Below are positions 1 to 64,000 of a DNA stretch of 64,000 nt, piece by piece. Source of the DNA: an uncultured delta proteobacterium (GTDB taxonomy: Bacteria; Desulfobacterota; Binatia; Bin18); the NCBI GenBank assembly GCA_963733195.1, contig CAVTCR010000063.1, positions 22,589-86,588 of the forward strand. The letters run 5' to 3'. The notes beneath the pieces are model-generated. The model was not told the origin of the DNA. It ran no database searches and worked only from the letters and a program-made list of their open reading frames with translations. Within the stretch, counting starts at the first letter, position 1. The number at the start of each line of letters is the position of its first letter. The position numbers were made by a program, and so were the translations under genes.

Positions 1-920
1 ATGACCACGGCCGAGACCAGCAGCTCTCTGGCGGGTAGATCGCCGATGCGGTCGATCAAGGTTCGCGCCTGCAGGCCGGTCAGCAGGAAGACCAGGCCTT
101 CGATGAGATACGTAAACAGGTCCCAAAAGAAGACGCCCTGCAGCCGCGTGGTCGCGGTAATCAACAGGGGCCCGTTCCAGCTGATGTAGAGCCCGGTAGC
201 GACCGTGGCGAGCACACCGGAGCCACCCAAATGTTCTGGTACCCAGAAGGCGAGGTAGGGTGTGACCAACGACAGCGTCATCTCGACGTGCGGATCGTGG
301 GCCGTGTGACGGACACGCAGCATCAGCCAGCCGATGGTGATGCCGTACATGATTTCGCCGAGGATGATGGCGACGAACGTGCCCACGGCAGGCCCCAGGG
401 AAAATGTTCCAATGCTCACAGCAGCGACGGCAAACCGGTAGAGGATCAATGCCGTCGCGTCGTTGGCGAGCCCTTCACCCTCGAGGATCACGATGAGACG
501 CCGCGGCAGGCCGAGCCGGCGGGCGATGGCGAGCGGTGCGACCACGTCCGGTGGTGAGACGATCGCACCCAACACAAAGCCGATCGGCCAAGGCATGCCG
601 AGCAGCCAGTGACCGACGCCGGCGACCGCTACCGTGGTGAAGACAACGCAGCCGACAGCCAAGAGTGTGATCGGCCGCAGGTTGAAGCGGAACTCTCTCC
701 AGCTCATCGCGACGCCAGCCGAGTAGATCAGCGGCGGCAGCACCAGCAGCAGCACCAGCTCGGGGACCAACTCGACGCGCGGTAGCCCCGGCACAAGCGC
801 CAGCACGACGCCGACGATGACCAGCAGAATGGCTGGCGGCACCCTGAGTCGCCGTGCGGCAAGCGCGACAGCCGCCACCACGACGAGCAGCAGCACTGCA
901 ATCTGGATGGTCGCGATCAT
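1..920 (-). CDS. Na+/H+ antiporter (CPA1/NhaP-like), N-terminal ~306 aa; 3' end runs off the window
   Basis: Absent from the ORF track because there is no in-window stop. My minus-strand translation from the ATG at 920 gives MIATIQIAVLLLVVVAAVALAARRLRVPPAILLVIVGVVLALVPG...LIVILEGEGLANDATALILYRFAVAAV, which is multi-TM and CPA1-like. Track ORFs 231..557 and 475..1008 are GC-rich out-of-frame shadows. Confidence 0.75.
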   Translation of the reverse strand, partial: MIATIQIAVLLLVVVAAVALAARRLRVPPAILLVIVGVVLALVPGLPRVELVPELVLLLVLPPLIYSAGVAMSWREFRFNLRPITLLAVGCVVFTTVAVAGVGHWLLGMPWPIGFVLGAIVSPPDVVAPLAIARRLGLPRRLIVILEGEGLANDATALILYRFAVAAVSIGTFSLGPAVGTFVAIILGEIMYGITIGWLMLRVRHTAHDPHVEMTLSLVTPYLAFWVPEHLGGSGVLATVATGLYISWNGPLLITATTRLQGVFFWDLFTYLIEGLVFLLTGLQARTLIDRIGDLPARELLVSAVV

Positions 921-1212
921 CGTGGGTATAGGCTTCGCCTTCGGCGTACAGGACGTCGTTCTCGGCGTGAGCGGCGATAGCCAAGTTCCGTGCGCTCCGT
1001 ACGGTCATGAGTATGAGACAACCAGCGATACAGGTAGGGCACCCTCCACCTCTTCACCGAAAGTAGAGTTCTATGCTCTTAGAGAGTTGGCGACAAGCTG
1101 GGGCGAGTTCTGCCATACGCTAGAGTGCCCTATCTCTCCATCTCTTTTTCCACCTCCTGATGCTTCACATGCTGATTTACAACAGGGGCAAGCCCGGGCT
1201 CGTCTTTTCTGG

Positions 1213-1238
1213 CATGTATCTTGTACATGTATCTTGTA
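1213..1238. repeat. Exact 13-bp tandem duplication CATGTATCTTGTA x2 in a divergent intergenic region
   Basis: Read directly from the sequence. It lies between the antiporter start (920, minus) and the lipoprotein gene start (1334, plus) and contains the TGTACA palindrome at the repeat junction. Confidence 0.9.
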
Positions 1239-1333
1239 AAAGAAAATATTGAGAGGCGGACTGAGCTGAGAGATTTACGGCTGGTCTGTGGTCTGCCTCT
1301 CATCACACAAATCATTACTCAGGAGGCTTTGTT

Positions 1334-1795
1334 ATGTGGCGACGCTGGTATAGCATCTGGCTGATTGGAGTGTGTCTTTTCAGTCTCTGTGTAGGGATGA
1401 ATACGGGCTGCGCGGTGTTTCGTGCTACAGGAAGTAGTGTTGAAGCGGTGGGCGAGGGAGCAGGTCATGCCGTGGCGGGTACGGGCCGTGCGGTGAAGCA
1501 GGCGGCAAGTGAAACGAAACGAGAGCATCACCGGACGATGAGGCTTGACGGGGTCGTGTCCGTCTTACATGCAAAGTCGCAAGCTCGGCGGATCGTAGAA
1601 GCGAGGAAGGTGATTGCTGCAGAAAGAGGTATGGGAGGGAGTAGCAAAATCCCCCTCTGCGTGTGGCAAAAATCTCACCGATGCGGTGATACCTTTCCCG
1701 TGCGGCAGATAGAACGCACTGCCCAGGCAGGTGGATCTTCGAGGTTGCTGGAAGCGAGCCTATGCAAAGAGGCCCTCAGGCGTGCCGCCGTGTAG
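1334..1795 (+). CDS. Hypothetical small lipoprotein/secreted protein
   Basis: AGGAGG lies 8 nt upstream of the ATG. The N-terminus is hydrophobic and ends in a Cys (LFSLCVGMNTGC). No family recognised. Confidence 0.45.
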   Translation: MWRRWYSIWLIGVCLFSLCVGMNTGCAVFRATGSSVEAVGEGAGHAVAGTGRAVKQAASETKREHHRTMRLDGVVSVLHAKSQARRIVEARKVIAAERGMGGSSKIPLCVWQKSHRCGDTFPVRQIERTAQAGGSSRLLEASLCKEALRRAAV

Positions 1796-1806
1796 GTGTG
1801 GGGATC

Positions 1807-2343
1807 ATGAGTCTTTTGTGTTCCCTGGGGTCGGTACAAACACTGCTCCCATCCCAACACTTTGACCCCCCAGCAAGCCCTGCCCCGCATACGCCGCCAG
1901 CTGAAGCCTGGTTATCGACCCTTGCGTCGGTCTTGGGTCCTGCGCTCACCACAGTAATTCGTCAAGGCCGAGACCAAGCCTATCCGCGCGGGCAGGCAAT
2001 CCCCGAGTCGATCCGTCGCACTCTGGCTCCCTTCTTCTCGCGTGCTGTCCTACAGAAAGTGCGGTATTCCACTGAATGGCAGGATGCCACGACCGGGGGC
2101 TCCCTTTATACCTTGCTTCTCGGGACTGGAGCGGAAGCTGTGACGCTCGTGGATGTGATTGTCTTCCGTGACGAGCAGCTCGCGGCTGATCCGGTCTTAT
2201 GGGCGCATGAGCTGACGCATGTAGAACAATATGATCGGCTAGGGATCGAGGCGTTTTCCACGCAGTACCTGCAGCAGGCGTGGGTGCTTGAGCACGAAGC
2301 CATAGCGAACGCCAACAAGATTAAACGGCAGCTCTCCCCATAA
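1807..2343 (+). CDS. DUF4157-like zincin (HExxH) domain protein
   Basis: Contains VLWAHELTHVEQYDRLG, the HExxH motif in a DUF4157-type context. I chose the ATG at 1807, which lies after the stop of the upstream ORF. Confidence 0.6.
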   Translation: MSLLCSLGSVQTLLPSQHFDPPASPAPHTPPAEAWLSTLASVLGPALTTVIRQGRDQAYPRGQAIPESIRRTLAPFFSRAVLQKVRYSTEWQDATTGGSLYTLLLGTGAEAVTLVDVIVFRDEQLAADPVLWAHELTHVEQYDRLGIEAFSTQYLQQAWVLEHEAIANANKIKRQLSP

Positions 2344-2623
2344 GGTATTAATATGGTTGGATTCTCTACTGTTGGTAATTGTCGACATTTTTCCTGAGTC
2401 CCTGCATATAGGCGTATGCCATAGCGCGCTTTATGAAAAACCCACAAGTTTCTTTGGAAATTTCTTTGATCCAGTTTTAGGAACAGGGCAGCCGCTCTCC
2501 ATAATTTCCTTCGGAATGCGCTTGACTGTCAACACTCCCATTTCTGGGCTATCCGAAGTCATGTTGGTACGTCTCTTGCGGCCTGAAATAAAGGGATATC
2601 TGCACGAAGAGCAGGATGTGGTT

Positions 2624-4675
2624 ATGACCAAGCGAAAATATCGCGCTTTGATCTGGGTGGGAGCTATTTTTGGCGTGATTGCTGGCGCGACAGTGATCTT
2701 TTTTGCGACGTTGGATTGGAACAAGGCCAAGGGGTATATTTCAGCCGGCGTTAGCAAGGCCACGGGACGTCAGCTGAAGATCAACGGGGATCTCAACGTA
2801 GAGCTCGGTTGGATCTCCAAAGTGCGTGCTAGCCAGATACAATTCGAGAACGCACGCTGGAGCACGCACCCCCAGATGGTCGAAGTTGGCCTCGTCGACG
2901 TGGAGGTCGATCTCTGGCAATTGTTCAAGTGGCGGGTTGTCCTTCCTACAGTCACTATTTCTCAAGCCAAAGTAATTCTCGAAAAAAATGCTGCGGGCGA
3001 GGCAAACTGGGAGTTTCGTGCGGCTTCCGCGGTGACAGGCCCAATCCCGGAGAAGCGTACCGAGTTTCCGGTCATCGAAAAACTCATAGTCAAGGACGGG
3101 ACATTCCTGTTTGCCAATCAGGAAACTAAAACTCAGCTTGAATTGAAGCTCACTCAGGCGGAAGCGACGGGCTTCTTGGAGACACCGGTCAAGCTCAAGG
3201 CAGAGGGCACGTATCAGAAACAGCCGCTGACGTTGTCGTTGGAGGGAGGTTCATATCACAACTTGAGGAGCGCGACGGAGCCGTACCCTCTCGATATCAA
3301 ACTCGGCGTCGGAAAAGTCAAAGCCAACATCAAGGGGCATCTGGCCGAGCCGTTGGAGATGAAAGGAGAAGACGTCACGCTGGATATTCAAGGAGACGAT
3401 ATGGCGAATCTCTTCCCGCTCATCCGACTCGTCTTTCCCTCGACGCCCCCATACAAACTTAAAGGCCGGCTGAAACATGAGGCGCAGGTCTGGTCACTCT
3501 CAAATTTCTCTGGACGCGTCGGTGATAGCGATTTATCCGGGACCCTGCGGGTTGACACGGGACCGAAACGGCCCGTCATGAAGGCCGATCTCGTCTCTAC
3601 CTTACTCGACTTCGACGACTTAGCGGGGTTTATCGGGGCGACGCCGAAAACAACACCAGGGGAGACCACTTCTGAGGAGCAAAAAAAACGCGCCGCTGTC
3701 GAAAAGAAAGACGACCGAATATTTCCCGATCAACCCTATAATCTAGAGCGATTGAGAGCGATGGACGCAGATGTGCAGTTGCGCGCCAAGCAGATTCTCG
3801 CGCCCAATCTTCCCATAGACACACTCGTCGCGAAGTTAAGCTTAAACGACGGCGTTTTGAAATTCGAGCCAGCGACATTCGGGGTTGCCAACGGCCGCAT
3901 CGAACTCTACAGCACGTTTGATGGAGCGAAACGACCCTCCAAGGTCAATATCGATGCTCGGCTCATGCAGCTGGACCTGAAGCGACTCCTCGGCAAGAGT
4001 ACCTTCGCGCAAAATAGCCTCGGCCCTATTGAAGGGCGAATCAACATAGCGGGAACCGGCGAGTCGTTTCGCGAACTCATGGCGACTGCCTCCGGTAATA
4101 CCTTCGTGGTGATGGCCGGCGGGGAAGTCAGCGGGCTGCTCGTTGAGCTGGCCGGGCTGGACGTCGCTGAAACCCTTGGGGTGCTCGTCCAGGGCGACAA
4201 CCCCATCCCCATCCGCTGTGCGGTGATAGATCTTCACGGACAAGACGGACAGATGGACGTCCAAACGCTAGTGTTAGATACCACCGATACAGTCATTTTT
4301 GGTGAGGGGAAAATCGACCTCCGAGACGAACAGCTTGACATCGTCTTGACTCCCGTTCCGAAAGATTTCAGTCCGCTGAGCCTTCGTTCATTTATTCGAG
4401 TGGGGGGAAGCTTCAAGAAGGTCTCGGTATTTCCCGATCCGCTCAAGACCGGGACCAAATCGCTGCTTGCTAAGATTGCCAACGTCTTCATGGTGCTCGT
4501 TTCCGCTGTTGTCCAGCCCAGGGATCTATGGTTCGGCCAGGACATGGACTGCGATGCCCTGATCGCTGGTCTCCAGAAGAAGGATCCGCATGGAGTCGTC
4601 CTCAAAGATGTGCAGAAACCAGGCGGGTCTCAAACAGTTCCAGGAAAAAGAAGGGCGGTGATAACGACACGTTAG
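2624..4675 (+). CDS. AsmA family outer-membrane assembly protein
   Basis: N-terminal TM anchor (KYRALIWVGAIFGVIAGATVIFFATLDWNKAK) followed by a long beta-rich periplasmic region typical of AsmA. The likely start is the ATG at 2624, not the track start at 2357. Confidence 0.8.
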   Translation: MTKRKYRALIWVGAIFGVIAGATVIFFATLDWNKAKGYISAGVSKATGRQLKINGDLNVELGWISKVRASQIQFENARWSTHPQMVEVGLVDVEVDLWQLFKWRVVLPTVTISQAKVILEKNAAGEANWEFRAASAVTGPIPEKRTEFPVIEKLIVKDGTFLFANQETKTQLELKLTQAEATGFLETPVKLKAEGTYQKQPLTLSLEGGSYHNLRSATEPYPLDIKLGVGKVKANIKGHLAEPLEMKGEDVTLDIQGDDMANLFPLIRLVFPSTPPYKLKGRLKHEAQVWSLSNFSGRVGDSDLSGTLRVDTGPKRPVMKADLVSTLLDFDDLAGFIGATPKTTPGETTSEEQKKRAAVEKKDDRIFPDQPYNLERLRAMDADVQLRAKQILAPNLPIDTLVAKLSLNDGVLKFEPATFGVANGRIELYSTFDGAKRPSKVNIDARLMQLDLKRLLGKSTFAQNSLGPIEGRINIAGTGESFRELMATASGNTFVVMAGGEVSGLLVELAGLDVAETLGVLVQGDNPIPIRCAVIDLHGQDGQMDVQTLVLDTTDTVIFGEGKIDLRDEQLDIVLTPVPKDFSPLSLRSFIRVGGSFKKVSVFPDPLKTGTKSLLAKIANVFMVLVSAVVQPRDLWFGQDMDCDALIAGLQKKDPHGVVLKDVQKPGGSQTVPGKRRAVITTR

Positions 4676-4781
4676 CGTGAGGTCATGAAGTCTAACGGCG
4701 GGGCGCTGTCCACCCTAAAGGCCAAGCGTCGACAGACAGCGCAGGGACCGGAGAGATACGCTGCCGTCACCGTATCTTTCC

Positions 4782-5006
4782 TTACGCTGCTTTTGCCTCT
4801 TCATGCGAATTGAGATCTGAAGACGCTGTCGCGGTAGGACTAGCTGCCGTTCGTCGTGGATTGAGTATCCAAAACGACACAGCACTCACCGCAATACCCA
4901 CGGCACTCAACCCGAGTAAGCCACCTAAACCAGACAGCAAGGGTGCAAAGTCCGCAGTCATGTCGAGACTTGCGGCGGCAATAGGGAAAATATCGAAGCC
5001 AAACAT
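4782..5006 (-). CDS. Hypothetical small membrane protein
   Basis: 74-aa ORF with one hydrophobic helix (LLGLSAVGIAVSAVSFWIL). No family recognised. Confidence 0.3.
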   Translation of the reverse strand: MFGFDIFPIAAASLDMTADFAPLLSGLGGLLGLSAVGIAVSAVSFWILNPRRTAASPTATASSDLNSHEEAKAA

Positions 5007-5078
5007 ACTTACTCTCCTTCCAGAATGGCGTCCTGTCGGTACGCCTTCTACCTAGGGATTGCCCGTACTCACCGCGAG

Positions 5079-5097
5079 TCAGTCCACAGTGGACTGA
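5079..5097. promoter_or_regulatory. Perfect 19-nt palindrome TCAGTCCAC-A-GTGGACTGA (candidate operator)
   Basis: Read from the sequence. It lies ~75 nt upstream of the minus-strand ORF start at 5006, inside a 700-nt non-coding AT-richer stretch. Confidence 0.3.
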
Positions 5098-5626
5098 ACA
5101 GGCGATTTTCTGATGCGACTGAATAGTATAATTTTGATACTTTTCAGTAATCCAGAGAGTACAATAATTATACTTATCAGTCAAGTAGAGAAGTCTCTTC
5201 CCTGAATGCAGGCCAACGATACTGGTCATCCTTGGATCACGGTGTTTCAGTGCGTCCTAGTGGCAATTACGTGTGAATAGCGATGCATAGGAGTGAGGTG
5301 AGCGTGGTGCTTCACTGTAGATAGTGTGTAAGGGTGATGAGGTGTTCCCCTCGTCACAAACTGTCTGCTATGATCCTGCTATGGCTAACGATAGGCATGT
5401 CTTACAACTACAACAAGGGATAGCAACTTGGAATACTTGGGGAGTTATCGGACGTAGTACCACTAGCATCTGAATCCACGGCAGTAAGCGGTGAGGACAA
5501 AAGTGCGGTCGTGCTTGTGAGAGATCGTGGCGAGGAGTCGTTTTGTTTCGTCTGGGGGAAGATAGTGCAACTCGGTGTTCATGGGGCGAAGTAGGGCGAG
5601 AGGGATAAAACATTCGCTTCTCTAGC

Positions 5627-5660
5627 GCCAGAAGGTATGGCTAGTGCCAGAAAGTATGGC
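5627..5660. promoter_or_regulatory. Two direct copies of GCCAGAARGTATGGC spaced 19 nt apart (candidate regulator binding sites)
   Basis: Copies at 5627..5641 and 5646..5660, each with GCCA/TGGC dyad ends, 58 nt upstream of the response-regulator ATG. Confidence 0.3.
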
Positions 5661-5717
5661 AAGCTTAAAGGTAGGTAAGGGAGGAATCTGGGTGAGCAAA
5701 AGCGACTGGAGGGATCC

Positions 5718-6146
5718 ATGAATATTTTGCTTGTGGAAGATAACCCGCACGATATCTTTTTCGTCCAACGCGCCCTGAAGATAATGGAGAAGCCGGTAGA
5801 GTTGAATGTGGTAGGGGATGGGGAGGACGCTCTGAACTTTCTGTACCACCGTGAGCCGTACACACAGGCAGCTCAGCCCGATCTCATTCTCTTAGACCTT
5901 ACTATGCCGCGCAAAACTGGGATGGAGGTTTTAACTGAGATCGAACAAGACCTGCACCTCAAGTGCATCCCGGTCATTATACTCACGAGTAGCACTAATC
6001 CCCGAGAGATCGACTTCTGCTATGAGTTGGGAGCCAAGGCATGCTTCGTGAAGTCTACGCGGTTAGGCGAGTTATTTACCTTACTGAAGGCGACCGTCGA
6101 TTTCTGGGGTATGTGCAAGGTTCACACCCTGACGAATGCAAATTAG
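5718..6146 (+). CDS. Single-domain response regulator (CheY-like receiver)
   Basis: Contains ILLVEDNPHD, the phospho-acceptor context LILLDLTMP, ILTSS, and a conserved Lys in GAKACFVKS. Confidence 0.9.
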   Translation: MNILLVEDNPHDIFFVQRALKIMEKPVELNVVGDGEDALNFLYHREPYTQAAQPDLILLDLTMPRKTGMEVLTEIEQDLHLKCIPVIILTSSTNPREIDFCYELGAKACFVKSTRLGELFTLLKATVDFWGMCKVHTLTNAN

Positions 6147-6821
6147 TCAGAATAACTCTTCTGTCTCATTCGTAGTCATGCCCATCCATACCGCCCATGA
6201 AAGTTCGGCGACGGTAACGAAGCCATGATAATAACCTCTCACCGATGGCGCGCTGCCCGTTGGTCTTGGGGTGGCCGATGCGAGGGGATAGCGATGACCA
6301 AGGCCGACTATCGGCTGCATCTACGGCTGGCCGACCCATGACAATCTCACGCTCATTGGTGCGAACTGGGCGAGCTGAGAACTCTACCGCCGGTCCACGC
6401 CGACATTGGAGGCAACTTTACGAGCTCAAGGTACCTAGACGAGAGGAAGCACGCTGCAGAAAACACCCTCCCCTGCAGCACCACGACAGGAGAGCGTCCT
6501 CATCAAGGACGCGAACAGATACCCCAAGCACTCGCCACTCACGGCTTGGGCTCTGCCTCCTGCTCGTGGTCTACGATCGTCCGCTGGCAATCTCGCTCGA
6601 CTAACTTTTCCGGCTGCGTCGACTGCTCCAAGCATCGAGGCAACCGAGCGATCGGGGTCTTGGCTGACATCGGCGCCCACCTTGTCCGCGATCTGCTTGA
6701 GCATCGTCGGCATTCGTGTCCGCATGCGTGAGCAGAGTGACCTGCAAATCAACTGATTGCGGTGCAGGTGTCGGGGCAGGCTTGGCCTCCAGCGCGGAAC
6801 TGGGGGTAGCTGAGCGGGGCG

Positions 6822-7031
6822 TCAGACATCGACGATTTGTTTTACAAAACGCTCACTGAGTTGCAAGTCCCGATTCTGGCTAATCAGAATGAAGGTGGAC
6901 AGGAAAATGGCTTCCAACGAGACGATCAGCGTCAGCAGAGGAAACGGGTAGGGGTCAAAGCCCGCGCTCCCGCTCTCTGGCCGATTCTTTACGTACCCGT
7001 AAAAGTTTGCGCGGGGTTGCGGACAGGTCTT
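6822..7031 (-). pseudogene. DUF1003-family membrane protein remnant (no start codon, truncated)
   Basis: My translation between the stops gives ...GFDPYPFPLLTLIVSLEAIFLSTFILISQNRDLQLSERFVKQIVDV*, which is the DUF1003 core motif. The frame has no Met, and the N-terminal half is missing because the rhomboid gene ends at 7075. Confidence 0.5.
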
Positions 7032-7074
7032 CTAGCGGGCCAGTCGGCCAGCCCTGTGTTTAGCTGTTGCGAAT

Positions 7075-7857
7075 TTACCCCCCGGCAGAGCGCCGGGGCT
7101 GCCAATGCGCTGCCTGGTGGGCGGCTACATAGTCCGACCGCGTGAACAGCTTGATCAAGACCATACCCGTGATGAACCCGCCTACGTGTGCCCAGAACGC
7201 CACGCCCCCGCTCGACTTGTCCCCACCCGCTAGCAGGCCGCTGACGACCTGGATCCCCATCCAGTAGAGGAGCATCGTCCACGCGGGCAGCGCCACGGAG
7301 GTGAGCAGCAAGCCCAGGGGCACCATCGTGAACACTCGGACCCGCGGATAGAGGATAAGGTAGGCCCCCATCACTCCACTAATTGCCCCTGAGGCCCCCA
7401 CCATCGGCACGCCCGACGCCGGGCTGGTCAGGACCTGCAACAGTGCCGCCGCTAGCCCGCACAGCAAGTAAAACAGAACGAACTGCGGCCGCCCCATCGC
7501 GTCTTCGACATTGTTGCCGAAGAGCCACAGAAACCACATATTGCCGAGTAAATGTAACCAGGACCCGTGCAAGAACATGGAGGTGAAGAGGTGAGAGACC
7601 TGCCGCCCCGGGTCGGTGACGCACACCAAGCCCTCGCCCATGGGAAAGCGGGTTCCAGGCGGGAGCGCGCCGGTGAGTTCTCCAGGAATAAGCCCCAGAT
7701 TGCAGACCGTCTCTGCCAGCGACAACGACGCACCAGCCCCTTGCAAGAACAGCCACGCCAGGACATTCGCCGTTATGAGGCTGAGGGTGACGTAAGGCGG
7801 CCGCTGGGTCACGTTCTCATCACGGTACGGAAACATGGTTCTTTCCCCAATCTTCAT
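7075..7857 (-). CDS. Rhomboid family intramembrane serine protease
   Basis: Contains HGSWLHLLGNMWFLWLFG and the GASGAISGVMGAY (GxSG) motif, with multiple TM helices. Confidence 0.9.
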   Translation of the reverse strand: MKIGERTMFPYRDENVTQRPPYVTLSLITANVLAWLFLQGAGASLSLAETVCNLGLIPGELTGALPPGTRFPMGEGLVCVTDPGRQVSHLFTSMFLHGSWLHLLGNMWFLWLFGNNVEDAMGRPQFVLFYLLCGLAAALLQVLTSPASGVPMVGASGAISGVMGAYLILYPRVRVFTMVPLGLLLTSVALPAWTMLLYWMGIQVVSGLLAGGDKSSGGVAFWAHVGGFITGMVLIKLFTRSDYVAAHQAAHWQPRRSAGG

Positions 7858-8551
7858 GCCTCACAGGGAGTCTATTAAGTGCATCGCGGTAAAACTGCCA
7901 TTGAGGAATAAAGCTGTCCATCAACGTGGCGAAGCGGCTATTATGTGTAGGCTCTAACAGGTGGACCATCTCATGCACGACGACGTACTCCAGACATTCT
8001 AGCGGTTTCTTGGCTAGTTCCGTGTTGAGCCGAATGCTCTTGGCATTGGGATTACAGCTTCCCCATTTGGTTTTCATCCGTTGCACAAAGAACCGCGCTA
8101 CGTTCACCCCCATGAGCGGCTCCCATTTGGCGATTAGGGCGGGGACGGCCTGCTTAAGCTGGGCGCGATACCATTCTTCGATAACGGCCTGCTTCTTTTC
8201 CTCGCTCGTACCCGGACGGACCCGCAAGTGCATTGTGTTGTGCTTGAGTTCCACTGCAGGTGCCTCGTCGCTTTCGAATACCTTGAGCAAGTAGCGTTTT
8301 CCCCAGACGTAGTGGCTTTCACGGTCGAGATACTCGCGCGGCGTTTCGCGTTCCTGTTCTTGCAGTTTCTTCTGCTGTTGCTTAATCCAGCCGAGTTTGG
8401 AAATGGCAAAGACACGAATAGTGTCAAGATTCATTCGAAGAGGTGCAGAGATGCGCACTTTGCCAGCAGGCGGGTACACGCTCAAGTGCAGGTTCTTGAT
8501 ATCCTTCTTCACCACATCCACCGCAATCTCACCCAGCTCAATCTGCATCAC
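7820..8551 (-). CDS. M48/YgjP-like (DUF45) metal-dependent hydrolase
   Basis: Contains WGSCNPNAKSIRLN...YVVVHEMVHLLEPTHNSRF. It starts 2 nt after the hsdR stop, a common type I R-M partner arrangement. Its 3' end overlaps the rhomboid start. Confidence 0.85.
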   Translation of the reverse strand: MMQIELGEIAVDVVKKDIKNLHLSVYPPAGKVRISAPLRMNLDTIRVFAISKLGWIKQQQKKLQEQERETPREYLDRESHYVWGKRYLLKVFESDEAPAVELKHNTMHLRVRPGTSEEKKQAVIEEWYRAQLKQAVPALIAKWEPLMGVNVARFFVQRMKTKWGSCNPNAKSIRLNTELAKKPLECLEYVVVHEMVHLLEPTHNSRFATLMDSFIPQWQFYRDALNRLPVRHEDWGKNHVSVP

Positions 8552-8553
8552 TG

Positions 8554-11500
8554 TCAGTATTCCTTCTGCTGTTTGATGATCAGGAAAATACGCTCCACCT
8601 CGGCCACGTCCTGCAAGATGTTATACAAGGCTTGCTTAATCACCCGTTCACGCGGTTCAATGCCGCGCCAGCCGTCAGGTCGGACGCGTTTGACAGTTTC
8701 ATCGATCTTGATGGCCAGTGCAAGCACATCCTCTTGTGTTGTCTCCTCGTGAATAGCAGGTGTTTCATCTACACCGCTCGTGCGTCCAGCACTTGCTTGA
8801 GGTTGTTATACAAGGCACGTCTGCCTGGCGTGTTCAGTTGTTCCGGCGTCTCCTCGGCCTTGCCAGCTTCTACTTGCTTGGCTAGCTCGGCGATCCGTTT
8901 GAGGTATTGTTCGTACTCCAGCGCCTTGGCTTTCCGGGCAGCGATGATCTCATCCAGCAGGGCGGACATTTTCTCGTAGTAGGCTGGGTCGTTGAGATGT
9001 TCCTTGATGATCTTGCTGCGGACGTTGTTCTCAATGGTTTCAGCCACTGCTTCCCTGTTCGCTCTCAGTCTACTTGGCAGGGAGTTGATGGCATTGGTGA
9101 TGCCAGTGTTCACAATCAGTTCCAGCAACGACATCTTGTCGAAGGGCGAGATGGTGCGCGGCTCTGCGGCTTCGATATACGTGTCGATGAGATGCCGCAT
9201 ATCTGCCTCGTAGGCTTTCAGGTCGAGCTTTTCGTTGGCAGCATTGCGGATGATGTCGCGGAGATCGAGGTACTCTTTAAGCTTTTGCTTGATGTAACGA
9301 ACGTCGGCCTCGCTGTAGCCAGCGGCGTCCAGTTCGTCGGCAATGTTGGCGTAGGCACGCACCAATGCGACGGTTGCCTTGTAGAGCGCGGCACGTTGTG
9401 GCTCGCGTGCCTTCAGGTCTTCCGGGAGTTCGGTATTACCACAGAAGTAATGAATATACTCTAGCTCGCCCTTGGGCGGTTCCACAGGCTCGCAGAGCAG
9501 CGCCAGGGCTTCCAGCGCGTTGTCGAGTCGCTCGCGACCTTTGGCAAGGCGATTGTTCATCAGGACTTCGGGATCGGCCCCGCCCGCACTGTGATCCAGC
9601 TCGGAGGTGTAGACCTGAAGGGCACCGGTGCCTTCCTCATTGACCAGTTTCTTGAACAGGTCCTTGTAATCCACGATGTAGCCGAATTCTTTATCCTCCC
9701 CGTCCAGCCGATTGGTGCGACAGATCGCCTGGAACAAACCAGTGATCCTGCATACTCTTGTCAATGTAGAGGTAGGTACAGCTGGGCGCGTCAAAGCCGG
9801 TGAGCAGCTTGTCTACGACGATGAGGAGCTTCATGTTGGCCGGTTCTTTCTTGAACAGCTCCTTAGCCTTTTCCTCGTAGGTTTCGGTCTTCGTCATGCC
9901 GGGCTTGGCGTCGATGTTCTTCAGCAGTTCGGTGTAGGTGCTGTAAATAAACTCTTTGTCCGTCTCAGTGTTCGCGCCGGTGTCTTCGGTGGTGATGTCA
10001 CGCGTCTGCGGATTGTACGAGGTGACGACCGCGCAGCGGTCCCTGAAGACCGTCTTCTGGAAGAGCGTGTAGTACTTACAGGCTTCGTAGATACTCGACG
10101 CTACCAGCATGGCGGTGCCGCGGTTGTCGCTGAGGCGCGGCTTGACGCTGAAGTCGAAGACGATGTCGCTTACCACCCGTTCCATACGCGAGCGCGAACT
10201 GAGCACCTTCTGCATCGTGCCCCACTGCTTTTTCAGTTCGTCTTTCTGCCAGTCGTTGAGCCCTTTGGTCTTGGCCTCAAACCAGGCGTCAATCTTGCTC
10301 TGCGAGCCGAGATGCTGGTCAATATCCCGCGCCTCATAGACCAGATCGAGCACCACCTCGTCTTCTACTGCTTCGCTGAACTTGTAGGTGTGGATGTACC
10401 CGCCGAAGACTTCCAGGCTGGTCTGCTTGTCCTTCTTGAGCAGCGGCGTGCCGGTGAAGCCGATGAAGACGGCATTAGGCATGATGGCCTTCATCACGCG
10501 GTGTAGCTTGCCGCTCTGGGTGCGATGGCATTCGTCGACGAAGACAAAAATCTCGCCTACTGTCTGGCTCGGCTGGGCTTGCAGTTCCTTGATGAACTGC
10601 TCGAAGTTGTCCACGTCCTTCTTGCCGAACTTATGCACCAGGGAACAGAGCAGGCGCGGCGTGGCCTGCCCCAACTGGGTCATCAGCTCGCGCCCGCTTC
10701 TGGTCCGCTTGATCGTCTCGCCTGTCTCGGTGAACACGTCTTCAATCTGTTTGTCCAATTCGTCACGATCGGTGACGATTGCTACACGAGCGTTGGGATT
10801 GTTTTCCAGAATCCATTTGGCCAGCAGCACCATGACGATGCTTTTGCCGCTGCCTTGCGTATGCCAGATGATGCCGCTCTTGCGTTTGCGCACATGCTGC
10901 TGGGCGGCTTTGACGCCGAAATACTGGTGCACGCGCGGCAGCTTTTTCATCCCGCCATCAAACAGCACGAAGTCGTGCATCAGCTCGATCAGCCGCGCTT
11001 TGTTGCACATCTTGAGCAGATACTTGTCGAGCTTGAAGCGACTGTTGTCTTCTTCGTCCTCTTTCCACTTGAGGAAGTACTTCTCTTCGGTGCCAATGGT
11101 GCCGTATTGCAGACCTTCGGAGTCGTTGCCCGCGAAGATGAACTGCACGGTGCTAAAGAACCATGCGTTGAACTCGGGTTGCTGGTTGGAAATGTTCTGG
11201 CGGATGCCGTCGCCAATCGTAATGCTGCTGTTCTTGAGTTCCAGCACGCCTACGGCGATACCATTCACATACAGCACGATGTCAGGCCGCCGTTCGTGAT
11301 TGCCGCGCAGTGTGACTTCTTCAGCGATGGCGAAGTCGTTCTTTTTCGGCTCCTTCCAGTTGATGAGATGGACGGTTTCGGTGACTTTGCCTGCTTCGAT
11401 CTTCACCTGGCACGCCATAGCGCAGCAGGTTGTACACGGCCTGATTGTTGCCGTACAGGCCGCGATTGTGATTGTCTGCCTCGGTGCGGAGTTTGTAGAG

Positions 11501-11688
11501 GGCGCTGCTGATCTGTGCTGGGGTGTATCCACACTTTGTGAGGTAGGTCGTGAGCAACTCTTCCTCAATGTTGCTGTTGCCGTCACGGTCGCGTCCAATC
11601 GCCGAGGTAGCGATAGCCGAGTTCATCGCGGAACAGGGCGATGACGCGGTTCTGCGTGGCGCGTTCAGGTTGGCCGATGTTACTGCAT
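8554..11688 (-). pseudogene. hsdR: Type I restriction enzyme R subunit, broken into 5 or more reading frames
   Basis: Pieces are [47 protein letters not shown]...LLRYGV, QVKIEAGK...helicase motifs...YIDKSMQDH, GLFQAICRTNRLDGEDKEFGYIV...ALYNNL, and LALAIKIDETVKRVRPDGWRG...IIKQQKEY*. Single-nt frame changes lie near 11685, 11590, 11410, 9743 and 8770-8800. Confidence 0.85.
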
Positions 11689-11699
11689 GATGGTCGCCT

Positions 11700-13035
11700 T
11701 TTACTTGCCAGTGGCCACCTTTGGCGGGGCCGATGCGTTGCAAGACCCCGTCAGACTTGAGTTTGGCAATCTGCTTCTCTACTCCACGGGTAGACAGTCC
11801 AAGCTTCTCCGCGAGTTCAGGAATGGTGATACGAGGATTCTCGCGAACGTGACGTATGATTTTCCCCGAACTTTTCCCCGAACTTTTCCCGAACTATCAC
11901 CGAATTCGTTCCGGGTAATTTTCTGGGTAGTGTCCACTCGCGTTGGAAACACCACCCACAGTCCCCCATGTTCAAAGCGGAACTCCGGCGGGGACGCACC
12001 TTCCACCCTGCAGGCATTCACAATATGCTCGATCCCGCGTCCCCATAATTCGATCATCCCCGCGCGGAAGAACGCATTTGCCACATCCGGGTTATACGGT
12101 TTGGACGAATGTTTTCCTGTGAGCGTTTCCACTGTCCATCCTTCGTGGAGTTCACCGTCGTTCCAGAGCATGATCTTGTCTTCATATACACTGATCTGAA
12201 TGGGTGCACCGCTGCTGTAATCCTTGTGAGCGACGGCGTTCAGTATCGCCTCGCGCAACGCTTCCTCCGGCACAGGGTACGTCTCCACGCGTTGTAGTCC
12301 TTCGTAGGAAATCATCGCCTTCAGATACTTTGCTAGCAAGATTTCCATTGTCTGATTCACCTGCGTGAAGAGATCGCCGTGAATTTCATCGTGGTAGAGC
12401 AAATCGGCGTTCGTACGGAAATAGCCGATTTTCACATACGCCCCGGTGAAAAATCGCTCCGGGTCTGGGTGAAACAACAACACCGCCGCCCGCTTCAGAT
12501 ATGTGCCATCCATCAGGTGCAGCTTGTCAATCAGAACGGCATCTGTCTCTTCCAGAAGCTCGGCTGACAAGCGCTTGCTACGCGTAGCGCGTTTGCGGAA
12601 ATACGCCAGCGCCCGCTGATCCAAGTCTGCCAGCGAGACATACGGTACGGGCGCATCATCCCAATGCCGCCCCTGTTTGCGCATCAGAAAACGGTGAAGC
12701 GCCGCGCCCTTCAACTCCTGCTTGGTGCTGCCACTGCGGTAATGGTATTCGCCTTTGTAACTGATTGGGCTGGGGTACGGTTCCACCACGATTTCCAGCC
12801 AATCCTTGCCCCGTTCGGTGTGCAGATTCACCTCGACCATGATACCGAGAATGTCGCGCACCTGGTTCGGAATGTCCCCCAACAACTTCGCCGCGTTGTC
12901 TACACCAACAACCTCGCCCCGGTCATTCTTGCCGATCATCAGCGTACCGCCCTGGGCATTGGCGAAGCCGCAAACCCACTTCAGGTATTCATCTCGCCAG
13001 TGCTGTTTCCATTCGATGTGCTGATGCTCCTTCAT
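11700..13035 (-). pseudogene. AlbA_2/Schlafen-like ATPase with C-terminal wHTH (RecG-like 'putative DNA-binding' family), C-terminus frameshifted
   Basis: MKEHQHIEWKQHWRDEYLKWVCGFANAQGGTLMIGKND... is intact up to GDSSGK. The wHTH tail ([54 protein letters not shown]) is in another frame. No stop separates that frame from hsdR, so the 3' limit is approximate. Confidence 0.75.
11859..11896. repeat. 12-nt tandem repeat (TTTTCCCCGAAC x3) whose third copy (first in gene order) has C3 instead of C4
   Basis: Read from the sequence as gattttccccgaacttttccccgaacttttcccgaac. Restoring one C/G puts SSGK-SSGK-SSGK and the wHTH domain back in frame. Confidence 0.8.
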
Positions 13036-13040
13036 AATAG

Positions 13041-13097
13041 TGGAGAATGGAGAGTTGAAAATTGAGAATTGAAAATGGAGAGTTGAGAATGGAGAAT
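13041..13097. repeat. Heptamer tandem array, 8 units (TGGAGAA TGGAGAG TTGAAAA TTGAGAA TTGAAAA TGGAGAG TTGAGAA TGGAGAA)
   Basis: Read from the sequence. It fills the gap between the four-helix-bundle gene stop and the AlbA_2 gene start. Confidence 0.9.
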
Positions 13098-13459
13098 TAC
13101 GAAGTCTGCTTTGATCCTTTGGATGTTTTGACAATTGAGACCAGCAGCTTGACAAGTTCTTCACTATCAGTGCGGATGGAGGCGAAGCTCTGATTGGCGA
13201 TGTATTCGGATTGATGAAGCAACTCCAGCCAGTACAGTGTCTCGTTAGCTTCTTTGAGAGCGATAGTCATCTTGTGAATAAAGTCCGCTTTGCTTTCTGC
13301 ATGCTCTGCTTCCCGTACCAGCGCACCAATGGCCGTGCCACTGCGCAGTACCTGGTTCGACAGAACAAATTCTTTCTTCTCACTTTGCAAGTGTCTGGCC
13401 AGCTTCACCACCCGCAACGCAAAGGCAAATGACTTATCCCTAATGATGTTCTCCCTCAT
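13097..13459 (-). CDS. Four-helix-bundle protein (TIGR02436 / PF05635, 23S rRNA IVS protein / Avd-like)
   Basis: MRENIIRDKSFAFALRVVKLARHLQSEKKEFVLSNQVLRSGTAIGALVREAEHAESKADFIHKMTIALKEANETLYWLELL matches the family signature as I recall it. The ORF is intact. Confidence 0.9.
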   Translation of the reverse strand: MRENIIRDKSFAFALRVVKLARHLQSEKKEFVLSNQVLRSGTAIGALVREAEHAESKADFIHKMTIALKEANETLYWLELLHQSEYIANQSFASIRTDSEELVKLLVSIVKTSKGSKQTS

Positions 13460-13572
13460 TCTTAATTCCCATTCTTACTCTTCCATTTTTAATTCTCCAT
13501 TTTCCATTTTCACTTCTCCATCTCAACTTTCCACTTCTTCATTCTCAATTCTCCATTCTCAATTTTCCATTA
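13457..13572. repeat. Heptamer tandem array, ~16 units, complementary type (ATTCTCA ATTCTCC ATTTTCC ...)
   Basis: Read from the sequence. It is inverted relative to 13041..13097 and fills the gap between the hsdS stop and the four-helix-bundle gene start. Confidence 0.9.
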
Positions 13573-15265
13573 AACAAGCCTGACTTGTCCGGTGAGTAAC
13601 ACGTGCATCATGCCCTGCTTGAGCTGGCGGGCTTTGGCGAGCTTGGCTTCCAGCGCGTCGATCTCGGCGTCCATGTCGCTCAAGACCTCGGCAATGGCTT
13701 CTTGTTCGGAACGCTAGGCGGGTGAAGGAATTACAAATCTTGCGAGATCTTGCGCCCGAGATTAGGCTGAGCTGCACCACCAGACCATTTTCTATCATCC
13801 GTGCACACAGGTTAGAATTGAAGTAATAACTCAGATAGTCAGTACGGAGACTGGCTGACTTAGGGCGAACAATTACCAGAGAGCTCGCGATTGCACCTTC
13901 GCCGAAATCTGGACCAACGATTCCGAATTTGCCCAACGAACCGCGCAAACAGAACAGTATGTCCCCAGGCTTAAACTTCCCGCCGCCAAGGCGGTCATAG
14001 CTCTCTCTAGTGATGTAGTCTAGTTCACTGCGATTGATATGACCTTCTGCAACGTGGCCTGCGTTAACGAAAGGGACTCCACTACGTGCGAATGACACTG
14101 ATGATGGGTAATTTTTTCCTCGATCCCCATTTTCGAAGACGCAAGTCTCGCTAAGCGTGACATCGATCCTCTGGTACCCCGCCCGGAAGAGAACGTATGC
14201 AAACCGATCTCCTAGAGATAATGCCAGCCATGCATCGGCTCTGGAAGTGCGTGCATTGACGATCGACGTAACCGACGCGGCTAAATACGATATCACCTTC
14301 TTCAAGTGCATATACGCTGAGCCGCTTTCATCCGCATCTGATTCCGTAGGAAGATTAGAATGTACAACTCCGCGTTCACCTAAATGCTCCACAGTGATGA
14401 TCGGAGTGCCGTCCACTAAGCATAGTCGCGTTCTATGTAACGCCGAGCCAAAACGGACCCGTTTCCACATCTGTGATCTTGCCAATCGTTGCTACATTGC
14501 CAATCCTCGGTATCTCTCCTAACTTCGCTGTTTTGTCGCCCAGTGGTTCCACTGAACTCCGATAGCCGTTTCTTCCCGGTGAGCAATTCCTGCATGGCGC
14601 CTTGTTTGAGGTGGCGTTTTTTGGCGATGAGTTGCTCAAGGGATTCAATGAGGGCATCCGCATCGCTCAAGGCTTCGGCAATGGCTTCTTGTTCGGCTTT
14701 GGTGGCGGAAGAGGAATCGGGACTGTCTCGAACTTATCTTTTGGAAGATGTGCGTATGCTTGTCTGCGTGACAAATTCAGCAGAATGCCTTACGATGCCA
14801 GACTGCTGAACGAGTATCCAAGCATCAGGAAATCATGTAGCCACTGCTTTACATAAGCGCTGCATTAGCGCCATTCTGATCAGTAAGCATGTCTATCATC
14901 TGGACTAGCCATATACCGTGCCAGCACGCTCCAACTTTCTGCCTGCCATCGCAACAAGCGACGATCGCCACTTCGCAAGACTGAATATCGTCTGAAGATC
15001 AGCTTCTGGCGTCATCTGATCACGCCAATATCGCTCAGGTCAATACGTCCCCAATTGACATGGCTCTGATCGCCTGAGTAAAGGCTTCGTAATACCAACG
15101 TTATTTTCACGGAATCGAGCATCTTCCTCAACTGATTTAGAACTCGTCGCCGACAGTCGAGACCTCCCAATCCTCCGGAATCACCCCCACCTCGGTCTGC
15201 TTGTAACCCGGAGGAACTAATGGAGAATTGAGAGTTGAGAATTGAGAATTGTTTTCGTTCTTCAT
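13570..15265 (-). pseudogene. hsdS: Type I R-M specificity subunit, heavily disrupted
   Basis: N-terminus is MKNENNSQFSTLNSPLVPPGYKQTEVGVIPEDWEVSTVGDEF*. TRD1 (about 14700-15215) is spread over all three frames with several stops. The central helix is EQEAIAEALSDADALIESLEQLIAKKRHLKQGAMQELLTGKKRL. The distal helix SEQEAIAEVLSDMDAEIDALEAKLAKARQLKQGMMHVLLTGQVRLV* lies out of frame behind a TAG. Confidence 0.75.
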
Positions 15266-15286
15266 TTTCCATTCTCCATTCTCAAT
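15221..15286. repeat. Inverted pair of heptamer arrays with a 12-nt spacer (no cargo)
   Basis: TGGAGAA TTGAGAG TTGAGAA TTGAGAA TTG (15221..15251), spacer ttttcgttcttc, then ATTTTCC ATTCTCC ATTCTCA ATT (15263..15286). It spans the hsdM stop and the hsdS start. Confidence 0.9.
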
Positions 15287-17693
15287 TAAGCGAAAATCCC
15301 ATTTTCGCGAGATGGCGGTTCACTTTCTGTTCCAGCTCGGCCACGCGGCTCGTCTGCTGCGGCAGCGGGGTTTCGTAGCGTTCGGCCAGTTCCTTCACGC
15401 GCTGGGTCAGGGCCTGGCTGATACGGTCCATCTCGCCGTGGATGCGTGCATCGAGTACGGCCAGCCATTTGTCATCCACGACCAACGTCTTGATCTCGGC
15501 CTCGGTGAGTTTGGGATATTGGGCATAGGCTTTCGCATCGAGTGCGGCCTCGGCGTCTTTGAGGCGCTTCTTGAGTTCGGACTCCTGGTCACTGAGCGTT
15601 AGCCAGGCATTTAAGAACCTCGGCTTCCTCTTTGGTCTCCTCATCTTTGGAGAACAGCCCTTTGATCTCCTTTAGGCGTGCGGCGATATTAGCCTTGTTC
15701 ACCTTGTCCAACGCGGAGAACGCACCTTCCTCACCACCGTGTTCTTCTTCCATCTCAGTCAACTGAGCGGTGACGCTTTCCAGCTCGGCCTCCAGCTTCG
15801 TGATGGCTTCTTGTTCTTTGGCAAAGTAGCGAGCGACGATGAGCGGCTTCGGCACGAGATCGCACGCCCAGCCCTTGTCCTTCTCTTTGCCTTTCTTGTC
15901 TTTCTCGATGATACGATAGGTCTCAGCCTTCCACCCATCAGTGGCGATCAGATAGCAGTCGTCCTGCATCGTCTCGGCCCAGTAATCCATCAGGTGCTGA
16001 TAGACATCGTATTCATCGATCAGCGGCTTGCCGCTGTAGTGCGCGAGCAGGTTTTCGGAAAGGCCTTTGATGATGTGTTTGGGGTGACACTCAACCGTTA
16101 GTCCCTTGAGTGCCTTGCGTGCGTCTACGCCAATCGGCAAACAAGGCGTTCATACTATCGGTGAACGTCACAAACTCCGCGATGCTCGTAGATGGTTTGT
16201 TTTAGTTGAGAGTGGAGAATGGATAATTGAGAATAGTGGGCGCGGAGCGGCTGGAAGAGTGCGGATTTGAGTCCAGGGAGAACGGACCAATATTTTTCGA
16301 GTGCATCGATGTCGCGGTTAGGGATGCCGCCGCGCAGGTGGCCTTCGATGTCTTGAATGTCTTCGGCCTCCTGACTGTCGATGTAACGCGGAATGTTGAG
16401 GTTGTATTCGTTCTTCTCGATCTCTGCGAACGGGACCATGCGCGCATATTTGGGAATCTCTACCTGTTTGGTGAAGACATCCACAATCTTGTGAATGTCC
16501 CTCGCACGCAACCGGTTCTTGTTACCGTCCTTCATGTAGCCCGCGCTGGCGTCAATCATAAAAATGCCACGGCGCGTGTGGGCGTCTTCTTTGTCGATGA
16601 CGATGATACAGGCCGGAATGCCAGTGCCGTAAAACAGGTTCGCGGGCAGGCCAATGATGCCCTTGATGTAGCCCTTGCGGATCAAGTTGCGGCGGATGTC
16701 GGCTTCGGCATTGCCACGGAACAACACCCCATGCGGCAGAATGCATGCACCTTTGCCGTGGCTCTTGAGCGAGCGCACGATGTGCAGCAGATAGGCGTAA
16801 TCGCCCTGTTTGCCAGGCGGCACACCGAAGGACTTGAAACGCTCGTGCGGATCGTTGAGCGGATCGACACCGGTGCTCCAGCGCTTATCGCTGAACGGCG
16901 GATTCGCGACTACGTAATCAAAGGTCTTGAGGATGTCGCCATCTTTGAACTTGGGGTCAGCCAGCGAGTTGCCTTGCACGATCAACGCCGTCGGGTTGTT
17001 GTGCAGCACCATATTCATCCGCGCCAGACCGGACGTCGCCGCGTCTTTATCCTGGCCGTACAGCGTGACCTGCGCGTGGGCTTCATCGGCGACTTTCAAC
17101 AACAGCGAGCCGGAACCGCAGGTCGGGTCATAGACGGTGGTATCGTTCGTCGTCTTGGCATCGCGGATGCCGATGATCTGCGCAATGATGCGGCTGACCT
17201 CGGCAGGCGTGTAGAACTGCCCCTTGCTCTTGCCGCTATCCACGGCGAAGTGCTGCATCAGATATTCATAGGCATCGCCGAGAATGTCATCACCGTCTGC
17301 GCGGTTCTTGCTGAAATCGAGCCGCTTATCTTCAAAGATGGCGATGAGGTCTGTTAGTCGCTCCACCATCTCCTTGCCGCTGCCGAGCTTGGTGGCGTCG
17401 TTGAAGTCCGGCATGTCGGACAGCTTGTTGGCATTGGCCAGCGGCGCGATGATCTTCTTGTTGATCTGGTCACCGATGTCAGGTTTGCCCTTGAGCGCGA
17501 CCATGTCCTTGAAGCTGGCGCCCTCGGGAATGGTGATCGGCGCGAAAGGCACGCCGGCATATTTGTCGCTGACATATTTGATGAACAACAGGACCAGCAC
17601 GTAGTCCTTGTATTGGCTGGCATCCATGCCGCCGCGCAGCGCATCGCAGCTCGACCACAGGGACGAGTAGAGTTCCGATTTCTTCAGGGCCAT
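15282..17693 (-). pseudogene. hsdM: Type I R-M methyltransferase subunit with long C-terminal extension, split into 4 frame segments (3 track ORFs plus a short bridging segment)
   Basis: The N6-MTase core is intact (DPTCGSGSLL, NPPF). Then EHAEFVTFTDSMNALFADW, VDARKALKGLTVECHPKH...EEAEVL and NAWLTLSDQESELKK...RHLAKMGFSLN* lie in different frames. Shifts are near 16182, 16130 and 15610 (an extra A in an A-run). Confidence 0.85.
16205..16236. repeat. Short heptamer array inside the hsdM reading frame (GTTGAGA GTGGAGA ATGGATA ATTGAGA)
   Basis: Encodes ...YSQLSILHSQLKQ... on the minus strand and is of the same unit type as the arrays at 13041 and 15221. Confidence 0.6.
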
Positions 17694-18329
17694 AGTGTCG
17701 TTAGATTCCGTTTCTTTGCGTAGTGATGAAGAGTCGCAAAATGCCTGAGATACCTACCAGCCCACGACAAGAATGTCATCGTAAGGTAGTACTTTGGGAT
17801 CAAAGACTCACTGGCAATATTATTGAATTGTCGCTGTGGATCGTGCTCTGGTAAGGCCACCAACATTTCCCCCTTACCAACGATGCTACTGCTTTCGCTC
17901 GGCAAGAAGCAAGGAAAAGACAGCCGTTTTTCTGCGAGGAGAAGAAATAACCGTATGAAATACGTCTGAGAGACGTTTGAGAAAGATCACAGGAGAACCG
18001 CGTCTCTACGGAGATTCAAGTAGACGAGGTTGGCTTCGAGCGTCAAGGAGGATCAGTTCCGGGGTACGCCCCTCGCGTAGCTCTTCGATCTGCTGGCCAA
18101 GCATGGCTGAGGGATGTTCTTGGACAAGAGAAAGGAACGCTTGCGCGTTACATAGCTCAAAGACGAGCGCTTGTAAGGGGCGATATTCATTCTCGCGATC
18201 TTTCTTATTAATTCGGAGAGTGTCTTGATGCCCCATCGGGCCGCGCTTCCCACAGAATCGGAAATCGCAGAAGGTTTTTCATTTTGGTTCTTGATCGATA
18301 AGGAAACGAAGGGCGAGAAGAAACACAAG

Positions 18330-18402
<73 letters not shown>

Positions 18403-18460
18403 ACAGGATGGGAATGGAGGAAAAGGGGAAACGGCAAAAAGGTAAAGAAAGAAAATACTG
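18403..18460. repeat. Purine-rich, roughly 7-nt-periodic tract next to the tRNA 5' end (possible degenerate heptamer array)
   Basis: Reads aggatgg gaatgga ggaaaag gggaaac ggcaaaa aggtaaa gaaagaa. Periodicity is weaker than in the other arrays. Confidence 0.3.
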
Positions 18461-18509
18461 TATAACAGCGAGGATAATCTAACAGCCACCCGGTCACTTT
18501 GCAAGGGAA

Positions 18510-19913
18510 CTAGACCAATCCGACCTGAAGCGTCGTCAGAATCGCCCTGAGTCCCAGGTCATCGTATTGGGCGTTAATGTCAGAGCGGAAGATGAAATGG
18601 ATCATCCCGTCTTCTGCGATGGCTTCATCCGGGGGGTTTTCATCCCATGCGCCATTTTCACAGGCGCGCAGCAGCGCTTCGTCTACAGCATAACTTCCAG
18701 AGCGCGTCTGAATAATGAGTTTCTTCAAGTTGCCTTGGGTGTCGATCTTTGCCTCGATCGTTGAGACATTGTTGGCAGCAACCACGTCGTTAATCTGCAG
18801 GTTTTTCCGCTGAAAAATAATCAGATGCTGGAACACCCGCAAGGCAACGCGTCTCACAAATGGTGCAAACCGATTCGCTTTAGCATTGAGGAAGGTCAGA
18901 TTGCCTTGGCGAATATCTGGAAGCACATCAGGTGTGCCGATCGGGCCGGGTAATGCGAATAAATTTTCTGCTGGCGGAGGAGCCATAGCTATGAGGTCTC
19001 GCCCCTGTGGTGGCTGCCGTTTTTCTTTTTCTTCTTGATCTTCTCCGGCGTCAGATATCCACCCTTGAGAGAGGAGTTCTTCTGGACGTGCAAATAATTT
19101 GGGCGCTCGCTTTGCCGCCTCTGCCGTCGTCGTAGGGGAGGGCTTCGCAAGAGACTCTTCATCTACCTCCCGTTCAAGCTTTTTCTTCACTTCAGGTTTG
19201 GGGACAGCAGGGGCAACGGGCGGTTTCATCGCCAGCTGTAGTGACTCACGCTTTTTCGCTTCTCGGGTTCCTGGAGTGCGACTTTTAGGTGGTGTCATAT
19301 CTTCTGCGAGATCTTTTGTTGGCTTTTCAGTTGGTGATGCTACTCCCGGTTCTTTCTTTGCCTGTTGCACTGGCGGTTTTGGCTCTTCCTTCAGTGTTTT
19401 CTCGCGAACCGGAGGTTGGTCTTTGCGTGCTGGTGCTGGTCGTGGCAATCCGCGCGCAACCATCTCTTCTTTCGTCGCACTATTCCGATCGCTGAGCAGA
19501 CGAGTCTTTTCGGGAATCTGATCGTTGACTTGATCCGGTGGACTCACAATCTGTTCTGGAAGCTTTTCCTGTGGCTTGGGTTCAGGCGGCTTCGGTTTTG
19601 TTTGCTCAGATGACTTGGGCTTTTCTACTGGTGGTTTCGGCTGTTCTATTGGCTTTTCCTGGAGAGGCGGTTCTGTTTTTGCCACAACAGGTGGCGCAGG
19701 TGGCGACGGAAGAAGTTCAACTTCTGTGAGTTGCTCTTGTGGCGGCTCTGGCATCAGGCGATAGAGCGTCGGAAAGAAGAGAAACAAGACTGCGTGTACA
19801 ATCAAAGATAGAAAAAGAAAAACAGCGAGCGGGTCACGCTGCTCGGGTCGTTGGAACGTTTGTACGGCGGAAGTCATCGGCGGCATTCTAGCGATCCCCT
19901 CAACTTGCCGCAA
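18510..19913 (-). CDS. Proline/lysine-rich membrane-anchored protein, TonB-like architecture
   Basis: One N-terminal TM helix ([19 protein letters not shown]), a ~250-aa PxP/KP-rich spacer, and a globular C-terminal domain. The true start may be an internal Met (19886 or 19877). Confidence 0.55.
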
Positions 19914-19972
19914 GGAAGATCCTGTTACCTGTCTTGCCGATACAGAGAGAGATAGCGTATAGTAGCATCACT

Positions 19973-20170
19973 ATGTTTGGTCTTGGCATGGGTGAAATAC
20001 TCATTATTCTCATCATCGTACTCATTTTTGGGGCGAATAAGCTGCCTGAGATCGGTGGCGGGCTGGGTAAAGCGATTCGCGATTTCCGCAAGGAAGTCAA
20101 AAAACCTGATGAGATTGACGTCACTCCAGAAACGAAATCCGGCTCCTCAGGAGAGGAAAAGTCTCACTAA
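19973..20170 (+). CDS. tatA: Twin-arginine translocase TatA/E family subunit
   Basis: [41 protein letters not shown] is the canonical TatA N-terminus. Confidence 0.85.
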
Positions 20171-21216
20171 GACGTCCCGAACTGTGCTGTGGCGACACGA
20201 CAGCTCAGCTCAGTGACTGCTGCCGGAGGGTTGGGGAAGACGATCAGGAAGTTCACTGCCTGACCAGGCAGCACATGAAACTGTTTTGGTGGTGCCAGAC
20301 CCTGAAGGACACTGATTTCACGCGTCGTTAGCGTTGGCAAACTTTCTGCCGTTGTCCCCATTCCACACGAGATTATTCGTTGTTCGATGGTTTCGCCATC
20401 AATGTCGTGCAATTGCCCTTCAATTTGGATAAGCGAGGCGGGTACTGAAGCATTGTTCGTGGCTTTGCCGGAAATCGCGAACACACGTTTACTGTCTTTA
20501 GTTACCCAAAAGCCACTCTTTACATCTGATAACACAATGTGCTGTGGCGAAAATTGACTCGCAACAAACGAGGAGCCGACAACCGGAAGGCGTGCAAGCA
20601 TGTTTGCTGTATCGGTCACATTCATTCGCCATCGGCTCCCAAGAAAGTAATAGCCAAGGACGAGAAGGACTAGAAAGCCAAGAGCTGGCCATACAGAAAA
20701 AGTCGTGATCGGTGCTGGTCGTGAGCGTTGGCGAGGCGGCGCGTTTCGTTTTACTGGCTCGTTTCTTCGGTCTCCCTCAGTCGTGGTTGGAGGAGAGAAT
20801 GAAGGAGCCGGGGAAGATAGAAGAGGGGAGTCAAGCGTAAAATCTTCTGGCTCAACGAAATCTTCTGAGAAACTCCTTGTTACCTGAGGTGACTGTCCTG
20901 GAACTTTTGTTGGAGAGGTCGATTTAGGGGACGGCGTCGTGGCAGAAGATTCGTTGGAAGCATGCCCTAATGGAGATTGCTGATCGGGAGGAAAGTCATT
21001 TGCCGATGCGGATGATGACTCCACAAAAGCATCGGGAGATTCTAAAGGTGAATCATCGAGTAGAGGTTCTCCTCCAGTTTCTCGAGAGGGCCCTAGGAGA
21101 TACGAAAAAATATGGCCACATTGTTCCCGCGAGCACTCAAAGAGTGTGGAGTCAGTGATCGATAAGGAGCCGTCCATGCGATAGCGGGTGTGACAGGCTG
21201 GGCATTCAATAATCAC
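20167..21216 (-). CDS. MJ0042-type zinc-ribbon plus DUF3426-like membrane protein
   Basis: [14 protein letters not shown]...[11 protein letters not shown] zinc ribbon, a low-complexity linker, one TM helix, and a C-terminal beta-rich domain. Confidence 0.7.
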
Positions 21217-21337
21217 TCGCTGTCCTCCCTATGCAAAGAATTGTAGGAGGAAGTGAAGAAAAATCAACCTCGTTGACGATATATAGTAAAGAAAACTATA
21301 ATGCTGCAACATTTCTGCAGCCAGTCTAGGGAATCAC

Positions 21338-22126
21338 TTGCGTTGGATTGTCCTTGCACTCCGTTTCTTTACGATTGCCGTACTCACGCTTTTTTGGGGC
21401 GTTCTCATTATTCTCTTTTCCTATCTTGACCGGTACGGCGAACGAGCCGCCCGGCTCATTCGCTTCTGGGCGCGGGGAGTGCTATGGGTGTGTGGGGTGA
21501 AAATCCGTGTTCACGGCCGAGAGCGTATTGATCCAACGAAAGCTTATCTATTCATGGCGAACCACCAGAGCAACTTTGATATCCCCATTCTCACGGCGGC
21601 GTTTGATACGCTGCAAGTACGCTGGGTCTCAAAGCAAGAGGTACGCAAGGTTCCTATCATTGGCTTATGTATGCAACGCACGCATCAAGTATTGGTTGAC
21701 CGTGACAGTCCAACCCAAGCGATTGCAGTGATTCGTCAAGTCAAAGCATTACTTGAGGCTGGCATATCAGCCGTTTTCTTTCCTGAAGGGACCCGCACTC
21801 GCGATGGCCATTTGCAGCCGTTCAAACCCGGTGGTTTTGCCGTGGCCACTGAAGCAAAAGTTCCTGTCGTTCCTACAGTGATTAATGGGAGCCGGGCGCT
21901 TTGGCCTCCCGGGGGGCTGGATTTGCGACCGGGAACTGTTGACGTCATATTTTGTGAACCGCTTTCAGTGAATCCACATTTGAGCAAGAAAGCTGCGCGT
22001 GAAGATCTCCTGGGAAAAGTACACGCTGCGATAGCAGAGCAATTGCGAGGTGATGTCCCAGTAACAGCTCCTGTTGTTTCCCCAGCCCTTGTTCCAACTT
22101 CCGCACCGGAGCATCCGACTACATGA
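21338..22126 (+). CDS. plsC: 1-acyl-sn-glycerol-3-phosphate acyltransferase
   Basis: Contains the NHQSNFD (HX4D) and FFPEGTRTRDG motifs. Confidence 0.85.
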   Translation: MRWIVLALRFFTIAVLTLFWGVLIILFSYLDRYGERAARLIRFWARGVLWVCGVKIRVHGRERIDPTKAYLFMANHQSNFDIPILTAAFDTLQVRWVSKQEVRKVPIIGLCMQRTHQVLVDRDSPTQAIAVIRQVKALLEAGISAVFFPEGTRTRDGHLQPFKPGGFAVATEAKVPVVPTVINGSRALWPPGGLDLRPGTVDVIFCEPLSVNPHLSKKAAREDLLGKVHAAIAEQLRGDVPVTAPVVSPALVPTSAPEHPTT

Positions 22127-23790
22127 GTGAGGGTACTTTACGTATTATTCCCCTTGGCGGGCTAGGCGAGATCGGTCTCAACTTGATGCTGATCGAATAT
22201 TGCCCGGCAGACAGCGAGGATATTGCAGCCATTGCTGTTGACTGTGGCTTGATGTTCCCCGAGCGAGAAATGCTGGGAATCGACGTAGTTATTCCCGACT
22301 TTACCTATTTGCGCGAGAAACGCCACCTGAAAGGGGTGGTGTTTACCCACGGGCACGAGGACCACATTGGTGCGCTTCCTCATCTGTTGCGGGAGTTTAA
22401 CGTGCCCGTCTATGGCACAGCTTTTACCCTGGGGTTACTGCGTGACAAACTCGATGAGCATGATCTGCTGGAGGAGACTGAACTTCACGAATTTCGCCCA
22501 CGACAGTCTTGGCAGATTGGTCCCTTTCAGATTGAAGGCATTCATGTCACCCATAGCATTGTTGATGCAGCCGCTCTGGCAATCACAACACCACTTGGGG
22601 TTATCGTCCATACGGGGGATTTTAAACTCGACCAAACGCCGATAGATGGCCGGCAGTCGGATATTGCACGGTTAGCAGAATTAGGAGAGCAAGGCGTATT
22701 GCTCCTCCTTTCTGATTCAACCAATGTCGAACGGCCTGGCACTACACCATCAGAGCGGACCTTAACTCGCCCCCTTGAAGACCTTATGGCGCATGCGAGT
22801 GGTAAAGTACTGGTGGCGACGTTTGCCTCGCATGTCCATCGTATTCGCCAAGTGATTGACCTTTCTCTGAAACAAGGGCGTGCGGTGGGGGTGGTCGGCA
22901 AAAGCTTAGTAAATAATATTGAAATTGCTCGTGAGGTCGGTCACCTCAAGATTCCTGCGGACACGTTGGTCGATATCGGGAAGGTTGGTGATCGAGATCC
23001 ACAAACCGTTACGCTCCTGACGACAGGATCGCAAGGCGAACCGCTTTCTGCTCTGTCACGCATTGCTACTGGCGCTCACCCTCATGTCAAGATTCGCCCT
23101 GGCGATACGGTAATTTTGTCATCGCGGGTTATTCCTGGTAATGAACGTACTATTGCTCGTCTCCTCGATCACTTGTGCCGACGAGGTGCAGAGGTATACT
23201 ATGAGGCCATCGCGTGTGTTCATGTGTCCGGCCACGCGAGCCAAGAAGAATTGCAGCTCATGTTAAACCTGTTACGGCCACAATTCTTCGTCCCTATTCA
23301 TGGAGAGTTTCGTTTTCTGGTTCGTCACTGTGAGTTAGCCCGTGGCGTGGGGGTCGATCCCACAGGAGTGTTTTTACTAGAAGATGGTCAAGTGCTGGAG
23401 ATTACGACGAAGGGCGCACATGTCACAGAGTCCGTGCAGGCGGGACGGGTCTTCGTCGATGGGTTAGGTGGCATAGAAGAAGAGGTGCTCCGCGATCGCC
23501 GCCATATGGCCGAGGATGGGCTTGTGGTCGCGATTGTCGGGATTGCGCAGCAGACTGGAGAAGTGTTGACCGGGCCGGACCTGTTGTCCCGTGGGTTCCT
23601 AGCGGCAACGAATGGCGAAGGGTTTGATGCTGCTAAGGAAGCGGTTCGTACTGCGTTGGGTGAGTTACCGCGAGAGTCGCGGACAGATATTGGGATGGTG
23701 AAAGAACAAGTCCGACAAGTCTTGCGACGCTATTTCCGACGCACGTTAGGTCGACGTCCGGTGGTGCTGCCATTTGTGATGGAGATGTGA
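22123..23790 (+). CDS. rnj: Ribonuclease J (metallo-beta-lactamase/beta-CASP)
   Basis: LRIIPLGGLGEIGLN, the HGHEDHIGALP motif, 555 aa length and overall architecture. Confidence 0.9.
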   Translation: MSEGTLRIIPLGGLGEIGLNLMLIEYCPADSEDIAAIAVDCGLMFPEREMLGIDVVIPDFTYLREKRHLKGVVFTHGHEDHIGALPHLLREFNVPVYGTAFTLGLLRDKLDEHDLLEETELHEFRPRQSWQIGPFQIEGIHVTHSIVDAAALAITTPLGVIVHTGDFKLDQTPIDGRQSDIARLAELGEQGVLLLLSDSTNVERPGTTPSERTLTRPLEDLMAHASGKVLVATFASHVHRIRQVIDLSLKQGRAVGVVGKSLVNNIEIAREVGHLKIPADTLVDIGKVGDRDPQTVTLLTTGSQGEPLSALSRIATGAHPHVKIRPGDTVILSSRVIPGNERTIARLLDHLCRRGAEVYYEAIACVHVSGHASQEELQLMLNLLRPQFFVPIHGEFRFLVRHCELARGVGVDPTGVFLLEDGQVLEITTKGAHVTESVQAGRVFVDGLGGIEEEVLRDRRHMAEDGLVVAIVGIAQQTGEVLTGPDLLSRGFLAATNGEGFDAAKEAVRTALGELPRESRTDIGMVKEQVRQVLRRYFRRTLGRRPVVLPFVMEM

Positions 23791-23809
23791 TGCGGAGGAG
23801 GGGGAGGAT

Positions 23810-26194
23810 ATGGCGGTGGGGAAGAAACCGCGGTCGGAGGAGCAACCCTTCGGGGGAGAGGTGATTGGGGTCGCTAATATTGCCTTAGCGATCTTTTTTA
23901 CCCTGGCATTCTATTCATATCAGGCTGGTGAGACGAGCAGTAACTCTGTTGGTTTGATCGGTTACCTGCTAGCCGACCTGTTATGTCCGGCTTTTGGCCA
24001 GGCGTGCTATTTATTACCATTATCGCTGCTGTACTTCGCTGGAGTGCTTCTCCACCAGTGGCAGTGTCATGCGTTGATATCTCAATTGCTCTCGTTTGGG
24101 ACTTTCCTTGTTACGACCGCTGCGCTGCTTGCGTTGTGGGGAGGGCAGCGTCCTGTCATCGAGGCCGGTGGTTGGGTCGGTGGGTTTCTCGCTCTGCACT
24201 TGCGCACTGGGCTCAATATGATCGGCACCCATTTACTCCTCGTTCCGGTGTTGCTGATGTCGTTTATGGGAATGACCCGCGTAACCTTGTCCGATACCGG
24301 AGTTGGGATCTTTGCTCAGAGTTATGCCTTGATCATTAAAAGTTATACCCTGCTGAGGCAGCTAGGGGGAGTGTTCAAGTGGTTCGAAGGGCTTCTTCCT
24401 CGCCTTGCCTGGGAACGTCCAGAATTGCCTGACCCTGAGCTTGAGATAGTGCCGACGAAGCGCACGAGTCGGAAAGAATCAGTTACTAAGAAATCATCTC
24501 CAGCCATTCTATTAGAGGAGGAAGAAGAGGAAGCCTCACTACCGCCGATCATTATTACCGAGCCTGCACCATCGCCGATTCCAGTCGCCAAAACCGAACG
24601 CTCAAAGCCAGCGCCGGTCAAGGTATTCAGCGAAGCCGTGACGGCCAATGGAAGACCTTATGTGCTTCCCGCCGTGTCACTGATTGATCCGCCGGTACGT
24701 TTAGCGGTGAAAGTTGATGAAGATGCCTTGCATGCGAGTTCACGTATTCTTGAGAACAAACTTGGAGATTTTGGTGTTGAAGGGAAAGTTGTTGCGGTTC
24801 GTCCTGGGCCGGTGATTACCACGTATGAGTTCGAACCTGCCCCTGGCGTCAAAGTGAACCGTGTGGTGTCATTAGCCGACGATCTCCAGATGGCGTTGCG
24901 TGCGGTGTCCGTGCGTATTCTCGCGCCGATTCCCGGTAAAGCCGTGGTGGGTATAGAGGTTTCTAATCCACGACGTGAGAAAGTCTGTATGCGCGAGATC
25001 GTCGAAAGCCAAGGGTTCCAGCAGTCTGATTCGCCGCTGACGTTGGCACTCGGGAAAGATACGGTGGGAAATCCGGTGGTCGCGGATATCGCGCGTATGC
25101 CGCATCTCCTGGTGGCGGGAGCGACCGGAACTGGGAAATCGGTCTCACTCAACGTGATGATCATGAGTATGCTCTATCGGGCAACTCCGCGTGACGTTCG
25201 CTTCATCATGATCGACCCGAAAATGCTTGAACTTTCCCTCTACGAAGATCTCCCGCATCAGCTTTCGCATGTGATTACCAATCCCAAAGAAGCTGGGGCG
25301 GCACTGCAAGAAGTCGTGCGACGTATGGAGTATCGCTACAAACTCCTCAAAGACAAAGGTGTGAGAAGCATTGCGGCTTACAATCGTGTGCTAGAAGCCG
25401 GACAACCGAACGCCAAGGGTGTCGTGAAGCTAACCGAGATCATCGAGGAAGGTGATGACGATGAAGAGTTGCAAAGTAGATCATCGTCTGCGGTAAAGAG
25501 TGAGCCGTTTGTCCATCAGCGACTACCGTATTTAGTGGTGATTGTGGATGAGCTCGCTGACTTGATGCTGACTGTTGGCCGCGAGATTGAGGAGCCTATT
25601 ACTCGTTTGGCGCAGATGGGTCGTGCCGCAGGAATTCACCTCATCCTGGCAACCCAACGTCCGTCAGTTGATGTCATCACCGGTTTGATCAAAGCAAACT
25701 TTCCTGCCCGTGTGTCATTCCAAGTTTCTTCACGGATAGACTCGCGCACGATTCTTGATGCGATTGGTGCCGAGCGACTCTTGGGCGAAGGCGATATGTT
25801 GTTCCTCCCACCGGGGAGTGCCAAACCACAGCGTATTCATGGTGCCTACATTTCTGAACCGGAAATTCGCAAAGTGGCGACGGCCATCAAGAAACAAGGC
25901 AAACCTGTCTATGATGCGGAGTTTGTTGCGGCACTCGAGAAGGCGCGTAGTAACAAGGGGGCTGATGGCAGTGTCGAAGAAGACGACTACGATGAGATGT
26001 ATGAGCAGGCACGAGAGTTGGTGATGGAGAGTCGTCAAGCGTCTATTTCTTGGCTCCAACGCCGACTGCGGGTTGGCTATAACCGAGCCGCACGTATGAT
26101 CGAACGCATGGAGCGGGAAGGGCTGGTGGCTCCTGCTGCCGAAGCTGGGAAACCCCGCGAGGTCTTGGTGCGGGCGAGTGGGGGAAGAGAATGA
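23810..26194 (+). CDS. ftsK: DNA translocase FtsK
   Basis: N-terminal TM helices, an acidic/proline linker, the motor Walker A (VAGATGTGKSV), and the gamma domain (SISWLQRRLRVGYNRAARMIERME). Confidence 0.95.
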   Translation: MAVGKKPRSEEQPFGGEVIGVANIALAIFFTLAFYSYQAGETSSNSVGLIGYLLADLLCPAFGQACYLLPLSLLYFAGVLLHQWQCHALISQLLSFGTFLVTTAALLALWGGQRPVIEAGGWVGGFLALHLRTGLNMIGTHLLLVPVLLMSFMGMTRVTLSDTGVGIFAQSYALIIKSYTLLRQLGGVFKWFEGLLPRLAWERPELPDPELEIVPTKRTSRKESVTKKSSPAILLEEEEEEASLPPIIITEPAPSPIPVAKTERSKPAPVKVFSEAVTANGRPYVLPAVSLIDPPVRLAVKVDEDALHASSRILENKLGDFGVEGKVVAVRPGPVITTYEFEPAPGVKVNRVVSLADDLQMALRAVSVRILAPIPGKAVVGIEVSNPRREKVCMREIVESQGFQQSDSPLTLALGKDTVGNPVVADIARMPHLLVAGATGTGKSVSLNVMIMSMLYRATPRDVRFIMIDPKMLELSLYEDLPHQLSHVITNPKEAGAALQEVVRRMEYRYKLLKDKGVRSIAAYNRVLEAGQPNAKGVVKLTEIIEEGDDDEELQSRSSSAVKSEPFVHQRLPYLVVIVDELADLMLTVGREIEEPITRLAQMGRAAGIHLILATQRPSVDVITGLIKANFPARVSFQVSSRIDSRTILDAIGAERLLGEGDMLFLPPGSAKPQRIHGAYISEPEIRKVATAIKKQGKPVYDAEFVAALEKARSNKGADGSVEEDDYDEMYEQARELVMESRQASISWLQRRLRVGYNRAARMIERMEREGLVAPAAEAGKPREVLVRASGGRE

Positions 26195-26248
26195 AAAGTA
26201 ATGCAAAATGTAGAATGCTGAATGATGAATGGAAAAATGGTGAGAGAG
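26186..26248. repeat. AATG-phased heptamer array (about 9 units) starting at the ftsK stop codon
   Basis: AATG recurs at 26200, 26207, 26214, 26221 and 26228 (period 7). The ftsK TGA is at 26192..26194. Confidence 0.8.
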
Positions 26249-26279
26249 CTTTTTTTGCCTTTGCGGTGTTCTATACTGC

Positions 26280-26960
26280 ATGACTATGCCAATACGTTTC
26301 TCACGATTAGCCGTTGTCATTTTTCTCTTTTATTCATCGTTCATCGTTCAGCATTCCGCATTTGCTGCTCAAACGGCATCCGTCCAGACCGTCGTGAAAA
26401 AACTCCAGGCGCGATACGATTCGACCACAGGCTTTCATGCTGACTTCAAGCAGGAGGTAGAATCCGCCACACTAGGGCAGAAGGTTGAGGCCCACGGAAA
26501 GGTTTTCTTCAAAAAGCCTGGCCGTATGCGCTGGGAGTTTATCGATCCTGAACAGCTTCTGGTGTCCGATGGGGAATTCTTCTGGTTGTATCAGCCAAAA
26601 GAAAATCAAGTCATCAAAACCCCGTTCGCCCAAGCCTTTTACTCAAATTCCCCTGCTTCGTTTCTCCTAGGAGTCGGGCGGATCACGCAAGATTTTACTC
26701 CCAGCTTGCAAGCCCAGAATGCGAAGACGTACACGCTGCGCTTAACGCCGAAGAAAGATCCCGAAGCGATCGGTTTGCTGGATCTCGAAGTTGACGCGAA
26801 GACGTTTGATATTCTTCAAGCGACGATCATAGATCCCATCGGCAACACCACAAAAGTGCACTTTTCTAATATCGATCGCAAAGGACCGCTGGACGAATCG
26901 CTCTTTCGTTTCACGGTCCCGTCTGGGGTCGATATAGTCGACACTCCATCGCCTTCTTGA
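26280..26960 (+). CDS. lolA: Outer-membrane lipoprotein carrier protein LolA
   Basis: Signal peptide followed by VVKKLQARYDSTTGFHADFKQEV...GKVFFKKPGRMRWEF, the LolA family pattern. Confidence 0.8.
   Translation: MTMPIRFSRLAVVIFLFYSSFIVQHSAFAAQTASVQTVVKKLQARYDSTTGFHADFKQEVESATLGQKVEAHGKVFFKKPGRMRWEFIDPEQLLVSDGEFFWLYQPKENQVIKTPFAQAFYSNSPASFLLGVGRITQDFTPSLQAQNAKTYTLRLTPKKDPEAIGLLDLEVDAKTFDILQATIIDPIGNTTKVHFSNIDRKGPLDESLFRFTVPSGVDIVDTPSPS
26322..26366. repeat. Complementary CATT-phased array, the inverted partner of 26186..26248, inside the lolA signal-peptide codons
   Basis: The reverse complement of 26333..26364 (GCAAATGCGGAATGCTGAACGATGAACGAT) aligns with 26203..26232 (GCAAAATGTAGAATGCTGAATGATGAATGG). 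Confidence 0.8.
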
Positions 26961-26976
26961 TATGGCACGCGACATC

Positions 26977-27025
26977 GAGAAGAGTCCAGAGTCTTAGGGT
27001 CTAGGGGTCAGAATCCGAAAACTAT
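26977..27025. repeat. Heptamer array (GAGAAGA GTCCAGA GTCTTAG GGTCTAG GGGTCAG AATCCGA)
   Basis: Read from the sequence, immediately downstream of the lolA stop. Confidence 0.7.
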
Positions 27026-27057
27026 GGGTAGCCTAAATGACATGTGGCGGGTCTTTT

Positions 27058-27185
27058 CCTCGTTCGCCCTTCGACTTCGCTGCAGCTACGCTCAGGACGA
27101 GCGGGTTGAGCGGTCCGTTCGTGCTGAGTGTAACCCCCAGGGTAAAGCTTGTCCTGAGCTTGTCGAAGGATGAAGCATGAACGAC
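27058..27185. mobile_element. MITE-like nested palindromic element (intergenic)
   Basis: Outer arms are cgttcgcccttcgac and gtcgaaggatgaagcatgaacg. Inner arms are cgctcaggacgagcgg and ccgttcgtgctgag. No ORF. Confidence 0.5.
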
Positions 27186-27279
27186 GGTTGCTACAACTCA
27201 CATGGGAGAACTATAACAAGTCGTTCCTGGACCATAGCGGGGGGTCTCGAGGTCTAGATTCTCAATAGAAACACCGAGT

Positions 27280-27314
27280 CCTCATTGCTCGATACTCATT
27301 ACTCATTACTGTTT
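27280..27314. repeat. Heptamer array (CCTCATT GCTCGAT ACTCATT ACTCATT ACTGTTT)
   Basis: Read from the sequence, immediately upstream of the SDR gene RBS. Confidence 0.75.
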
Positions 27315-27330
27315 GTCGGAGGAGGTTGCC

Positions 27331-28086
27331 ATGCGACTCGAAGGAAAAATTGCGTTGATTACTGGTGCCGGTTCTGGTCAAGGACGAGAAGCCGCAGTGC
27401 TCTTTGCTCAGGAGGGCGCACGAGTGGTGGTGACTGATGTGGACGAGAATGGAGTAAAGGAAACTATCGAGCAAATTAAAGCCGCTGGTGGCGAAGCGGT
27501 TGGTCGTCGGATGGACGTTGCTGATGCTACTCAAGTACAGGACGGGGTCGGTTTTGCCATACGGACATATGGATCACTGCATGTGCTCTATAACAATGCT
27601 GGCGTTTACCTCCGCGGCAAAGATGGGCCGGTGACGAGAGTCTCGGATGATATTTGGGACCAGACTCTCAACGTCAACCTCAAGAGCATGTATCTCTGTT
27701 GTAAGTACGCTATTCCCGAAATGATCAAAGCTGGCGGTGGTGCAATTGTGAGCACAGCATCAGCCGCAGGATTGATGGGCAGCAACTTCCACGCCTACTC
27801 GGCGTCAAAGGGCGGAATGATTGCGCTCAGTCGCTCAATTGCGACCACCTACGCGGCCCAAAATGTTCGTTCCAACGTGATTTGCCCAGGCTTTATTGAA
27901 ACCCAAATGACCGCTGAGATTTCCGGTAGCCAGCGGTTGTTACAGGCTTACCTGGACAACACGCCGCTCCATCGCGCAGGTCGAGCGGTTGATGTAGCCT
28001 ATATGGCGTTATATCTCGCCTCCGACGAAGCGGCTTTTGTGACTGGCGGAGTGTTTGTCATCGACGGTGGCGTGACCGCCCGCTAA
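27331..28086 (+). CDS. Short-chain dehydrogenase/reductase (classical SDR)
   Basis: Contains TGAGSGQG (TGxxxGxG), NNAG and YSASKGG (YxxxK). GGAGGAGG precedes the ATG at 27331. Confidence 0.85.
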   Translation: MRLEGKIALITGAGSGQGREAAVLFAQEGARVVVTDVDENGVKETIEQIKAAGGEAVGRRMDVADATQVQDGVGFAIRTYGSLHVLYNNAGVYLRGKDGPVTRVSDDIWDQTLNVNLKSMYLCCKYAIPEMIKAGGGAIVSTASAAGLMGSNFHAYSASKGGMIALSRSIATTYAAQNVRSNVICPGFIETQMTAEISGSQRLLQAYLDNTPLHRAGRAVDVAYMALYLASDEAAFVTGGVFVIDGGVTAR

Positions 28087-28171
28087 TTCAGCTCCCCTGT
28101 GAAACTGGGGTTCTCCTTACCAGCGCTCTCAGCTATAGTTGCGCGCACTTTACCGTGAAAAAGGGATTTTT

Positions 28172-29887
28172 ATGCAACAGTACGTCCGCAAAGTTGACGC
28201 GAGCGGCCACGCCTATGTAGAGACTGACCTCTCTGGGTACATGTTGACGCGTTCGCCTCTGCTCAACAAAGGAACAGCTTTCACGATCGAAGAGCGCAAG
28301 GAACTCGGATTGTTGGGCACTCTCCCCCCGCACGTGACGCCGCTGGCCGAGCAGGTACAACAAAGCTACGCCAATTTCAGTAATTTCCAAACTCCTCTCG
28401 ATAAGCACGTCTTTCTGCGTATGCTGCAAGATCGCAATGAAGTGCTCTTCTATGCATTGGTCGCCCAGCATCTCGAAGAGATGATGCCGATCATCTATAC
28501 GCCGACCGTCGGTGAAGCGGTCGAGAAGTTTAGTCACATCTTTCGTCACCCGCGCGGGTTGATCATCAGTACCGCGAATATCGATTACATTGATTCCTTA
28601 CTCGACAACACGCCGCTCCCTGATGTGAAGCTCGTTGTCGCAAGTGATGCCGAGGCTATTCTTGGCATTGGTGATCAAGGCGTTGGTGGCTTGGGCATCT
28701 GTATCGGAAAGCTTTCTTTATACACAGCAGCGGCCGGGATTGATCCAGCGTTCACGTTACCTGTTGGCGTTGATATTGGCACCAATCGCCAAGACTTGCT
28801 TGATGATCCCCTGTATCTTGGGGTCCGGCACAAGCGACTTGAAGGCAAGGCCTACATGGACTTTATTGAAAAGTTCGTCACCGCCTTCAAGAAGCGCTTT
28901 CCTTCTGCACTGCTCCAGTGGGAAGATTTTAGCAAGCAGAAAGCCTTTGACGTCCTTGACCACTTCCAAGATGTTACGCCATCGTTTAACGATGACATTC
29001 AAGGCACAGGTGCCGTGGTGCTCGCCGGTTTATTGGCGAGCATGCGCAAGATCGGACAAAAACTGTCAGACCAAGTTTTCGTGATTCATGGGGCCGGTGC
29101 AGGTGGGGTTGGCGTTGCGCGGCAGATTTGTCTGGGGATGGAGCTGGAAGGCACGTCACCAGCAGCGGCCAAGGAACGCATGCTGACGTTGGACTCGAAA
29201 GGTTTAGTGCTGACCAATCGTTCTGGACTCGAACCGTACAAGCTGGAATTTGCCCTTGATCCGCAACGCGTTGCCGGATGGAAAACCAAAGGTGCGATTC
29301 CCGATTTACTCGAAACCGTGCGGCAAGGAAAAGTGACGGCGTTGATTGGATTGTCGGGTCAACGTGGAGCGTTCCCGGAGGAAATCGTCCGTGCGGTGGC
29401 GGTTAATACTCCTCACCCAATTGTCTTTGCTCTTTCTAATCCGACGGCGAACTGTGAAGTTGATCCGACGGATGTCTATCGCTGGACTGATGGGAAAGCG
29501 ATCGTGGCTACAGGCAGTCCGTTTGCCGACGTTTCGCATGGGGGCAGATCGTATCCGGTTGGCCAAGGCAATAATGCCTTCATCTTTCCCGGTCTTGGCC
29601 TTGGCGTGATGTTGAGTGGTGCACGAAGAGTCACCGAGAAAATGCTCACGGCGGCAGCGGTCGCTTTGAACGACTTCACGACCGACGAGCGCATTGCTCA
29701 AGGTGGTGTGTATCCACGCATCGAGCAATTGCGCGAAGCGAGCAAACATGTCGCCGTTGCAGTCATCAAACAAGCAATGAAAGATGGTTTAGCTCGGAAC
29801 GAGGTTCCTGAGAAAAATCTTGATGCCTTTGTCGAGAGTGGGATGTGGAGACCTGAATACCTGCCGATCCGACGCAAGCGAGCGTAG
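28172..29887 (+). CDS. NAD(P)-dependent malic enzyme
   Basis: Contains YTPTVGEA, FNDDIQGTGAV, VIHGAGAGGVG and FALSNPT, the malic-enzyme signatures. Confidence 0.9.
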   Translation: MQQYVRKVDASGHAYVETDLSGYMLTRSPLLNKGTAFTIEERKELGLLGTLPPHVTPLAEQVQQSYANFSNFQTPLDKHVFLRMLQDRNEVLFYALVAQHLEEMMPIIYTPTVGEAVEKFSHIFRHPRGLIISTANIDYIDSLLDNTPLPDVKLVVASDAEAILGIGDQGVGGLGICIGKLSLYTAAAGIDPAFTLPVGVDIGTNRQDLLDDPLYLGVRHKRLEGKAYMDFIEKFVTAFKKRFPSALLQWEDFSKQKAFDVLDHFQDVTPSFNDDIQGTGAVVLAGLLASMRKIGQKLSDQVFVIHGAGAGGVGVARQICLGMELEGTSPAAAKERMLTLDSKGLVLTNRSGLEPYKLEFALDPQRVAGWKTKGAIPDLLETVRQGKVTALIGLSGQRGAFPEEIVRAVAVNTPHPIVFALSNPTANCEVDPTDVYRWTDGKAIVATGSPFADVSHGGRSYPVGQGNNAFIFPGLGLGVMLSGARRVTEKMLTAAAVALNDFTTDERIAQGGVYPRIEQLREASKHVAVAVIKQAMKDGLARNEVPEKNLDAFVESGMWRPEYLPIRRKRA

Positions 29888-29928
29888 TGCTGAAGTCTAG
29901 AGGCTGAAGACTAAAGGCTTAAGACTTG
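29887..29928. repeat. Heptamer array (GTGCTGA AGTCTAG AGGCTGA AGACTAA AGGCTTA AGACTTG)
   Basis: Read from the sequence, directly after the malic-enzyme stop. Confidence 0.75.
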
Positions 29929-29930
29929 TG

Positions 29931-29960
29931 AGGGCGACGCAACCGTCGCCCTTATTTTTT
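29931..29960 (+). terminator. Rho-independent terminator
   Basis: Stem AGGGCGACG, loop CAAC, stem CGTCGCCCT, followed by TATTTTTT. Confidence 0.8.
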
Positions 29961-29976
29961 GCGGAGGAAATGAGAG

Positions 29977-30871
29977 ATGCAAGATCTAGCTGGGCGAGTA
30001 GCGGTGATCACTGGCGGTGCGAGTGGGATCGGCTTGGCAACGGCACGAGCCCTCGCCCGAGAGAAGATGCGTATTGTTTTAGCTGATATCGAGCAGGGGC
30101 CACTCTTGATGCGGCAGTCAAAGAGATTCAAGGGCTGGGCGTGGAAGCCTTGGCGTACGTACTGATGTTGGCGACCTCAAGCAGGTGCAAGCGCTTGCCG
30201 ATAAGACCTGGGAACGCTTCGGTGCAGCCCACGTTGTTTTTAACAACGCAGGGGTAGCAGTGTTTGGTCCGATCCAGGAGATGAAACACGAAGATTGGGA
30301 ATGGGTGCTCAGGGTCGATCTCTGGGGAGTGATTCATGGTGTTGAGGCATTCCTCAACCGGATGATCGCCCAGAAGCAAGGCGGACATATTGTGAATACC
30401 GCCTCGTTTGCTGGGCTTGCTCCTAATCGCGGACTGGGTGCGTACTGCGTAGCAAAATATGGGGTTGTCGCCTTGTCTGAGTGTTTAGCCCGCGATGTCA
30501 AAGAGCACGACATTGGTGTGTCGGTATTATGCCCGATGATCTTGGCAACCAATATCAATCACTCCGAGCGCAATCGACCGACAGAGCTGGGCGGCGCGAA
30601 AGCACAACGACAACAAACAAGTGCCGAGCAGCAGAGTATGCGGGGAAGAGTGTTGACACCTGAGTTGGCAGCCGAGAAAGTTGTCCAGGCAATTAAAAGC
30701 GGAGAATTGTATATTCACACGCACGAAGAAGCGCGCGACTTCGTACGTCGCCGCTTTGAACGGATCGATCGGGCGTTTGAGAAGTTAAAAATGACGAGAG
30801 GGGGTTGTCAGTTCTCGCCCCTCGACTTAGCCACAGGACAGGCTGCGGCGGGAATCCAAGGGGTGGCGTGA
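29977..30871 (+). pseudogene. SDR family oxidoreductase with two frameshifts
   Basis: MQDLAGRVAVITGGASGIGLATARALAREKMRIVLADIEQGPL, then DAAVKEIQGLGVEALAYV, then TDVGDLKQVQALADKTWERFGAAHVVFNNAGV...YCVAKYG, in three successive frames. Shifts lie near 30105 and 30160. Confidence 0.8.
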
Positions 30872-31101
30872 AGATATCCCTCAACTCTTCCAACAATTCC
30901 TTCGCCTCTTGCAAATCTTTCGTATCGAATCCTTCAGTGAACCAGTTGTAGATCTCTGACAACATCTTGTGAGCTTCTTGTCGTCTTTCCTTGCTGCTGC
31001 CACAGGCGGCGCGAGGCTCATAGACTGCTCGCAGCTCCAGCGACTTCGCTTGTTGCTTGCGCGCAATCTCGATGGCTTTGAGGAAACACGCTCGGCTTCG
31101 C

Positions 31102-31192
31102 CTGGGGGTCGGGGTCAGGGGTGGGGATCGGTTCTTGACTTTTGATTGCTTTTGATCTTGGACTAGACTCTAGACTTTGGACTCTGGACTGG
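31102..31192. repeat. 13-unit heptamer array inside the TPR gene (…GACTTTT GATTGCT TTTGATC TTGGACT AGACTCT AGACTTT GGACTCT GGACTGG)
   Basis: Read from the sequence. It encodes the low-complexity linker between ELYRLKGELTL and EAEACFLKAIEIARKQQAKS. Confidence 0.75.
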
Positions 31193-32666
31193 GCGAGCGT
31201 AAGCTCGCCTTTCAGCCGATACAGCTCGGCCTCGTAGAAACGCTCCCCAGTTTTGTCCACCACAGCCAGCGCTTCGGCCAGCACAGCTGAGCCCTTCCTC
31301 TGCCTGCCCTACTTTCCCATACGCCTCGGCCAGCAGGGCAAGACAATACGGCCGAAACAGCTCTGCTCCCGTGGCCCGACAGGCAGCCAGGCCCTGGCTG
31401 CATCTGAGCAATGCCTTCTTCTCCCTGGCCTTGCTCGGCCAGCGCCCAGCCCCGCACGATCGTCCCATGCGCCAACAAGAACGGAAACCCCTGCTCGGTT
31501 GAGAGTGTTATTAGCTGCCTCTGCCCGCTCTCGGGCTGCCTGCCCTCCCGGCGGAACTGATGGAGCACAGGCAGCACAGATCAAGGCATAAGCTAAGCTG
31601 TAGGGATGAGACAGCTCCTGGGCCAAGGTCGAGCGCCTCGTGGACTTCTCTTGAGGGCTTGGTCCGGATAGCCAAGATGCCACAGGGCATAGGCCGCATA
31701 GCGATAGGCAAACCACTCCAGGATCCTGTCCCATAGAAGAGAGACAAAGGAGTGGTGCTTCTGAGGGTCATAGAGGGCAATCCCTTGCTCTAAATGCTGC
31801 TCGGGCTAGAGCAAACTCTCCCAGGAAGATACAAGGTCTACCCCAGCGCATGGTGGGCCTCCACGAGGAGAGCTGGGTCTTGCACACTTTGGGCCAAGCT
31901 GCAAGCAGCTGCTCTCGCCAGCTCACGGGCCGTCTGTAACTCTCGCCCGCGTATAGATAAAACACCGACAGGCCAAACAGCACCGGGAAGAGCTGAGGAG
32001 TTTCCCCTACCTGCTGGCACAGCTCGCGCGCCCGGGTGTAAGTTTTTTCCACTTCTGGGGCCGCAAAGCCCTTGGTGGCGATCAGCGGCGCACCCAGGGC
32101 GAGTTGCAGGGTGAGTTCTTGCTGGACGCGCTCGGGAGTGTCGGGCAGGGTCTTGAGCAACTCCAGCCCCTTGGTGAGGTGACTGATCGCTTCCACATAG
32201 GCCGAGCGCTGGCTGGCTCGCTGACCTGCTCTGCTGCCAATAGGGAAGGGCCTGCGCGATGAGACCCGCTTCGGTGTAGTGATGCGCCACTAATTCTGGT
32301 TGGGTCTCTTTGGTCTCTGGAAACCGCTCCTCGAAGACCTGAGCTATCTGGTGGTGATACTGCTGACGTTTGCTTTTGAGCAGCGATTGATATGCGGTCT
32401 CTTGCACCAGCGCATGCTTGAAGAGATAGGTCGCCTGCGGTGGCAGCCCGCGCTGATAGAGAAGCTCCGCCGCGACTAACTTGCTTAACTCTTGCTGCAA
32501 CGCTGCCTCGGTGAGCGGTGAGACCGCACTCAATAACTCGTAGGTTAGTTCGCGTCCCACCACCGCCCCTTGTTGCGCTACCTCTTTGGCGGTCCCTAGC
32601 CGATCCAGCCGGGCCATGAGCGCATCTTGCAGGGTGGAAGGAATCCCTAACGATACGGCGCACATG

Positions 32667-32720
32667 CTGCCCTCTCAGTTTTCCTTCCTGTCCCCCGTCC
32701 CCTGTAACCTGTTCCCTCGG
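32667..32720. repeat. Heptamer array inside the AAA/TPR junction (CCTGTCC CCCGTCC CCTGTAA CCTGTTC CCTCGGA)
   Basis: Read from the sequence. It coincides with the frame break between ...FVEELTKIVVES and ...[17 protein letters not shown]. Confidence 0.75.
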
Positions 32721-33811
32721 ACTCGACGACAATCTTCGTCAGCTCTTCGACGAACAGCGGGACTCCATCCGTCTTGGCGACAATCTGCTGCAGGACTTCA
32801 GACGGCAGCGCTTTCCCACCGGTGAGCTGCTCGACGATGGCGCTGGTCTGCTTGCGTCCTAACCGACTCAGCACGAGGTGACTGACGTGCGAACGCGACG
32901 CCCAGGCCGGCGTAAACTCGGGCCGAAAGGTCAACAGCATGAGCATGCGGGCCGTGGGCACTTGGTCGAGACATAACGCGAGAAACTCTAGGGTAGAGGG
33001 GTCTGCCCAGTGCAGGTCTTCCCAGACGGTGTACACCGTGGCTCGCTCGGCTTCCTCGAACAGCCAGTGTAATAAGGCATCGAGCGTCTTCTGTTTTTGC
33101 TGCTGGGGAGTCAAGGTCAAGGGTGAGAAACCTTCTGGGTGAGGGAGCGACAGCAACGCGGCCAGCAGCGGGACCGTGTCACTCTGCGGGAAACGGTAGC
33201 GAGCGAGCGTCTGTTCCAGTTTCTGGAGCTTGGCTTGAGGTGTATCGCTGGGCGCGAAGTGGAGCACCTGCTGTACATGCTCAATGAGAGGATAGAACGC
33301 ACTGTTTTGGTGATAGGGGGAACAGCGGAACTCAATGCGGACAGCACTGTCTTGGGCGACATGGTCCTTGAGTTCCTGCACGAGCCGGGACTTGCCAATG
33401 CCGGCTTCGCCACTGAGCAAGACGACTTGGCCTTCGCCATCGGTGGCTTGCTCCCAGCGGCGGCGCAGCAGGGCCAGTTCTTCTTCCCGGCCCACCAAAG
33501 GCGTGAGTCCAGCCTGAACCGCTACGTCAAAGCGGCTCTGGGCTTCGCTCTCCTTCACCACGCGATAGAGCGTCAGGGGAGTTGTTACGCCTTTGAGTTC
33601 TGGTTGTCCGCGGTCTTCACATGCAAACAAGCCTTCGACCAGGCGATAGGTGGCTGCGCTGATCACGACTTCATCGGGCTCGGCTTGCCCTTGGATGCGG
33701 GCGGCAAGGTTGGGTGTCTCGCCTAAGGCCAGCATCTCCCGCTTCTCGCTGCTGCCGATCTCGCCGACGACGACTAACCCGGTGTGAATGCCGATGCGCA
33801 CTTGTAGTGAT

Positions 33812-33935
33812 TTCCCTTCCCCCCTGGCGGGGGAAGGTTAGGATGAGGGGGAAGTGCGGTTACGGCATTGACTTTAGCCCCCTCACCCTGTCCTCCTGTG
33901 ACTACGCTGAAGACTCTCCCGCCAGGGGAGAGGGG
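33812..33935. mobile_element. MITE-like insertion with two GC-rich hairpins, splitting the cyclase catalytic domain
   Basis: Hairpins are CCTTCCCCC-CTGGC-GGGGGAAGG and CTCTCCC-GCCAG-GGGAGAG, with mutually complementary loops. It contains stops and lies between [14 protein letters not shown] and VRIGIHTGLVVVG, which are in different frames. Confidence 0.6.
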
Positions 33936-34244
33936 ACCACTTGTGAGATGGCGATGATAATTTCTAATCCCGCTCGCACGGCACGTTGCGCATCGTCTTC
34001 ATGGGCGACTGGATAACCGAAGTAGACCAGCAACCCATCCCCGAGATGCTGGGCAATGTGCCCTTCGTACCGCCGGATCACCTCCGTGCAGGTCTCTTGG
34101 TAGGCGCGCACCACTTCGCGCAATTCTTCTGGGTCAAGTTGCGCGGACAGTGCAGTCGAGCCCACGAAATCACAGAACATCACGGTCAATTGCCGCCGCT
34201 CCGCGGCGTTCAGTTGAGAACTGACAACTGTTGGGGACTGGGGG

Positions 34245-34279
34245 GAACTTGGAACCTGGAACTCGGAACTTGAAACTGG
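34245..34279. repeat. Heptamer array in the N-terminal linker of the cyclase gene (GAACTTG GAACCTG GAACTCG GAACTTG AAACTGG)
   Basis: Read from the sequence. It is translated in frame as ...[11 protein letters not shown].... Confidence 0.75.
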
Positions 34280-34676
34280 CGAAGCGCCAGTCCAGACCAG
34301 AAAGCGTCCGTCTTCATCGGTTGCGAGTCGCTTGGCACCGATGAGTTCCTCCTTGAGGTCTTCGAGATACTCGTCATCCAGGGTAAACCGCCGCTTTAAG
34401 CCCCGGTACGAGACCCGTTTCTCGCGCTGCAATAGGTCTTGGACCTGAGAGAGTACTTCATCGAACGTCATGGAGATTCTCCACTTATTCGTTTCGGATA
34501 CCTGAATAGTGAGCTATTCGTTCATCTTTCCTTATGGTCCTATTATTCTCACGACTGCCGGTCCGGCGCGAGAGTTGTCAGCGCTATGGATAGCGTGCTG
34601 TCTCTCAGCGGTGAGCGCATCGTACACAAGCAGATGGCAGGCAACTATAGCGGTTTTCAGTGAGACCCAGGCAATG

Positions 34677-35083
34677 TCATTGCTCAAGCAACTCAAGGAA
34701 CTGGGCTGGCGAGATGATGCGGACGCTCCGATAGGTTTTGAGGGGAAGCAGATGCTTTTTGTCGCCGGTGACAAGGAACTCGGCCTGAGCAGCAAGCGCA
34801 CACTCGATGATACGGTTGTCGTCATCTTTCGCCGTAACAACAGTGATGCGCTCCGTGGGTTCAACCAACCGAGCAAGAGAGCGAATGAGCCGAACACGCG
34901 CAGTCGTTGTTCTTTCACTAAACCCGAACTTCTCCCGCAAAATACGATCGAGTTCAGCAAGAATGAAAGTAGAAGTAAAGAGTTCGACTTCTCCTCGCCG
35001 GGTACGAGAGAGGATCTGGTCTGGCTTGCTGCTAGGAAAGCTAAAGCGGAGATCAGGACATTAGTATCCAGAACAATCCGCAT
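34677..35083 (-). pseudogene. PIN-domain toxin (TIGR00305-like), frameshifted after residue ~16
   Basis: MRIVLDTNVLISALAF, then in another frame PSSKPDQILSRTRRGEVELFTSTFILAELDRILREKFGFSE...ECALAAQAEFLVTGDKKHLLPL. A 1-nt deletion lies near 35030. Confidence 0.8.
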
Positions 35084-35095
35084 AGGAGGAGTTGA

Positions 35096-35332
35096 TTATT
35101 TGCGAACATCATGAACGAGCTGGTCAACATCGTCTTCGGTGCGAATACTAAGTTCCCGCGCTCGTGCAGCAGTCTTGTGTTGCAGCTTCCGCCAGCGTCG
35201 CTCTTCCAAGTAGAAGCGCAGTGCCTCCCGAAGGATGTCGCTTTTGGAGCGCCGTTCTTCCTGCGCTGTACGTTCAGCTTCGCGCTCGAGTTGGGGGGGA
35301 AGCGATACTGTCCAAGTCTTTGTCGTGCGCAT
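35096..35332 (-). CDS. Ribbon-helix-helix (CopG-like) antitoxin
   Basis: MRTTKTWTVSLPPQLEREAERTAQEERRSKSDILREALRFYLEE. Its stop lies 12 nt upstream of the PIN start. Confidence 0.75.
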   Translation of the reverse strand: MRTTKTWTVSLPPQLEREAERTAQEERRSKSDILREALRFYLEERRWRKLQHKTAARARELSIRTEDDVDQLVHDVRK

Positions 35333-35450
35333 TGCGCGATCTCCTCTGTAAGAAACGTAGCGAGTCCTCCTATGGCTCGCAAGTGCAAAAAGGAGCAACG
35401 TTGACCTCCAGACCGCGGATTTTTCGTCCTACCGGTGTGGCTGCCTGTTA

Positions 35451-35573
35451 GTGCTCTCCTTGGCTACGTTGGAAGATGCTCAGCAACAGCCGACCAGCTT
35501 CCAGTATTTTTACGACGACCTTGGGCAACTGGTGAAGGTCGTCGATGCTGAGCTATTTCTCCTGTCTGAATAA
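35451..35573 (+). other. Orphan YD/RHS-repeat fragment (about 40 codons)
   Basis: My translation gives ...TSFQYFYDDLGQLVKVVDAELFLLSE*, the YxYDxxGxL repeat motif. There is no flanking RHS gene. Confidence 0.3.
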
Positions 35574-35655
35574 CTCACGGCTAACCCCTCACCCGGGTCC
35601 ATCTGAATGCCGTAATTGGGGATCGGATAGCGTAGCCCTGCTTTGGAGAGCATTT

Positions 35656-36348
35656 CTAAGCCCTCAATTCACCTGGTAATAGCTGCGGTCGTAGGGCCAT
35701 CAACATTTCATCATCTGCCACGCCTCCGTATCGTCGTTCTGCGTAACACGGGATCGAGAGCGATGGCTCTCCGGTGGCGAGCGCGCAGCCCCACGAATCC
35801 GAACATGCACTCTCGCCCACCACACCAAACTGATAGCGCTTATATCCTTTCCATTGCAGACCGTTGATAAAGAGGATCATCTGTCCTGGCGTGCCATAGA
35901 TTAGCGCGATGTCTGGTGGGTCAAGACGACCTGATGCGAGTGGAGAAACGGCCATCGCATTGTACTTGCCTGGTGCAACTCGGGTCATCGCTTGCTGATG
36001 TTTCGCGGCCTCTTCTTTGTCCTTGAACCAAACGCCCGCCATTTGGGTGCCGTCTAACGTACTGGGTGGAACTGGCTTCAAGCCGATCACTGCTCCGCAA
36101 TTGCCAGGCATGAGGTTGTCGATGGTTACGCCAACCGTCCATCCCACTTGTCGTGCCTGAGTCACAATCTGACAAGTTGTGTGATGCTTCTTAGGGCGGC
36201 GAATCTTGGGAATGGCTTCCATTGCTTCAACCGTTTCAAAAAGCTTCATGCCGATTGGGAGCGTGCGTAGCCGTAACAGGCTTTGCAGCTTATCGCTGAC
36301 TTCTTTCCAATCAATGTGTTCGTTAGTTGTTGGGGTTAGGTCCGCCAT
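35656..36348 (-). CDS. DUF169 family protein, last ~30 codons in another frame
   Basis: Family-like body sequence. After ...LMALRPQLLPGE the expected tail IEGLEMLSKAGLRYPIPNYGIQMDPGEG is read in a different frame (shift near 35665). Confidence 0.7.
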   Translation of the reverse strand: MADLTPTTNEHIDWKEVSDKLQSLLRLRTLPIGMKLFETVEAMEAIPKIRRPKKHHTTCQIVTQARQVGWTVGVTIDNLMPGNCGAVIGLKPVPPSTLDGTQMAGVWFKDKEEAAKHQQAMTRVAPGKYNAMAVSPLASGRLDPPDIALIYGTPGQMILFINGLQWKGYKRYQFGVVGESACSDSWGCALATGEPSLSIPCYAERRYGGVADDEMLMALRPQLLPGELRA

Positions 36349-36470
36349 AGTGCACTCCTTTTATTCCCGCTCCTCTAACAGATTTCCCCTCACCTTGCAA
36401 GAGGGGACAGATGGATAGTCAAGGAAAGAACCCGCTAAGTTTCTATTTTGAATGTAAGGAGGGGACACCA

Positions 36471-37640
36471 ATGGACTCGCTCCGTGGAAAAGTAGCGATT
36501 GTCGGTGCGGCTGATACTGAAGTAGGAGTCGTTCCGCAGCTCAGTGCTACACAACTGTATGTCAAAGGAGCAAAGCTCGCGCTCGAAGATGCAGGGATTA
36601 CGAAAGCTGACGTCGATGGCCTGATTACCTGTACCTCATTTGTCGAGCCGTATATGTATCATGCTGAGATGATCGCTGAGTACATGCAGATCTTCCCGCG
36701 CTATTGCCTCAACGTTGCGACCGGAGGCGGGACGACGTTGGCGATCATGCACCACGCCGCGTCGGCGATTGCGACCGGTGTGTGTAATACGGTGCTCATC
36801 ACGATGGCTGACAATATGCTCTCTGGCCTCTCGCGTGACAGAGCGATTGAGGCAATGTCTACGGCTGGTCACGCTCAGTTTGAGCGACCCTATGGTCCGC
36901 CTATTCCCGGTTTCTACGCGATGCTGGCTCAAGCGCATATGCATCAATACGGCACAACCAGTGAACAACTGGCTGCGGTTGCGGTTGCGTGCAGAAAGCA
37001 TGCCTCGATGAATCCCGCAGCACAGATGCGTCAGCCGATTACGATTGACGATGTGCTCAACTCGAAGATGATCGCGCATCCACTTCACTTGCTTGACTGT
37101 TCGCTGGTCTCAGATGGTGGTGCGGCAGTCATTATGACCTCAGCGGAACGAGCGAAAGACTTCAAGAAGAAACCGGTCTACATGCTTGGTGTCGGAGAAG
37201 GGCATTCGCACGAACATGTGAGTCAAGCACAGAGCCTGACCACCTCGGCAGCGAAAGAAGCCGGTGAACGCGCATATGCGATGGCTGGTCTTGGACCGAA
37301 AGATATGGATGTGGCGGAGTTGTACGATTGTTTTACGCCGGTGGTGATTATTGAACTGGAAGACTTGGGGTTCTGCCCGAAAGGCGAGGGTGGACGATTT
37401 GTTGAAGGTGGCCGTATCGAGCTTGGTGGAGAACTTCCTATCAATACGCATGGTGGTTTAATGTCGCATTGTCATCCAGGACATCCAGGGTCGCTCTTCT
37501 CGATTACAGAAGCAGTACGCCAACTGCGTGGCGAGTGTGGACCCCGGCAGGTGAAAGATGTCGAAGTTGCTTTTGTCCATGGTCAGGGCGGGATTATGTC
37601 TACGCACTGTTCAATGATCCTGGGAAAGGAGCGAAACTAA
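36471..37640 (+). CDS. Thiolase-like (SCP-x / lipid-transfer type) protein
   Basis: KVAIVGAADTEVG...GLITCTS...LLDCSLVSDGGAAVIMTS...NTHGGLMSHCHPG. AAGGAGGGG RBS precedes the start, and TAATG overlaps the next gene. Confidence 0.85.
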   Translation: MDSLRGKVAIVGAADTEVGVVPQLSATQLYVKGAKLALEDAGITKADVDGLITCTSFVEPYMYHAEMIAEYMQIFPRYCLNVATGGGTTLAIMHHAASAIATGVCNTVLITMADNMLSGLSRDRAIEAMSTAGHAQFERPYGPPIPGFYAMLAQAHMHQYGTTSEQLAAVAVACRKHASMNPAAQMRQPITIDDVLNSKMIAHPLHLLDCSLVSDGGAAVIMTSAERAKDFKKKPVYMLGVGEGHSHEHVSQAQSLTTSAAKEAGERAYAMAGLGPKDMDVAELYDCFTPVVIIELEDLGFCPKGEGGRFVEGGRIELGGELPINTHGGLMSHCHPGHPGSLFSITEAVRQLRGECGPRQVKDVEVAFVHGQGGIMSTHCSMILGKERN

Positions 37641-38050
37641 TGGCCGCACCAGGAGTGAAACCAGTTCCTGTTCCTACCAAAGAAACCAAGCCGTATTGGG
37701 ATGGCTGCAAAAAGCACGAGCTTCACATCCAGAAGTGCACAGCGTGTAGTCACCATCAGTTCTACCCGCGGTTGTACTGCACATCCTGTATGAGTGACAA
37801 AGTCGAATGGGTGAAAGCGTCGGGTCGAGCGAAGGTCCTCTCGTTCACTATTGTCTATCGACCAGTCACCCAAGCCTTCTCTGGCGATGTGCCCTATGTC
37901 GTGGCCTTGGTCACCTTAGATGAAGGGCCGCAAATGATGACCAATATCGTTGGTTGTCCGCCAGAACAAGTAAAGATTGGCATGCCGGTACAAGTGACGT
38001 TTGAGGATTGGACGGAAGAGATTTCAGTGCCGAAATTCAAACCGGTATAA
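37640..38050 (+). CDS. DUF35 Zn-ribbon/OB-fold protein (thiolase partner)
   Basis: KPYWDGCKKHELHIQKCTACSHHQFYPRLYCTSC...VVALVTLDEGPQMMTNIV. It is translationally coupled to the thiolase gene. Confidence 0.8.
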   Translation: MAAPGVKPVPVPTKETKPYWDGCKKHELHIQKCTACSHHQFYPRLYCTSCMSDKVEWVKASGRAKVLSFTIVYRPVTQAFSGDVPYVVALVTLDEGPQMMTNIVGCPPEQVKIGMPVQVTFEDWTEEISVPKFKPV

Positions 38051-38110
38051 CTCTGCTCCAACTGACATCCCACCAGGCTGAAAAGGGGAAATGGCGAAGT
38101 GAAGAATGTA

Positions 38111-38159
38111 GGGCGTGCTATGCGCGCCGGGTAACTTGGGGGGCGCACAGCGTGCGCCC
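38111..38159. mobile_element. Small GC-rich palindromic (REP/MITE-like) unit
   Basis: GGGCGCAC-AGC-GTGCGCCC is preceded by an imperfect copy, gggcgtgctatgcgcgcc. Intergenic. Confidence 0.4.
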
Positions 38160-38182
38160 TTATCCTTAGTAAGGAGAGAGTT

Positions 38183-39659
38183 ATGCCCTACGATCTCATC
38201 ATCCGTAATGGAACTATCATCGATGGTACTGGCCGCCCTGGACAAGCAGCTGACGTTGCTATGCAAGACAACCGTATTGCTGCTGTTGGCACGGTGAGTG
38301 AAGAAGCGAAAAAGACGATTAATGCGACAGGACGAGTTGTTTCTCCGGGCTTTATCGACGTTCATTCCCACGACGATTTTGCCTTACTCGATCGTCCACT
38401 CTGTGACTTCAAGATCATGCAAGGTGTGACGACTGAGGTCATTGGTAACTGCGGGTTTGGTGCGGCACCGGCGAGTGCGGCGTATAAAGAGTTTTTGCAA
38501 GGATTTGGTGCTGTGTTATTTGGTCCGCTAGGCCAGTTCGCTTGGGAAACCACGGACGAATTCTTTCGTTTGCTTGAGGCTCATCCTCCATCGGTTAACG
38601 TGGTCGCCCAGATTCCGCATGCTGCTGTGCGTTATGGCGTACTGGGAAGCGAGAAACGACCGCCAACCGCGCAAGAGTTGAGTCGGATGCAAGCGTTAGT
38701 CCGTGAAGGAATGGAAGCCGGTGCGGTTGGGTTATCAACCGGACTCTACTATCTGCCGCATACGCAAACCGAAGAAGTGATAGCGCTCGCGAAAATAGTT
38801 GCAGAGTATCGCGGTCTCTATGCCACCCACATGCGTAATGAAGCCGGCCATCTACTTGATTCGATCACCGAGACTCTCCGCATTGGCGAAGAAGCGGAAG
38901 TGCCGGTGCAGATTTCTCACCACAAAGCGATGGGTCGTAAGAACTGGGGGAAAGTTGTTGAGAGCTTGGCCTTAGTTGAGCAGGCCCGTCAGCGTGGTCA
39001 GGATGTGACGTCAGATGCTTACCCGTATGTTGCCGGCAGCACGACTCTCGCCGCGCTGGCGAGCGGCGGATCGTTGGAGCTGGTGTCTCCCGCAGACGTA
39101 TTGATTGCTTCGACCCCGAACAAGCACGAGTATGAAGGTAAAACTCTGGACGAGATCTGCCGTCTCCTGGAAAAACCACTTGATCAGGTGGTGAAAGACA
39201 TTCTTGCTGAAGAAGGGGAAGGGGTAGTGGCGGTGATCTTCGGTATGGAGGAGACCGATGTTCGTCGTGTCCTTGCGCATCCCACAACGATGATCGGTTC
39301 TGATGGCATTCCCTCAGTCGAAGGCAAACCGCATCCGCGTCTCTACGGGACCTTTGCTAAGGTGCTTAGGGACTTACGCACGTGACGAGCGGTTGTTCTC
39401 TCTCGAAGAAGCGATCCATCGTATGACTGGTCTTCCTGCCCAGAAGTTTCGCCTCACCGATCGTGGTGTCATTCGTGAAGGTGCGTACGCTGACCTGGTT
39501 GTTTTCGATCCACACACGGTCGCTGATGTCGGTACTTATCAAGAGCCACGTCGTTATCCACCAGGCATCGATTACGTCATCGTCAACGGCAAGATTACTG
39601 CTGACCGTGGGCGGCATACCGGTGAACGCAACGGGCAGATGTTGAGGCAAAAAAAATAG
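38183..39659 (+). pseudogene. N-acyl-D-amino-acid deacylase (D-aminoacylase), one frameshift
   Basis: DLIIRNGTIIDGTG...PGFIDVHSHDD...HPRLYGTFAKVL, then GTYARDERLFSLEEAIHRMTGLPAQKF...DYVIVNG in the next frame. An extra A lies near 39368. Confidence 0.85.
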
Positions 39660-39669
39660 GGTACAGCCG

Positions 39670-40485
39670 TCAGTACCAAATCTCCATTCGCAATCGTTTG
39701 TGATCAACCGGTGGATCTACTGGGATGCGGCTGGCCTGATCGTTAGCGATGCGGAAGGCAGTCCAAGCGAGGACGTAGGCGTCGAGTATATCGTCGGGGG
39801 CGGCTTGAGAGCGGTTGAAAGGTAACGCAGATAGAAACATTTCGTGAAGAGAGGTTGTGTCATTCTGAAAGGAGCGGAGCGGAGTGAAGAATCTCTCTTG
39901 GGGGTATCGAAGGGAGGGATTCTTCGCTTCGCTCAGAATGACATTTCCGTGCTTGACGTTTGCTCTATAAGGGACCAGCCAATGACTAAGCACCTGTAAT
40001 CGCTCCTCCCGGCCTTCTCGTGTCTTCTTGTTATATTGCATCGGTGTATTAGCTAGTGACATGAACGCCAACTCGGGATGGGTTTCGTGGATGCGCTTTT
40101 GTAACTCTGGCGTCATCAATCGATCGACTTCGCGAATCTTCGGCAGGATGTTGAACGCTTGGATACTCAAGCCTTGGGTGCGAACTTGTTCGTAGTGTGT
40201 CGCTTGCAGCATCGGACGAGTAGGGGGAGAAAAAATGCTGCTGGCTCTGCGACCCAGGAATTTGCGGGCTTGTCGATCGCATTCCCGTCCTCCCGGTTGC
40301 CATGCATCGAGTAGACCGATGGGAATATCGATGGCAATCACTGCCGGTTGAGGGTCAAGCGCGAGAACGTCAGCAAAGGTGGGGCAGAGTATGACGTGAT
40401 GATCCCGTAAACTTCCGCCCTCGTGTTTGAGGAGTACGACGATCCAACCACCACGACAGCCATCTACGCCTGCGACCCGTGTCAT
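39670..40485 (-). CDS. DUF429 family protein carrying an in-frame repeat insertion
   Basis: MTRVAGVDGCRGGWIVV...AIDIPIGL...PDDILDAYVLAWTA. The ORF is uninterrupted. Confidence 0.8.
   Translation of the reverse strand: MTRVAGVDGCRGGWIVVLLKHEGGSLRDHHVILCPTFADVLALDPQPAVIAIDIPIGLLDAWQPGGRECDRQARKFLGRRASSIFSPPTRPMLQATHYEQVRTQGLSIQAFNILPKIREVDRLMTPELQKRIHETHPELAFMSLANTPMQYNKKTREGREERLQVLSHWLVPYRANVKHGNVILSEAKNPSLRYPQERFFTPLRSFQNDTTSLHEMFLSALPFNRSQAAPDDILDAYVLAWTAFRIANDQASRIPVDPPVDHKRLRMEIWY
39859..39942. mobile_element. 84-nt MITE-like palindromic element inserted in frame in the DUF429 gene
   Basis: Arms are GTCATTCTGA...GAAGAATC and GATTCTTCGCTTCGCTCAGAATGAC. It is translated as ...VILSEAKNPSLRYPQERFFTPLRSFQND.... 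84 nt equals 28 codons. Confidence 0.6.
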
Positions 40486-40693
40486 ATTTGCAAAAGCGAC
40501 CGGTACGAATAGCGCACCCTACAATTTCCGTTCGGAGGATGGCATTGGATGTACAACTCCTTTCAGAAAATGCTTGCTGCTACAAACCTCGTCCCTACTC
40601 TACCACAAGTAACTCCTTGATTTTCCGTCCCTCTGCTCTCTCGTATCTTCTGGTATAGATTGTGCGCTCTGTGATGGTTGAGAGGGAGCAACT

Positions 40694-41436
40694 ATGAGTA
40701 TTACGCTGATTGTTCTTGGTACTGGCATTGTCATGATGATATGTGAGGTTGCACGTCCAGGCCGGTCGTGGCCGCAGGTGGCTGGGTGGTGGACCCGAGC
40801 GGCCCTGTTGAATGGTCTCCAGGGCGTTATGGTGTTCATTGCTGGCGTTACTTGGGATCGTTGGTTGATCGAGCATCGCTTGTGGTCGGCTGATACGCTG
40901 GGCATTACTGGTGGTGCAATCGCCGGTTATCTGACTATCACGTTTATCTATTATTGGTGGCATCGCTGGCGACATGAAGTTCCGTTATTGTGGCGTTGGT
41001 TTCACCAAGTACACCATAGCCCGCAACGGATCGAAATCATCACCAGCTTCTACAAACACCCTTTGAACTTCTCGCCAACAGCATTCTGTCGAGCGCTATT
41101 CTCTACTTGTTAGTTGGCGTCGGTCCAGCAGCTGCAGCCCAAGCTGTTCTCATTAGTGGTCTGGCCGAATTGTTCTACCATTGGAACGTACGTACGCCGT
41201 ACTGGCTTGGTTATGTTTTCCAGCGACCGGAGAGTCATTGTGTCCATCATCAGCAAGGACTCCACTCCTATAACTTTGCAGATCTGCCAATATGGGACAT
41301 GCTGTTCGGGACGTTCCGTAATCCAGCGCAGTGGCAGGAACGCTGCGGGTTTGGGCCTGACCGAGAGTATCGACTTGGAGAGATGCTACTTGGTGTTGAT
41401 GTGAATCTGACTCCTGCAACGCGGAGGGCCGCATGA
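40694..41436 (+). pseudogene. Fatty acid hydroxylase / sterol desaturase family protein, one frameshift
   Basis: His boxes HRWRHE, HQVHHS and HCVHHQ are present. The frame changes between FYKHP and ELLANSILSSAILYLLVGVG (1-nt deletion near 41060). Confidence 0.8.
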
Positions 41437-41918
41437 ACAAGGCAGCGATCGCTCTCTTAATAGTGGGACTGCTCCAAATGACCGGTGATGTTCTTGGTAT
41501 TTCGGCATTGAAGGGGATCGGCGCAGCGACAGTGGCATCACCTGCACCAAAAGTGTTCTCTGCTGCACGAGGACTAGAAACGTATTCCAGTCGCTTCTTT
41601 CTCGAATGGACGGATCATGACGGTAAGGCTCATTCGCTTGTGCTCACGCCCGAGATCTATGGCCGACTTGCCGGTCCGTATAATCGACGCAACGTGTACG
41701 GAGCGGCATTGGCGTACGGACCGGTACTCTCTACTGACCCACGGACTCAGCCAATGTTCCAGGCCGTGATTCGCTACGCGTTCTGTGGCGAAGCTCCCAT
41801 GCTCAAAGAACTGGGCATTGATTCGCGTGCTGTTGCTGGTCAGGTACGTGTCCGCCTTGAACCGATTCCAGGAACGCCAGTAGACCTCCCGCGGGTGTTG
41901 GAGCCATCATGTCAATGA
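41433..41918 (+). CDS. Hypothetical membrane-anchored protein
   Basis: N-terminal TM or signal sequence (AAIALLIVGLLQM). ATGA overlaps the upstream gene. No family recognised. Confidence 0.5.
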   Translation: MNKAAIALLIVGLLQMTGDVLGISALKGIGAATVASPAPKVFSAARGLETYSSRFFLEWTDHDGKAHSLVLTPEIYGRLAGPYNRRNVYGAALAYGPVLSTDPRTQPMFQAVIRYAFCGEAPMLKELGIDSRAVAGQVRVRLEPIPGTPVDLPRVLEPSCQ

Positions 41919-43157
41919 ACAATGGCTGGACCGGTGGGCAGTATAGCTTGTTCCGCGTGCTGTTTGGGGCATATCTCTTCGTCCATTTTGCGCACCTCAT
42001 CCCATGGGGAAAGGAGCTATTTTCCAACCAGGGGATGCTCCCACAAGGAAGTGTCAGCCCGGTGTTGTGGTTATTTCCGAATATTCTTGCCTTGTGGGAT
42101 ACGTCGGCGTTTGTGACTACACTATTGGTGATTGCTACTGGTGTCAGCCTTTTGTTCGCAATTGGCTACTACGATCGCATGGCGGCGGTGGTGCTTTGGT
42201 ACATCTGGGCATGTCTGTTCGGGCGTAATCCACTCATTGCTAATCCCGGCTTACCGTATGTTGGTTGGCTGCTGCTTGCGCATGCCTGCTTGCCCGTTGC
42301 GCCGTATGGTTCGTGGGCGGCGCGGAATCGTTCAGATCCCGCTGGTTCGTGGCAGATGCCGCCATCGATTTATGCGGTTGCGTGGATTCTGATGGCAATT
42401 GGCTACACATATAGCGGTCTGTGGAAGCTAATGAGTCCGTCGTGGTTAGACGGTACTGCGCTCATCCGAGTCATGGAGAATCCCCTGGCCCGCTCAGGTC
42501 CGATTCGTGACTTGTTGTTATCGTTGCCGGAATGGATCTTACAGTCTCAAGACATGGGGCGCACTTACCTTAGAGATCGCGTTTGCTCCGCTCATCCTAA
42601 TTCCGTGGCTACGTCCGTGGATTTGGGGTCTCATGCTGATGATGCACTTTGCCCTGATGGCAGTTGTAGACTTTGCTGACCTGAGCCTTGGCATGGTGAT
42701 GTTGCATCTGTTTACGTTCAACCCGGCATGGATACGCCCACAGGCAGCGACAGCGCCCGACCTGGTTTTCTACGATGGCCACTGCGGGCTGTGTCATCGC
42801 GCAGTTCGGTTTTTATTGGCAGAAGACCCCACCAACGCGACCTTCCATTTTGCACCGCTTGAGAGTGAAACCTTTCGGACTGCAATCGGTGAAGATCAAC
42901 GAGCAACCTTACCTGACAGTATCATCGTGCAGACAGCCAGTGGTATTGTCCTCATGCGTTCGGCTGCGGTGTTGTATGCGCTTAAGCGATTGGGTGGCAT
43001 ATGGCGCTTGGTCGGGACCATTGCAGCGTTAGTCCCGGCTGGCGTCCGTGACTGGGCGTATGATGGGATTGCGCATATTCGCTACCGTCTCTTTCGTACT
43101 CCAGCGGAAGTATGCCCGCTTGTCCCTGCTGACCTGCGGGCTAGATTCAAAATGTGA
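41909..43157 (+). pseudogene. HTTM (vitamin-K carboxylase-like) domain fused to a DCC1-like thiol-disulfide oxidoreductase, one frameshift
   Basis: HTTM-like multi-TM N-terminal part (YSLFRVLFGAYLFVHF...). The frame changes near 42540. The C-terminal part is LVFYDGHCGLCHRAVRFLLAEDP (DCC/DUF393 motif). Confidence 0.7.
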
Positions 43158-43203
43158 CATTCGTCTACAACAAGTGAGGAACAAGTACGGAGAAAGAAGT
43201 CGT

Positions 43204-43611
43204 ATGGAAGAATCGTCGTCGACGCCAAACTTTCAGCCGCTCCGCATTTTGTGGACGGCTTTTCTAGGAGCGGTATGTGTCTATATTGTGATTGCTTATG
43301 CCCTTGGCCAAGGGCGGCTGGCCTCATCAGACCTCACTTTCATGGTGCCGATTTTGGCTGGAGCAGCAGTAGGGATGACACTATTAGCTTTTTCCGGCGG
43401 ACGACTGTTTGCGAAGATGGAGTATCAGGCATACTGCATTGTTCGTTGGGCGATGATTGAAAGTGTGGGGATCTTTGGGTTGCTACTGGCATTGCTTGGG
43501 GCTTCACTGACCACTGCTGTTGCTTTCTGTGGCTGGGCAGTGCTTTCACTTTTTCGTTTACGCCCGACGCCCGAGGATTATCAGCAATTCCTGCGTCTAC
43601 GAGGGCCTTAA
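43204..43611 (+). CDS. Hypothetical 4-TM membrane protein
   Basis: GGAGAAAG RBS before the ATG at 43204 and four hydrophobic segments. No family recognised. Confidence 0.5.
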   Translation: MEESSSTPNFQPLRILWTAFLGAVCVYIVIAYALGQGRLASSDLTFMVPILAGAAVGMTLLAFSGGRLFAKMEYQAYCIVRWAMIESVGIFGLLLALLGASLTTAVAFCGWAVLSLFRLRPTPEDYQQFLRLRGP

Positions 43612-43661
43612 TACGTAGACTTGCACCTTCGACCGTCAACCTTACCAGTTCCCTCGTCGTT

Positions 43662-43738
43662 CACTTTGCATTTCCCATTTTCCATTCTTAACTCTCCATT
43701 TTCCATTCTTCCTTCTTCCTTCTTCCCCTCCCCCTCCT
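43662..43738. repeat. 11-unit heptamer array (CATTTCC CATTTTC CATTCTT AACTCTC CATTTTC CATTCTT CCTTCTT ...)
   Basis: Read from the sequence. Intergenic, upstream of the hydrolase gene. Confidence 0.85.
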
Positions 43739-43789
43739 TGCTAAACCGCGACGAACCCGCACACTGAGGCGACGAGAGGAGTATCGTGC

Positions 43790-44566
43790 ATGAGTACACC
43801 ACAAGAACGGTTCGTGCAGGCAGGAGATTACCGTGTTCGTGTCCTTGAGGCAGGGCATGGTGATCCTCTGCTTTTCTTGCACAGCGCAATGGGCGCTGGT
43901 GTGTGGACCGATGGCATTGCGCGTCTTGCCCAGCGCTTTCGGGTGTTGTTGCCTGATCATCCTGGTTTTGGCCCTTCGCCGCTACCAGATTGGTTAGTTG
44001 GAATGGACGACATGGTTTTCCACTATATGGATTTCCTTGACGCCATGAACATCAATGGTCCAGTGCGTGTTATGGGGGCGTCGTTGGGCGGGTGGATCGC
44101 GGCGGAGCTTGCTGCCTTTCATCCTGAGCGGGTAAAGAAACTCGTTCTCGTCGATGCCGCCGGATTACGTATCCCGGCAGTACCGATGCCGGATGTGTTT
44201 CGTCTCCCGCCACAAGAGGTATTGCCCTTAGCCTTTCATGACCTGTCGAAAGCGATGGCGATTATGCCGAAAGACTTTGGGCCGGATTCGCTTGTGCAAA
44301 TGTTCCATGATCGCAGTGCCTTTGCTCGTCTCGCATGGAACCCATATTTGCATGATCCAAAGCTGCCACGCCGACTCCAACGAGCAACAGCTCCAACACT
44401 GGTTGTGTGGGGTCAGCAAGATCGACTCATTCCGCCCGTCTATGCCGAAGAATACAAACGCTTGCTGCCATCGGCGGAAGTTGTCTATATCGATCAGTGT
44501 GGTCACGACCCGACAATTGAACAGCCGGAAGAGTTCGCGCGAGTGGCGGTAGAGTTTTTACGTTAA
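43790..44566 (+). CDS. Alpha/beta hydrolase (meta-cleavage-product hydrolase-like)
   Basis: Contains HG oxyanion context (LLFLHSAMG), the nucleophile elbow GASLGG, and CGHDP near the C-terminus. Confidence 0.85.
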   Translation: MSTPQERFVQAGDYRVRVLEAGHGDPLLFLHSAMGAGVWTDGIARLAQRFRVLLPDHPGFGPSPLPDWLVGMDDMVFHYMDFLDAMNINGPVRVMGASLGGWIAAELAAFHPERVKKLVLVDAAGLRIPAVPMPDVFRLPPQEVLPLAFHDLSKAMAIMPKDFGPDSLVQMFHDRSAFARLAWNPYLHDPKLPRRLQRATAPTLVVWGQQDRLIPPVYAEEYKRLLPSAEVVYIDQCGHDPTIEQPEEFARVAVEFLR

Positions 44567-44570
44567 ACAA

Positions 44571-44596
44571 GGATTTGGGCTCCAACCCCCAAATCC
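44571..44596. repeat. 9-bp-stem hairpin GGATTTGGG-ctccaacc-CCCAAATCC built from heptamer-type units
   Basis: Read from the sequence, between the hydrolase stop and the LLM gene start. It is followed by TAAATCC TCAGGAG, with no T-run. Confidence 0.6.
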
Positions 44597-44620
44597 TAAA
44601 TCCTCAGGAGCAAAGCGACC

Positions 44621-45754
44621 ATGCAATCCTATTTTTTCCATCTCATGCCTTGGACAGACTACCCGGAAGATTTCGATGAAAAATATGAATCCTCGTGGGT
44701 GACGTTTCCCAATAAGTTCTACGATCCAGTCAAAGGCGCTGACCTGTACCACCGCTATCTTGATGAATTGGAGTATGCAGACACGCTAGGGTACGATGGC
44801 ATCTGCGTCAACGAGCACCACCAGAATGCCTATGGGTTGATGCCGTCACCGAACGTTATTGCCGGGATGTTGGCTCGTCGCACCAAGAACGCCAAGATTG
44901 CCGTCCTTGGCAATGGTCTTCCGTTGCGTGCGAACCCATTGCGCGTGGCAGAGGAGATGGCCATGCTCGATGTCGTGACCCGTGGACGTATGATCTCTGG
45001 TTTCGTACGCGGAATTGGTTGTGAATACCTCTCGCTTGACATCAATCCGACCTTCTCACGGGAGATGTTTTACGAAGCCCACGATTTGATCGTACGCGCG
45101 TGGACGGAACCTGGTCCCTTCGAGTTCCTGGGGAAACACTATCAGTACCGCTATGTGAATGTCTGGCCTCGTCCTTATACAAAACCGCATCCGCCTATTT
45201 GGCTGCCCTCGGCGGGGAGTTCTGAGACGATCGAGTTCGCAGCGCAACAACGCTACCCCTACGTGTCGGTGTTTACGCCGCTCGAGAACGTCAAGCGGCT
45301 TCTTACCTCGTACCGGACATGTGCGCGAGAGAAGTTTCAATACGAACCTCACCCGTCACAGCTTGGTTATGCGCCTGGAACTTATGTCTCAGATGATGAG
45401 CAGCGAGCTAAAGATGAAGCAGCCGAACACGGACAATTTTTTATGACGAAAGCGTTCAAGATTCCCCCACATTTTTTGATCCCACCAGGGTATGTAACGG
45501 AAAACTCTTTACGCGGGTTTCTTGCCGCTGGTCTCGGGCAGGGTAGTCCTGTCGGCGATATGATTGCAGGTACGCCAAAGACGGTGGCTGACCGTTTGAT
45601 TGCTGACTACGATTTTCTTGGCGGCTTTGGCTACATCATCGCGGGTGCAGGGCCGGGAAACGCGACGCACGAACAAACCGTCAAACACATGACGCTCTTT
45701 CAGGCTGAGGTTATGCCTGTATTAAAGAAATATCATGCGCAGAAAACTGCGTAG
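44621..45754 (+). CDS. LLM-class (luciferase-like) flavin-dependent oxidoreductase
   Basis: GYDGICVNEHHQNAYGLMPSPNV...AEEMAMLDVVTRGR, the LLM family pattern. Confidence 0.85.
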   Translation: MQSYFFHLMPWTDYPEDFDEKYESSWVTFPNKFYDPVKGADLYHRYLDELEYADTLGYDGICVNEHHQNAYGLMPSPNVIAGMLARRTKNAKIAVLGNGLPLRANPLRVAEEMAMLDVVTRGRMISGFVRGIGCEYLSLDINPTFSREMFYEAHDLIVRAWTEPGPFEFLGKHYQYRYVNVWPRPYTKPHPPIWLPSAGSSETIEFAAQQRYPYVSVFTPLENVKRLLTSYRTCAREKFQYEPHPSQLGYAPGTYVSDDEQRAKDEAAEHGQFFMTKAFKIPPHFLIPPGYVTENSLRGFLAAGLGQGSPVGDMIAGTPKTVADRLIADYDFLGGFGYIIAGAGPGNATHEQTVKHMTLFQAEVMPVLKKYHAQKTA

Positions 45755-45912
45755 GACTTCGATACTACGTGTTAGGAGCCCGCCATTTGCGTCGCATAAA
45801 GAATTCAGATAACACTGAGGGGGATCAAATAGCTTCCAGGGGGGAAGTAAAGGCAATCTTCATAAACCGCTGTACTAGGGCTAAGCAGAAGGATGAGGAA
45901 AGGAGACGTTCG

Positions 45913-46607
<695 letters not shown>

Positions 46608-47034
46608 CCGACCCTAGTGAACGAAGGAATGGCCGTGGGGGGAGGGCTTACCCTGCGGCTATTCTTTCCTCTGGAACGACAGCGCGCCGAACCATCTGCA
46701 ACCTTCCCCCCATCTTCTTCTACGATTTTCTGGTCTCTCTATTAACAAGTGGTGCGTGCGATGTTAGGGTTCAAATCCTTTTGGGTGGCCTGCTAAACGA
46801 TTGCTGACAAGGAAGTCGCCATTCGCAAGGGGCAGCTGGTGACTACTGGGAATGTGTTCCAATCGCTAGCGGATCAGTGTTACGCCTTGGCCAGATGGAT
46901 AACAGGGGGTGATTTTTGCTCGTCTTCATCTAAAGTTTGCGATAGAACCTGCCGTAGTGCTGTTACCTTCTGCGGCAGCAGGACCGGCACAGTGTCTAGC
47001 CAATGACATCTTCTAAATAGGAAGGGAGGGTTTT

Positions 47035-47731
47035 ATGCGAAAAAATTATGTGTTTTGGCTTCTCTGGGGAGCTGCACTACTGGGAATTTCGGGCTGCGGT
47101 ATGTCTGAAACTAAACGAAGGGGGACTATCGTCGGGGCAGCACTCGGCGCAACAGCACTCGGCGTCGGCGGAGTTGTGATAGCTGACGAATGTCGGCGAT
47201 GGGAATCGTCAAAGTGAAAGGTGGTATGGGGCTGGGATCGGGATCCTGGCCGGTGCAGTAATCGGAGGCGCGCTGGGGTATTGGCTGACGGATGAACCTG
47301 AGGTTTCACCGCCGCCGCCGCCACCGCCGCCACCACCACCGCCGCCACCACCGCCACCGCCACCTGCAATTACCTCGGGAACCACAATCCGGTTGCGTGG
47401 GGTGAATTTTGACTACGATAAAGCAAACATCAAGGCGGATTCTGCCGCAGTGCTCGATGAGGCCGCCCGACTGCTGAATGACAATCCGGACGTGCAGGTG
47501 AGGATTGTCGGTCATACTGATTCCATAGGGTCCGATGAGTACAACCAACGCCTCTCGGAACGGCGAGCACAAGCAGTGAAAGCCTACTTGGTTTCCAAAG
47601 GGATCGCTGCGAGTCGCTTAACGACCGAAGGTCGAGGGGAACAGGAACCTATTGCCGACAACACGAGGAATGGCAGAGACAATCCTGAGGGCCGGGCGAT
47701 GAACCGCCGGGCTGACTTGAAGGTCGAATAA
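47035..47731 (+). pseudogene. OmpA-domain lipoprotein, copy 2, with the same split architecture
   Basis: MRKNYVFWLLWGAALLGISGC...GVGGVVIADE... stops at 47217. The OmpA frame (…WYGAGIGILAGAVIGGALGYWLTDEPEVS-P19-…RGVNFDYDK…) again opens after TGATAG without a start codon. Confidence 0.7.
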
Positions 47732-47834
47732 CCGACCCTAGTGAACGAAGGAATGGCCGTGGGGGGAGGGCTTACCCTGCGGCTATTCTTTCCTCTGGAA
47801 CGACAGCGCGCCGAACCATCTGCAACCTTCCCCC
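47395..47834. repeat. About 440-bp near-identical duplicate (copy B)
   Basis: See 46271..46710. Confidence 0.85.
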
Positions 47835-47896
47835 TAAGCTTCCTACGTCATACAATGATCTTGACAGACTTACCTCAGCAGAATAAACTTCAAGAC

Positions 47897-49024
47897 TTAT
47901 CCAAGCTTTGCCTTGGTCACGCGTATGGCGGCGACCAACGAAACGATGAAGAAACCGCTTAGGAAGAGTAGATCCATGCCTACCTCTGCCAGTCCAGCCC
48001 CTTTGAGTGTAATAGCTCGGAGGGCATGGGCGAAATACCGAGCCGGTAAGCAATGAGATAGAAAGCTGACGAAAGCAGGATAGTTGTCAGTAGGCACTAA
48101 GATACCGGTAATAATCACCGACGGAAACATCACAAAAAATCCGAGGAAGATAGCTTGCTGAACATTCTGTGCCCACGATGAGAAAAAGATACCGAAAGCC
48201 ATGGTTGCTAACATGAAGACGAGCGCAACCAGGAGCAGCAGTAGGAGACTCCCTTTCACGGCAATGCCGTAGAAGAAATAATTCCCTGTCAGCATCATGA
48301 CGAGTGCGATAAAACCAACTCCGACATAGGGAAGAATCTTCCCCAACATAATCTCAGCCAGTGACAGTGGAGTGGCAAGAAGCTGCTCGAATGTTCCTCG
48401 CTCCCGTTCGAGGACGAGGGAGACCGATGCTAACATCAGACAAACTTGTGTCAGCAGATTGGCTGGCATTGTTGACAGAAGACCGAAGCGGTCCTGTAAT
48501 CCAGGATTGTACCAATAGCGCTTTTCTAGTGTCACACGAGGAGTTGAGATGCGCTGCTCGCTGCGATCCCGAGTGGGAAGTTGGGTTAATGAGAACGTGG
48601 CAGATGCCTGGGTAATATAATTAGCAAGACGGAGGGCACTACTCGTCTGTGCTCCATTAAGTAACACTTGAATAGGCGATTCTTGCCCTCGCATGAGCTT
48701 TTCATCGAAGTTCCACGGAATGATGATACCGGCAAGGCCATTACGGCGGCGTAAAAAATCCACGACGTCGTCCTCACTGCTGACATGCCGTGGTTCTTGA
48801 AGTGCAGTTAACGAAGTGAGGTCGCCGATCAGCCGACGTGACAGGTCGGTGTGCGACTGATCGTACACCACCCACTCTGCGTTAGTGACTTCGTTGGTGA
48901 TCGCCATACCAAACAGTACCAAATAGAGAATCGGCTGGATCAGGATCGCCGCAAGCAGGCCATGATCATGCCGCATCACGCGTGTTTCTTTGCGTGTGAC
49001 CGCGAGAATGTTGCGTAGGCGCAT
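47897..49024 (-). CDS. ABC-2 type transporter permease (YbhR/YbhS-like)
   Basis: MRLRNILAVTRKETRVMRHD..., six TM segments, ABC-2 family pattern. Likely start is the ATG at 49024. Confidence 0.85.
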   Translation of the reverse strand: MRLRNILAVTRKETRVMRHDHGLLAAILIQPILYLVLFGMAITNEVTNAEWVVYDQSHTDLSRRLIGDLTSLTALQEPRHVSSEDDVVDFLRRRNGLAGIIIPWNFDEKLMRGQESPIQVLLNGAQTSSALRLANYITQASATFSLTQLPTRDRSEQRISTPRVTLEKRYWYNPGLQDRFGLLSTMPANLLTQVCLMLASVSLVLERERGTFEQLLATPLSLAEIMLGKILPYVGVGFIALVMMLTGNYFFYGIAVKGSLLLLLLVALVFMLATMAFGIFFSSWAQNVQQAIFLGFFVMFPSVIITGILVPTDNYPAFVSFLSHCLPARYFAHALRAITLKGAGLAEVGMDLLFLSGFFIVSLVAAIRVTKAKLG

Positions 49025-49111
49025 AGTGTTAAGCTTTCTACACTCAGCTTTCAGCAGTTGAGCTTCACTCTCTTTTTTCTGACTGCATAGCTGAGTGCTA
49101 ACCACTGATTA

Positions 49112-50260
49112 CTAACTTTGCTTCTTAATTGTCCGGGAAGCTCCGGTCACAAACAGGGCCAGGAAGAAACACAGAATCGCAATTTCCGGCCAGAGCTCGG
49201 CAAATCCTTGCCCCTTCAGATAGATACCACGTGTCACACGCACATAATGGGTCAAAGGAAAAATCTCCCCGATCGTGCGAAACGGCTGACCCATGAGCGC
49301 CAAGGGAAATAAGAAATCAGAGAGCATCATCTGTGGAACCATCGTCAATACGCTGCGTTCAACTGCGTCGACCGAGGAACGCGCTAAGCTCGAAATCAGC
49401 AGCCCTTGGGCCAGGCCGATTAACAGAAAAATGGGAGTAACTGCCAACAGTAAAAGGGTGCTTCCAACCGGGAGCAGACCAAACAGCAGCCAGCCAGCAC
49501 CAATACAAAAGATGACGGCACCCATCGCGACCACGCCGAAGGGAAGAATCTTACCGAGCACAACTTCAGTGGATGTGACTGGAGTCACAAGCAGTTGTTC
49601 CAATGTTCCGGTCTCGCGCTCGCGCACCAGGGCAATGGCAGTGATAAAAACAGTCAAGAATAGACAGATCATGCCGAGCAGCCCCGGAAGAGTGAAGGCA
49701 GTACCTGAGAGGGTAGGGTTGAACAGCACTCGTCGTACTGGAGTCACGACCCCGACTGCCTCTGGACGCAGGTTTCTATCAGTGAGTGGAGTCCGCTCCA
49801 AGCGGGTGTGGGTGTAAAACGTCCGGGCGATGGCGGTGAGGAACCCTTCGGTGCTGGTCGCTAATGTAGTGTCTGCGGCATCGAGAAGTAAGCCAAGTCG
49901 GACTTCTTTCTGGTTGGCAATGAGTTCGCTAAAATCGGAGGGAATGAATAACGCCGCACGACAATGTTCGCGACCAAAGAACGTACTAATCTCATCAGCA
50001 TCATTGAGTGGAGTAATCGAGAAGTAACCCGTGGCAGCAATATCCCTCACGAATTGACGCGTCTCTCGGGTATGTGCACGGTCCAGGACACAGAGGGGAA
50101 GGTGGTCAAAGTCTGTGGTGATGGCATAGGCCATTAACACGAGTTGCAGAACCGGGATCAGGATCAAAATACGTAAGGTGAACTGATCGCGCCGGAGTTC
50201 GATGAACTCACGCCAGAGGAGAGCACGCAAGCGGTTAAGTTTGGCACGAAGCCGCGTCAT
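49112..50260 (-). CDS. ABC-2 type transporter permease (YbhS/YbhR-like)
   Basis: LRALLWREFIELRRDQFTL..., multi-TM, a paralog of the downstream permease. Confidence 0.85.
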   Translation of the reverse strand: MTRLRAKLNRLRALLWREFIELRRDQFTLRILILIPVLQLVLMAYAITTDFDHLPLCVLDRAHTRETRQFVRDIAATGYFSITPLNDADEISTFFGREHCRAALFIPSDFSELIANQKEVRLGLLLDAADTTLATSTEGFLTAIARTFYTHTRLERTPLTDRNLRPEAVGVVTPVRRVLFNPTLSGTAFTLPGLLGMICLFLTVFITAIALVRERETGTLEQLLVTPVTSTEVVLGKILPFGVVAMGAVIFCIGAGWLLFGLLPVGSTLLLLAVTPIFLLIGLAQGLLISSLARSSVDAVERSVLTMVPQMMLSDFLFPLALMGQPFRTIGEIFPLTHYVRVTRGIYLKGQGFAELWPEIAILCFFLALFVTGASRTIKKQS

Positions 50261-51228
50261 TCAATATGCCTTCCTTGCGTTTGACGTTGGCGAATCATAC
50301 CGGCGAATACATCCTCGATCGACGGCAAGTCCACTGTGAAGTCGAGCATCGGATCAATCGCACGGAGGTCGTGACGCAATCGATCAAGAGTAGCGGAACT
50401 CGCGTCAGCGAGTAGGACGCGAACCGTCAGGTCTGTTTCCTCATTAGGAGTGTTTACTGTGTAACCTATTGACCGTAGGTGGGCCTCAGCACGCAAAAGC
50501 GTGGAACGGTCATCATGGTACAAAAGAACCGGATACCCGCCGGCGAAAGCAATCTTGAGCCCGAGAGGGGAGTCGAAACCAATAAGTTGCCCTTTATCAA
50601 TAAAGCCGACACGATACGCATACTCCATTTCGTCGAGATAATGGGTCGTGACAAAGAGCGTCTTGCCCTCAGCGGCTAACTCACGAATCAGGTCCCAAAA
50701 AAGTTGTCGATTCAGTACGTCAACGCCGGCTGTGGGCTCGTCCAAGAACACGATCTCTGGATCATGGAGGAGAGAACTCACAAGCGCGACACGTTGCTTA
50801 AGACCGGCGGGCATCTCACGGATCAACGAATGCTCGAGCCCAGATAACCCTAGACGTGGGAACAGCAGTGCTTGACGAGCCGCAACGTGTTCAGGGGTGA
50901 GGCCATAGAGGCCACCGAAGAAGAGCAAGTTTTCTCGTACGGTCAGATTGGCATAGAGAGAAACTTTCTGTGACATATAGCCAATGTGGGTGCGAATCTG
51001 TTCGGCGTGGGTACGGACATCGAGTCCAACAACACGGGCCGTGCCTTCAGTTGGGGCCAAGAGTCCACAGAGGATACGTATCGTTGTCGACTTCCCTGAG
51101 CCGTTCCCACCAAGAAAACCAAAAATCTCGCCCCGGGTGACGTGAAAACTGACGTGGTCAACCGCAGTGAAGGTACCAAAGCGACGAGTTAGGTTCTCAA
51201 CCTCAATGATGGCAGAGTCGTTTGGCAT
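50257..51228 (-). CDS. ABC transporter ATP-binding protein
   Basis: Walker A GGNGSGKST, signature MPAGLKQRV, Walker B IVFLDEPT. Likely start is the ATG at 51228, next to the upstream stop. Confidence 0.9.
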   Translation of the reverse strand: MPNDSAIIEVENLTRRFGTFTAVDHVSFHVTRGEIFGFLGGNGSGKSTTIRILCGLLAPTEGTARVVGLDVRTHAEQIRTHIGYMSQKVSLYANLTVRENLLFFGGLYGLTPEHVAARQALLFPRLGLSGLEHSLIREMPAGLKQRVALVSSLLHDPEIVFLDEPTAGVDVLNRQLFWDLIRELAAEGKTLFVTTHYLDEMEYAYRVGFIDKGQLIGFDSPLGLKIAFAGGYPVLLYHDDRSTLLRAEAHLRSIGYTVNTPNEETDLTVRVLLADASSATLDRLRHDLRAIDPMLDFTVDLPSIEDVFAGMIRQRQTQGRHIE

Positions 51229-51229
51229 G

Positions 51230-52204
51230 CTACTTCTGTATCGTAGAGGCGGAGTGGTATGAGGGTGATTTCTTTTCTCCCTGCTCAATGTGTGGTGTCT
51301 GCTCTGCTTGTTCGGTTAATTCCGCGAACACCATCTCCAGAGTCGGTAACACTGCTTCAATTCGTATTTCTTGTGAAGATAGATTCTGTAACGCAACATC
51401 TAGCTCTGTGCGGGGCAATGATGTCGTGACTAGGAGATTGCCCGCTATCGTATGCACTCGTCGCACCCACGAAGCGTGTCGTAGCTGAGTGATGGTGGCG
51501 GGTGCGAGATCGCCATGGAGGCGGTAGGCGTTCCAAGGGAAATTTGATTTGATCTCTGTTGGTGAACCGTGGACACGAATCTGTCCCTTGTACAGATAGA
51601 TCAACTCGTCACAGCGCTCAGCTTCGTCGAGATAGCCAGTTGACATTACGATCGTGACGGATTGGAGCTGGCGAAGGATCGTCCACATATCACTGCGTGC
51701 GATCACATCTACGCCGTTATTCGGTTCATCGAGTATTAATAATCGAGGTTGATGCAACAGGGCGCAGATGAGTGCAAGTTTTTGTTTCATCCCGCCTGAG
51801 AGTGATCCCACGGAAAACGTCGAAAATTGCTTGAGCTGCGCTAACGCCAGCAGTTCCGCCATGCGTTTGCGGAACACCGTGCGTGATAAGCCATGCACAT
51901 CAGCGAAAAACTCCAACGTCTGTTGTACGGTCAGGTCAGGATAAAGACTAAACGTCTGTGGTACGTAGCCAAGGGAGCGACGTAACTCCTGCGTTTGCGT
52001 TCTGATGTCGTAATCTAAAGCGATAGCGGTAGACGCCTCAAAGTCGAGCAACCCAACGAGAATACGTAGGAGCGTTGTCTTCCCGGCTCCGTCTGGGCCA
52101 ACAACGCCGAAGATATGCGGGTGTGTGATGGTGAGATCAATCCCATCGAGCGCAACGGTCGTGCCAAACCGCTTGCGGGCGTTACTGAGAGTGACAATCG
52201 CCAT
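51230..52204 (-). CDS. ABC transporter ATP-binding protein
   Basis: Walker A GPDGAGKTT, signature LSGGMKQKL, Walker B LLILDEPN. Confidence 0.9.
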   Translation of the reverse strand: MAIVTLSNARKRFGTTVALDGIDLTITHPHIFGVVGPDGAGKTTLLRILVGLLDFEASTAIALDYDIRTQTQELRRSLGYVPQTFSLYPDLTVQQTLEFFADVHGLSRTVFRKRMAELLALAQLKQFSTFSVGSLSGGMKQKLALICALLHQPRLLILDEPNNGVDVIARSDMWTILRQLQSVTIVMSTGYLDEAERCDELIYLYKGQIRVHGSPTEIKSNFPWNAYRLHGDLAPATITQLRHASWVRRVHTIAGNLLVTTSLPRTELDVALQNLSSQEIRIEAVLPTLEMVFAELTEQAEQTPHIEQGEKKSPSYHSASTIQK

Positions 52205-53267
52205 AGTCAAATACAGCACTTAGAACATCTACGGCTGTCGAACCATCTGTGGGCGGGCTACCGTTGAGATAGACGGTTCCCTCCATGCCTGGCTTTAAGC
52301 GTTCTGCCTGTGCGAGTAAGCGCACTTTGGTGGCGAAGACTTGTGTAATGCGGTCACTCTTCACCTCAATGTTCTTCGGAGTAAACTGCGCTGTGTCTTC
52401 GATAAAGCTGATTTCGCCAGGAATAAACTCTCCAGGCAAGGGATCGGGCTCGATGGAGACCTGCATCCCTAGATGGACTTTTCCGAGATCTAACACTGGG
52501 ACGTAAATCCGCACATACTTGTCGAGCGGATCAAGCAGTGTGGCAACTCCTGTCCCTGGGGTGACATACTCGCCAGTGCGGATCAGTCGAGTTTGCACCG
52601 TGCAATCGCACGGAGACCGTACGGTGTACTTGTCGAGAACAATCCGCATTTGATTGAGTCGTTCGGTTTCCACTGCGAGTTGGTGCCTCTGTACATTCAG
52701 TGCGTCTTCGGCGAGTTGAATTTGACGCAGATTTGCCTCGGCATTGGCCACCGCTTGCTGTTCGTGAGCCACAAATGCACGAGTAACATCGAGTTGATTT
52801 TTCGCTTGGTCGAATCGTTGCTGGCTCAACACCTCAGCTTGGAGTAATTCCTTACGGCGCGCTAATTCCTTTTGCGCGAAATCAGCGTCAGCACTTGCCT
52901 TGGTTAAGTTGGCTTTTGCCGCAGCGAGTTGCGTTGGGTAGGTATCGCGCGCCCAGGTCAGCTGCGTTTCTGCTTGTTGTATTTTCGCTTGAAGTAATCC
53001 AAGGTTGAGTTCTTGCTGAGCAACTTGCGAGCGGTAGTCGCGTGCATCAAGCTCGGCGAGTACGTCGTTCGTTTTTACTTGGCTCCCATCGGTGAAAGTC
53101 ACATTCTGTACACGTCCAGCGACTTCACTTTTGATGACCTTCTCTTCTCCTTCGACAAAGCCAGTAAAACTTAGGCGATCGATTTCTTGCATCTGCCGTG
53201 AGTGATACCAATAGATTCCTCCACCAATGAGCAGTACCAGGATCAGCAGCGGCAGACGTTTCCTCAT
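52182..53267 (-). CDS. HlyD-family periplasmic adaptor (YbhG-like)
   Basis: N-terminal anchor (LPLLILVLLIGGGIYWY), a coiled-coil hairpin and lipoyl/beta-barrel segments. It is the first gene of the exporter operon. Confidence 0.85.
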   Translation of the reverse strand: MRKRLPLLILVLLIGGGIYWYHSRQMQEIDRLSFTGFVEGEEKVIKSEVAGRVQNVTFTDGSQVKTNDVLAELDARDYRSQVAQQELNLGLLQAKIQQAETQLTWARDTYPTQLAAAKANLTKASADADFAQKELARRKELLQAEVLSQQRFDQAKNQLDVTRAFVAHEQQAVANAEANLRQIQLAEDALNVQRHQLAVETERLNQMRIVLDKYTVRSPCDCTVQTRLIRTGEYVTPGTGVATLLDPLDKYVRIYVPVLDLGKVHLGMQVSIEPDPLPGEFIPGEISFIEDTAQFTPKNIEVKSDRITQVFATKVRLLAQAERLKPGMEGTVYLNGSPPTDGSTAVDVLSAVFDYGDCHSQ

Positions 53268-53413
53268 GCGAAATATTTTCCTTTGCTCGGGAATAAATTC
53301 CTATCAGGATTTTCCTGACAGCCTATCGGAGTAGAGAAAAACCTCCTACGAAAGAATTGCAAGAAACGACCTCTGCGCATAAATGACACCATCTTTATGT
53401 CAGGAGGTGATGT

Positions 53414-54394
53414 ATGACGCAACGGCAGATCGCGCGTATTCTTCGCGGAGGGCTGAGTGCTCTTCTCGTTGCCATCGGCGCTCTAGCGAACGCTGATATC
53501 ACTCAGAACTGGGAGAGCCCAGCTAACAATCAGGAAATCTCCGGTATTCAGCAGTTTCGTGGATTCGCTTTTTCGACCACAAGCTCGCAACCATTATCAG
53601 TAAAACTACTTGTTACCTCCCCGCTCACTACGACGATTGAAGTACCATGGGGATCGGCGCGTGGTGACGTTGGCGCAAGCCCGCCACAGTTGAACAGCGG
53701 CTTTGGTGTGACCGTCAACGCTGGTTTGTTGCCCGCGGGGTCAACTGCGACGATCACGTTAGAAGTGCGGGAGAGTGGCAGCTCAGGAGCATGTGCTGCG
53801 CCGACCTGTGTGAGTGAAACCCGCACGTTCTTTGTTGCGAAGCCGGGAGGGAGGGCTGGGGAGGCAAACACCGCATTTTCCTTCTTAAATGATCTTGATG
53901 TGGCTGGCGCGAATGTTGTGCTCGACGGCGACGAAATCATCGTTGCCCCTGTGAATGCGGTCGATAGTGGAGGTGGAGGAACACGACCATCCACCGTTCG
54001 TCTGCGATGGCTGCAGAATTCGCAGTCATTTGGGACTGTTGATGCGGCTTCGGGGACTAGCTTTGCCAGCGTGCAACCGATTTTCGCGAAGTATGGCTGC
54101 GCCACGGCGGGTACCTGTCATGGCGGAAGTAACCCTCAAGCAGGGCTTAATCTGGAAGCTGGGCAATCATTCAAAAGCCTGATTAACAAAAGCACCGAAG
54201 ACGGAACCCGTCTCCGCGTTAATCCTGGCGATTCCAATGAAAGTTATATGTTTCAAAAAATTATTGCTGGTGGAAATATTGCCCCCAACACCGCGCGTAT
54301 GCCACTTGGATGTAGTGGGAATAACTGTCTTACGGATGCCGAGATCGCCACAATCCAAAGCTGGATCGATGAAGGCGCACCGCCGCCACAGTAG
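53414..54394 (+). CDS. Secreted protein with a C-terminal planctomycete-cytochrome-c-like (PSCyt1-like) module lacking CxxCH
   Basis: Signal peptide (LSALLVAIGALANA). The C-terminus is VQPIFAKYGCATAGTCHGGSNPQAGLNLE...MPLGCSGNCLTDAEIATIQSWIDEGAP. Confidence 0.6.
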   Translation: MTQRQIARILRGGLSALLVAIGALANADITQNWESPANNQEISGIQQFRGFAFSTTSSQPLSVKLLVTSPLTTTIEVPWGSARGDVGASPPQLNSGFGVTVNAGLLPAGSTATITLEVRESGSSGACAAPTCVSETRTFFVAKPGGRAGEANTAFSFLNDLDVAGANVVLDGDEIIVAPVNAVDSGGGGTRPSTVRLRWLQNSQSFGTVDAASGTSFASVQPIFAKYGCATAGTCHGGSNPQAGLNLEAGQSFKSLINKSTEDGTRLRVNPGDSNESYMFQKIIAGGNIAPNTARMPLGCSGNNCLTDAEIATIQSWIDEGAPPPQ

Positions 54395-54438
54395 ATCCTC
54401 CCTTCCATAGGAGTCAGTGACGTTGATTATGGGAGGTG

Positions 54439-54569
54439 GTCATTGCGAGTGCCCAAGCGCGGGGCCAAGCATGGGGCAGGCAGGATGCGACGAGATTCCG
54501 GGTCTCGCGGTGCTCGCCCGGAATGACGGGCATGTCGTCTGCGTCATTCCAGCGCAAGCTGGAATCCAG
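54439..54569. mobile_element. Cluster of three small palindromic (MITE/REP-like) units
   Basis: gtcattgcgag..., GATTCCGGGTCTCGCGGTGCTCGCCCGGAATGAC (54494..54527), and GTCATTCCAGCGCAAGCTGGAATCCAG (54543..54569). Confidence 0.5.
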
Positions 54570-54744
54570 GGGGCAGTGGGCGGAGCATTTTGTTTCTGAG
54601 AGGCAAGGCGGAGCAATTTACTTTGCCACCAAATACCTATTTGCCCTATTCAATTACCATTGCACCCCGCATCAAGCGTTGGGGATAGTTGGCAAGATTT
54701 TGGTGATTGCGCCTCCGCAACAATAGAGATTCCTATTCGTGAGT

Positions 54745-54780
54745 GTCAGGGGCAAGGCAATCTCGCCCCTGACCTTTTTG
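54745..54780 (+). terminator. Hairpin plus T-run (terminator-like)
   Basis: GTCAGGGGC, an 11-nt loop, GCCCCTGAC, followed by CTTTTTG. It lies 350 nt after the upstream stop and 130 nt before yebC. Confidence 0.45.
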
Positions 54781-54906
54781 TAAAACCTCAATTCTCACGC
54801 TATTTTATCGTCCTGCTGCCCTTGCCCTGTTCCTCCTTTCCTCGTTTACTCTACCAAAACGATGTGGTAACACTGACGAGACTTCTCTTGCCGGGAGGAC
54901 ATAGCT

Positions 54907-55659
54907 ATGTCCGGCCATTCTAAATGGAGCACGATTAAACATAAGAAAGCACTGAAAGATGCGCGCCGTGGGAAATTATTTACCAAACTCATAAAAGACC
55001 TGACTATTGCTGCCCGCATAGGCGGAAGTGACCTGAGTTCCAACCCGCGCCTTCGAACCGCCCTTGCTGCGGCGAAGGCGGCCAGTATGCCCAATGACAC
55101 CATTGATCGCGCAATCAAGAAAGGTGCAGGGGAACTCGAAGGCGTCACTTACGAGGAAATCACCTACGAAGGACATGGGCCGGGTGGTGTGGCCATTATG
55201 GTGCAGACGCTAACGGATAATAAAACTCGTACCGTTTCTGAGGTGCGCCATATGTTTTCTAAGTATGGTGGCAATCTTGGCTCGCCCAATTCGGTCGCAT
55301 GGATGTTCACCAAAAAAGGGGTCATTACAATTGAGAAAGGCCAAGCCGAAGAAGACCAACTGATGGAGTTGGCGCTCGAGGCTGGCGCTGAAGACGTCAA
55401 TGGTGGAGACGATGGATTTGAAGTCTCAACCGCACCCGAAGATTTCGATGCGGTACGCGAGGCCTTGGAAAAAGCTGGAATTACGATGGTCTCAGCAGAA
55501 GTAACAATGATCCCGCAGAATACCGTCAATCTTGCAGGGAAAGAAGCAGAACATACTCTGAAGCTCCTCGAAGTGTTAGAAGAAAACGACGACGTGCAGA
55601 GTGTGTCAGCCAATTTTGAAATCGCTCAGGAAGAAGCTGAGCGACTCAGTGCTGCTTAA
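54907..55659 (+). CDS. yebC: YebC/PmpR family DNA-binding regulator
   Basis: [28 protein letters not shown]... is the canonical family N-terminus. Confidence 0.9.
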
Positions 55660-55674
55660 GAGAAGACTGTCATT

Positions 55675-56331
55675 GTGGTTGTGCAACGCACCGAAACTTC
55701 CTTGCGGGTGCTTGGGGTTGATCCAGGTACCCTTCGTGCTGGCTGGGGAGTGGTCGAACGGAGAGGGCAGAAGTTGGAGTTCCGTGCGGCAGGAACAATT
55801 ATCCCGAAAGGGTTTCACTCACTACACGAGCGACTGCGCGTGATTCACACTGGTGTAGTCGAGGTGATTGCTCGTTGGAGACCACATGTTCTCAGTCTTG
55901 AAAAAGCCTTTATGGCGTACAACGTGCAGAGTGCATTTCGCCTAGGTGAGGCGCGTGGCGTGGTACTGCTTGCCGCCTCTCAAGCTGGACTGCGGATCAC
56001 GGAGTACAACCCCACCGAGATCAAAACGGCAGTCGCGGGTTATGGGCGAGCAGGCAAACAACAAGTGCAGGAGGCCGTGCTGGCATTGCTCGGGAACGGG
56101 AAGAACACGGAAATGCGAGATTTCCCAACCAGCCGAGATGCTACTGATGCACTTGCTGCCGCCATTTGTCACTTCAATTCTTCACGCTTAGCGGAACGGA
56201 TCCAAGAGGCGAGTGCGAGAGATTTGCGAACAGGAATGGCAGATAATGCACGAGTGCAGCTCTTACGTAGCGCATTTCTGAAACGGTCGTTGCCACGATC
56301 GTTGTCTATAATACGTAAAGCTGGCCGTTAA
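55675..56331 (+). CDS. ruvC: Holliday junction resolvase RuvC
   Basis: VLGVDPGTLRAGWGVV, EKAFMAYNVQSAFRLGEARG, DATDALAAAICH. Confidence 0.9.
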   Translation: MVVQRTETSLRVLGVDPGTLRAGWGVVERRGQKLEFRAAGTIIPKGFHSLHERLRVIHTGVVEVIARWRPHVLSLEKAFMAYNVQSAFRLGEARGVVLLAASQAGLRITEYNPTEIKTAVAGYGRAGKQQVQEAVLALLGNGKNTEMRDFPTSRDATDALAAAICHFNSSRLAERIQEASARDLRTGMADNARVQLLRSAFLKRSLPRSLSIIRKAGR

Positions 56332-56348
56332 CGAGTGAGGCTACTGAC

Positions 56349-56933
56349 ATGATTGCTCGCCTCACTGGTGCGCTCGAAGAAAAAACTCCCGATCAACTGA
56401 TCGTTAACGTCAATGGTGTTGGGTATCAGGTGTTCGTGTCGTTACAAACCTTCTATCGTCTTCCTGCGTTGCATGAGTCTGTCAGTTTGCAGATCCATAC
56501 GCATCTTCGTGAAGATGCCTTGCTCCTCTATGGATTTCTGGAAGAGAAGGAAAAGGCGAGTTTTCTGCTGCTCAAAGGCGTGACTGGTATTGGTCCGCGT
56601 CTCGCATTGAATATCCTTTCCGGAATTCCGGTTGATGAACTCGAAAGCGCGTTACGCACAAGTGATGTCACCCGTCTGGTAGCGGTTCCCGGTGTCGGGA
56701 AGAAAACAGCCGAGCGACTCGTTGTAGAGCTGCGAGAGAAAGTCGGAGCCTTCGACAACGGACAGGGCGTTTCTGGCGGCCAGGTTCCTGTGTCTGCAGA
56801 GGCGACTTCGGCATTGGTCAATCTTGGCTATCGTCACGCCGAAGCGGAGAAAGCTGTGCGGGCTGCACTCCAGCGCGGTGCGACCTCGATAGCTGACCTC
56901 ATTCGTGAGTCACTGCGGAGCTTACGGGCATGA
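56349..56933 (+). CDS. ruvA: Holliday junction branch migration protein RuvA
   Basis: MIARLTGAL...[11 protein letters not shown]...[14 protein letters not shown]. Confidence 0.9.
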
Positions 56934-58003
56934 AAGCAAAGAAAAAGCCGATATTCGACCAGCCTGAAGACTTTCTCCCTGCTGCGGCAGTGGAACCAGA
57001 GACAGGTGGGGATAGGCCCGATGATCACGTTGAGGGCTCACTCCGCCCACGGTCGCTGGCTGATTACATTGGCCAGGAAGGCGTCAAACAAAATTTGCGT
57101 ATCGCTATTGATGCCGCCAAGCAGCGCGGTGATGTCCTTGATCACACTTTGTTTTGCGGTCCACCAGGACTCGGCAAGACATCAATGGCCCACATCATCG
57201 CACGCGAGATGGAGGTCAACATCCACGCGACTACTGGCCCAGTGATTGAGCGGCCTGGTGATATCGCGGCGATTCTCACGAACCTCGACACAGGAGATGT
57301 CCTCTTTATCGACGAGATCCATCGCCTCAACCGAGTTGTTGAAGAACTTCTCTATCCAGCGATGGAAGACTTTCAGCTTGATCTTGTGGTAGGGCAGGGG
57401 CCGTCGGCACGGACAGTGAAACTTGATCTGAAACGCTTTACTTTAGTTGGGGCAACGACCAGGGCTGGGTTACTCACCTCACCACTTCGCGATCGATTTG
57501 GTTCGACGTTTCGCCTTGATTTCTATCAAGTGGCGGATTTGGAGAAGATCATTCGCCGCTCGGCTGCGATTCTTGATTTGGCGATTGATGCGAGTGGTAC
57601 TGCAGAAATTGCGCGCCGTTCTCGTGGGACGCCTCGGATTGCGAATCGTTTATTACGTCGAGTACGGGATTTTGCGCAGGTGAAAAATCACAAGGTAGTT
57701 CATCGGGACGTTGCGCATGAAGCGTTGGCTTTACTCGAAGTCGATGAGGTTGGTTTTGACAAAATGGACCGCGCCATTCTTCTCACGATCATCGAAAAGT
57801 TTAATGGTGGACCGGTGGGAGTAGAGACAATCGCTGCGGCCATTGGAGAAGAGAAGAGCACTGTAGAAGATGTCTATGAACCCTACCTTATTCAAGAAGG
57901 CTACTTGCAACGGACGCCGCGTGGGCGACTGGCCACGTTGCAAGCGTACCGTCATTTCGGTATGACGCGGCCTGATGGTGGTTCTCAAGGACAACTCTTC
58001 TAA
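56930..58003 (+). CDS. ruvB: Holliday junction DNA helicase RuvB
   Basis: [46 protein letters not shown]. Confidence 0.95.
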
Positions 58004-58013
58004 GGAGTCCTGT

Positions 58014-58226
58014 ATGGCAGAACTGGGTAAATTTTTGATCATTGCTGGTGGGCTGTTGGTGGGTGTTGGTGTATTGTTCCTGCTCGGAGGTAAGTTGCCC
58101 TGGCTTGGGCGGTTGCCGGGCGACATCGTCGTTCAGCGGGAAAATTTTTCCTTCTACTTCCCTTTAGCCACGAGTATTCTCGTGAGCGTGGTCCTGTCGC
58201 TGCTCTTTGCCCTCCTACGTCGTTAG
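58014..58226 (+). CDS. DUF2905 family small membrane protein
   Basis: LPWLGRLPGDIVVQRENFSFYFPLATSILVSVVLSLL. AAGGAG RBS precedes the ATG at 58014. Confidence 0.7.
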   Translation: MAELGKFLIIAGGLLVGVGVLFLLGGKLPWLGRLPGDIVVQRENFSFYFPLATSILVSVVLSLLFALLRR

Positions 58227-58238
58227 AGAGAGACCTGG

Positions 58239-60569
58239 GTGGATAAACAATACCACGACGTGCCGGACGAACACGGACGGCGTCTGTACTGGGAAGCGGC
58301 GATCATCCTCGCGACAGCACTGGCGGTTGTGCTCCTTGCCTTTTCATTGACGCGCCTTCCGCAACTGAGTGATACGCACAATTTGGCGGGAAATGCGGTT
58401 TTCGTCCTCTTAATCAACCTCAATATTGTCCTTCTCATTCTCCTTGTTTTCCTGGTTGCCCGTAATCTCATCAAATTGTTTTATGACCGTCGCCGAAAGT
58501 TGCTAGGTGCACACCTGCGATTTCGCCTGGTCTCTGCGTTTGTCGCTATTGCCCTCTTTCCGGCTATCTTGCTTTTTCTTGTCGGTACGGCCGTGATGTC
58601 TCGTTCGCTAGAAAGTGTGTTTACGAACCAGGTCGAGAAGGCTCTCGAAGGATCGCTTGCGGTTGTTAGCACTTTTTATGATTTATTAGAAGGCGAAGCG
58701 GTCTCGCAGGCACAGACACTCGCAACGGAGATTGCACAGAACGAGTTGCTTACTCCAGAACGTCGGCAAGCACTGCAGGATTTAGTCGAGACACGCCGAT
58801 CGATGCTGCACCTCGGGCGCGTTATGGTGCTGTCGCCCGAGCGGACTGTGCTGGCGAACGCTACTATCGCGGAGCTGCAGACCCGAGAACGAAGCGGTCT
58901 TGAAGCCAGAACGTTAGATCGCGTATTCCGCCGCGAAAGCCTCCGTGAGGTCCGCTCTGCAGAGAATGGGCAGACAGAGGTGGTGTTAGGAGGAGTTCCG
59001 GTTATTGTCCAGAATGACGTTCTCGGTGCAGTCATCGTCGAGTACTTTGTGCCACGGAGTATTGCCCAGCAAAGTTCACAGGTAGTGAACGCTTTTCGCG
59101 AATATTTGCATCTCCGGATCCTCAAACATCCGATGAAGACAAACTACATTGTCACTATGTCGCTGGTGACACTTGTGGCGGTGTTCTCTGCGGTATGGTT
59201 AGGGTTATTCTTAGCAAAAAAAATGACCGTGCCCTTACAGCGCCTGGCTGCGGGGACGCGCGAGGTCGCACAGGGACATTGGACGTATCGTATTGAAGGT
59301 GAGGACGAAGATGAGATCGGTACGCTTGTAGCGGCCTTCAACCGGATGACGGGAGAACTCCAACTCAGTCACCAAGAGCTTGAAGCACGGCGACGATACA
59401 TGGAGACCGTGTTGGCAAATATTACTGCAGGGGTGGTTACATTGGATCGCCATGGGGTAGTGACCACGATGAATCCTGCGGCTGAACGTCTCCTCGGTAT
59501 CATGGCTACTGAAGCAATTGGGCAAGAGTATCACGAGGTCTTTCCGCTTCCCGACTTTGACGAAGTCCGGCGCATGGTGGGTGAGTTACTGTCGGTCTCG
59601 GTCAACGGCACGAGTGACAAAGTGAGTGCGAGCCTGGGACAGATGAAGCTCAGACGAGAAGGGCACGTCATGTCATTGGTGATGACTGGAGCGTTACTAA
59701 CGGATGAACAGCACGACGTTCTTGGTACAGTGTGTTTCTTTGAAGACGTGACCCAGATTGTTCGTGTCGAACGGATGGAGGCATGGCGCGAGGTGGCACG
59801 ACGTATTGCGCATGAAATCAAAAATCCGTTGACGCCTATTCAACTTGCTGCCCAGCGATTGCATCGACGATTCGCACCCCAGATCACGACGAACGCTGAA
59901 GTTTTCAATGAGTGCGTAAGCAGTATCGCGCATGAAGTCGATGCTATTAAGAAACTCGTCAATGAATTTTCTACTTTTGCGCGATTGCCTACTGCCGAGT
60001 ATGCGCCTGAGAATCTCAATGTTCTCATCCAAGAAGTGATCCCGGTCTTTACTGAGGCCCACCGAGATATTGCCTTTGTCTTCTCCCCTGGCAAAGACCT
60101 TCCTATGCTCGAGGTTGACCGCGAAGGGATGAAACGCATCGTACGTAACCTCCTAGATAACGCTGTTGCCGCGTGTCATGCCGTGCAGAATGGCCAACAA
60201 CACCGAATCTCGATCAGCACGCGATTGCTCTGGTCTATCGGGATCATACAGTTAGAAGTTGCCGATTCCGGGTGTGGTATACCGCCAGAGGTGAAAGATC
60301 GTTTATTTGAACCATATTTCTCGACCAAGAAAGAAGGAACGGGCTTAGGACTCGCGATTGTGGCAACGATTGTCGCTGACCATCAAGCCTTCATTCGTGT
60401 CCGCGACAATCATCCTAAAGGGAGCCGGTTCATTATTGAACTCCCAGCTCGTCGGAAAGCCCAACGGACCCAGATCGCCAACGTGTCGTCGAGGTCGGTG
60501 TTGAATGGGACCAAAGGAAAAGGGGAAGAAGGAGAATGGTATGGAAGAGACCATTTTGGTGGTGGATGA
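58239..60569 (+). CDS. NtrY-like sensor histidine kinase (TM - HAMP - PAS - HisKA - HATPase)
   Basis: N-terminal TM helices, a HAMP-like segment, H-box RRIAHEIKNPLTPIQL, N box RNLLDNA, and G boxes DSGCGIP and GTGLGLAIV. Confidence 0.85.
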   Translation: MDKQYHDVPDEHGRRLYWEAAIILATALAVVLLAFSLTRLPQLSDTHNLAGNAVFVLLINLNIVLLILLVFLVARNLIKLFYDRRRKLLGAHLRFRLVSAFVAIALFPAILLFLVGTAVMSRSLESVFTNQVEKALEGSLAVVSTFYDLLEGEAVSQAQTLATEIAQNELLTPERRQALQDLVETRRSMLHLGRVMVLSPERTVLANATIAELQTRERSGLEARTLDRVFRRESLREVRSAENGQTEVVLGGVPVIVQNDVLGAVIVEYFVPRSIAQQSSQVVNAFREYLHLRILKHPMKTNYIVTMSLVTLVAVFSAVWLGLFLAKKMTVPLQRLAAGTREVAQGHWTYRIEGEDEDEIGTLVAAFNRMTGELQLSHQELEARRRYMETVLANITAGVVTLDRHGVVTTMNPAAERLLGIMATEAIGQEYHEVFPLPDFDEVRRMVGELLSVSVNGTSDKVSASLGQMKLRREGHVMSLVMTGALLTDEQHDVLGTVCFFEDVTQIVRVERMEAWREVARRIAHEIKNPLTPIQLAAQRLHRRFAPQITTNAEVFNECVSSIAHEVDAIKKLVNEFSTFARLPTAEYAPENLNVLIQEVIPVFTEAHRDIAFVFSPGKDLPMLEVDREGMKRIVRNLLDNAVAACHAVQNGQQHRISISTRLLWSIGIIQLEVADSGCGIPPEVKDRLFEPYFSTKKEGTGLGLAIVATIVADHQAFIRVRDNHPKGSRFIIELPARRKAQRTQIANVSSRSVLNGTKGKGEEGEWYGRDHFGGG

Positions 60570-61812
60570 TGAGGAGAAAATTCGCTCGACCCTACGAGGC
60601 GTATTAAGTGACGAAGGGTATCGAGTGCTCGATACCGACGGTACTCCTAATGTGTTGGCTATGGTAGCAGTACAGCGACCACGGCTCGTACTCCTTGATA
60701 TTTGGATGCCACAGGTTGATGGGATTGAATTACTCGAACGCTTGAAGGCGCAAGAGCCCGAACTCCCAGTGATTGTGATGTCGGGGCATGGCACGATTGA
60801 GACCGCCGTGCGTGCGACGAAGCTTGGCGCTGCTGATTTCATTGAGAAACCTTTCTCCTTGGAGACGCTCTTGCGTTCCGTACATCGCGCGACTGGACGC
60901 TCGACTGCTGAGAACCTTACAGAAAATGGTGCGACAACCGTACTCGAAGAAGCCCACACGATCTCGTACCGACAGCGACAGAGACGTGCGCGAACGATCA
61001 AGCAGAGTGTCGTCATTCACGGGCATGGACTTCACTCCGGTGTGCGTACCGGGGTCATTCTCCATCCCTTGCCGCCAGGGAGCGGAATTGCGTTCAGTGC
61101 GATCTCCGCACCGGATGTGATGATCCCAGCGACGGTAGAGTATGTTGACTCAACGGGATATGCCACTAGTCTTTGTCGCGATGGGGTAACAGCCCAGACG
61201 ATCGAACATCTGATGTCGGCCCTCCATTCCTACGGCCTCACCAACGTGTTGGTAAAAATGCAGGGGGAAATCCCAATTCTTGACGGGTCGGCTCTGGAGT
61301 TCTGCCAACTGCTTGAAGGTGCCGGAGTTGTCGAGCAAGCGGAGAAGATTGAACCCGTGGGTATTGATAAGACGTACCGTGTAGGTGACCCACAGTCAGG
61401 AAAATTTTTGCAGATCGAACCTGCCAAATATTTTGCGGTGCACTATACGCTGAAATATCCAGAGCCTGTTGGATGTCAGGAGTACTCTTATGTTCACCGT
61501 GATATGCAGAGTTACCGCGAGGAGATCGCTCCCGCGCGGACCTTTGGCTTTGTGAAAGACGTCCAGATGCTTGAGCAAATGGGACTCGCCAATGGGGGAC
61601 GGCTGAACAATTGCGTCCTCATTGGTGAACAGGGAGTGATTAACCCACCGTTACGTTTCCCTGATGAGCTCGTCCGCCATAAGATTCTGGACTTGATGGG
61701 AGATCTCTATCTGCTCGGTCGTCCGATCCATGGCAAGGTCACAGCCAGTTGCACAGGACATACAGACAACATTGCTCTGGTCCGTGCAATTCGAGAAGGG
61801 ATGAAGCTCTGA
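60541..61812 (+). CDS. lpxC: Receiver domain fused to UDP-3-O-acyl-GlcNAc deacetylase (REC-LpxC)
   Basis: NtrC/NtrX-type REC (ILVVDDEEKIR, LVLLDIWMPQVDG, VIVMSGHG, FIEKPF) is continuous with LpxC (TIKQSVVIHGHGLHSG, TIEHLMSAL, ARTFGF, HKILDLMGDL, CTGHTDN). There is no stop or frame change between the two domains. Confidence 0.85.
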   Translation: MEETILVVDDEEKIRSTLRGVLSDEGYRVLDTDGTPNVLAMVAVQRPRLVLLDIWMPQVDGIELLERLKAQEPELPVIVMSGHGTIETAVRATKLGAADFIEKPFSLETLLRSVHRATGRSTAENLTENGATTVLEEAHTISYRQRQRRARTIKQSVVIHGHGLHSGVRTGVILHPLPPGSGIAFSAISAPDVMIPATVEYVDSTGYATSLCRDGVTAQTIEHLMSALHSYGLTNVLVKMQGEIPILDGSALEFCQLLEGAGVVEQAEKIEPVGIDKTYRVGDPQSGKFLQIEPAKYFAVHYTLKYPEPVGCQEYSYVHRDMQSYREEIAPARTFGFVKDVQMLEQMGLANGGRLNNCVLIGEQGVINPPLRFPDELVRHKILDLMGDLYLLGRPIHGKVTASCTGHTDNIALVRAIREGMKL

Positions 61813-61882
61813 GTGCTTATCCGAATAACCAGTGAAAGGAGTTAGGTCTTGTAATTATGCACTTCAGTCAAAAGCGGTGCTT

Positions 61883-62497
61883 CTAATCGGTGACTTCTAA
61901 ACGTGACCCCATGAGTTCTTCCAGCAGGCTCTTAGCCTCTTGCAAATCTTTCGTATCAAACCCTTCGGTGAACCAGTTATAGATCTCAGATAACGTGGTG
62001 CGTGCTGCGTGGTGCTTGCCTTGTCGCTGCCACAGGCGGGCAAGGCTCACTGTCGCGCGCAACTCTAGCGACTTCGCTTGTTGTTGCGAGCAATCTCAAT
62101 GGCTTTGTGAAAACATGCTTCGGCTTCGGCTGCTGGGAGTTGGGAGTTGGGATTTAGGATTTGGAATTTTTGACTTTTGCGCTTTGCCTTTTGTCTTTTG
62201 ACTTTCCTGCTGAAGCGTCAGCTCGCCTTTCAGCCGATACAGCTCAGCCTCCCAGAAATGCTCCCCAGTTCTATCCACTGTAGCCAACGCCTCGGCCAGT
62301 GCAGTCAACCCTTCCTCTATCTGTCCGATTTCTCCGTACGTCTCTGCCAGGAGCGCGAGGAAGTATGACTGAAATAGCTCTGCTCCCATAGCTCGGCAGA
62401 GGGCAAGACCTTGGTGTATGCGTGCCAGCCCTTCTTTTTCCTTTCCTTGTCTGGCTAATGCCCAACCTCGTAGGACAGTCGCCCACGCCCGGCTCAT
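61883..62497 (-). pseudogene. 5'-truncated, frameshifted paralog of the TPR tail of the cyclase/AAA/TPR gene
   Basis: SRAWATVLRGWALARQGKEKEGLARIHQGL...EAELYRLKGELTLQQ, then [14 protein letters not shown], then [58 protein letters not shown], in three frames. Confidence 0.7.
62118..62208. repeat. 13-unit heptamer array (GCTGGGA GTTGGGA GTTGGGA TTTAGGA TTTGGAA TTTTTGA CTTTTGC GCTTTGC CTTTTGT CTTTTGA ...)
   Basis: Read from the sequence. It occupies the same position in the paralog as array 31102..31192 but has different unit sequences. Confidence 0.85.
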
Positions 62498-62715
62498 GGC
62501 AGCGAGCGGCCTAATACCTTGAGCGCTTCGCCCCGTAACAGCGCGATCGTTTCACTTAACTCCACTAGCGCCTCTAACTCTTCCCGCTCGGCGGCACTGA
62601 GTTCTCCTTCGGTGTTGCGGTCCATCAGATCTTGGAGCTTGGCATTGAGCTTGGGCGAGAAGCGGAACTCTGCGACTGAGGTCACCAGTTCCACCGGCGT
62701 GGCGATTGTCTCCAT
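62494..62715 (-). CDS. Hypothetical 73-aa acidic helical protein
   Basis: METIATPVELV...GELSAAEREELEALVELSETIALLRGEALKVLG. Its stop overlaps the first codon of the truncated TPR fragment. No family assigned. Confidence 0.45.
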   Translation of the reverse strand: METIATPVELVTSVAEFRFSPKLNAKLQDLMDRNTEGELSAAEREELEALVELSETIALLRGEALKVLGRSLP

Positions 62716-62783
62716 ACGGTCTCCTCTGGATCAGGCTATTCCGAGCTTAGCTGGCTTTGGTTGAGAAGGCACCATCGAGGTCC

Positions 62784-64000
62784 TTACGGTGTCACCCGCT
62801 CTAACATGCGCGGAAACGGAATTGCCTCGCGAACGTGGTGGAGCCCACACAGCCACGAAACCATACGTTCGATGCCCATGCCAAAGCCAGCGTGCGGGAC
62901 TGAGCCATATTTCCGTAGGTCGAGATACCACGAGAACGCTTCCTCTGGTAACCCATGCGCATGGATCTTTTGTTGCAGAACAGCAAGATCATCTTCACGC
63001 TGACCGCCGCCAATGATCTCGCCGTAGCCTTCTGGTCCAAGAATATCCATGCACAAGGCGACTTTTGGATTTTCTGGGTCAGCTTTCATATAGAAAGCTT
63101 TGTTCTCGGTCGGGTAACGATGAATGATGACTGGTCGATCGAACGATTCGGAAATGACCGTCTCATCGTCGCCACCAAAATCGGCTCCCCATTGAATATC
63201 AATGCCCTTTTTCTGGAGTAGTTCAATCGCTTCGCCGTAGCTGATACGTGGGAAGGGCTTTTTGACGCGCTCTAATTTTGCCACGTCGCGCTCTAGGGCC
63301 GCGAGTTCTTGGCGGCGGTTGGTCAGTACGCGTTGCACAACATACTCAATGAAGTCCTCAGCAAGATTCATGTCGCCGTTAAGGTCACAGTAAGCGACTT
63401 CAGGCTCAATCATCCAGAATTCAGTCAGGTGACGGCGGGTTTTGGATTTCTCGGCACGGAACGTGGGGCCGAAGCAGTAGACTTTGCCGAACGCCATCGC
63501 CCCAGCTTCCATATACAGCTGACCACTTTGTGTGAGGTAGACGGTATCACCAAAATAGTCGACCGGAAACAACGTGGTCGTGCCTTCGCACGCTGCCGGA
63601 GTGAAGATCGGTGCATCAAGGAGCGTGAAGCCATTGTTATCAAAATAATCGCGGCAGGCTTTGATGATTTCACTGCGTATGCGCAAGAGTGCATGCTGGC
63701 GAGAGGAGCGTAGCCACAGATGTCGGTGGTCGAGCAGAAAGGCAACGCCGTGCTCTTTCGGAGTAATGGGATAATCGTGCGCCTCTTGTAAGATTTGCAA
63801 ATCTTTCACTGATAGCTCGAACCCAAGCGGCGAACGGGTATCGGCGCGCACGATGCCGGTGACGGTGAACGAGGATTCTTGCGCGAGGTGGTCAGCAAGT
63901 TGGAACGTTTCTGGGCTGACATCTCCCTTAAAGACGACACACTGGATAGTACCGGTGCCGTCGCGGAGTTGGAGGAAATGCAGTTTGCCACTCGCTCGCT
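62784..64000 (-). CDS. asnS: Asparagine--tRNA ligase; 5' end beyond the window
   Basis: Class II motifs [21 protein letters not shown] and [13 protein letters not shown]. My translation shows the frame stays open upstream of the track start to position 64000 (…[24 protein letters not shown]…). Confidence 0.9.

Follow-up and report, generated by a model that had tools for sequence, protein, structure and literature searches.

A gene for a small four-helix-bundle protein in a type I restriction-modification (R-M) operon was found to lie between two facing arrays of imperfect 7-nt repeats that are complementary to each other. The same arrangement recurs around homologous genes in at least ten phyla. 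The cassette looks like a widespread, operon-dwelling form of the S23p intervening-sequence element that lives outside rRNA and has heptamer arrays as both arms. We regard a compact stem-loop cassette of the intervening-sequence type, placed at operon gene junctions, as the best reading of the data, with a probability of roughly 0.5. The locus was studied in the window, by which we mean the whole 64-kb stretch of DNA that was analysed. Its features are listed here with 5′ and 3′ given in the operon direction.

7820..8551, minus strand: YgjP-like metallopeptidase gene, the last gene in this operon type
8554..11672, minus strand: hsdR, pseudogene with at least 3 frame changes
11779..13035, minus strand: AlbA_2/HATPase_c_4 gene, intact, directly downstream of the cassette
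13040..13099, minus strand: 3′ arm of the cassette, 8 heptamers (AUUCUCC/AUUCUCA/AUUUUCA), pyrimidine-rich on the coding strand
13097..13459, minus strand: four-helix-bundle gene (PF05635/TIGR02436), 120 aa, intact, under purifying selection
13460..13575, minus strand: 5′ arm of the cassette, about 16 imperfect heptamers (UGGAGAA/UUGAGAA/UGGAAAA), purine-rich on the coding strand
13574..15265, minus strand: hsdS remnants, fragmented
15219..15251, minus strand: pyrimidine-rich 3′ arm of a gene-less hairpin, 4.7 copies
15258..15287, minus strand: purine-rich 5′ arm of the gene-less hairpin, 4.3 copies, starting at the hsdM stop codon
15282..17693, minus strand: hsdM, pseudogene in three frames
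16206..16233, minus strand: array-type sequence inside hsdM, pyrimidine-rich on the coding strand, encoding SQLSILHSQL

Along the operon, the purine-rich array begins at the stop codon of hsdS (TAA, 13574-13576) and extends as far as the ATG of the four-helix-bundle gene. The pyrimidine-rich array begins at the TAA stop codon of this gene and ends 5 nt short of the ATG of the AlbA_2 gene. Tandem Repeats Finder reported a period of 7 with 8.1 copies and 76% matches for 13041-13097. For 13457-13571 it reported a period of 14 with 8.3 copies, i.e. about 16 heptamers, and 70% matches; this tract is a degenerate period-7/14/21 repeat. The two-unit pattern TKGAGAATKGAGAA, with at most 2 mismatches, occurs 31 times in the window, compared to 1.64 expected occurrences and a maximum of 7 in 100 shuffles, and 25 of the 31 fall within 13041-16233. 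Likewise, five of the six TGGAGAA-type arrays in the window are located within 3.2 kb of the four-helix-bundle gene. Other heptamer arrays with unrelated units were observed at 27281, 31163, 34244 and 62127-62205. The flanks of the gene are inverted repeats of 30-57 nt with 70-87% complementarity. As RNA, 13040-13099 and 13489-13570 can form a duplex of 51 bp with an energy of -58.5 kcal/mol, and a base-shuffled 3′ arm gives -35.5 ± 4.2. When the complete 581-nt transcript is folded, the arrays are again paired with each other, with a z-score of only -2.06. The initial annotation had described the gene as the loop of an inverted repeat made of facing heptamer arrays, and the arms at 13040-13099 and 13460-13575 with their potential duplex agree with this description. 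Terminal inverted repeats that form a stem around an S23p-family ORF, as in the architecture of intervening sequences, are thus present in the window cassette. Searching 12900-15400, which covers the arrays and the hairpin, with the Rfam 15 covariance models gave no match at E≤1, and in the whole window a tRNA was the sole match.

Proteins of the PF05635/TIGR02436 families are among the commonest conserved bacterial proteins of unknown function. To our knowledge, they have been described only in 23S rRNA intervening sequences and in diversity-generating retroelements. The window protein scores 92.2 bits with PF05635 (cut-off 33.8), covering 105 of 106 model positions, and 104.5 bits with TIGR02436 (cut-off 24). 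It matches the solved, pentameric structure PDB 2RLD with E=3e-41 and has no match in PADLOC. Comparison of the window gene with its relatives gave a dN/dS of 0.04-0.07. These relatives include L001 (L numbers denote homologous loci), whose surrounding R-M genes are fragmented too. Such strong constraint even amid fragmented genes argues that the protein is probably made and needed and is not a passive filler of the loop. The G+C content of the gene is below that of its flanks and yet tracks them (mean 37.5% and 45.0%, r=0.88; 47.9% and 53.6% in the window). The flanked gene in the window is a PF05635 gene only, with no Y1 (IS200/IS605-type) transposase. A recombinase was found neither in nor beside the cassette, in the window or among the called genes of L001-L015. 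Similarly, no reverse transcriptase was found among the neighbours in the window (hsdS, the AlbA_2 gene, hsdR and hsdM) or among the called genes of L001-L015. No pair of template and variable repeats was noticed either. The label ‘Avd-like’ given to the gene earlier is therefore appropriate only at the level of the family, and the locus does not belong to a diversity-generating retroelement.

In the surrounding operon, hsdM, hsdS and hsdR are recognisable but split over several frames relative to the intact relative L002, as had been proposed. Genes elsewhere in the window are intact, and the R-M system is therefore a true set of pseudogenes and not an intact type I system with hsdM, hsdS and hsdR all whole. 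The four-helix-bundle gene had also been called the only undisrupted ORF between the hsdM start and the hsdR stop. This has to be corrected, since the AlbA_2/HATPase_c_4 gene at 11779-13035 is intact too. The order of cassette followed by AlbA_2 gene was also observed in Nitrospira, Desulfobacteraceae and other loci.

Close homologues of the window gene (75-92% identical) are very numerous. The closest relative, L001, has the same operon type as the window and 96% nucleotide identity in hsdR-ygjP. L002-L011 represent an operon of 60% G+C from activated sludge, and L012-L015 a locus without R-M genes, between an amidohydrolase gene and a UbiD gene. In all of these a purine-rich heptamer array runs up to the ATG and a complementary array starts from the stop codon. 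A scan with one genome per species added 80 further loci (58-84% identity), some of them from cultured isolates. Flavobacterium branchiophilum and Pedobacter xixiisoli are isolates with such a cassette, and Nostoc PCC 7120 (alr0549) is a candidate. The hosts are Nitrospira, Desulfobacteraceae, Chloroflexi, Acidobacteria, Cyanobacteria, many Bacteroidota, Chlorobi, Leptospiraceae, Planctomycetes, Omnitrophota and others. In 2.9 million viral contigs only two distant homologues were found, one with arrays and the other (45% identity) without.

For a census, 84 non-redundant loci from at least 10 phyla were scored for arrays within 120 nt of the gene. An array was present upstream at 69 loci, downstream at 68 and on both sides at 58. 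As a control, 1174 random 123-nt segments from the same loci were scored, and 35 of them (3%) carried an array; the flanks of other ORFs did so in about 10% of cases. The upstream array lies within 3 nt of the start codon in 40/69 cases and the downstream array within 3 nt of the stop codon in 40/68. Polarity is conserved as well: the upstream array is purine-rich in 58/69 cases, the downstream array pyrimidine-rich in 42/68. The initial annotation had named three observations that would speak against a module of this kind, namely family members that lack flanking arrays, arrays that are equally common beside arbitrary genes, and related genomes that carry the gene at this site without arrays. 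The census points the other way on the first two, and the relatives with the gene at this site also have arrays. Neighbouring genes are co-oriented with the four-helix-bundle gene upstream in 70/78 and downstream in 67/79 cases, while about 70% is typical for bacteria. With median gaps to the neighbours of about 40 nt, the arrays fill the intergenic space. About 20 of the 84 loci are in type I R-M operons, at the hsdM/hsdS, hsdS/hsdR or hsdR/ygjP junction. The contexts of the remaining loci are unrelated, and in some of them two or three gene copies lie within 3.4 kb. A conserved 23S motif was not found in any of 175 loci, and none of them is in a 23S rRNA gene.

The sequence of the repeat unit differs between lineages; the common formula is T-K-R-N-N-A-A, read on the coding strand, before the gene and the complement of this formula after it. 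Nitrospira, proteobacteria and Chloroflexi carry TGGAGAA/TTGAGAA/TTGAAAG, cyanobacteria TGGATAA/TTGATAA, many Bacteroidota TGGTTAA/TTGTTAA, and Prevotellaceae and Bacteroidaceae TTAAGAA; TTGTGAA and TTGACAA are found in other lineages. The two arms of a locus covary. Arms of the same locus form duplexes of -0.73 kcal/mol per nt, compared to -0.43 for arms combined across loci (p=2.7e-13, a statistic that ignores the kinship of the loci). The variable dinucleotide is common to both arms at 21 of 37 loci, and 10,000 permutations gave a mean of 7.0 and a maximum of 17, again ignoring kinship. L143 is an exception, with two arms of different unit classes. A strand-specific test (G-U versus A-C) for selection at the RNA level gave no signal, as sense and antisense duplexes are equally stable (p=0.14). 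The lengths of the two arms are not significantly correlated among loci (rho 0.18). Between the window gene and L002, L016 and L018, synonymous sites are saturated, yet the same array type is kept on both sides in all of them. The arrays are therefore maintained, either by selection or by a continuing generative process. Their copy number varies. The downstream array has 4 units in L002 and 7 in L003, a difference of exactly 3 units or 21 nt that keeps the HsdR frame, and array length differs between the window and L001 too.

Arrays of this kind also occur without the gene. An empty copy at the hsdM/hsdS junction had been reported before, and we found it at 15219-15287 with the same polarity as in the cassette and arms about 9 nt apart; its fold z-score is -1.72. 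The hsdM/hsdS junction of L001 shows the same purine arm, loop and pyrimidine arm, and such hairpins recur elsewhere. Across many loci, 39 arrays of the same unit class lie away from the gene but within a few kb of it, as gene-less hairpins or solo arrays, versus 87 within 250 nt. Arms of the ATTCTCC type have no stop codon in any frame. In the window, an ATG at 15265, at the end of the purine arm, opens the HsdS frame, in which the pyrimidine arm (15219..15251) reads as an N-terminal addition to HsdS (MKNENNSQFSTLNSPLVPPGYKQTEVG...). L001 shares this frame with the window: it starts at the purine-arm ATG, crosses the pyrimidine arm and continues into the conserved beginning of HsdS (GYKQTEVG...). 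L002 and L143 have a start codon 8-11 nt before the stop codon of the four-helix-bundle gene, in frame with HsdR via the pyrimidine arm. Gene callers were observed to run neighbouring genes through the stop-free pyrimidine arrays, which creates false overlaps of hsdS or hsdR with the small gene. Inside hsdM, the peptide SQLSILHSQL is encoded by array-type sequence in the window, L001, L002, L096 and L098, and about 45 other orthologues have VDLAVEKSAI of equal length at this position. The hsdM-internal array was considered as the cause of the hsdM frameshift and rejected, because it is in frame and also present in the intact gene of L002.

For a view of presence and absence, metagenomes were searched with the HsdR N-terminus of L002, which yielded 80 orthologous operons at ≥78% identity, and 685 kb of sequence was fetched. 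The four-helix-bundle gene is present in 3 of the 80. In the entire 685 kb, the only arrays reported by the detector are directly upstream of the four-helix-bundle gene, in L096 and L143; those of L130 are under the detector threshold and visible by eye. Most of the orthologous operons have an ATGA overlap at the hsdS/hsdR junction, which is the ancestral state. The nearest cassette-free relatives of L002 are L097 and L098, with 93.5% and 91.5% nucleotide identity in the first 1200 nt of hsdR. Both hold other small ORFs in the cassette interval, and the interval is thus a general insertion hotspot. A clean filled-versus-empty junction or a target duplication was not found, as L097, L098, L138 and L122 have other sequence in the interval. 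Compared to the window, L001 has lost about 960 nt; the deletion begins within the 3′ array and takes with it the first 313 codons of the AlbA_2 gene. Presence in 3 of 80 operons, the several junction types and a deletion endpoint within an array together suggest that the cassette may be mobile. The earlier proposal of a mobile or recombinogenic module is thus partly supported.

We propose the following model, at the level of RNA because the 23S rRNA intervening sequence of Coxiella and the hmw leader of H. influenzae, both studied by experiment, combine the same ingredients. The element consists of a PF05635 ORF that is delimited from start to stop codon by two complementary 7-nt arrays, without a recombinase. 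Such a cassette sits at gene junctions of co-directional operons, often those of type I R-M systems, and would be transcribed along with them. In the operon transcript the ORF may be enclosed by a long, imperfect stem made of the paired arrays, and RNase III would act on this stem. It would also occlude the GGAG-rich, ribosome-binding purine arm until ribosomes that terminate on the upstream gene open it. In the window, the stop codon of the upstream gene is within the first array unit. Opening of the stem by ribosomes would explain why an insert is tolerated between translationally coupled genes. Furthermore, translation of the next gene could begin with the stop-free pyrimidine arm as its leader. 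The arrays may change length by slippage, act as hotspots of recombination and deletion, and persist as gene-less hairpins. The imperfect stems, the modest fold z-scores, the mismatched arms of L143 and the uncorrelated arm lengths count against this reading. A conflict also arises within it, since cleavage of the stem would sever the next gene from a start codon in its translated leader.

As sense and antisense duplexes of the arms are equally stable, pairing could matter in DNA instead of RNA. This possibility is the main rival to the stem-loop cassette, and we consider it unlikely. The inverted arrays would then act as single-stranded hairpins, cruciforms or portable homology, as sites at which cassettes are inserted, exchanged and deleted by host recombination or an unlinked enzyme. 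Gene-less hairpins would be landing pads or excision scars, and pairing of the RNA would be a by-product. Apart from the strand symmetry of arm complementarity, this agrees with the presence or absence of the cassette among orthologous operons, with its position at different junctions (hsdM/hsdS, hsdS/hsdR and hsdR/ygjP), and with the end of the L001 deletion of about 960 nt inside the 3′ array. The 30 nt of hsdM that are overwritten by array-type sequence at equal length fit as well, and so does the abundance of gene-less hairpins and solo arrays in the few kb around four-helix-bundle genes. On the other hand, no recombinase adjoins the cassette, neither a target duplication nor a clean pair of empty and filled alleles was found, and only two matches were found in the 2.9 million viral contigs. 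Moreover, the fixed coding-strand polarity and the exact abutment on start and stop codons are not required by a mechanism that acts on DNA only. A further and rather improbable idea is that the four-helix-bundle proteins and the T-K-R-N-N-A-A arrays belong together as two parts of one repeat system, in the manner of REPIN-RAYT or a pair of repeat and associated protein. An Avd-like ring protein would bind the arrays as RNA or single-stranded DNA and, aided by a polymerase or reverse transcriptase that belongs to the host or is unlinked, promote their spread and the patch-wise conversion of new sites into arrays. The equal-length replacement of 10 codons in hsdM and the nearby gene-less hairpins would be examples.

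The second rival, that the arrays are expression signals only, seems to us a poor prospect. Here the purine array would be a portable promoter, ribosome-binding site and start codon, the pyrimidine array a linker free of stop codons through which translation of the downstream gene is maintained, and the complementarity of the arms secondary. Changes in copy number would switch the downstream gene on and off, as 7 is not a multiple of 3. A GGAG is indeed found 8 nt before the ATG in TGGAGAA arrays, and units without GGAG dominate in Bacteroidota and cyanobacteria, groups that make little use of Shine-Dalgarno pairing. The pyrimidine arms that are in frame with HsdS or HsdR and the 21-nt difference between L002 and L003 are also in line with it. 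Sigma-70-like TTGAGA-N17-GAGAAT matches occur in the arrays because 23 = 3×7+2; however, they are weak (9/12) and found on both strands. Slippage, too, should be less frequent in imperfect arrays. A role in expression leaves unexplained why the 3′ arm tracks the unit type of the 5′ arm across lineages and why gene-less hairpins keep both arms. Chance can be set aside as extremely improbable. A genome rich in heptamer tandem repeats, as known from cyanobacterial STRR and the TAACTGA repeats of Beggiatoaceae, might have two of them flanking a gene by coincidence. The unrelated heptamer arrays elsewhere in the window could be taken in this sense, and among the intergenic tandem repeats of prokaryotes those with heptamer units are the most frequent (bioRxiv 10.1101/309039). 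The flanking arrangement is, however, present in about 80% of 84 loci from many phyla versus 3% of controls, with fixed polarity, covarying arms and five of the six TGGAGAA-type arrays of the window within 3.2 kb of the gene. Coincidence is excluded by the census, the covariation of the arms and the detection of arrays only beside the gene in orthologous operons.

The proteins covered here share 58-92% identity with the window protein, and our data indicate that this subfamily resides outside rRNA, in cassettes of uniform design with covarying inverted heptamer arrays. The intervening sequences of rRNA would thereby become one special form of an element that is far more widespread. The stem-loop cassette offers a testable model, with its stem, RNase III and translational coupling, and a defined protein family is tied to period-7 tandem repeats. 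The excess of intergenic heptamer repeats in prokaryotes has been stated to be unexplained (10.1101/309039). If the two-part repeat system were true, it would provide both a cause for this excess and a function for the S23p ORFs of intervening sequences. For annotation, false gene overlaps should be expected where gene callers cross pyrimidine arrays.

Several known systems share single properties with the cassette. An integron gene cassette is a promoterless ORF with an attC hairpin, co-oriented with its neighbours. The element described here is likewise a single co-oriented ORF with an imperfect inverted repeat, but it has no integrase or attI, and its inverted repeat is split around the ORF and made of heptamer arrays. 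In REPIN-RAYT systems, a single tyrosine transposase gene is bracketed by inverted short repeats that also exist in many gene-less intergenic copies. A single gene between inverted repeat copies that recur without it is common to both systems. In contrast, our 120-aa protein is a helical bundle that lacks a nuclease or transposase fold, tandem heptamer arrays take the place of single palindromes, and several gene copies per locus are possible. With no transposase, the cassette is not a REPIN-RAYT system. A phase-variable switch would need a repeat tract in a reading frame or promoter whose unit number varies between close relatives and alters frame or spacing. The pyrimidine arm is located between a candidate start codon and hsdR (L002, L143) or hsdS (window, L001), the difference of 3 units between L002 and L003 preserves the frame, and the tracts are imperfect. 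TAACTGA heptamer repeats have been reported in Beggiatoaceae, cyanobacteria and Bacteroidetes (PMC4679880). STRR and TAACTGA repeats resemble the arrays in their period of 7, their mostly intergenic position, often ending beside a start codon, and their patchy spread over the same phyla. They differ in their unit sequences and, by description, are direct repeats without a partner array or an associated gene family. Avd of diversity-generating retroelements has a homologous four-helix-bundle fold and belongs to the same family (PMC10053308), but no reverse transcriptase is present at the window locus and the closest solved relative is 2RLD, not Avd.

With regard to the RNA, a parallel is the hmw1A leader of H. 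influenzae, in which ten ATCTTTC units form one side of a long hairpin that RNase III cuts (PMC12721329). Changes in repeat number require the hairpin, transcription and RNase III, and the repeat number controls expression (PMC12721329). As in our cassette, a transcribed 7-nt array is paired with a purine-rich partner in a long hairpin. The hmw1A 5′-UTR, however, encloses no gene, has a repeat array as one arm only, and is a single locus of one species without a four-helix-bundle protein. Another parallel is given by the ORF-bearing intervening sequences of 23S rRNA. In Coxiella burnetii, the S23p (PF05635) ORF is in the loop of a stem formed by 28-bp terminal inverted repeats, and two to three strain-variable tandem GACAGAT heptamers immediately precede the ATG (PMC4990558). 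The stem is cut by RNase III, with the 5′ cut at the first heptamer repeat, and the sporadic distribution of these intervening sequences suggests horizontal transfer (PMC4990558). Apart from this example, in which the heptamers were treated as a local feature (PMC4990558), we found no description in the literature of inverted heptamer arrays on the two sides of a four-helix-bundle gene. The statement of the initial annotation that no cassette with heptamer-array ends has been described thus needs the Coxiella heptamers as a qualification. Our cassette lies between protein-coding genes of operons, whereas intervening sequences are defined by their position in 23S helix 9, 25 or 45, a definition that excludes it. 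As none of the 175 loci is in a 23S rRNA gene, the link rests on family membership and architecture. Further differences are arms made of multi-unit heptamer arrays of 30-120 nt instead of a unique 28-bp stem, a protein under strong purifying selection compared to the Coxiella ORF that is reported to be decaying, and the gene-less hairpins and solo arrays that accompany the cassette. What the cassette has in common with the intervening sequences of both Coxiella burnetii and Leptospira is a PF05635 ORF carried in the loop of a stem.

The hsdS-hsdR interval of this type I restriction-modification (R-M) operon family is a hotspot for 'restriction-linked' inserts. An ATGA overlap is the ancestral state of the interval, and the small genes found in it vary by relative. 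Among the homologous loci L097, L098, L130, L002 and L021, its contents comprise the four-helix-bundle cassette (the gene with both heptamer arrays), an AlbA_2 gene, an ORF of 276-294 aa without a Pfam match and further small ORFs. In the window, a tRNA-Ala(CGC) gene (18329-18402) lies on the same strand as hsdM, about 640 nt past the hsdM start, and may have served as the entry point of the R-M island.

In automatic gene calls, the four-helix-bundle gene is 'overlapped' by both hsdS and hsdR (4001-4004 and 4353-4363 in L002; also in L003 and L096). These overlaps arise because gene callers read through the arrays, which are thereby concealed in the annotation. The called overlaps suggest tight coupling. 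Some Chlorobi and Bacteroidota loci (L037, L035, L051 and L059) carry two to three four-helix-bundle genes spaced by a few kb, as at 2-307, 1359-1700 and 3001-3351 of L037, and each copy has separate arrays.

Each of the R-M genes hsdM, hsdS and hsdR (window 8554-17693) is frameshifted, with lesions in several places across the system, and both inserted genes, the four-helix-bundle gene and the AlbA_2/HATPase_c_4 gene, are intact. Since the remaining genes of the window are also intact, the R-M frameshifts are not an assembly-wide error. The closest relative, L001, lacks about 960 nt of the window (L001 6393/6396 versus window 13060 to 12101); this deletion starts within the 3' array and ends at AlbA_2 codon 314. 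An internal AlbA_2 deletion in L016 spans codons 57 to 317 and has nearly the same endpoint codon. The window's AlbA_2 gene contains, at its 3' end (11860-11904), 3-4 tandem copies of a 12-nt unit, TTTTCCCCGAAC, which encode GKVRGKVRGK.

Period-7 repeats of several kinds are present in the genome. The window's sole array of the cassette class outside the R-M operon is a solo pyrimidine-type array at 43665-43727, where TTTCCAT/TTCTCCA units are followed by TTCCTTC units and a C-rich tract; it lies between the co-oriented ORF 43048-43611 and an alpha/beta hydrolase gene that begins at 43790.

Other tandem repeats in the window; the heptamer units are unrelated to those of the cassette.
27281-27310, CTCATTA heptamer array, intergenic
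31163-31190, CTAGACT heptamer array, intergenic
34244-34277, GGAACTT heptamer array in a cyclase-domain ORF
46187-46249 and 47307-47364, a pair of tandem repeats of CCGCCACCA type (9/15 nt), 1.1 kb between them
62127-62205, GGGAGTT then TTTTGAC heptamer array in a TPR-like ORF

A weak sigma-70-like match, TTGAGA-N17-GAGAAT (9 of 12), arises automatically in TTGAGAA arrays because 23 = 3x7+2. The matches of the two cassette flanks converge across the four-helix-bundle gene.

Sigma-70-like matches in the window.
13062-13097, plus strand
13526-13499, minus strand
16206-16234, plus strand

Array-type sequence is also found within the hsdM coding region (16206-16233, minus strand), where it encodes SQLSILHSQL; the hsdM of L017 holds another pyrimidine-type array at a different place (1276-1312). 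At the same ten HsdM positions, about 45 orthologues carry VDLAVEKSAI. The array version of this ten-codon stretch is equal in length to the usual version and is limited to the lineage of the window, L001, L002, L096 and L098.

Follow-up and report, generated by a model that had tools for sequence, protein, structure and literature searches.

The window, by which we mean the whole 64-kb stretch of DNA analyzed, carries heptanucleotide tandem arrays around a PF05635 gene and the hsdM and hsdS genes of a type I restriction-modification operon, at the ftsK|lolA junction, beside malic-enzyme and hydrolase genes, and within cyclase genes. The features considered here are as follows:

13037..13105, minus strand: 3′ arm of the PF05635 cassette (13037-13576), reverse complement of its 5′ arm (inverted repeats I1-I14)
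13097..13459, minus strand: four-helix-bundle gene, 120 aa, PF05635 23S_rRNA_IVP / TIGR02436 / Avd-like (Pfam, NCBIfam, PDB)
13457..13576, minus strand: 5′ arm of the cassette, ~16 degenerate units AATGGAG/AATTGAG on the sense (minus) strand
15216..15291, minus strand: ORF-less bare hairpin between hsdM and hsdS, formed by a pair of inverted heptamer arrays lying back to back (I20, I25)
16200..16238, minus strand: array within the hsdM coding sequence, pyrimidine-rich orientation, encoding YSQLSILHSQL; inverted partner of 15258-15289 (I12)
26199..26236, plus strand: 5′ arm past the ftsK stop, AATGCAA AATGTAG AATGCTG AATGATG... (I19)
26237..26320, plus strand: loop with a T-run, a promoter-like TATACT, and the lolA start codon
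26321..26365, plus strand: 3′ arm within the LolA signal-peptide codons (FYSSFIVQHSAF)
26977..27015, plus strand: weak AGAGTCY array past the lolA stop
27279..27316, plus strand: unpaired CTCATTA array upstream of the ribosome-binding site of an SDR/FabI-like gene
29889..29931, plus strand: GCTGAAG ACTAAAG array, period 7/14, between the malic-enzyme stop and an intrinsic terminator
31102..31194, minus strand: composite array (GGGGTC run, CTTTTGA, GACTCTR) in the C-terminal linker of a frameshift-broken cyclase/AAA_16/TPR gene
32685..32718, minus strand: CCCCTGT array in a linker of the same broken cyclase/AAA_16/TPR gene
34241..34280, minus strand: GGAACTT array in the N-terminal linker of the same broken cyclase/AAA_16/TPR gene, translated in frame (13 residues)
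43659..43735, plus strand: unpaired array of the cassette-arm unit type (reverse complement AATGGAR), ~55 nt upstream of an alpha/beta-hydrolase gene
44579..44607, plus strand: short AAATCCT array between the hydrolase stop and the start of a luciferase-like gene
61991..62021, minus strand: weak GTGGTGC array within the coding sequence of a paralogous cyclase/TPR gene
62125..62207, minus strand: array drifting from GGGAGTT to CTTTTGA, at the paralog's linker position equivalent to 31102-31194

These arrays are a real, dense, and non-random family. Using a threshold of at least 15 of 21 matches at lag 7, a lag-autocorrelation scan returned 17 period-7 segments in the window, compared to 0.45 in second-order Markov shuffles, and a stricter lag-7 threshold returned 7 compared to 0. 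The other lags from 4 to 13 and lag 15 gave 0-7 segments each in the same scan, and the 11 segments at lag 14 were the same arrays as at lag 7. Tandem Repeats Finder reported period 7 (or 14/21) at 13041-13098, 13457-13571, 15219-15251, 15258-15287, 16208-16234, 26213-26231, 26333-26350, 27281-27310, 29889-29926, 31163-31190, 34244-34277, 43665-43726, and 62134-62205. The original prediction of dispersed period-7 arrays, in excess over shuffled sequence when scanned, was thus confirmed in the window. Nearly all of its positions were recovered, including 32685-32718 and 44579-44607. The exceptions were 26977, where an array is present but weak, contains indels, and falls below both thresholds; 31102, which is a period-6 GGGGTC run abutting a period-7 array at 31160; and 18403, which is not confirmed as an array, being a stretch rich in purines whose 7-periodicity is vague at best. 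The drifting consensus within arrays and the peptides of spurious ORFs (FSILNSQFSI, MENGE...) are both real, and the arrays are indeed not CRISPRs, with no matching family in Rfam either. Several inverted pairs had also been described, correctly, but only 7 of the 17 arrays have a significant inverted partner.

Most arrays had been placed exactly at gene ends or starts. This holds in part, but those at 16200, 26321, 31160, 32685, 34241, and 62125 fall inside coding sequence, and because four of them (31160, 32685, 34241, and 62125) sit in linkers of cyclase genes, some of the claimed gene ends are ORF breaks. Broken ORFs account for part of the gene-boundary bias, and translation runs through several arrays. 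The reading frame shifts at or near the 32685..32718 array and changes across the 62125..62207 array in the cyclase paralog; the broken cyclase genes also contain frameshifts away from arrays. Overall, the arrays in the window occupy weakly constrained sequence, at intergenic junctions, in one signal peptide, and in linkers between protein domains.

The most informative feature is the four-helix-bundle gene between the first array pair, which was absent from the original prediction. It matches Pfam PF05635 (3e-26), NCBIfam TIGR02436 (3e-30), and PDB 2RLD (3e-41), the closest solved structure, with 5 chains in the deposition, and its protein has thousands of homologs at 75-92% identity. The 5′ arm is purine-rich, contains 9 ATGs and stops in all three frames, and reaches the start codon of the gene. 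The 3′ arm is pyrimidine-rich on the sense strand and overlaps the stop codon, and the ATG of an AlbA_2/HATPase_c_4 gene (13035) lies 2 nt past its end. Both the minimum-free-energy and centroid structures predicted for the cassette pair the two arms (z = -2.5).

This layout recurs across many phyla: in 77 of 80 homologous PF05635 loci, a period-7 array lay no more than 250 nt from the ends of the ORF. Together, the 80 loci (252 kb) contained 216 lag-7 arrays, compared to 4-21 at other lags. Their arms span ~42 nt; the upstream arm typically stops just short of the start codon (median distance, 1 nt), the downstream arm overlaps the stop codon, and 57 of 79 upstream arms carry stops in all three frames. 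Units of one arm differed from the reverse complement of the other by 1.56 mismatches vs. 2.38 in permuted pairings, better than all 200 permutations. Inverted period-7 arms with unrelated units were present in all seven distant plasmid homologs. Across 389 locus pairs, homology between genomes stops inside the arrays; an alignment of Okeania and Dapis agrees, and the upstream array differs in length between these two. The sense strand was more stable than the antisense strand at 46 loci vs. 23 (p = 0.003), a modest bias. A PF05635 gene in a two-armed loop is a discrete cassette across many phyla, and the arrays of the AATKGAG sub-family, which form the arms of this shared cassette, may plausibly have the link to a mobile process that had been suggested earlier.

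At the hsdM|hsdS junction, we found three states: empty, bare hairpin (the state in the window), and full cassette. In the bare hairpin, the TGA stop of hsdM falls in the 5′ arm, as does an ATG from which an ORF runs in frame through the loop and 3′ arm into the hsdS region (MKNENNSQFSTLNSPLVPPGYKQTEVG). Its predicted fold reaches z = -3.3 on one strand, and in the window the antisense strand of the operon gives the more stable fold.

A similar layout occurs at ftsK|lolA, where the 5′ arm holds many stops and ATGs, the 3′ arm has no stop in any frame of the sense strand, and the loop stretch is conserved in relatives. Minimum-free-energy predictions include the stem in 11 of 15 relatives. Units have turned over completely while the arrays kept their place and the arms their complementarity: the LolA tree intermixes two unit classes, and a change of class always involves both arms. 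With only ~110 nt between the arms, however, recombination could carry the two along together and mimic covariation. The sense strand was the more stable in 12 of 14 lolA loci, but this may reflect base composition because loci without arrays show the same bias.

Period-7 arrays are a genome-wide trait of the Candidatus Binatia lineage, whose relatives carried 20 arrays in 107 kb (~0.19 per kb), compared to 11 in 417 kb (~0.026 per kb) in unrelated bacteria. Array position is conserved among relatives as unit sequence turns over, and arrays are also gained and lost. Relative L007 has a clear array orthologous to the weak one at 26977..27015, L001 has one at the position orthologous to 27279..27316, and both L001 and L002 lack the 29900 array.

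Heptamer arrays have been described as TAACTGA in Beggiatoaceae, Cyanobacteria, and Bacteroidetes (PMC4679880), as GGGAATC in Xanthomonas and GGGGAYT in Nostoc (PMC4692102), and as GGACCGG and MTYCTGA elements in Geobacter metallireducens (PMC2700814). The cyanobacterial STRR heptamers (Calothrix/Nostoc) were a fair analogy: like the window arrays, these and other known arrays are tandem 7-nt units, mostly intergenic and dense in certain lineages, that often end beside start codons, occur in translatable orientation within ORFs, keep their position while length and sequence vary between relatives, and occasionally form inverted pairs. Being degenerate and paired, however, does not set the window arrays apart as had been claimed, because degenerate, heterogeneous, and occasionally inverted arrays were already described in Xanthomonas, Nostoc, Beggiatoaceae, and Geobacter (PMC4692102, PMC4679880, PMC2700814). 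They differ in that a single genome carries many different unit types instead of being dominated by one, and in coming from a new lineage, Binatia.

The cassette resembles 23S rRNA intervening sequences that carry an S23p/PF05635 ORF (Leptospira, Coxiella), in which the ORF also lies in the loop of a long terminal-inverted-repeat stem. In Coxiella, 3-4 tandem GACAGAT heptamers of strain-variable copy number lie just upstream of the ORF, the 28-bp terminal stem is cut by RNase III in mid-stem, and mobility has long been suspected (PMC4990558). By contrast, the cassette lies in a protein-coding operon rather than inside 23S rRNA, and both of its arms are long heptamer arrays. PF05635 proteins are also homologous to the four-helix-bundle DGR accessory protein Avd (PMC10053308), but no reverse transcriptase, template repeat, or variable repeat adjoins the window's gene.

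Correia/CREE, ERIC, and REP-type elements are short, ORF-less inverted repeats that lie at gene junctions, are transcribed along with the genes, and form hairpins, and some Correia elements are RNase III targets that alter mRNA stability. These families have conserved sequence, and Correia elements have terminal inverted repeats and a target duplication. Compared by description, the window arrays instead conserve only period and arm complementarity, and their arms are internally repetitive.

We somewhat favor reading the arrays as two-armed junction modules, grown by slippage, with a transcript stem for processing or coupling. The first of the arms is purine-rich, with ATGs, often GGAG, and stops (in two or three of three frames in the window); the second is its stop-poor reverse complement. 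Where such a module lies between two genes, the first arm terminates the upstream ORF, and the downstream ORF starts at that arm's end or in the loop and can continue through the second. Without a gene in the loop, the module is a bare hairpin; with a PF05635 gene, it is a cassette. Arrays would grow and shrink by whole-unit slippage, and the arms would be expected to pair in the transcript as a long stem. By analogy with the 23S rRNA intervening sequence, a precedent of the same layout, this stem may be an RNase III-type processing or insulating site, or alternatively a translational-coupling structure. A period of 7 may be favored since, being coprime to 3, it would let a stop arm and an open arm work in any reading frame, sparing genes at or in which the module sits; this argument, however, fits periods of 4, 5, or 8 equally well. 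The model leaves most arrays uncovered because 10 of 17 lack an inverted partner and have units only weakly related to each other. Most simply, these unpaired arrays would be by-products of the same slippage-prone process or half-modules.

The arrays could instead be functionless products of lineage-specific 7-nt replication slippage that survive under weak constraint, with inverted pairs arising by template switching at quasi-palindromes. This is an unlikely account. A mutational preference for 7-nt slippage by the polymerase was proposed (Mrazek 2007, as cited in PMC4692102), and the weakly constrained sites, heterogeneous drifting units, absence of the 29900 array in relatives L001 and L002, and Okeania/Dapis length difference are all consistent with it. 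Yet it leaves unaccounted for the near-universal, exactly placed inverted arms at PF05635 genes of many phyla, the persistence of position and complementarity at ftsK|lolA, and the stop-rich/stop-poor orientation rule. Rather improbable, in our view, is that the units are tandem sites for a single-strand nucleic-acid-binding protein with a 7-nt footprint (cold-shock proteins, S1, or a PF05635 pentamer) acting post-transcriptionally near start codons. According to MacGregor 2015 (PMC4679880), most TAACTGA arrays stop 1 nt short of a start codon, and each heptamer is bound by one molecule of B. subtilis CspB, which prefers T-rich heptamers; the pyrimidine arms in the window are T-rich (TTCTCCA, TTTTCCA). 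Moreover, a Nostoc preprint reports that deleting heptamer repeats affects reporter expression, and period rather than sequence is conserved around PF05635 genes. However, units vary extremely in sequence, even inside a single genome, some arrays are located past stop codons and within ORFs, and we found one PF05635 gene in the 64-kb window and none in 107 kb of array-carrying Binatia relatives.

It is very unlikely that the arrays are contingency loci, in which gain or loss of one unit shifts frame or promoter/UTR spacing and turns genes on or off. The frame changes at 32685 and 62125 fit this idea, as does the heptanucleotide phase variation of neuO and the H. influenzae hmw promoters, where unit number alters frame or expression. 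But those repeats are perfect and serve single contingency genes, whereas the window arrays are dispersed, sometimes paired, and degenerate, and imperfect repeats slip poorly. In addition, the broken genes have frameshifts outside arrays, three sampled contigs sharing a LolA protein have identical arrays, and housekeeping junctions like ftsK|lolA would be unlikely contingency loci. We give the least credence to the original suggestion of transcription terminators or attenuators, even though several arrays lie just past stop codons and paired ones form predicted hairpins. The arrays themselves are no intrinsic terminators. Their stems are A/U-rich, long, and imperfect, without a G+C-rich stem and U-tract; a consensus scan placed a canonical intrinsic terminator at 29928-29955, right past the 29900 array rather than on it, and found none coinciding with an array; and the hairpins and cassettes lie between genes of one restriction-modification operon that need co-expression.

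The window arrays are a fresh instance of bacterial heptamer arrays, a phenomenon already known, if unexplained. Neither the two-armed stop/restart layout nor its tie to PF05635 was mentioned in the heptamer-array literature examined, and what is new here is the inverted stop/restart pairs, the PF05635 cassette with period-7 arms, and the three-state hsdM|hsdS junction.

By scanning the window with lag autocorrelation and calling a segment at ≥15 of 21 matches, we detected 17 lag-7 segments that together cover 758 nt. By chance, only 0.45 such segments would be expected, as estimated from second-order Markov shuffles. The other periods (lags 4–13 and 15) each yielded 0–7 segments, and the 11 segments at lag 14 were the identical arrays recovered at lag 7. 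At a stricter threshold, 7 lag-7 segments persisted in the window vs. 0 in the shuffles. Tandem Repeats Finder also reported period-7 (or 14/21) arrays at nearly all of the coordinates named in the original prediction. The dense, non-random period-7 arrays claimed there were thus recovered by the autocorrelation and tandem-repeat scans it had proposed, run here on the window, and the array feature is real, non-random, and more structured than was first recognized. The description of a drifting consensus in each array was also borne out, as units can be read directly (e.g., at 62125: GCTGGGA GTTGGGA GTTGGGA TTTAGGA TTTGGAA TTTTTGA CTTTTGC). Among the listed positions, 18403 proved to be only a purine-rich stretch, the array at 26977 is present but weak, and 31102 is a period-6 run that adjoins a period-7 array. 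Several arrays do form inverted pairs, but a significant inverted partner was found for only 7 of the 17. The units of unlinked window arrays showed a weak excess of relatedness (32 vs. 19 pairs within 2 mismatches), which is too small to make the arrays one sequence family.

The original prediction also placed most arrays at gene ends or starts. This did not hold for several, which were found inside coding sequence:

16200–16238, array in hsdM, encoding YSQLSILHSQL
26321–26365, array in the LolA signal peptide, encoding its hydrophobic core
34241, 32685, and 31102–31194, arrays in inter-domain linkers, all of one large minus-strand gene
62125–62207, array in a paralog of this cyclase/AAA_16 gene, at the equivalent linker position

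The large minus-strand gene has guanylate-cyclase and AAA_16 domain matches and is broken by several frameshifts. Single-base frameshifts were seen in accessory genes at 8769–11598, 13559–17693, 29970–30871, 30900–34471, and 61900–62300, affecting hsdM, hsdS, probably hsdR, an SDR, and two paralogous cyclase/AAA_16/TPR genes whose 1-nt indels differ between the copies. By contrast, ftsK, lolA, and the genes for RNase J and malic enzyme are unbroken. The split accessory genes are either real pseudogenes or local assembly indels.

Other repeats were also noted in the window. Two intergenic short inverted-repeat elements (27040–27190 and 39843–39958), one of them flanked by heptamer arrays on both sides, would, on translation, give motifs such as PFVLS..LSKDE and VILSEAKRS; the elements resemble MITE-like repeats widespread among environmental bacteria. 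Two neighboring ORF regions contain (CCG/CCA)n proline-coding repeats (46187–46249 and 47307–47364) and share a near-identical 40-nt segment (46351–46390 and 47475–47514); they are probably tandem paralogs with Pro-rich linkers. Finally, a 12-nt tandem repeat, TTTTCCCCGAAC, occurs in three copies at 11860–11904, inside the 3′ end of an AlbA_2/HATPase_c_4 gene, and encodes GKVRGKVRGK.

The window is chromosomal, encoding RNase J, FtsK, LolA, and malic enzyme as well as a type I restriction-modification island that adjoins tRNA-Ala. This tRNA gene (CGC anticodon, 18329–18402) marks the edge of the island, and tRNA gene edges are typical integration sites of islands. The host appears to be Candidatus Binatia, as the named LolA homologs come from “Candidatus Binatia” or “Deltaproteobacteria” MAGs. 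An exact-protein look-up of the window LolA and HsdM returned no record, and a first contig scan of genomes with LolA alone returned no relative; relatives were reached via protein homologs and their contigs and via a metagenome scan. Their syntenic contigs (61–88% LolA identity) contained 20 lag-7 arrays in 107 kb, with 3–6 arrays at lags 6, 9, and 12. The LolA loci of other bacteria (n = 73) contained 11 lag-7 arrays in 417 kb, 3 of which came from one further Binatia fragment. Because array density is high in the Binatia relatives (0.19 per kb) compared to other bacteria (0.026 per kb), it is a property of the lineage, throughout which arrays are found. When gene calls were set against arrays, the arrays of the relatives were either intergenic or within the LolA signal peptide, and orthologous intergenic sites carried arrays of different unit sequence.

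One inverted pair in the window encloses a gene:

13097–13459, minus strand, four-helix-bundle ORF of 120 aa, PF05635 (Pfam 3e-26) / TIGR02436

The closest solved structure to its product is 2RLD, which was deposited with 5 chains and probably comes from Bacteroides thetaiotaomicron. The family is related both to Avd, the accessory protein of diversity-generating retroelements (PMC10053308), and to ORFs within 23S rRNA intervening sequences (IVSs; PMC4990558). On the sense strand, the upstream arm is a purine-rich AATGGAG/AATTGAG array that reaches the ORF start codon, has stops in all three frames, and contains nine ATGs. The downstream arm, the reverse complement of this array, overlaps the ORF stop codon and reaches to 2 nt 5′ of the next gene’s ATG. 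Inverted repeats I1–I14 join the two arms, and in both the minimum-free-energy and centroid structures of a 556-nt transcript, the arms are paired around the ORF (−162.5 kcal/mol, z = −2.5). This cassette is sited between hsdS and an AlbA_2 gene, with hsdM and hsdR also among its neighbors. The idea that every array flanks such a gene was rejected, as we found only one PF05635 gene in the window and none in the 107 kb of Binatia relatives.

Homologs of the four-helix-bundle protein number in the thousands at 75–92% identity. The contigs carrying close homologs are mostly very short (0.5–2 kb), as might be expected if assemblies break at the arrays on either side or at multi-copy cassettes. We scanned species-representative genomes and collected 80 PF05635 loci (252 kb) from many lineages, including Nitrospira, Desulfobacteraceae, Chloroflexi, Blastocatellia, Cyanobacteria, many Bacteroidota, Pirellulaceae, Leptospiraceae, Omnitrophota, and Patescibacteria. 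These loci contained 216 lag-7 arrays vs. 4–21 at each other lag from 4 to 12. An array lay ≤250 nt from the ORF ends in 77 of the 80, with arrays concentrated in two zones, up to 100 nt before the start and up to 150 nt after the stop. The median arm was about 42 nt (six units) long. Upstream arms ended at a median of 1 nt 5′ of the start codon, and downstream arms began at a median position 4 nt ahead of the stop codon’s end. The two arms were also complementary: upstream units differed from the reverse complement of the downstream unit by 1.56 mismatches, compared to 2.38 ± 0.12 when permuted, and the true pairing beat all 200 permuted pairings. Stops in all three frames were present in 57 of 79 upstream arms. 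Within the 60 nt 5′ of the start, only 14 of 46 loci in Bacteroidota and 1 of 8 in Cyanobacteria had an SD-like core (GGAG, GAGG, or AGGA), compared to 17 of 25 in the remaining phyla. The arm units may follow the translation-initiation signals of their hosts, or the pattern may simply reflect G+C content.

Array units at PF05635 loci and in distant plasmid homologs
AATKGAG: Nitrospira, a Desulfobacteraceae MAG, and the window
AATKGAT: Cyanobacteria
AATKGTT: many Bacteroidota
AATTRTG and AGTKGAR: other lineages
GTCGGAG: Nostoc punctiforme plasmid homolog
GGAAAGN, about 40 units: Treponema plasmid homolog
CTGGTCA, 13 units: Euhalothece plasmid homolog
TTAGTGA, 15 units: Bernardetia plasmid homolog
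AGTAAAA: Anabaena plasmid homolog
AATTCAA: N. flagelliforme plasmid homolog
TAATTAGGAATGAG: Monoglobus plasmid homolog

All seven distant homologs on annotated plasmids (45–52% identity) had inverted period-7 arms with unrelated units, indicating that the period is conserved and the sequence is not. In an all-against-all blastn of the PF05635 loci (389 pairs), ORF-spanning homology stopped a median of 23 nt 5′ of the start and about 10–40 nt past the stop, with end points within the arrays. Only about 7% of the pairs had homology >150 nt beyond. An Okeania/Dapis alignment likewise broke within the downstream array. Because homology ends inside the arrays, array-ORF-array is a discrete cassette common to unrelated genomes and spread over phyla. 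Type I restriction-modification neighborhoods like that of the window surrounded 18 of the 80 loci. Phage carriage was considered and rejected, as the viral collection held only 2 relatives of the cassette gene.

Paired arrays also occur without an ORF. At 15216–15291, between hsdM and hsdS, two arrays of one unit type lie back to back and form a bare hairpin; 14 such hairpins were found in 12 of the 80 loci. The hsdM|hsdS junction exists in three states. It is empty in one Nitrospira locus (L089), where the hsdM stop overlaps the hsdS ATG, contains a hairpin similar to that of the window in another (L088), and contains a full cassette in a third locus (L115), after a matching hsdM C-terminus (...KMGFSFN*). 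No target-site duplication was seen in comparing empty and filled junctions. In the window and L088, the hsdM stop and an ATG both come from the first arm, with the restart ATG in its last unit or just after; the window stop is the TGA within a unit AATTGAG. The hsdS frame then crosses the loop and second arm in frame (window peptide MKNENNSQFSTLNSPLVPPGYKQTEVG) and is likewise open in L088 (peptide MSHSQLSTFNSQLIPAGYKQTEVG), showing that a downstream reading frame can cross the second arm. The hairpin thus provides both the end of one gene and the restart of the next. Frameshifts in the window hsdS region lie further downstream of the hairpin.

The ftsK|lolA pair is the same layout with a large loop, and here too, along the direction in which the flanking genes run, the stop-rich arm comes before the stop-poor one. 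The first arm follows the ftsK stop and is rich in stops and ATGs, the 85–110-nt loop contains a conserved T-run, a TATACT box, and the lolA start codon, and the second arm has no stops and is translated as the signal-peptide core. LolA signal peptides of relatives contain 7-residue periodic peptides (e.g., TGYWLLATGYWLLA and SSFIIHHSSF), a periodicity that marks three heptamers being translated in each of the three frames. The arms were paired in the predicted minimum-free-energy fold of 11 of 15 Binatia loci. Units fell into two classes, GAATGAT/ATCATTC and CAGTAGY/CTACTGG; both arms were always of one class, and the classes were interleaved on the mature-LolA tree. In the sister taxa L009 (GAATGCG) and L010 (GAATGAT), both arms differed. 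Paired arrays thus co-vary, with the caveat that close spacing lets recombination move both arms. A further relative (L176, 5793–5980) contains four different arrays within 190 nt 3′ of lolA (AATGATG, CGCAGGC, GCTACTG, and CCTGACT), indicating that both unit classes coexist in one genome.

Other features of this locus were also observed. In one relative (L001, 1–8050), HNH, PglZ, and BrxL (BREX) genes lie directly 5′ of lolA in ftsK’s usual place; the 5′ arm is missing and the translated arm is kept. The T-run and TATACT box lie 3–9 nt 5′ of the lolA ATG in the window (26250–26290) and in L001, L002, L005, and L007–L011, which suggests a leaderless or very short-leader lolA transcript starting within the array-stem loop. 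In the predicted folds of most relatives, the last ftsK codons (26150–26195) pair with the first mature-LolA codons (26375–26410), lengthening the array stem outwards; this could be chance complementarity of two conserved coding stretches.

Because the upstream arrays of Okeania and Dapis are of unequal length and Coxiella strains differ in heptamer copy number (PMC4990558), arrays likely change by slippage of whole units. The arms would pair in transcripts, and the stem could then be a site of RNase III-type processing or insulation, or it could serve to couple translation. A precedent is the Coxiella IVS, where the cut falls in mid-stem, at the first heptamer (PMC4990558). A period of 7 may be favored because it is coprime to 3: repeats of a stop-bearing unit therefore close every frame within 21 nt, and those of a stop-free unit leave every frame open. 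A G-U asymmetry test of RNA vs. DNA pairing and strand choice gave a modest signal at the cassettes. At lolA, the signal was also present in array-less loci, and the preferred strand of the window’s bare hairpin is antisense to the operon. As this strand asymmetry is modest and partly confounded by base composition, we only infer an RNA-level role for the arms. Ten unpaired arrays with diverse units fall outside this explanation and may be slippage by-products or half-modules.

The arrays were compared with several known elements. The STRR1–3 units of heterocystous cyanobacteria are CCCCAGT, TTGGTCA, and CAACAGT; the nearest window unit is CCCCTGT at 32685, but none is identical and the host belongs to Binatia. 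With 23S rRNA IVS elements, the cassette shares a PF05635/S23p ORF, terminal inverted repeats, and a predicted long stem around the ORF. However, it lies between hsdS and AlbA_2 rather than in a 23S rRNA helix, and an Rfam search found no rRNA in the window. At gathering thresholds, Rfam reported tRNA-Ala only, leaving the arrays without a known RNA family. In a diversity-generating retroelement, Avd adjoins a reverse transcriptase and template/variable repeats, but the cassette’s neighbors are restriction-modification and AlbA_2 genes. A MITE or transposon-derived element would have conserved terminal inverted repeats, a target-site duplication, and a related autonomous transposase. Here, the arms differ in sequence between lineages, and neither target duplication nor transposase was seen, although homology between loci does end at the arrays. 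CRISPR repeats are 24–48 nt with unique spacers between them, and we agree with the original prediction that contiguous 7-nt units are not CRISPRs. Its suggestion of termination structures was rejected. Intrinsic terminators have a G+C-rich stem followed by a U-tract, and no array was called as one; the canonical terminator at 29928–29955 is separate, lying 3′ of the array at 29900 and not coinciding with it.

The window arrays belong to the bacterial tandem heptamer SSR arrays, being head-to-tail 7-nt units above chance and above other periods and a lineage trait mostly outside constrained coding sequence. Such arrays have been described in Beggiatoaceae, Cyanobacteria, and Bacteroidetes (PMC4679880), Xanthomonas and Nostoc (PMC4692102), Geobacter (PMC2700814), and Nostoc promoters (bioRxiv 10.1101/2022.06.06.494920), and a 2007 finding, as cited in PMC4692102, is that heptameric SSRs are over-represented in many bacteria. 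The described arrays are mostly intergenic, lineage-specific, start-codon-adjacent, translatable when reversed, and occasionally inverted, with proposed roles in polymerase slippage, G-quadruplexes, or binding by cold-shock proteins, S1, or CsrA (PMC4679880, PMC4692102, PMC2700814, bioRxiv 10.1101/2022.06.06.494920). Among the open-access papers covered, only that on the Coxiella IVS ties heptamers to a PF05635 ORF, and in one species (PMC4990558). We found no open-access paper linking PF05635 genes generally to flanking heptamer arrays; a prior description is possible, but neither the two-armed stop/restart module nor the general PF05635 cassette seems to have been reported as a variant in that literature. 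The window thus adds a new lineage to a known phenomenon and shows a familiar kind of repeat with an anatomy that is new and testable and with a putative mechanism.

A broader reading is speculative, and we consider it rather unlikely. PF05635 genes flanked by inverted heptamer arrays would be an unrecognized, widespread, mobile, frame-neutral junction element, with the bare hairpin as its ORF-less form and the protein as a trans-acting partner or mobility factor. This element would be the common origin of 23S rRNA IVSs and of the heptamer excess (STRR and the like) in Cyanobacteria, Bacteroidota, Xanthomonas, Binatia, and others.

Heptamer repeats have been reported since STRR and are over-represented in many genomes, yet we know of no established mechanism or function. 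The window extends this phenomenon to an uncultured phylum-level lineage and provides an anatomy: at gene junctions, a stop-rich arm and a complementary stop-poor one; at a single junction, three states of occupancy (empty, bare hairpin, and cassette); and a near-universal tie to PF05635, an Avd-related family encoded within 23S rRNA IVSs. In practical terms, the arrays create spurious ORFs and N-terminal extensions (here, HsdS and the signal peptide of LolA), and metagenome assemblies may break at them. A descriptive oddity thus becomes a set of testable hypotheses, namely RNA processing or translational coupling, frame-independent insertion, and a candidate partner protein, that could be tested in culturable hosts such as Bacteroides, Nostoc, or Xanthomonas.

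Follow-up and report, generated by a model that had tools for sequence, protein, structure and literature searches.

We describe a gene that joins an NtrX-type receiver domain (REC) to a predicted complete LpxC deacetylase domain and is located directly downstream of the gene for an NtrY-like sensor histidine kinase. The same arrangement is retained throughout a bacterial class, the Binatia. The gene lies in a stretch of 64,000 nucleotides from an uncultured delta proteobacterium, here called the window. The class-wide presence of the kinase together with the REC-LpxC fusion suggests that a two-component signal may act directly on the enzyme. As the committed enzyme of lipid A synthesis, LpxC controls flux through the pathway and is a major target for antibiotics; to our knowledge its regulation is understood in a few proteobacteria only, where it proceeds by proteolysis or through protein partners. 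A literature search that took in a 2025 review on how lipid A is regulated yielded no description of a receiver-LpxC fusion; it may be mentioned in passing in domain databases or in subscription literature.

The fusion is encoded in a single ORF of 435 amino acids (60505..61812, plus strand), in which REC is followed by LpxC and neither a stop codon nor a frame break separates the two. The initial annotation had described a receiver running unbroken into a full LpxC, and the single ORF with its Response_reg match and a near-full LpxC profile match confirms this description. The motifs it had named are also present at the places given: DDEE at residue 21, LLDIWMP at 63, TIEHL at 232, HKILDLMGD at 392 and TGHTDN at 417. 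Residue numbers refer to the 435 amino acid form unless the 423 amino acid form is stated. The true start of the gene is probably the ATG at 60541 (M13), which yields a 423 amino acid product, because an AAGGAG sequence is located 6 nt upstream and because most homologues are 423-428 amino acids long and begin with MEETILVVDDEE. The kinase stop codon is located at 60567-60569, and the resulting 29 nt overlap with the fusion ORF suggests that translation of the two genes is coupled.

Features of the kinase and fusion locus. Positions are those of the window; basis: program, profile or observation on which the feature rests.
Feature	Position	Strand	Basis
DUF2905 small membrane protein, 83 aa	57975..58226	+	Pfam PF11146, E 6.2e-23
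NtrY-like sensor histidine kinase, 776 aa	58239..60569	+	Pfam domains; N-terminal membrane and periplasmic region
Kinase HAMP	59208-59363	+	Pfam
Kinase PAS	59400-59750	+	Pfam
Kinase HisKA	59784-59987	+	Pfam
Kinase HATPase_c	60117-60452	+	Pfam
Shine-Dalgarno AAGGAG	60529..60534	+	Sequence read directly; within 3′ end of kinase gene
REC-LpxC fusion gene	60541..61812	+	423 aa from M13; open frame from ATG 60505 is 435 aa
NtrX-type receiver (REC)	60553..60882	+	Pfam Response_reg
Linker, variable (residues 127-162)	60883..60990	+	AlphaFold2 pLDDT, gap lengths, dN/dS
Complete LpxC deacetylase domain (predicted)	60991..61812	+	Pfam, TIGR00325, structure alignment

The Response_reg match covers residues 17-126 (Pfam, E 2.3e-30). 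The residues of a phosphorylation site are present, with an acidic pocket (D21/D22), the phospho-acceptor D65, S93 and K115, and the switch aromatic is F112. Among 41 diverse fusions D65 is kept in 39, S/T at position 93 in all and K115 in 40. DSSP of the AlphaFold2 model assigned five beta-alpha units to this part, so that sequence and model together show the D-D/D/S-T/K quintet and the (beta-alpha)5 fold of a response regulator receiver (PF00072). The best named matches of REC are NtrX (NCBIfam NF051870) and the REC structures of Brucella NtrX (4d6x and 5m7n). The window protein reaches 131 bits with NF051870 against a cut-off of 600, the REC part alone being matched, and Pfam found neither an AAA+ nor an HTH domain in it. 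These matches place the window protein outside the NtrX family, as a derivative of an NtrX-like regulator.

In the kinase HAMP, PAS, HisKA and HATPase_c all score above their Pfam cut-offs, while NtrY_N remains at 21.4 bits (cut-off 23.2) and no NCBIfam equivalog cut-off is reached. One orthologue of this kinase per genome is found in the class, and it is located directly upstream of the fusion gene on the same strand in 39 of 39 genomes. Adjacency and the overlapping stop and start mark it by gene context as the cognate kinase of the receiver. In other families, kinases encoded beside a stand-alone lpxC and a sigma-54 activator share 37-41% identity with it across the full length. The DUF2905 gene directly upstream of the kinase closes a yebC-ruvC-ruvA-ruvB run; DUF2905 also precedes the kinase in L026, L116 and L119. 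Consensus scans for promoters and terminators within 57800-62200 yielded nothing useful.

The best AlphaFold2 model of the fusion protein has a pLDDT of 88 and a pTM of 0.87, with disorder confined to the linker; across the five models pLDDT ranges from 88 to 78. At residues 124-145 of the 423 amino acid form pLDDT is below 50, and according to the model the linker (approximately 35 residues) is probably disordered. The gap between REC and LpxC ranges from 16 to 109 amino acids across the short fusions. Since LpxC by itself explains a TM of no more than about 0.61 of the query, a defined packing of REC and LpxC against each other is predicted.

We consider it probable that the kinase phosphorylates D65 and that REC then modulates LpxC directly, which would make a housekeeping LpxC the output of a response regulator. 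The NtrY-like membrane kinase would sense an envelope or redox signal and pass a phosphoryl group to the receiver; REC, on its flexible linker and with a predicted packing against LpxC, would then alter the activity of the enzyme. We infer the phosphotransfer, the effect on catalysis and the sign of this effect. Phosphorylation would most likely activate the enzyme by relieving an autoinhibition, as in CheB, because the same kinase type is the partner of a sigma-54 activator beside lpxC in unfused relatives. The sign is ambiguous, since NtrYX lowers lpxC expression in alphaproteobacteria and sigma-54 activators raise it.

It is also conceivable, although rather unlikely, that REC sets the amount or the location of LpxC and not its catalysis, be it through a phospho-dependent degron or contact with a protease adaptor that would substitute for FtsH/LapB, through dimerisation or through recruitment to the membrane. 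Dimerisation of NtrX-type receivers is known from the Brucella NtrX structures, and a long, variable linker that is disordered in the model would suit such a role. The fusion protein moreover stops right after the catalytic fold (TIGR00325 is matched up to position 273 of 297) and has no tail like the C-terminal one of E. coli LpxC, which contains the FtsH degron. The pTM points in the other direction, as it predicts compact packing of REC on LpxC and not a free receiver, and no adaptor or protease gene was found linked to the fusion locus; on the other hand, LpxC is usually controlled via its stability in the bacteria studied (PMC12444477).

The values for dN/dS are 0.011-0.022 for REC, 0.026-0.038 for LpxC and about 0.18-0.20 for the linker. 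By this measure both domains are under strong purifying selection, REC more so than LpxC. Such constraint on REC, stronger than on any other part of the protein, is difficult to reconcile with a receiver that is kept for another reason (as a phosphate sink for the kinase, as a folding or stoichiometry partner or as a scaffold) next to an LpxC that is effectively constitutive. We regard this possibility as improbable. It would fit a sole LpxC that is needed under all growth conditions, and in several lineages the fusion gene is not adjacent to any kinase. Nearly all members nevertheless have the full D-D-D-S/T-K set, and within the class the kinase is linked without exception. Nine genomes in which fusion and kinase are unlinked contain a single kinase orthologue each, with no receiver gene beside it. 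A separate NtrX-like REC match was absent in the sampled short-fusion genomes and present in most genomes with a stand-alone lpxC.

The LpxC part matches PF03331 at residues 163-429 (E 2.3e-84, 283.5 bits, cut-off 27) over profile positions 2-266 of 268, and it exceeds the TIGR00325 equivalog cut-off (248.6 bits, cut-off 187.25). That the catalytic and zinc residues are in place had been read from the sequence before, and it holds for the fusions compared: the zinc ligands H235, H392 and D396, the catalytic pair E234 and H419, as well as T346, K393 and D400, are invariant in 41 of 41 diverse fusions. With the phospho-site residues of REC nearly invariant as well, both domains look functional. 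The active-site residues line up with those of A. aeolicus LpxC and of other solved LpxCs. Alignment of the LpxC part of the model with A. aeolicus LpxC (5u86) gave a target-normalised TM of 0.94 and an rmsd of 1.7 Å over 278 columns, and the two-domain beta-alpha-alpha-beta fold is present in the model.

Apart from the fusion, PF03331 has no match in the genome (6.9 Mb, 93% complete), in which LpxB and LpxA-type genes are present; a second, canonical lpxC, for which the initial annotation had proposed to look, does not occur elsewhere. The fusion protein is predicted to be an active UDP-3-O-acyl-GlcNAc deacetylase. As this LpxC is the sole one and presumably essential, its regulation would not be all-or-none. 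It is very improbable that the LpxC-like domain has acquired a new substrate while lipid A is made via an unrecognised enzyme: the fused LpxCs do form their own branch, with about 35-42% identity to stand-alone LpxCs, but the equivalog score, the fold, the invariance of all catalytic, zinc and substrate-contact residues checked and the presence of LpxA and LpxB with no alternative LpxC argue against it.

Full-length short fusions were identified in 39 of 41 genomes of the class, in 12 families and including closed chromosomes, and an LpxC-only match was found in none of the 41. At this position close relatives lack separate genes for NtrX and LpxC. One alternative treats the gene as a chimera produced by a recent deletion between ntrX and lpxC, as a pseudogene or as an artificial join in the assembly. 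It draws on frame breaks in other genes of the window, reported in the initial annotation, and on the AAA+ and HTH module that according to long relatives once lay between REC and LpxC, and it is hardly tenable given the same short fusion in 39 independent assemblies, the purifying selection on both halves, the lack of another lpxC in the genome and the ancient and recurrent loss of AAA+. The deletion proposed there on account of local decay does not hold as a recent event, whereas in spirit it survives as an ancient loss of the AAA+ and HTH parts. The pairing of a receiver and a catalytically intact LpxC with a membrane kinase, which was the core of that annotation, is supported by the sole-copy status, the constant kinase adjacency, the retained residues and the low dN/dS.

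Relatives show the stages through which the short fusion may have arisen. In some, lpxC adjoins the same kinase type together with a genuine sigma-54 activator of the NtrC/NtrX type. In Nitrospinota and in "Deltaproteobacteria" MAGs long fusions occur that consist of REC, an ATPase-dead AAA+ domain, HTH and LpxC; these are NtrX-like, have an AAA+ domain without GAFTGA and a Fis-type HTH (weak HTH_8 match) and are encoded in DUF4390-kinase-regulator operons. Short REC-LpxC fusions, as in the window, form the third stage. On sequence grounds this series shows that the short-fusion family descends from an NtrX-like regulator that was fused to LpxC and subsequently lost its AAA+ and HTH module; the loss of AAA+ is, on the same grounds, ancient and has recurred. 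Fused and stand-alone LpxCs split cleanly in the tree, apart from four apparently stand-alone LpxCs inside the fused clade, of which two are fragments at contig ends, one is a frameshifted fusion locus and one is genuine. A family-alignment search of genome contigs revealed at least two further named fusions (CP070817.1 and CAWGPM010000002.1, both "delta proteobacterium" MAGs); the matches listed in this search were mostly ordinary LpxCs and NtrX-like receivers.

Upstream of the stand-alone lpxC a sigma-54 promoter was found in L012 and L013, both from one family; the same scan was negative in L014 and L015. The clusters of lpxC, kinase and sigma-54 activator, the promoter in L012 and L013 and the known lpxC target of DVU2934 (see below) suggest that the functional link of this two-component family with lpxC predates the fusion. 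With somewhat less than even confidence we propose that an ancestral NtrYX-type envelope-sensing system with sigma-54-dependent lpxC transcription was short-circuited by fusion of the regulator to its target; this would amount to a regulatory logic of outer-membrane biogenesis that is not known from any organism and that replaces FtsH/LapB proteolysis. Control would then have moved from transcription to the protein itself, and the series from separate genes via the long to the short fusion clearly illustrates the merger of a regulator with its own target. Direct two-component control of the sole LpxC would be a different solution adopted by whole lineages, and one kinase with one fused enzyme would provide a compact, testable system for identifying the signal for outer-membrane state in non-model diderms.

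In E. coli LpxC is subject to FtsH-LapB(YciM)-YejM proteolysis, and variants are found in P. aeruginosa and others (PMC12444477). The window fusion differs in that it lacks the C-terminal degron tail and would use phosphorylation of a fused domain instead of proteolysis. The LapB zinc-ribbon (PF18073) was not found either, which is a weak test, as this 28-position family also matches Gram-positive control genomes. Another natural LpxC fusion is the bifunctional LpxC-FabZ (NCBIfam NF009667), mentioned in bioRxiv 10.1101/2025.10.16.682753. It has a metabolic partner at the C-terminus, whereas in the window protein, which scores 198.6 bits with NF009667 (cut-off 465), a signalling domain occupies the N-terminus.

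In its layout the window kinase resembles NtrY from the NtrY/NtrX systems of Brucella, Rhodobacter sphaeroides and Caulobacter crescentus, with a membrane and periplasmic N-terminus followed by HAMP, PAS, HisKA and HATPase; its NtrY_N match is below the Pfam cut-off. NtrX is the best named match of its receiver, and the long relatives are full NtrX-like proteins; NtrX itself is a DNA-binding transcription factor, whereas in the window fusion, which has neither AAA+ nor HTH, the output is the enzyme. Links of NtrYX with the envelope and with the expression of lpxC have been described before (PMC7240162, PMC12444477). Bordetella PlrSR has a DUF4390 partner, whereas DUF2905 precedes the kinase in the window. 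In Desulfovibrio vulgaris Hildenborough (DVU2931/DVU2934) lpxC is the single mapped target of the sigma-54-type regulator DVU2934, and in S. fumaroxidans lpxC is located directly upstream of the orthologous operon (PMC3333781), a layout that matches the lpxC-kinase-activator clusters found here. The likeness is one of gene arrangement and target, as DVU2931/DVU2934 exert transcriptional control through separate proteins.

An N-terminal receiver, a flexible linker and a C-terminal enzyme are also the parts of CheB, of the REC-GGDEF proteins PleD and WspR and of the REC-HD-GYP protein RpfG. As long as the receiver of CheB is unphosphorylated, it packs on the active site and inhibits the enzyme; phosphorylation lifts this inhibition. 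The output domains of these regulators serve signalling, whereas that of the window fusion serves central envelope biosynthesis.

The open reading frame directly downstream of the NtrY-like kinase gene codes for a receiver domain (REC; residues 17-126, E 2.3e-30, Pfam) followed by a complete LpxC domain (residues 163-429, E 2.3e-84, profile positions 2-266 of 268, Pfam). The protein scores 248.6 bits against the NCBIfam lpxC equivalog TIGR00325 and thus passes its curated cut-off of 187.25. Every motif quoted in the initial annotation was found where it had been placed. Translation probably starts at the ATG of codon 13: AAGGAG precedes it at a distance of 6 nt, and the length (423-428 aa) and the beginning (MEETILVVDDEE) of most homologues agree with this start; with this start, the fusion gene and the end of the kinase gene, including its stop codon, overlap by 29 nt. 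The kinase contains HAMP, PAS, HisKA and HATPase_c domains after a membrane N-terminus, which matches NtrY_N just under the cut-off (all Pfam). From about residue 745 on, the kinase has a tail of approximately 30 residues that lacks conservation; many relatives, when aligned to it, show a stop codon, and it seemingly exists only because the beginning of the fusion gene overlaps it. The genes yebC, ruvC, ruvA and ruvB and one for a DUF2905 membrane protein precede the kinase gene in the same orientation. The opposite strand carries two small ORFs in tandem, one of 73 aa, acidic and without a family match, and directly after it one of 133 aa with a weak TPR_12 match.

Positions of the fusion gene, its neighbours and comparison loci
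Feature	Sequence	Positions	Strand	Source
Kinase ORF, 776 aa	window	58239..60569	+	ORF listing
Fusion ORF, 435 aa	window	60505..61812	+	ORF listing
Probable fusion start (ATG)	window	60541	+	
Non-conserved kinase tail	window	60475-60569	+	
133-aa and 73-aa ORFs	window	62096-62715	-	
Sigma-54-type promoter	locus L012	6262-6277	-	
Sigma-54-type promoter	locus L013	6002-6017	-	
Locus of a long fusion	locus L108	1-14133		
Stand-alone lpxC and kinase, genome G074	locus L115	3630-6984		
Divergent fused REC-LpxC, genome G074	locus L021	2465-3781		
Frame-broken fusion locus	locus L119	900-4900		
Stand-alone LpxC in fused clade	locus L120	999-1850		

In the genome of the window, which is 93% complete at 6.9 Mb, the fusion gene itself is the single LpxC match; a second, stand-alone lpxC, which the initial annotation had proposed to look for, was not found. 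The genome also codes for LpxB and has two genes of the LpxA type. The genome belongs to the Binatia, a candidate class without a cultured member to our knowledge, and close homologues that carry names are labelled Candidatus Binatia or, in older entries, Deltaproteobacteria. A six-frame search of 41 genomes of this class (12 families, 26 genera) revealed a full-length match spanning both domains in 39 (49-90% identity) and an LpxC-only match in none; the two genomes without a fusion match are 84-89% complete. Comparison with same-genus orthologues gave dN/dS ratios of 0.011-0.022 for REC, 0.026-0.038 for LpxC and about 0.18-0.20 for the linker, which are approximate because synonymous sites are near saturation; dN was lowest in the receiver. 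The same full-length fusion in 39 of 41 genomes rules out an assembly artefact, and together with the sole LpxC and the low dN/dS it contradicts the alternative that a recent deletion, linked to decay, generated a chimera.

The origin of the fusion was examined in 151 genomes sampled evenly across that phylum-level group, a sample rather than a census. Three lpxC states were found, and examples of each were verified on individual loci. In the first, the genes are separate: an ordinary 300-aa lpxC is followed by a same-strand kinase, 37-41% identical to that of the window over its full length, and by a regulator of 453-480 aa, the receiver of which is 57-61% identical to that of the window. With Walker A, GAFTGA, Walker B DE, arginine finger and HTH_8, this regulator is, judged by its motifs, a genuine sigma-54 activator. 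In the second, long fusions of 690-837 aa contain REC, a sigma-54-type AAA+, a lid, a Fis-like HTH and LpxC, in this order. GAFTGA, the Walker B glutamate and the arginine finger are no longer present in their AAA+ module, which is therefore most likely ATPase-dead. The third state is the short REC-LpxC fusion of the window. Among the best 150 cluster representatives (50% identity), 21 fusion clusters are short and 15 long. In NCBI, long forms are labelled, among others, Nitrospina sp., Nitrospinota and Deltaproteobacteria. One long fusion of 710 aa (REC, AAA+ of the probably dead type, HTH_8, LpxC; locus L108 on a 3.9-Mb contig) is encoded in a DUF4390-kinase-fusion operon; the order DUF4390-kinase-regulator is the typical layout of the NtrYX family. 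This long fusion sits among envelope-related genes, with LapA_dom, mutS, DUF4390 and the kinase upstream and purM, purN, lolA and an RseP-type M50 protease downstream.

In the LpxC-domain tree a branch with an SH-aLRT of 100 parts 38 stand-alone LpxCs from all fused LpxCs, and on the fused side short and long forms are interleaved. This fits one ancient REC-LpxC fusion, after which the AAA+ and HTH module was lost repeatedly. Four sequences on the fused side are apparently stand-alone. Two are contig-end fragments, and one comes from a frameshifted DUF2905-kinase-REC-LpxC locus (L119, on an 89-kb ENA contig), in which kinase and receiver are split into several frames and the gene caller gave only the LpxC part; the frame breaks are either long-read errors or those of a real pseudogene. 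The fourth is a genuine 283-aa stand-alone LpxC (L120), located beside the tree sequence P0152 within an otherwise fused clade, which may reflect secondary loss of the receiver. STAS and YggT genes adjoin it.

All 39 class genomes with the fusion have one kinase orthologue, directly 5′ of the fusion on the same strand. This adjacency, together with lone kinases elsewhere that have no receiver gene nearby, argues for kinase and fused receiver being partners. In nine genomes of other families no kinase gene adjoins the fusion; each has exactly one full-length kinase orthologue (30-43% identity), often with DUF4390 on its 5′ side, and no receiver-encoding gene was found within about 3 kb, so that the usual ntrX slot is empty. 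Approximate counts from 11 scored candidates per genome showed no second receiver match at E <= 1e-30 in any of the 17 short-fusion genomes of the phylum sample; most genomes with stand-alone lpxC have one, at 1e-38 to 1e-41 among the matches listed. One comparison genome, G074, contains a fused gene as well as a stand-alone lpxC beside the kinase. There, the stand-alone lpxC is directly upstream of the NtrY-like kinase, which is not followed by a regulator gene, and the divergent fused gene is on another contig.

Sequence and model suggest that both halves of the protein are functional. In an alignment of 41 diverse fusions (cluster representatives at 50% identity), E234, H235, T346 (one S), H392, K393, D396, D400 and H419 of LpxC are invariant. 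Aligned with solved LpxCs, they match the zinc ligands and catalytic Glu and His of these structures, in agreement with the initial annotation, which had recognised the catalytic and zinc residues as in place. The receiver residues D22, D65, S/T93 and K115 are each kept in 39-41 of the 41. Modelled with AlphaFold2, the 423-aa form reaches a mean pLDDT of 88.3 and a pTM of 0.87, with disorder confined to the linker (residues 124-145), and its LpxC half superimposes on A. aeolicus LpxC with a TM of 0.94 (rmsd 1.7 Å). LpxC alone accounts for a query-normalised TM of only about 0.61; together with the pTM of 0.87, this implies that the receiver has a defined, compact packing against LpxC in the model. 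A structure search with the model found no PDB chain covering both REC and LpxC.

We infer that the kinase would phosphorylate D65 and that this would change LpxC activity. Activation through relieved autoinhibition, by analogy with CheB, is the favoured sign, because the partner regulator in the unfused state is a sigma-54 activator. In two loci of one family (L012 and L013), a sigma-54-type promoter (TGGCAT-N5-TTGCT) is located about 60 nt upstream of a stand-alone lpxC that precedes an NtrY-like kinase and a sigma-54 activator. L012 has no other site of that quality in 8.5 kb; loci L014 and L015 have no such promoter upstream of their stand-alone lpxC. In D. vulgaris, lpxC is the single target of the sigma-54 regulator DVU2934 (PMC3333781). 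The opposite sign, phosphorylation lowering LpxC activity, is possible in view of R. sphaeroides and C. crescentus, in which lpxC transcripts are reduced by NtrYX (PMC7240162, PMC12444477). Instead of catalysis, the receiver may control LpxC stability or localisation. The fusion protein ends directly after the catalytic fold, and its TIGR00325 match stops at 273 of 297; thus, unlike E. coli LpxC, it has no tail bearing the FtsH degron. A LapB zinc-ribbon was not detected in the window's genome, which is a weak test.

Domain databases certainly display the REC-LpxC architecture, and the entries for such proteins in sequence databases read simply LpxC or NtrX (IMG uses NtrX for some long forms). 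The literature searched contained no description of a receiver-LpxC fusion, and LpxC-FabZ/FabA was the only LpxC fusion found discussed. The role given to NtrYX in a JBC review of 2025, "The regulation of lipid A biosynthesis", is solely that of regulating transcription, and none of the terms receiver, response regulator, fused and fusion occurs there. By its architecture, the fusion belongs with the response regulators that have an enzyme as output, here the one that catalyses the committed step towards lipid A.
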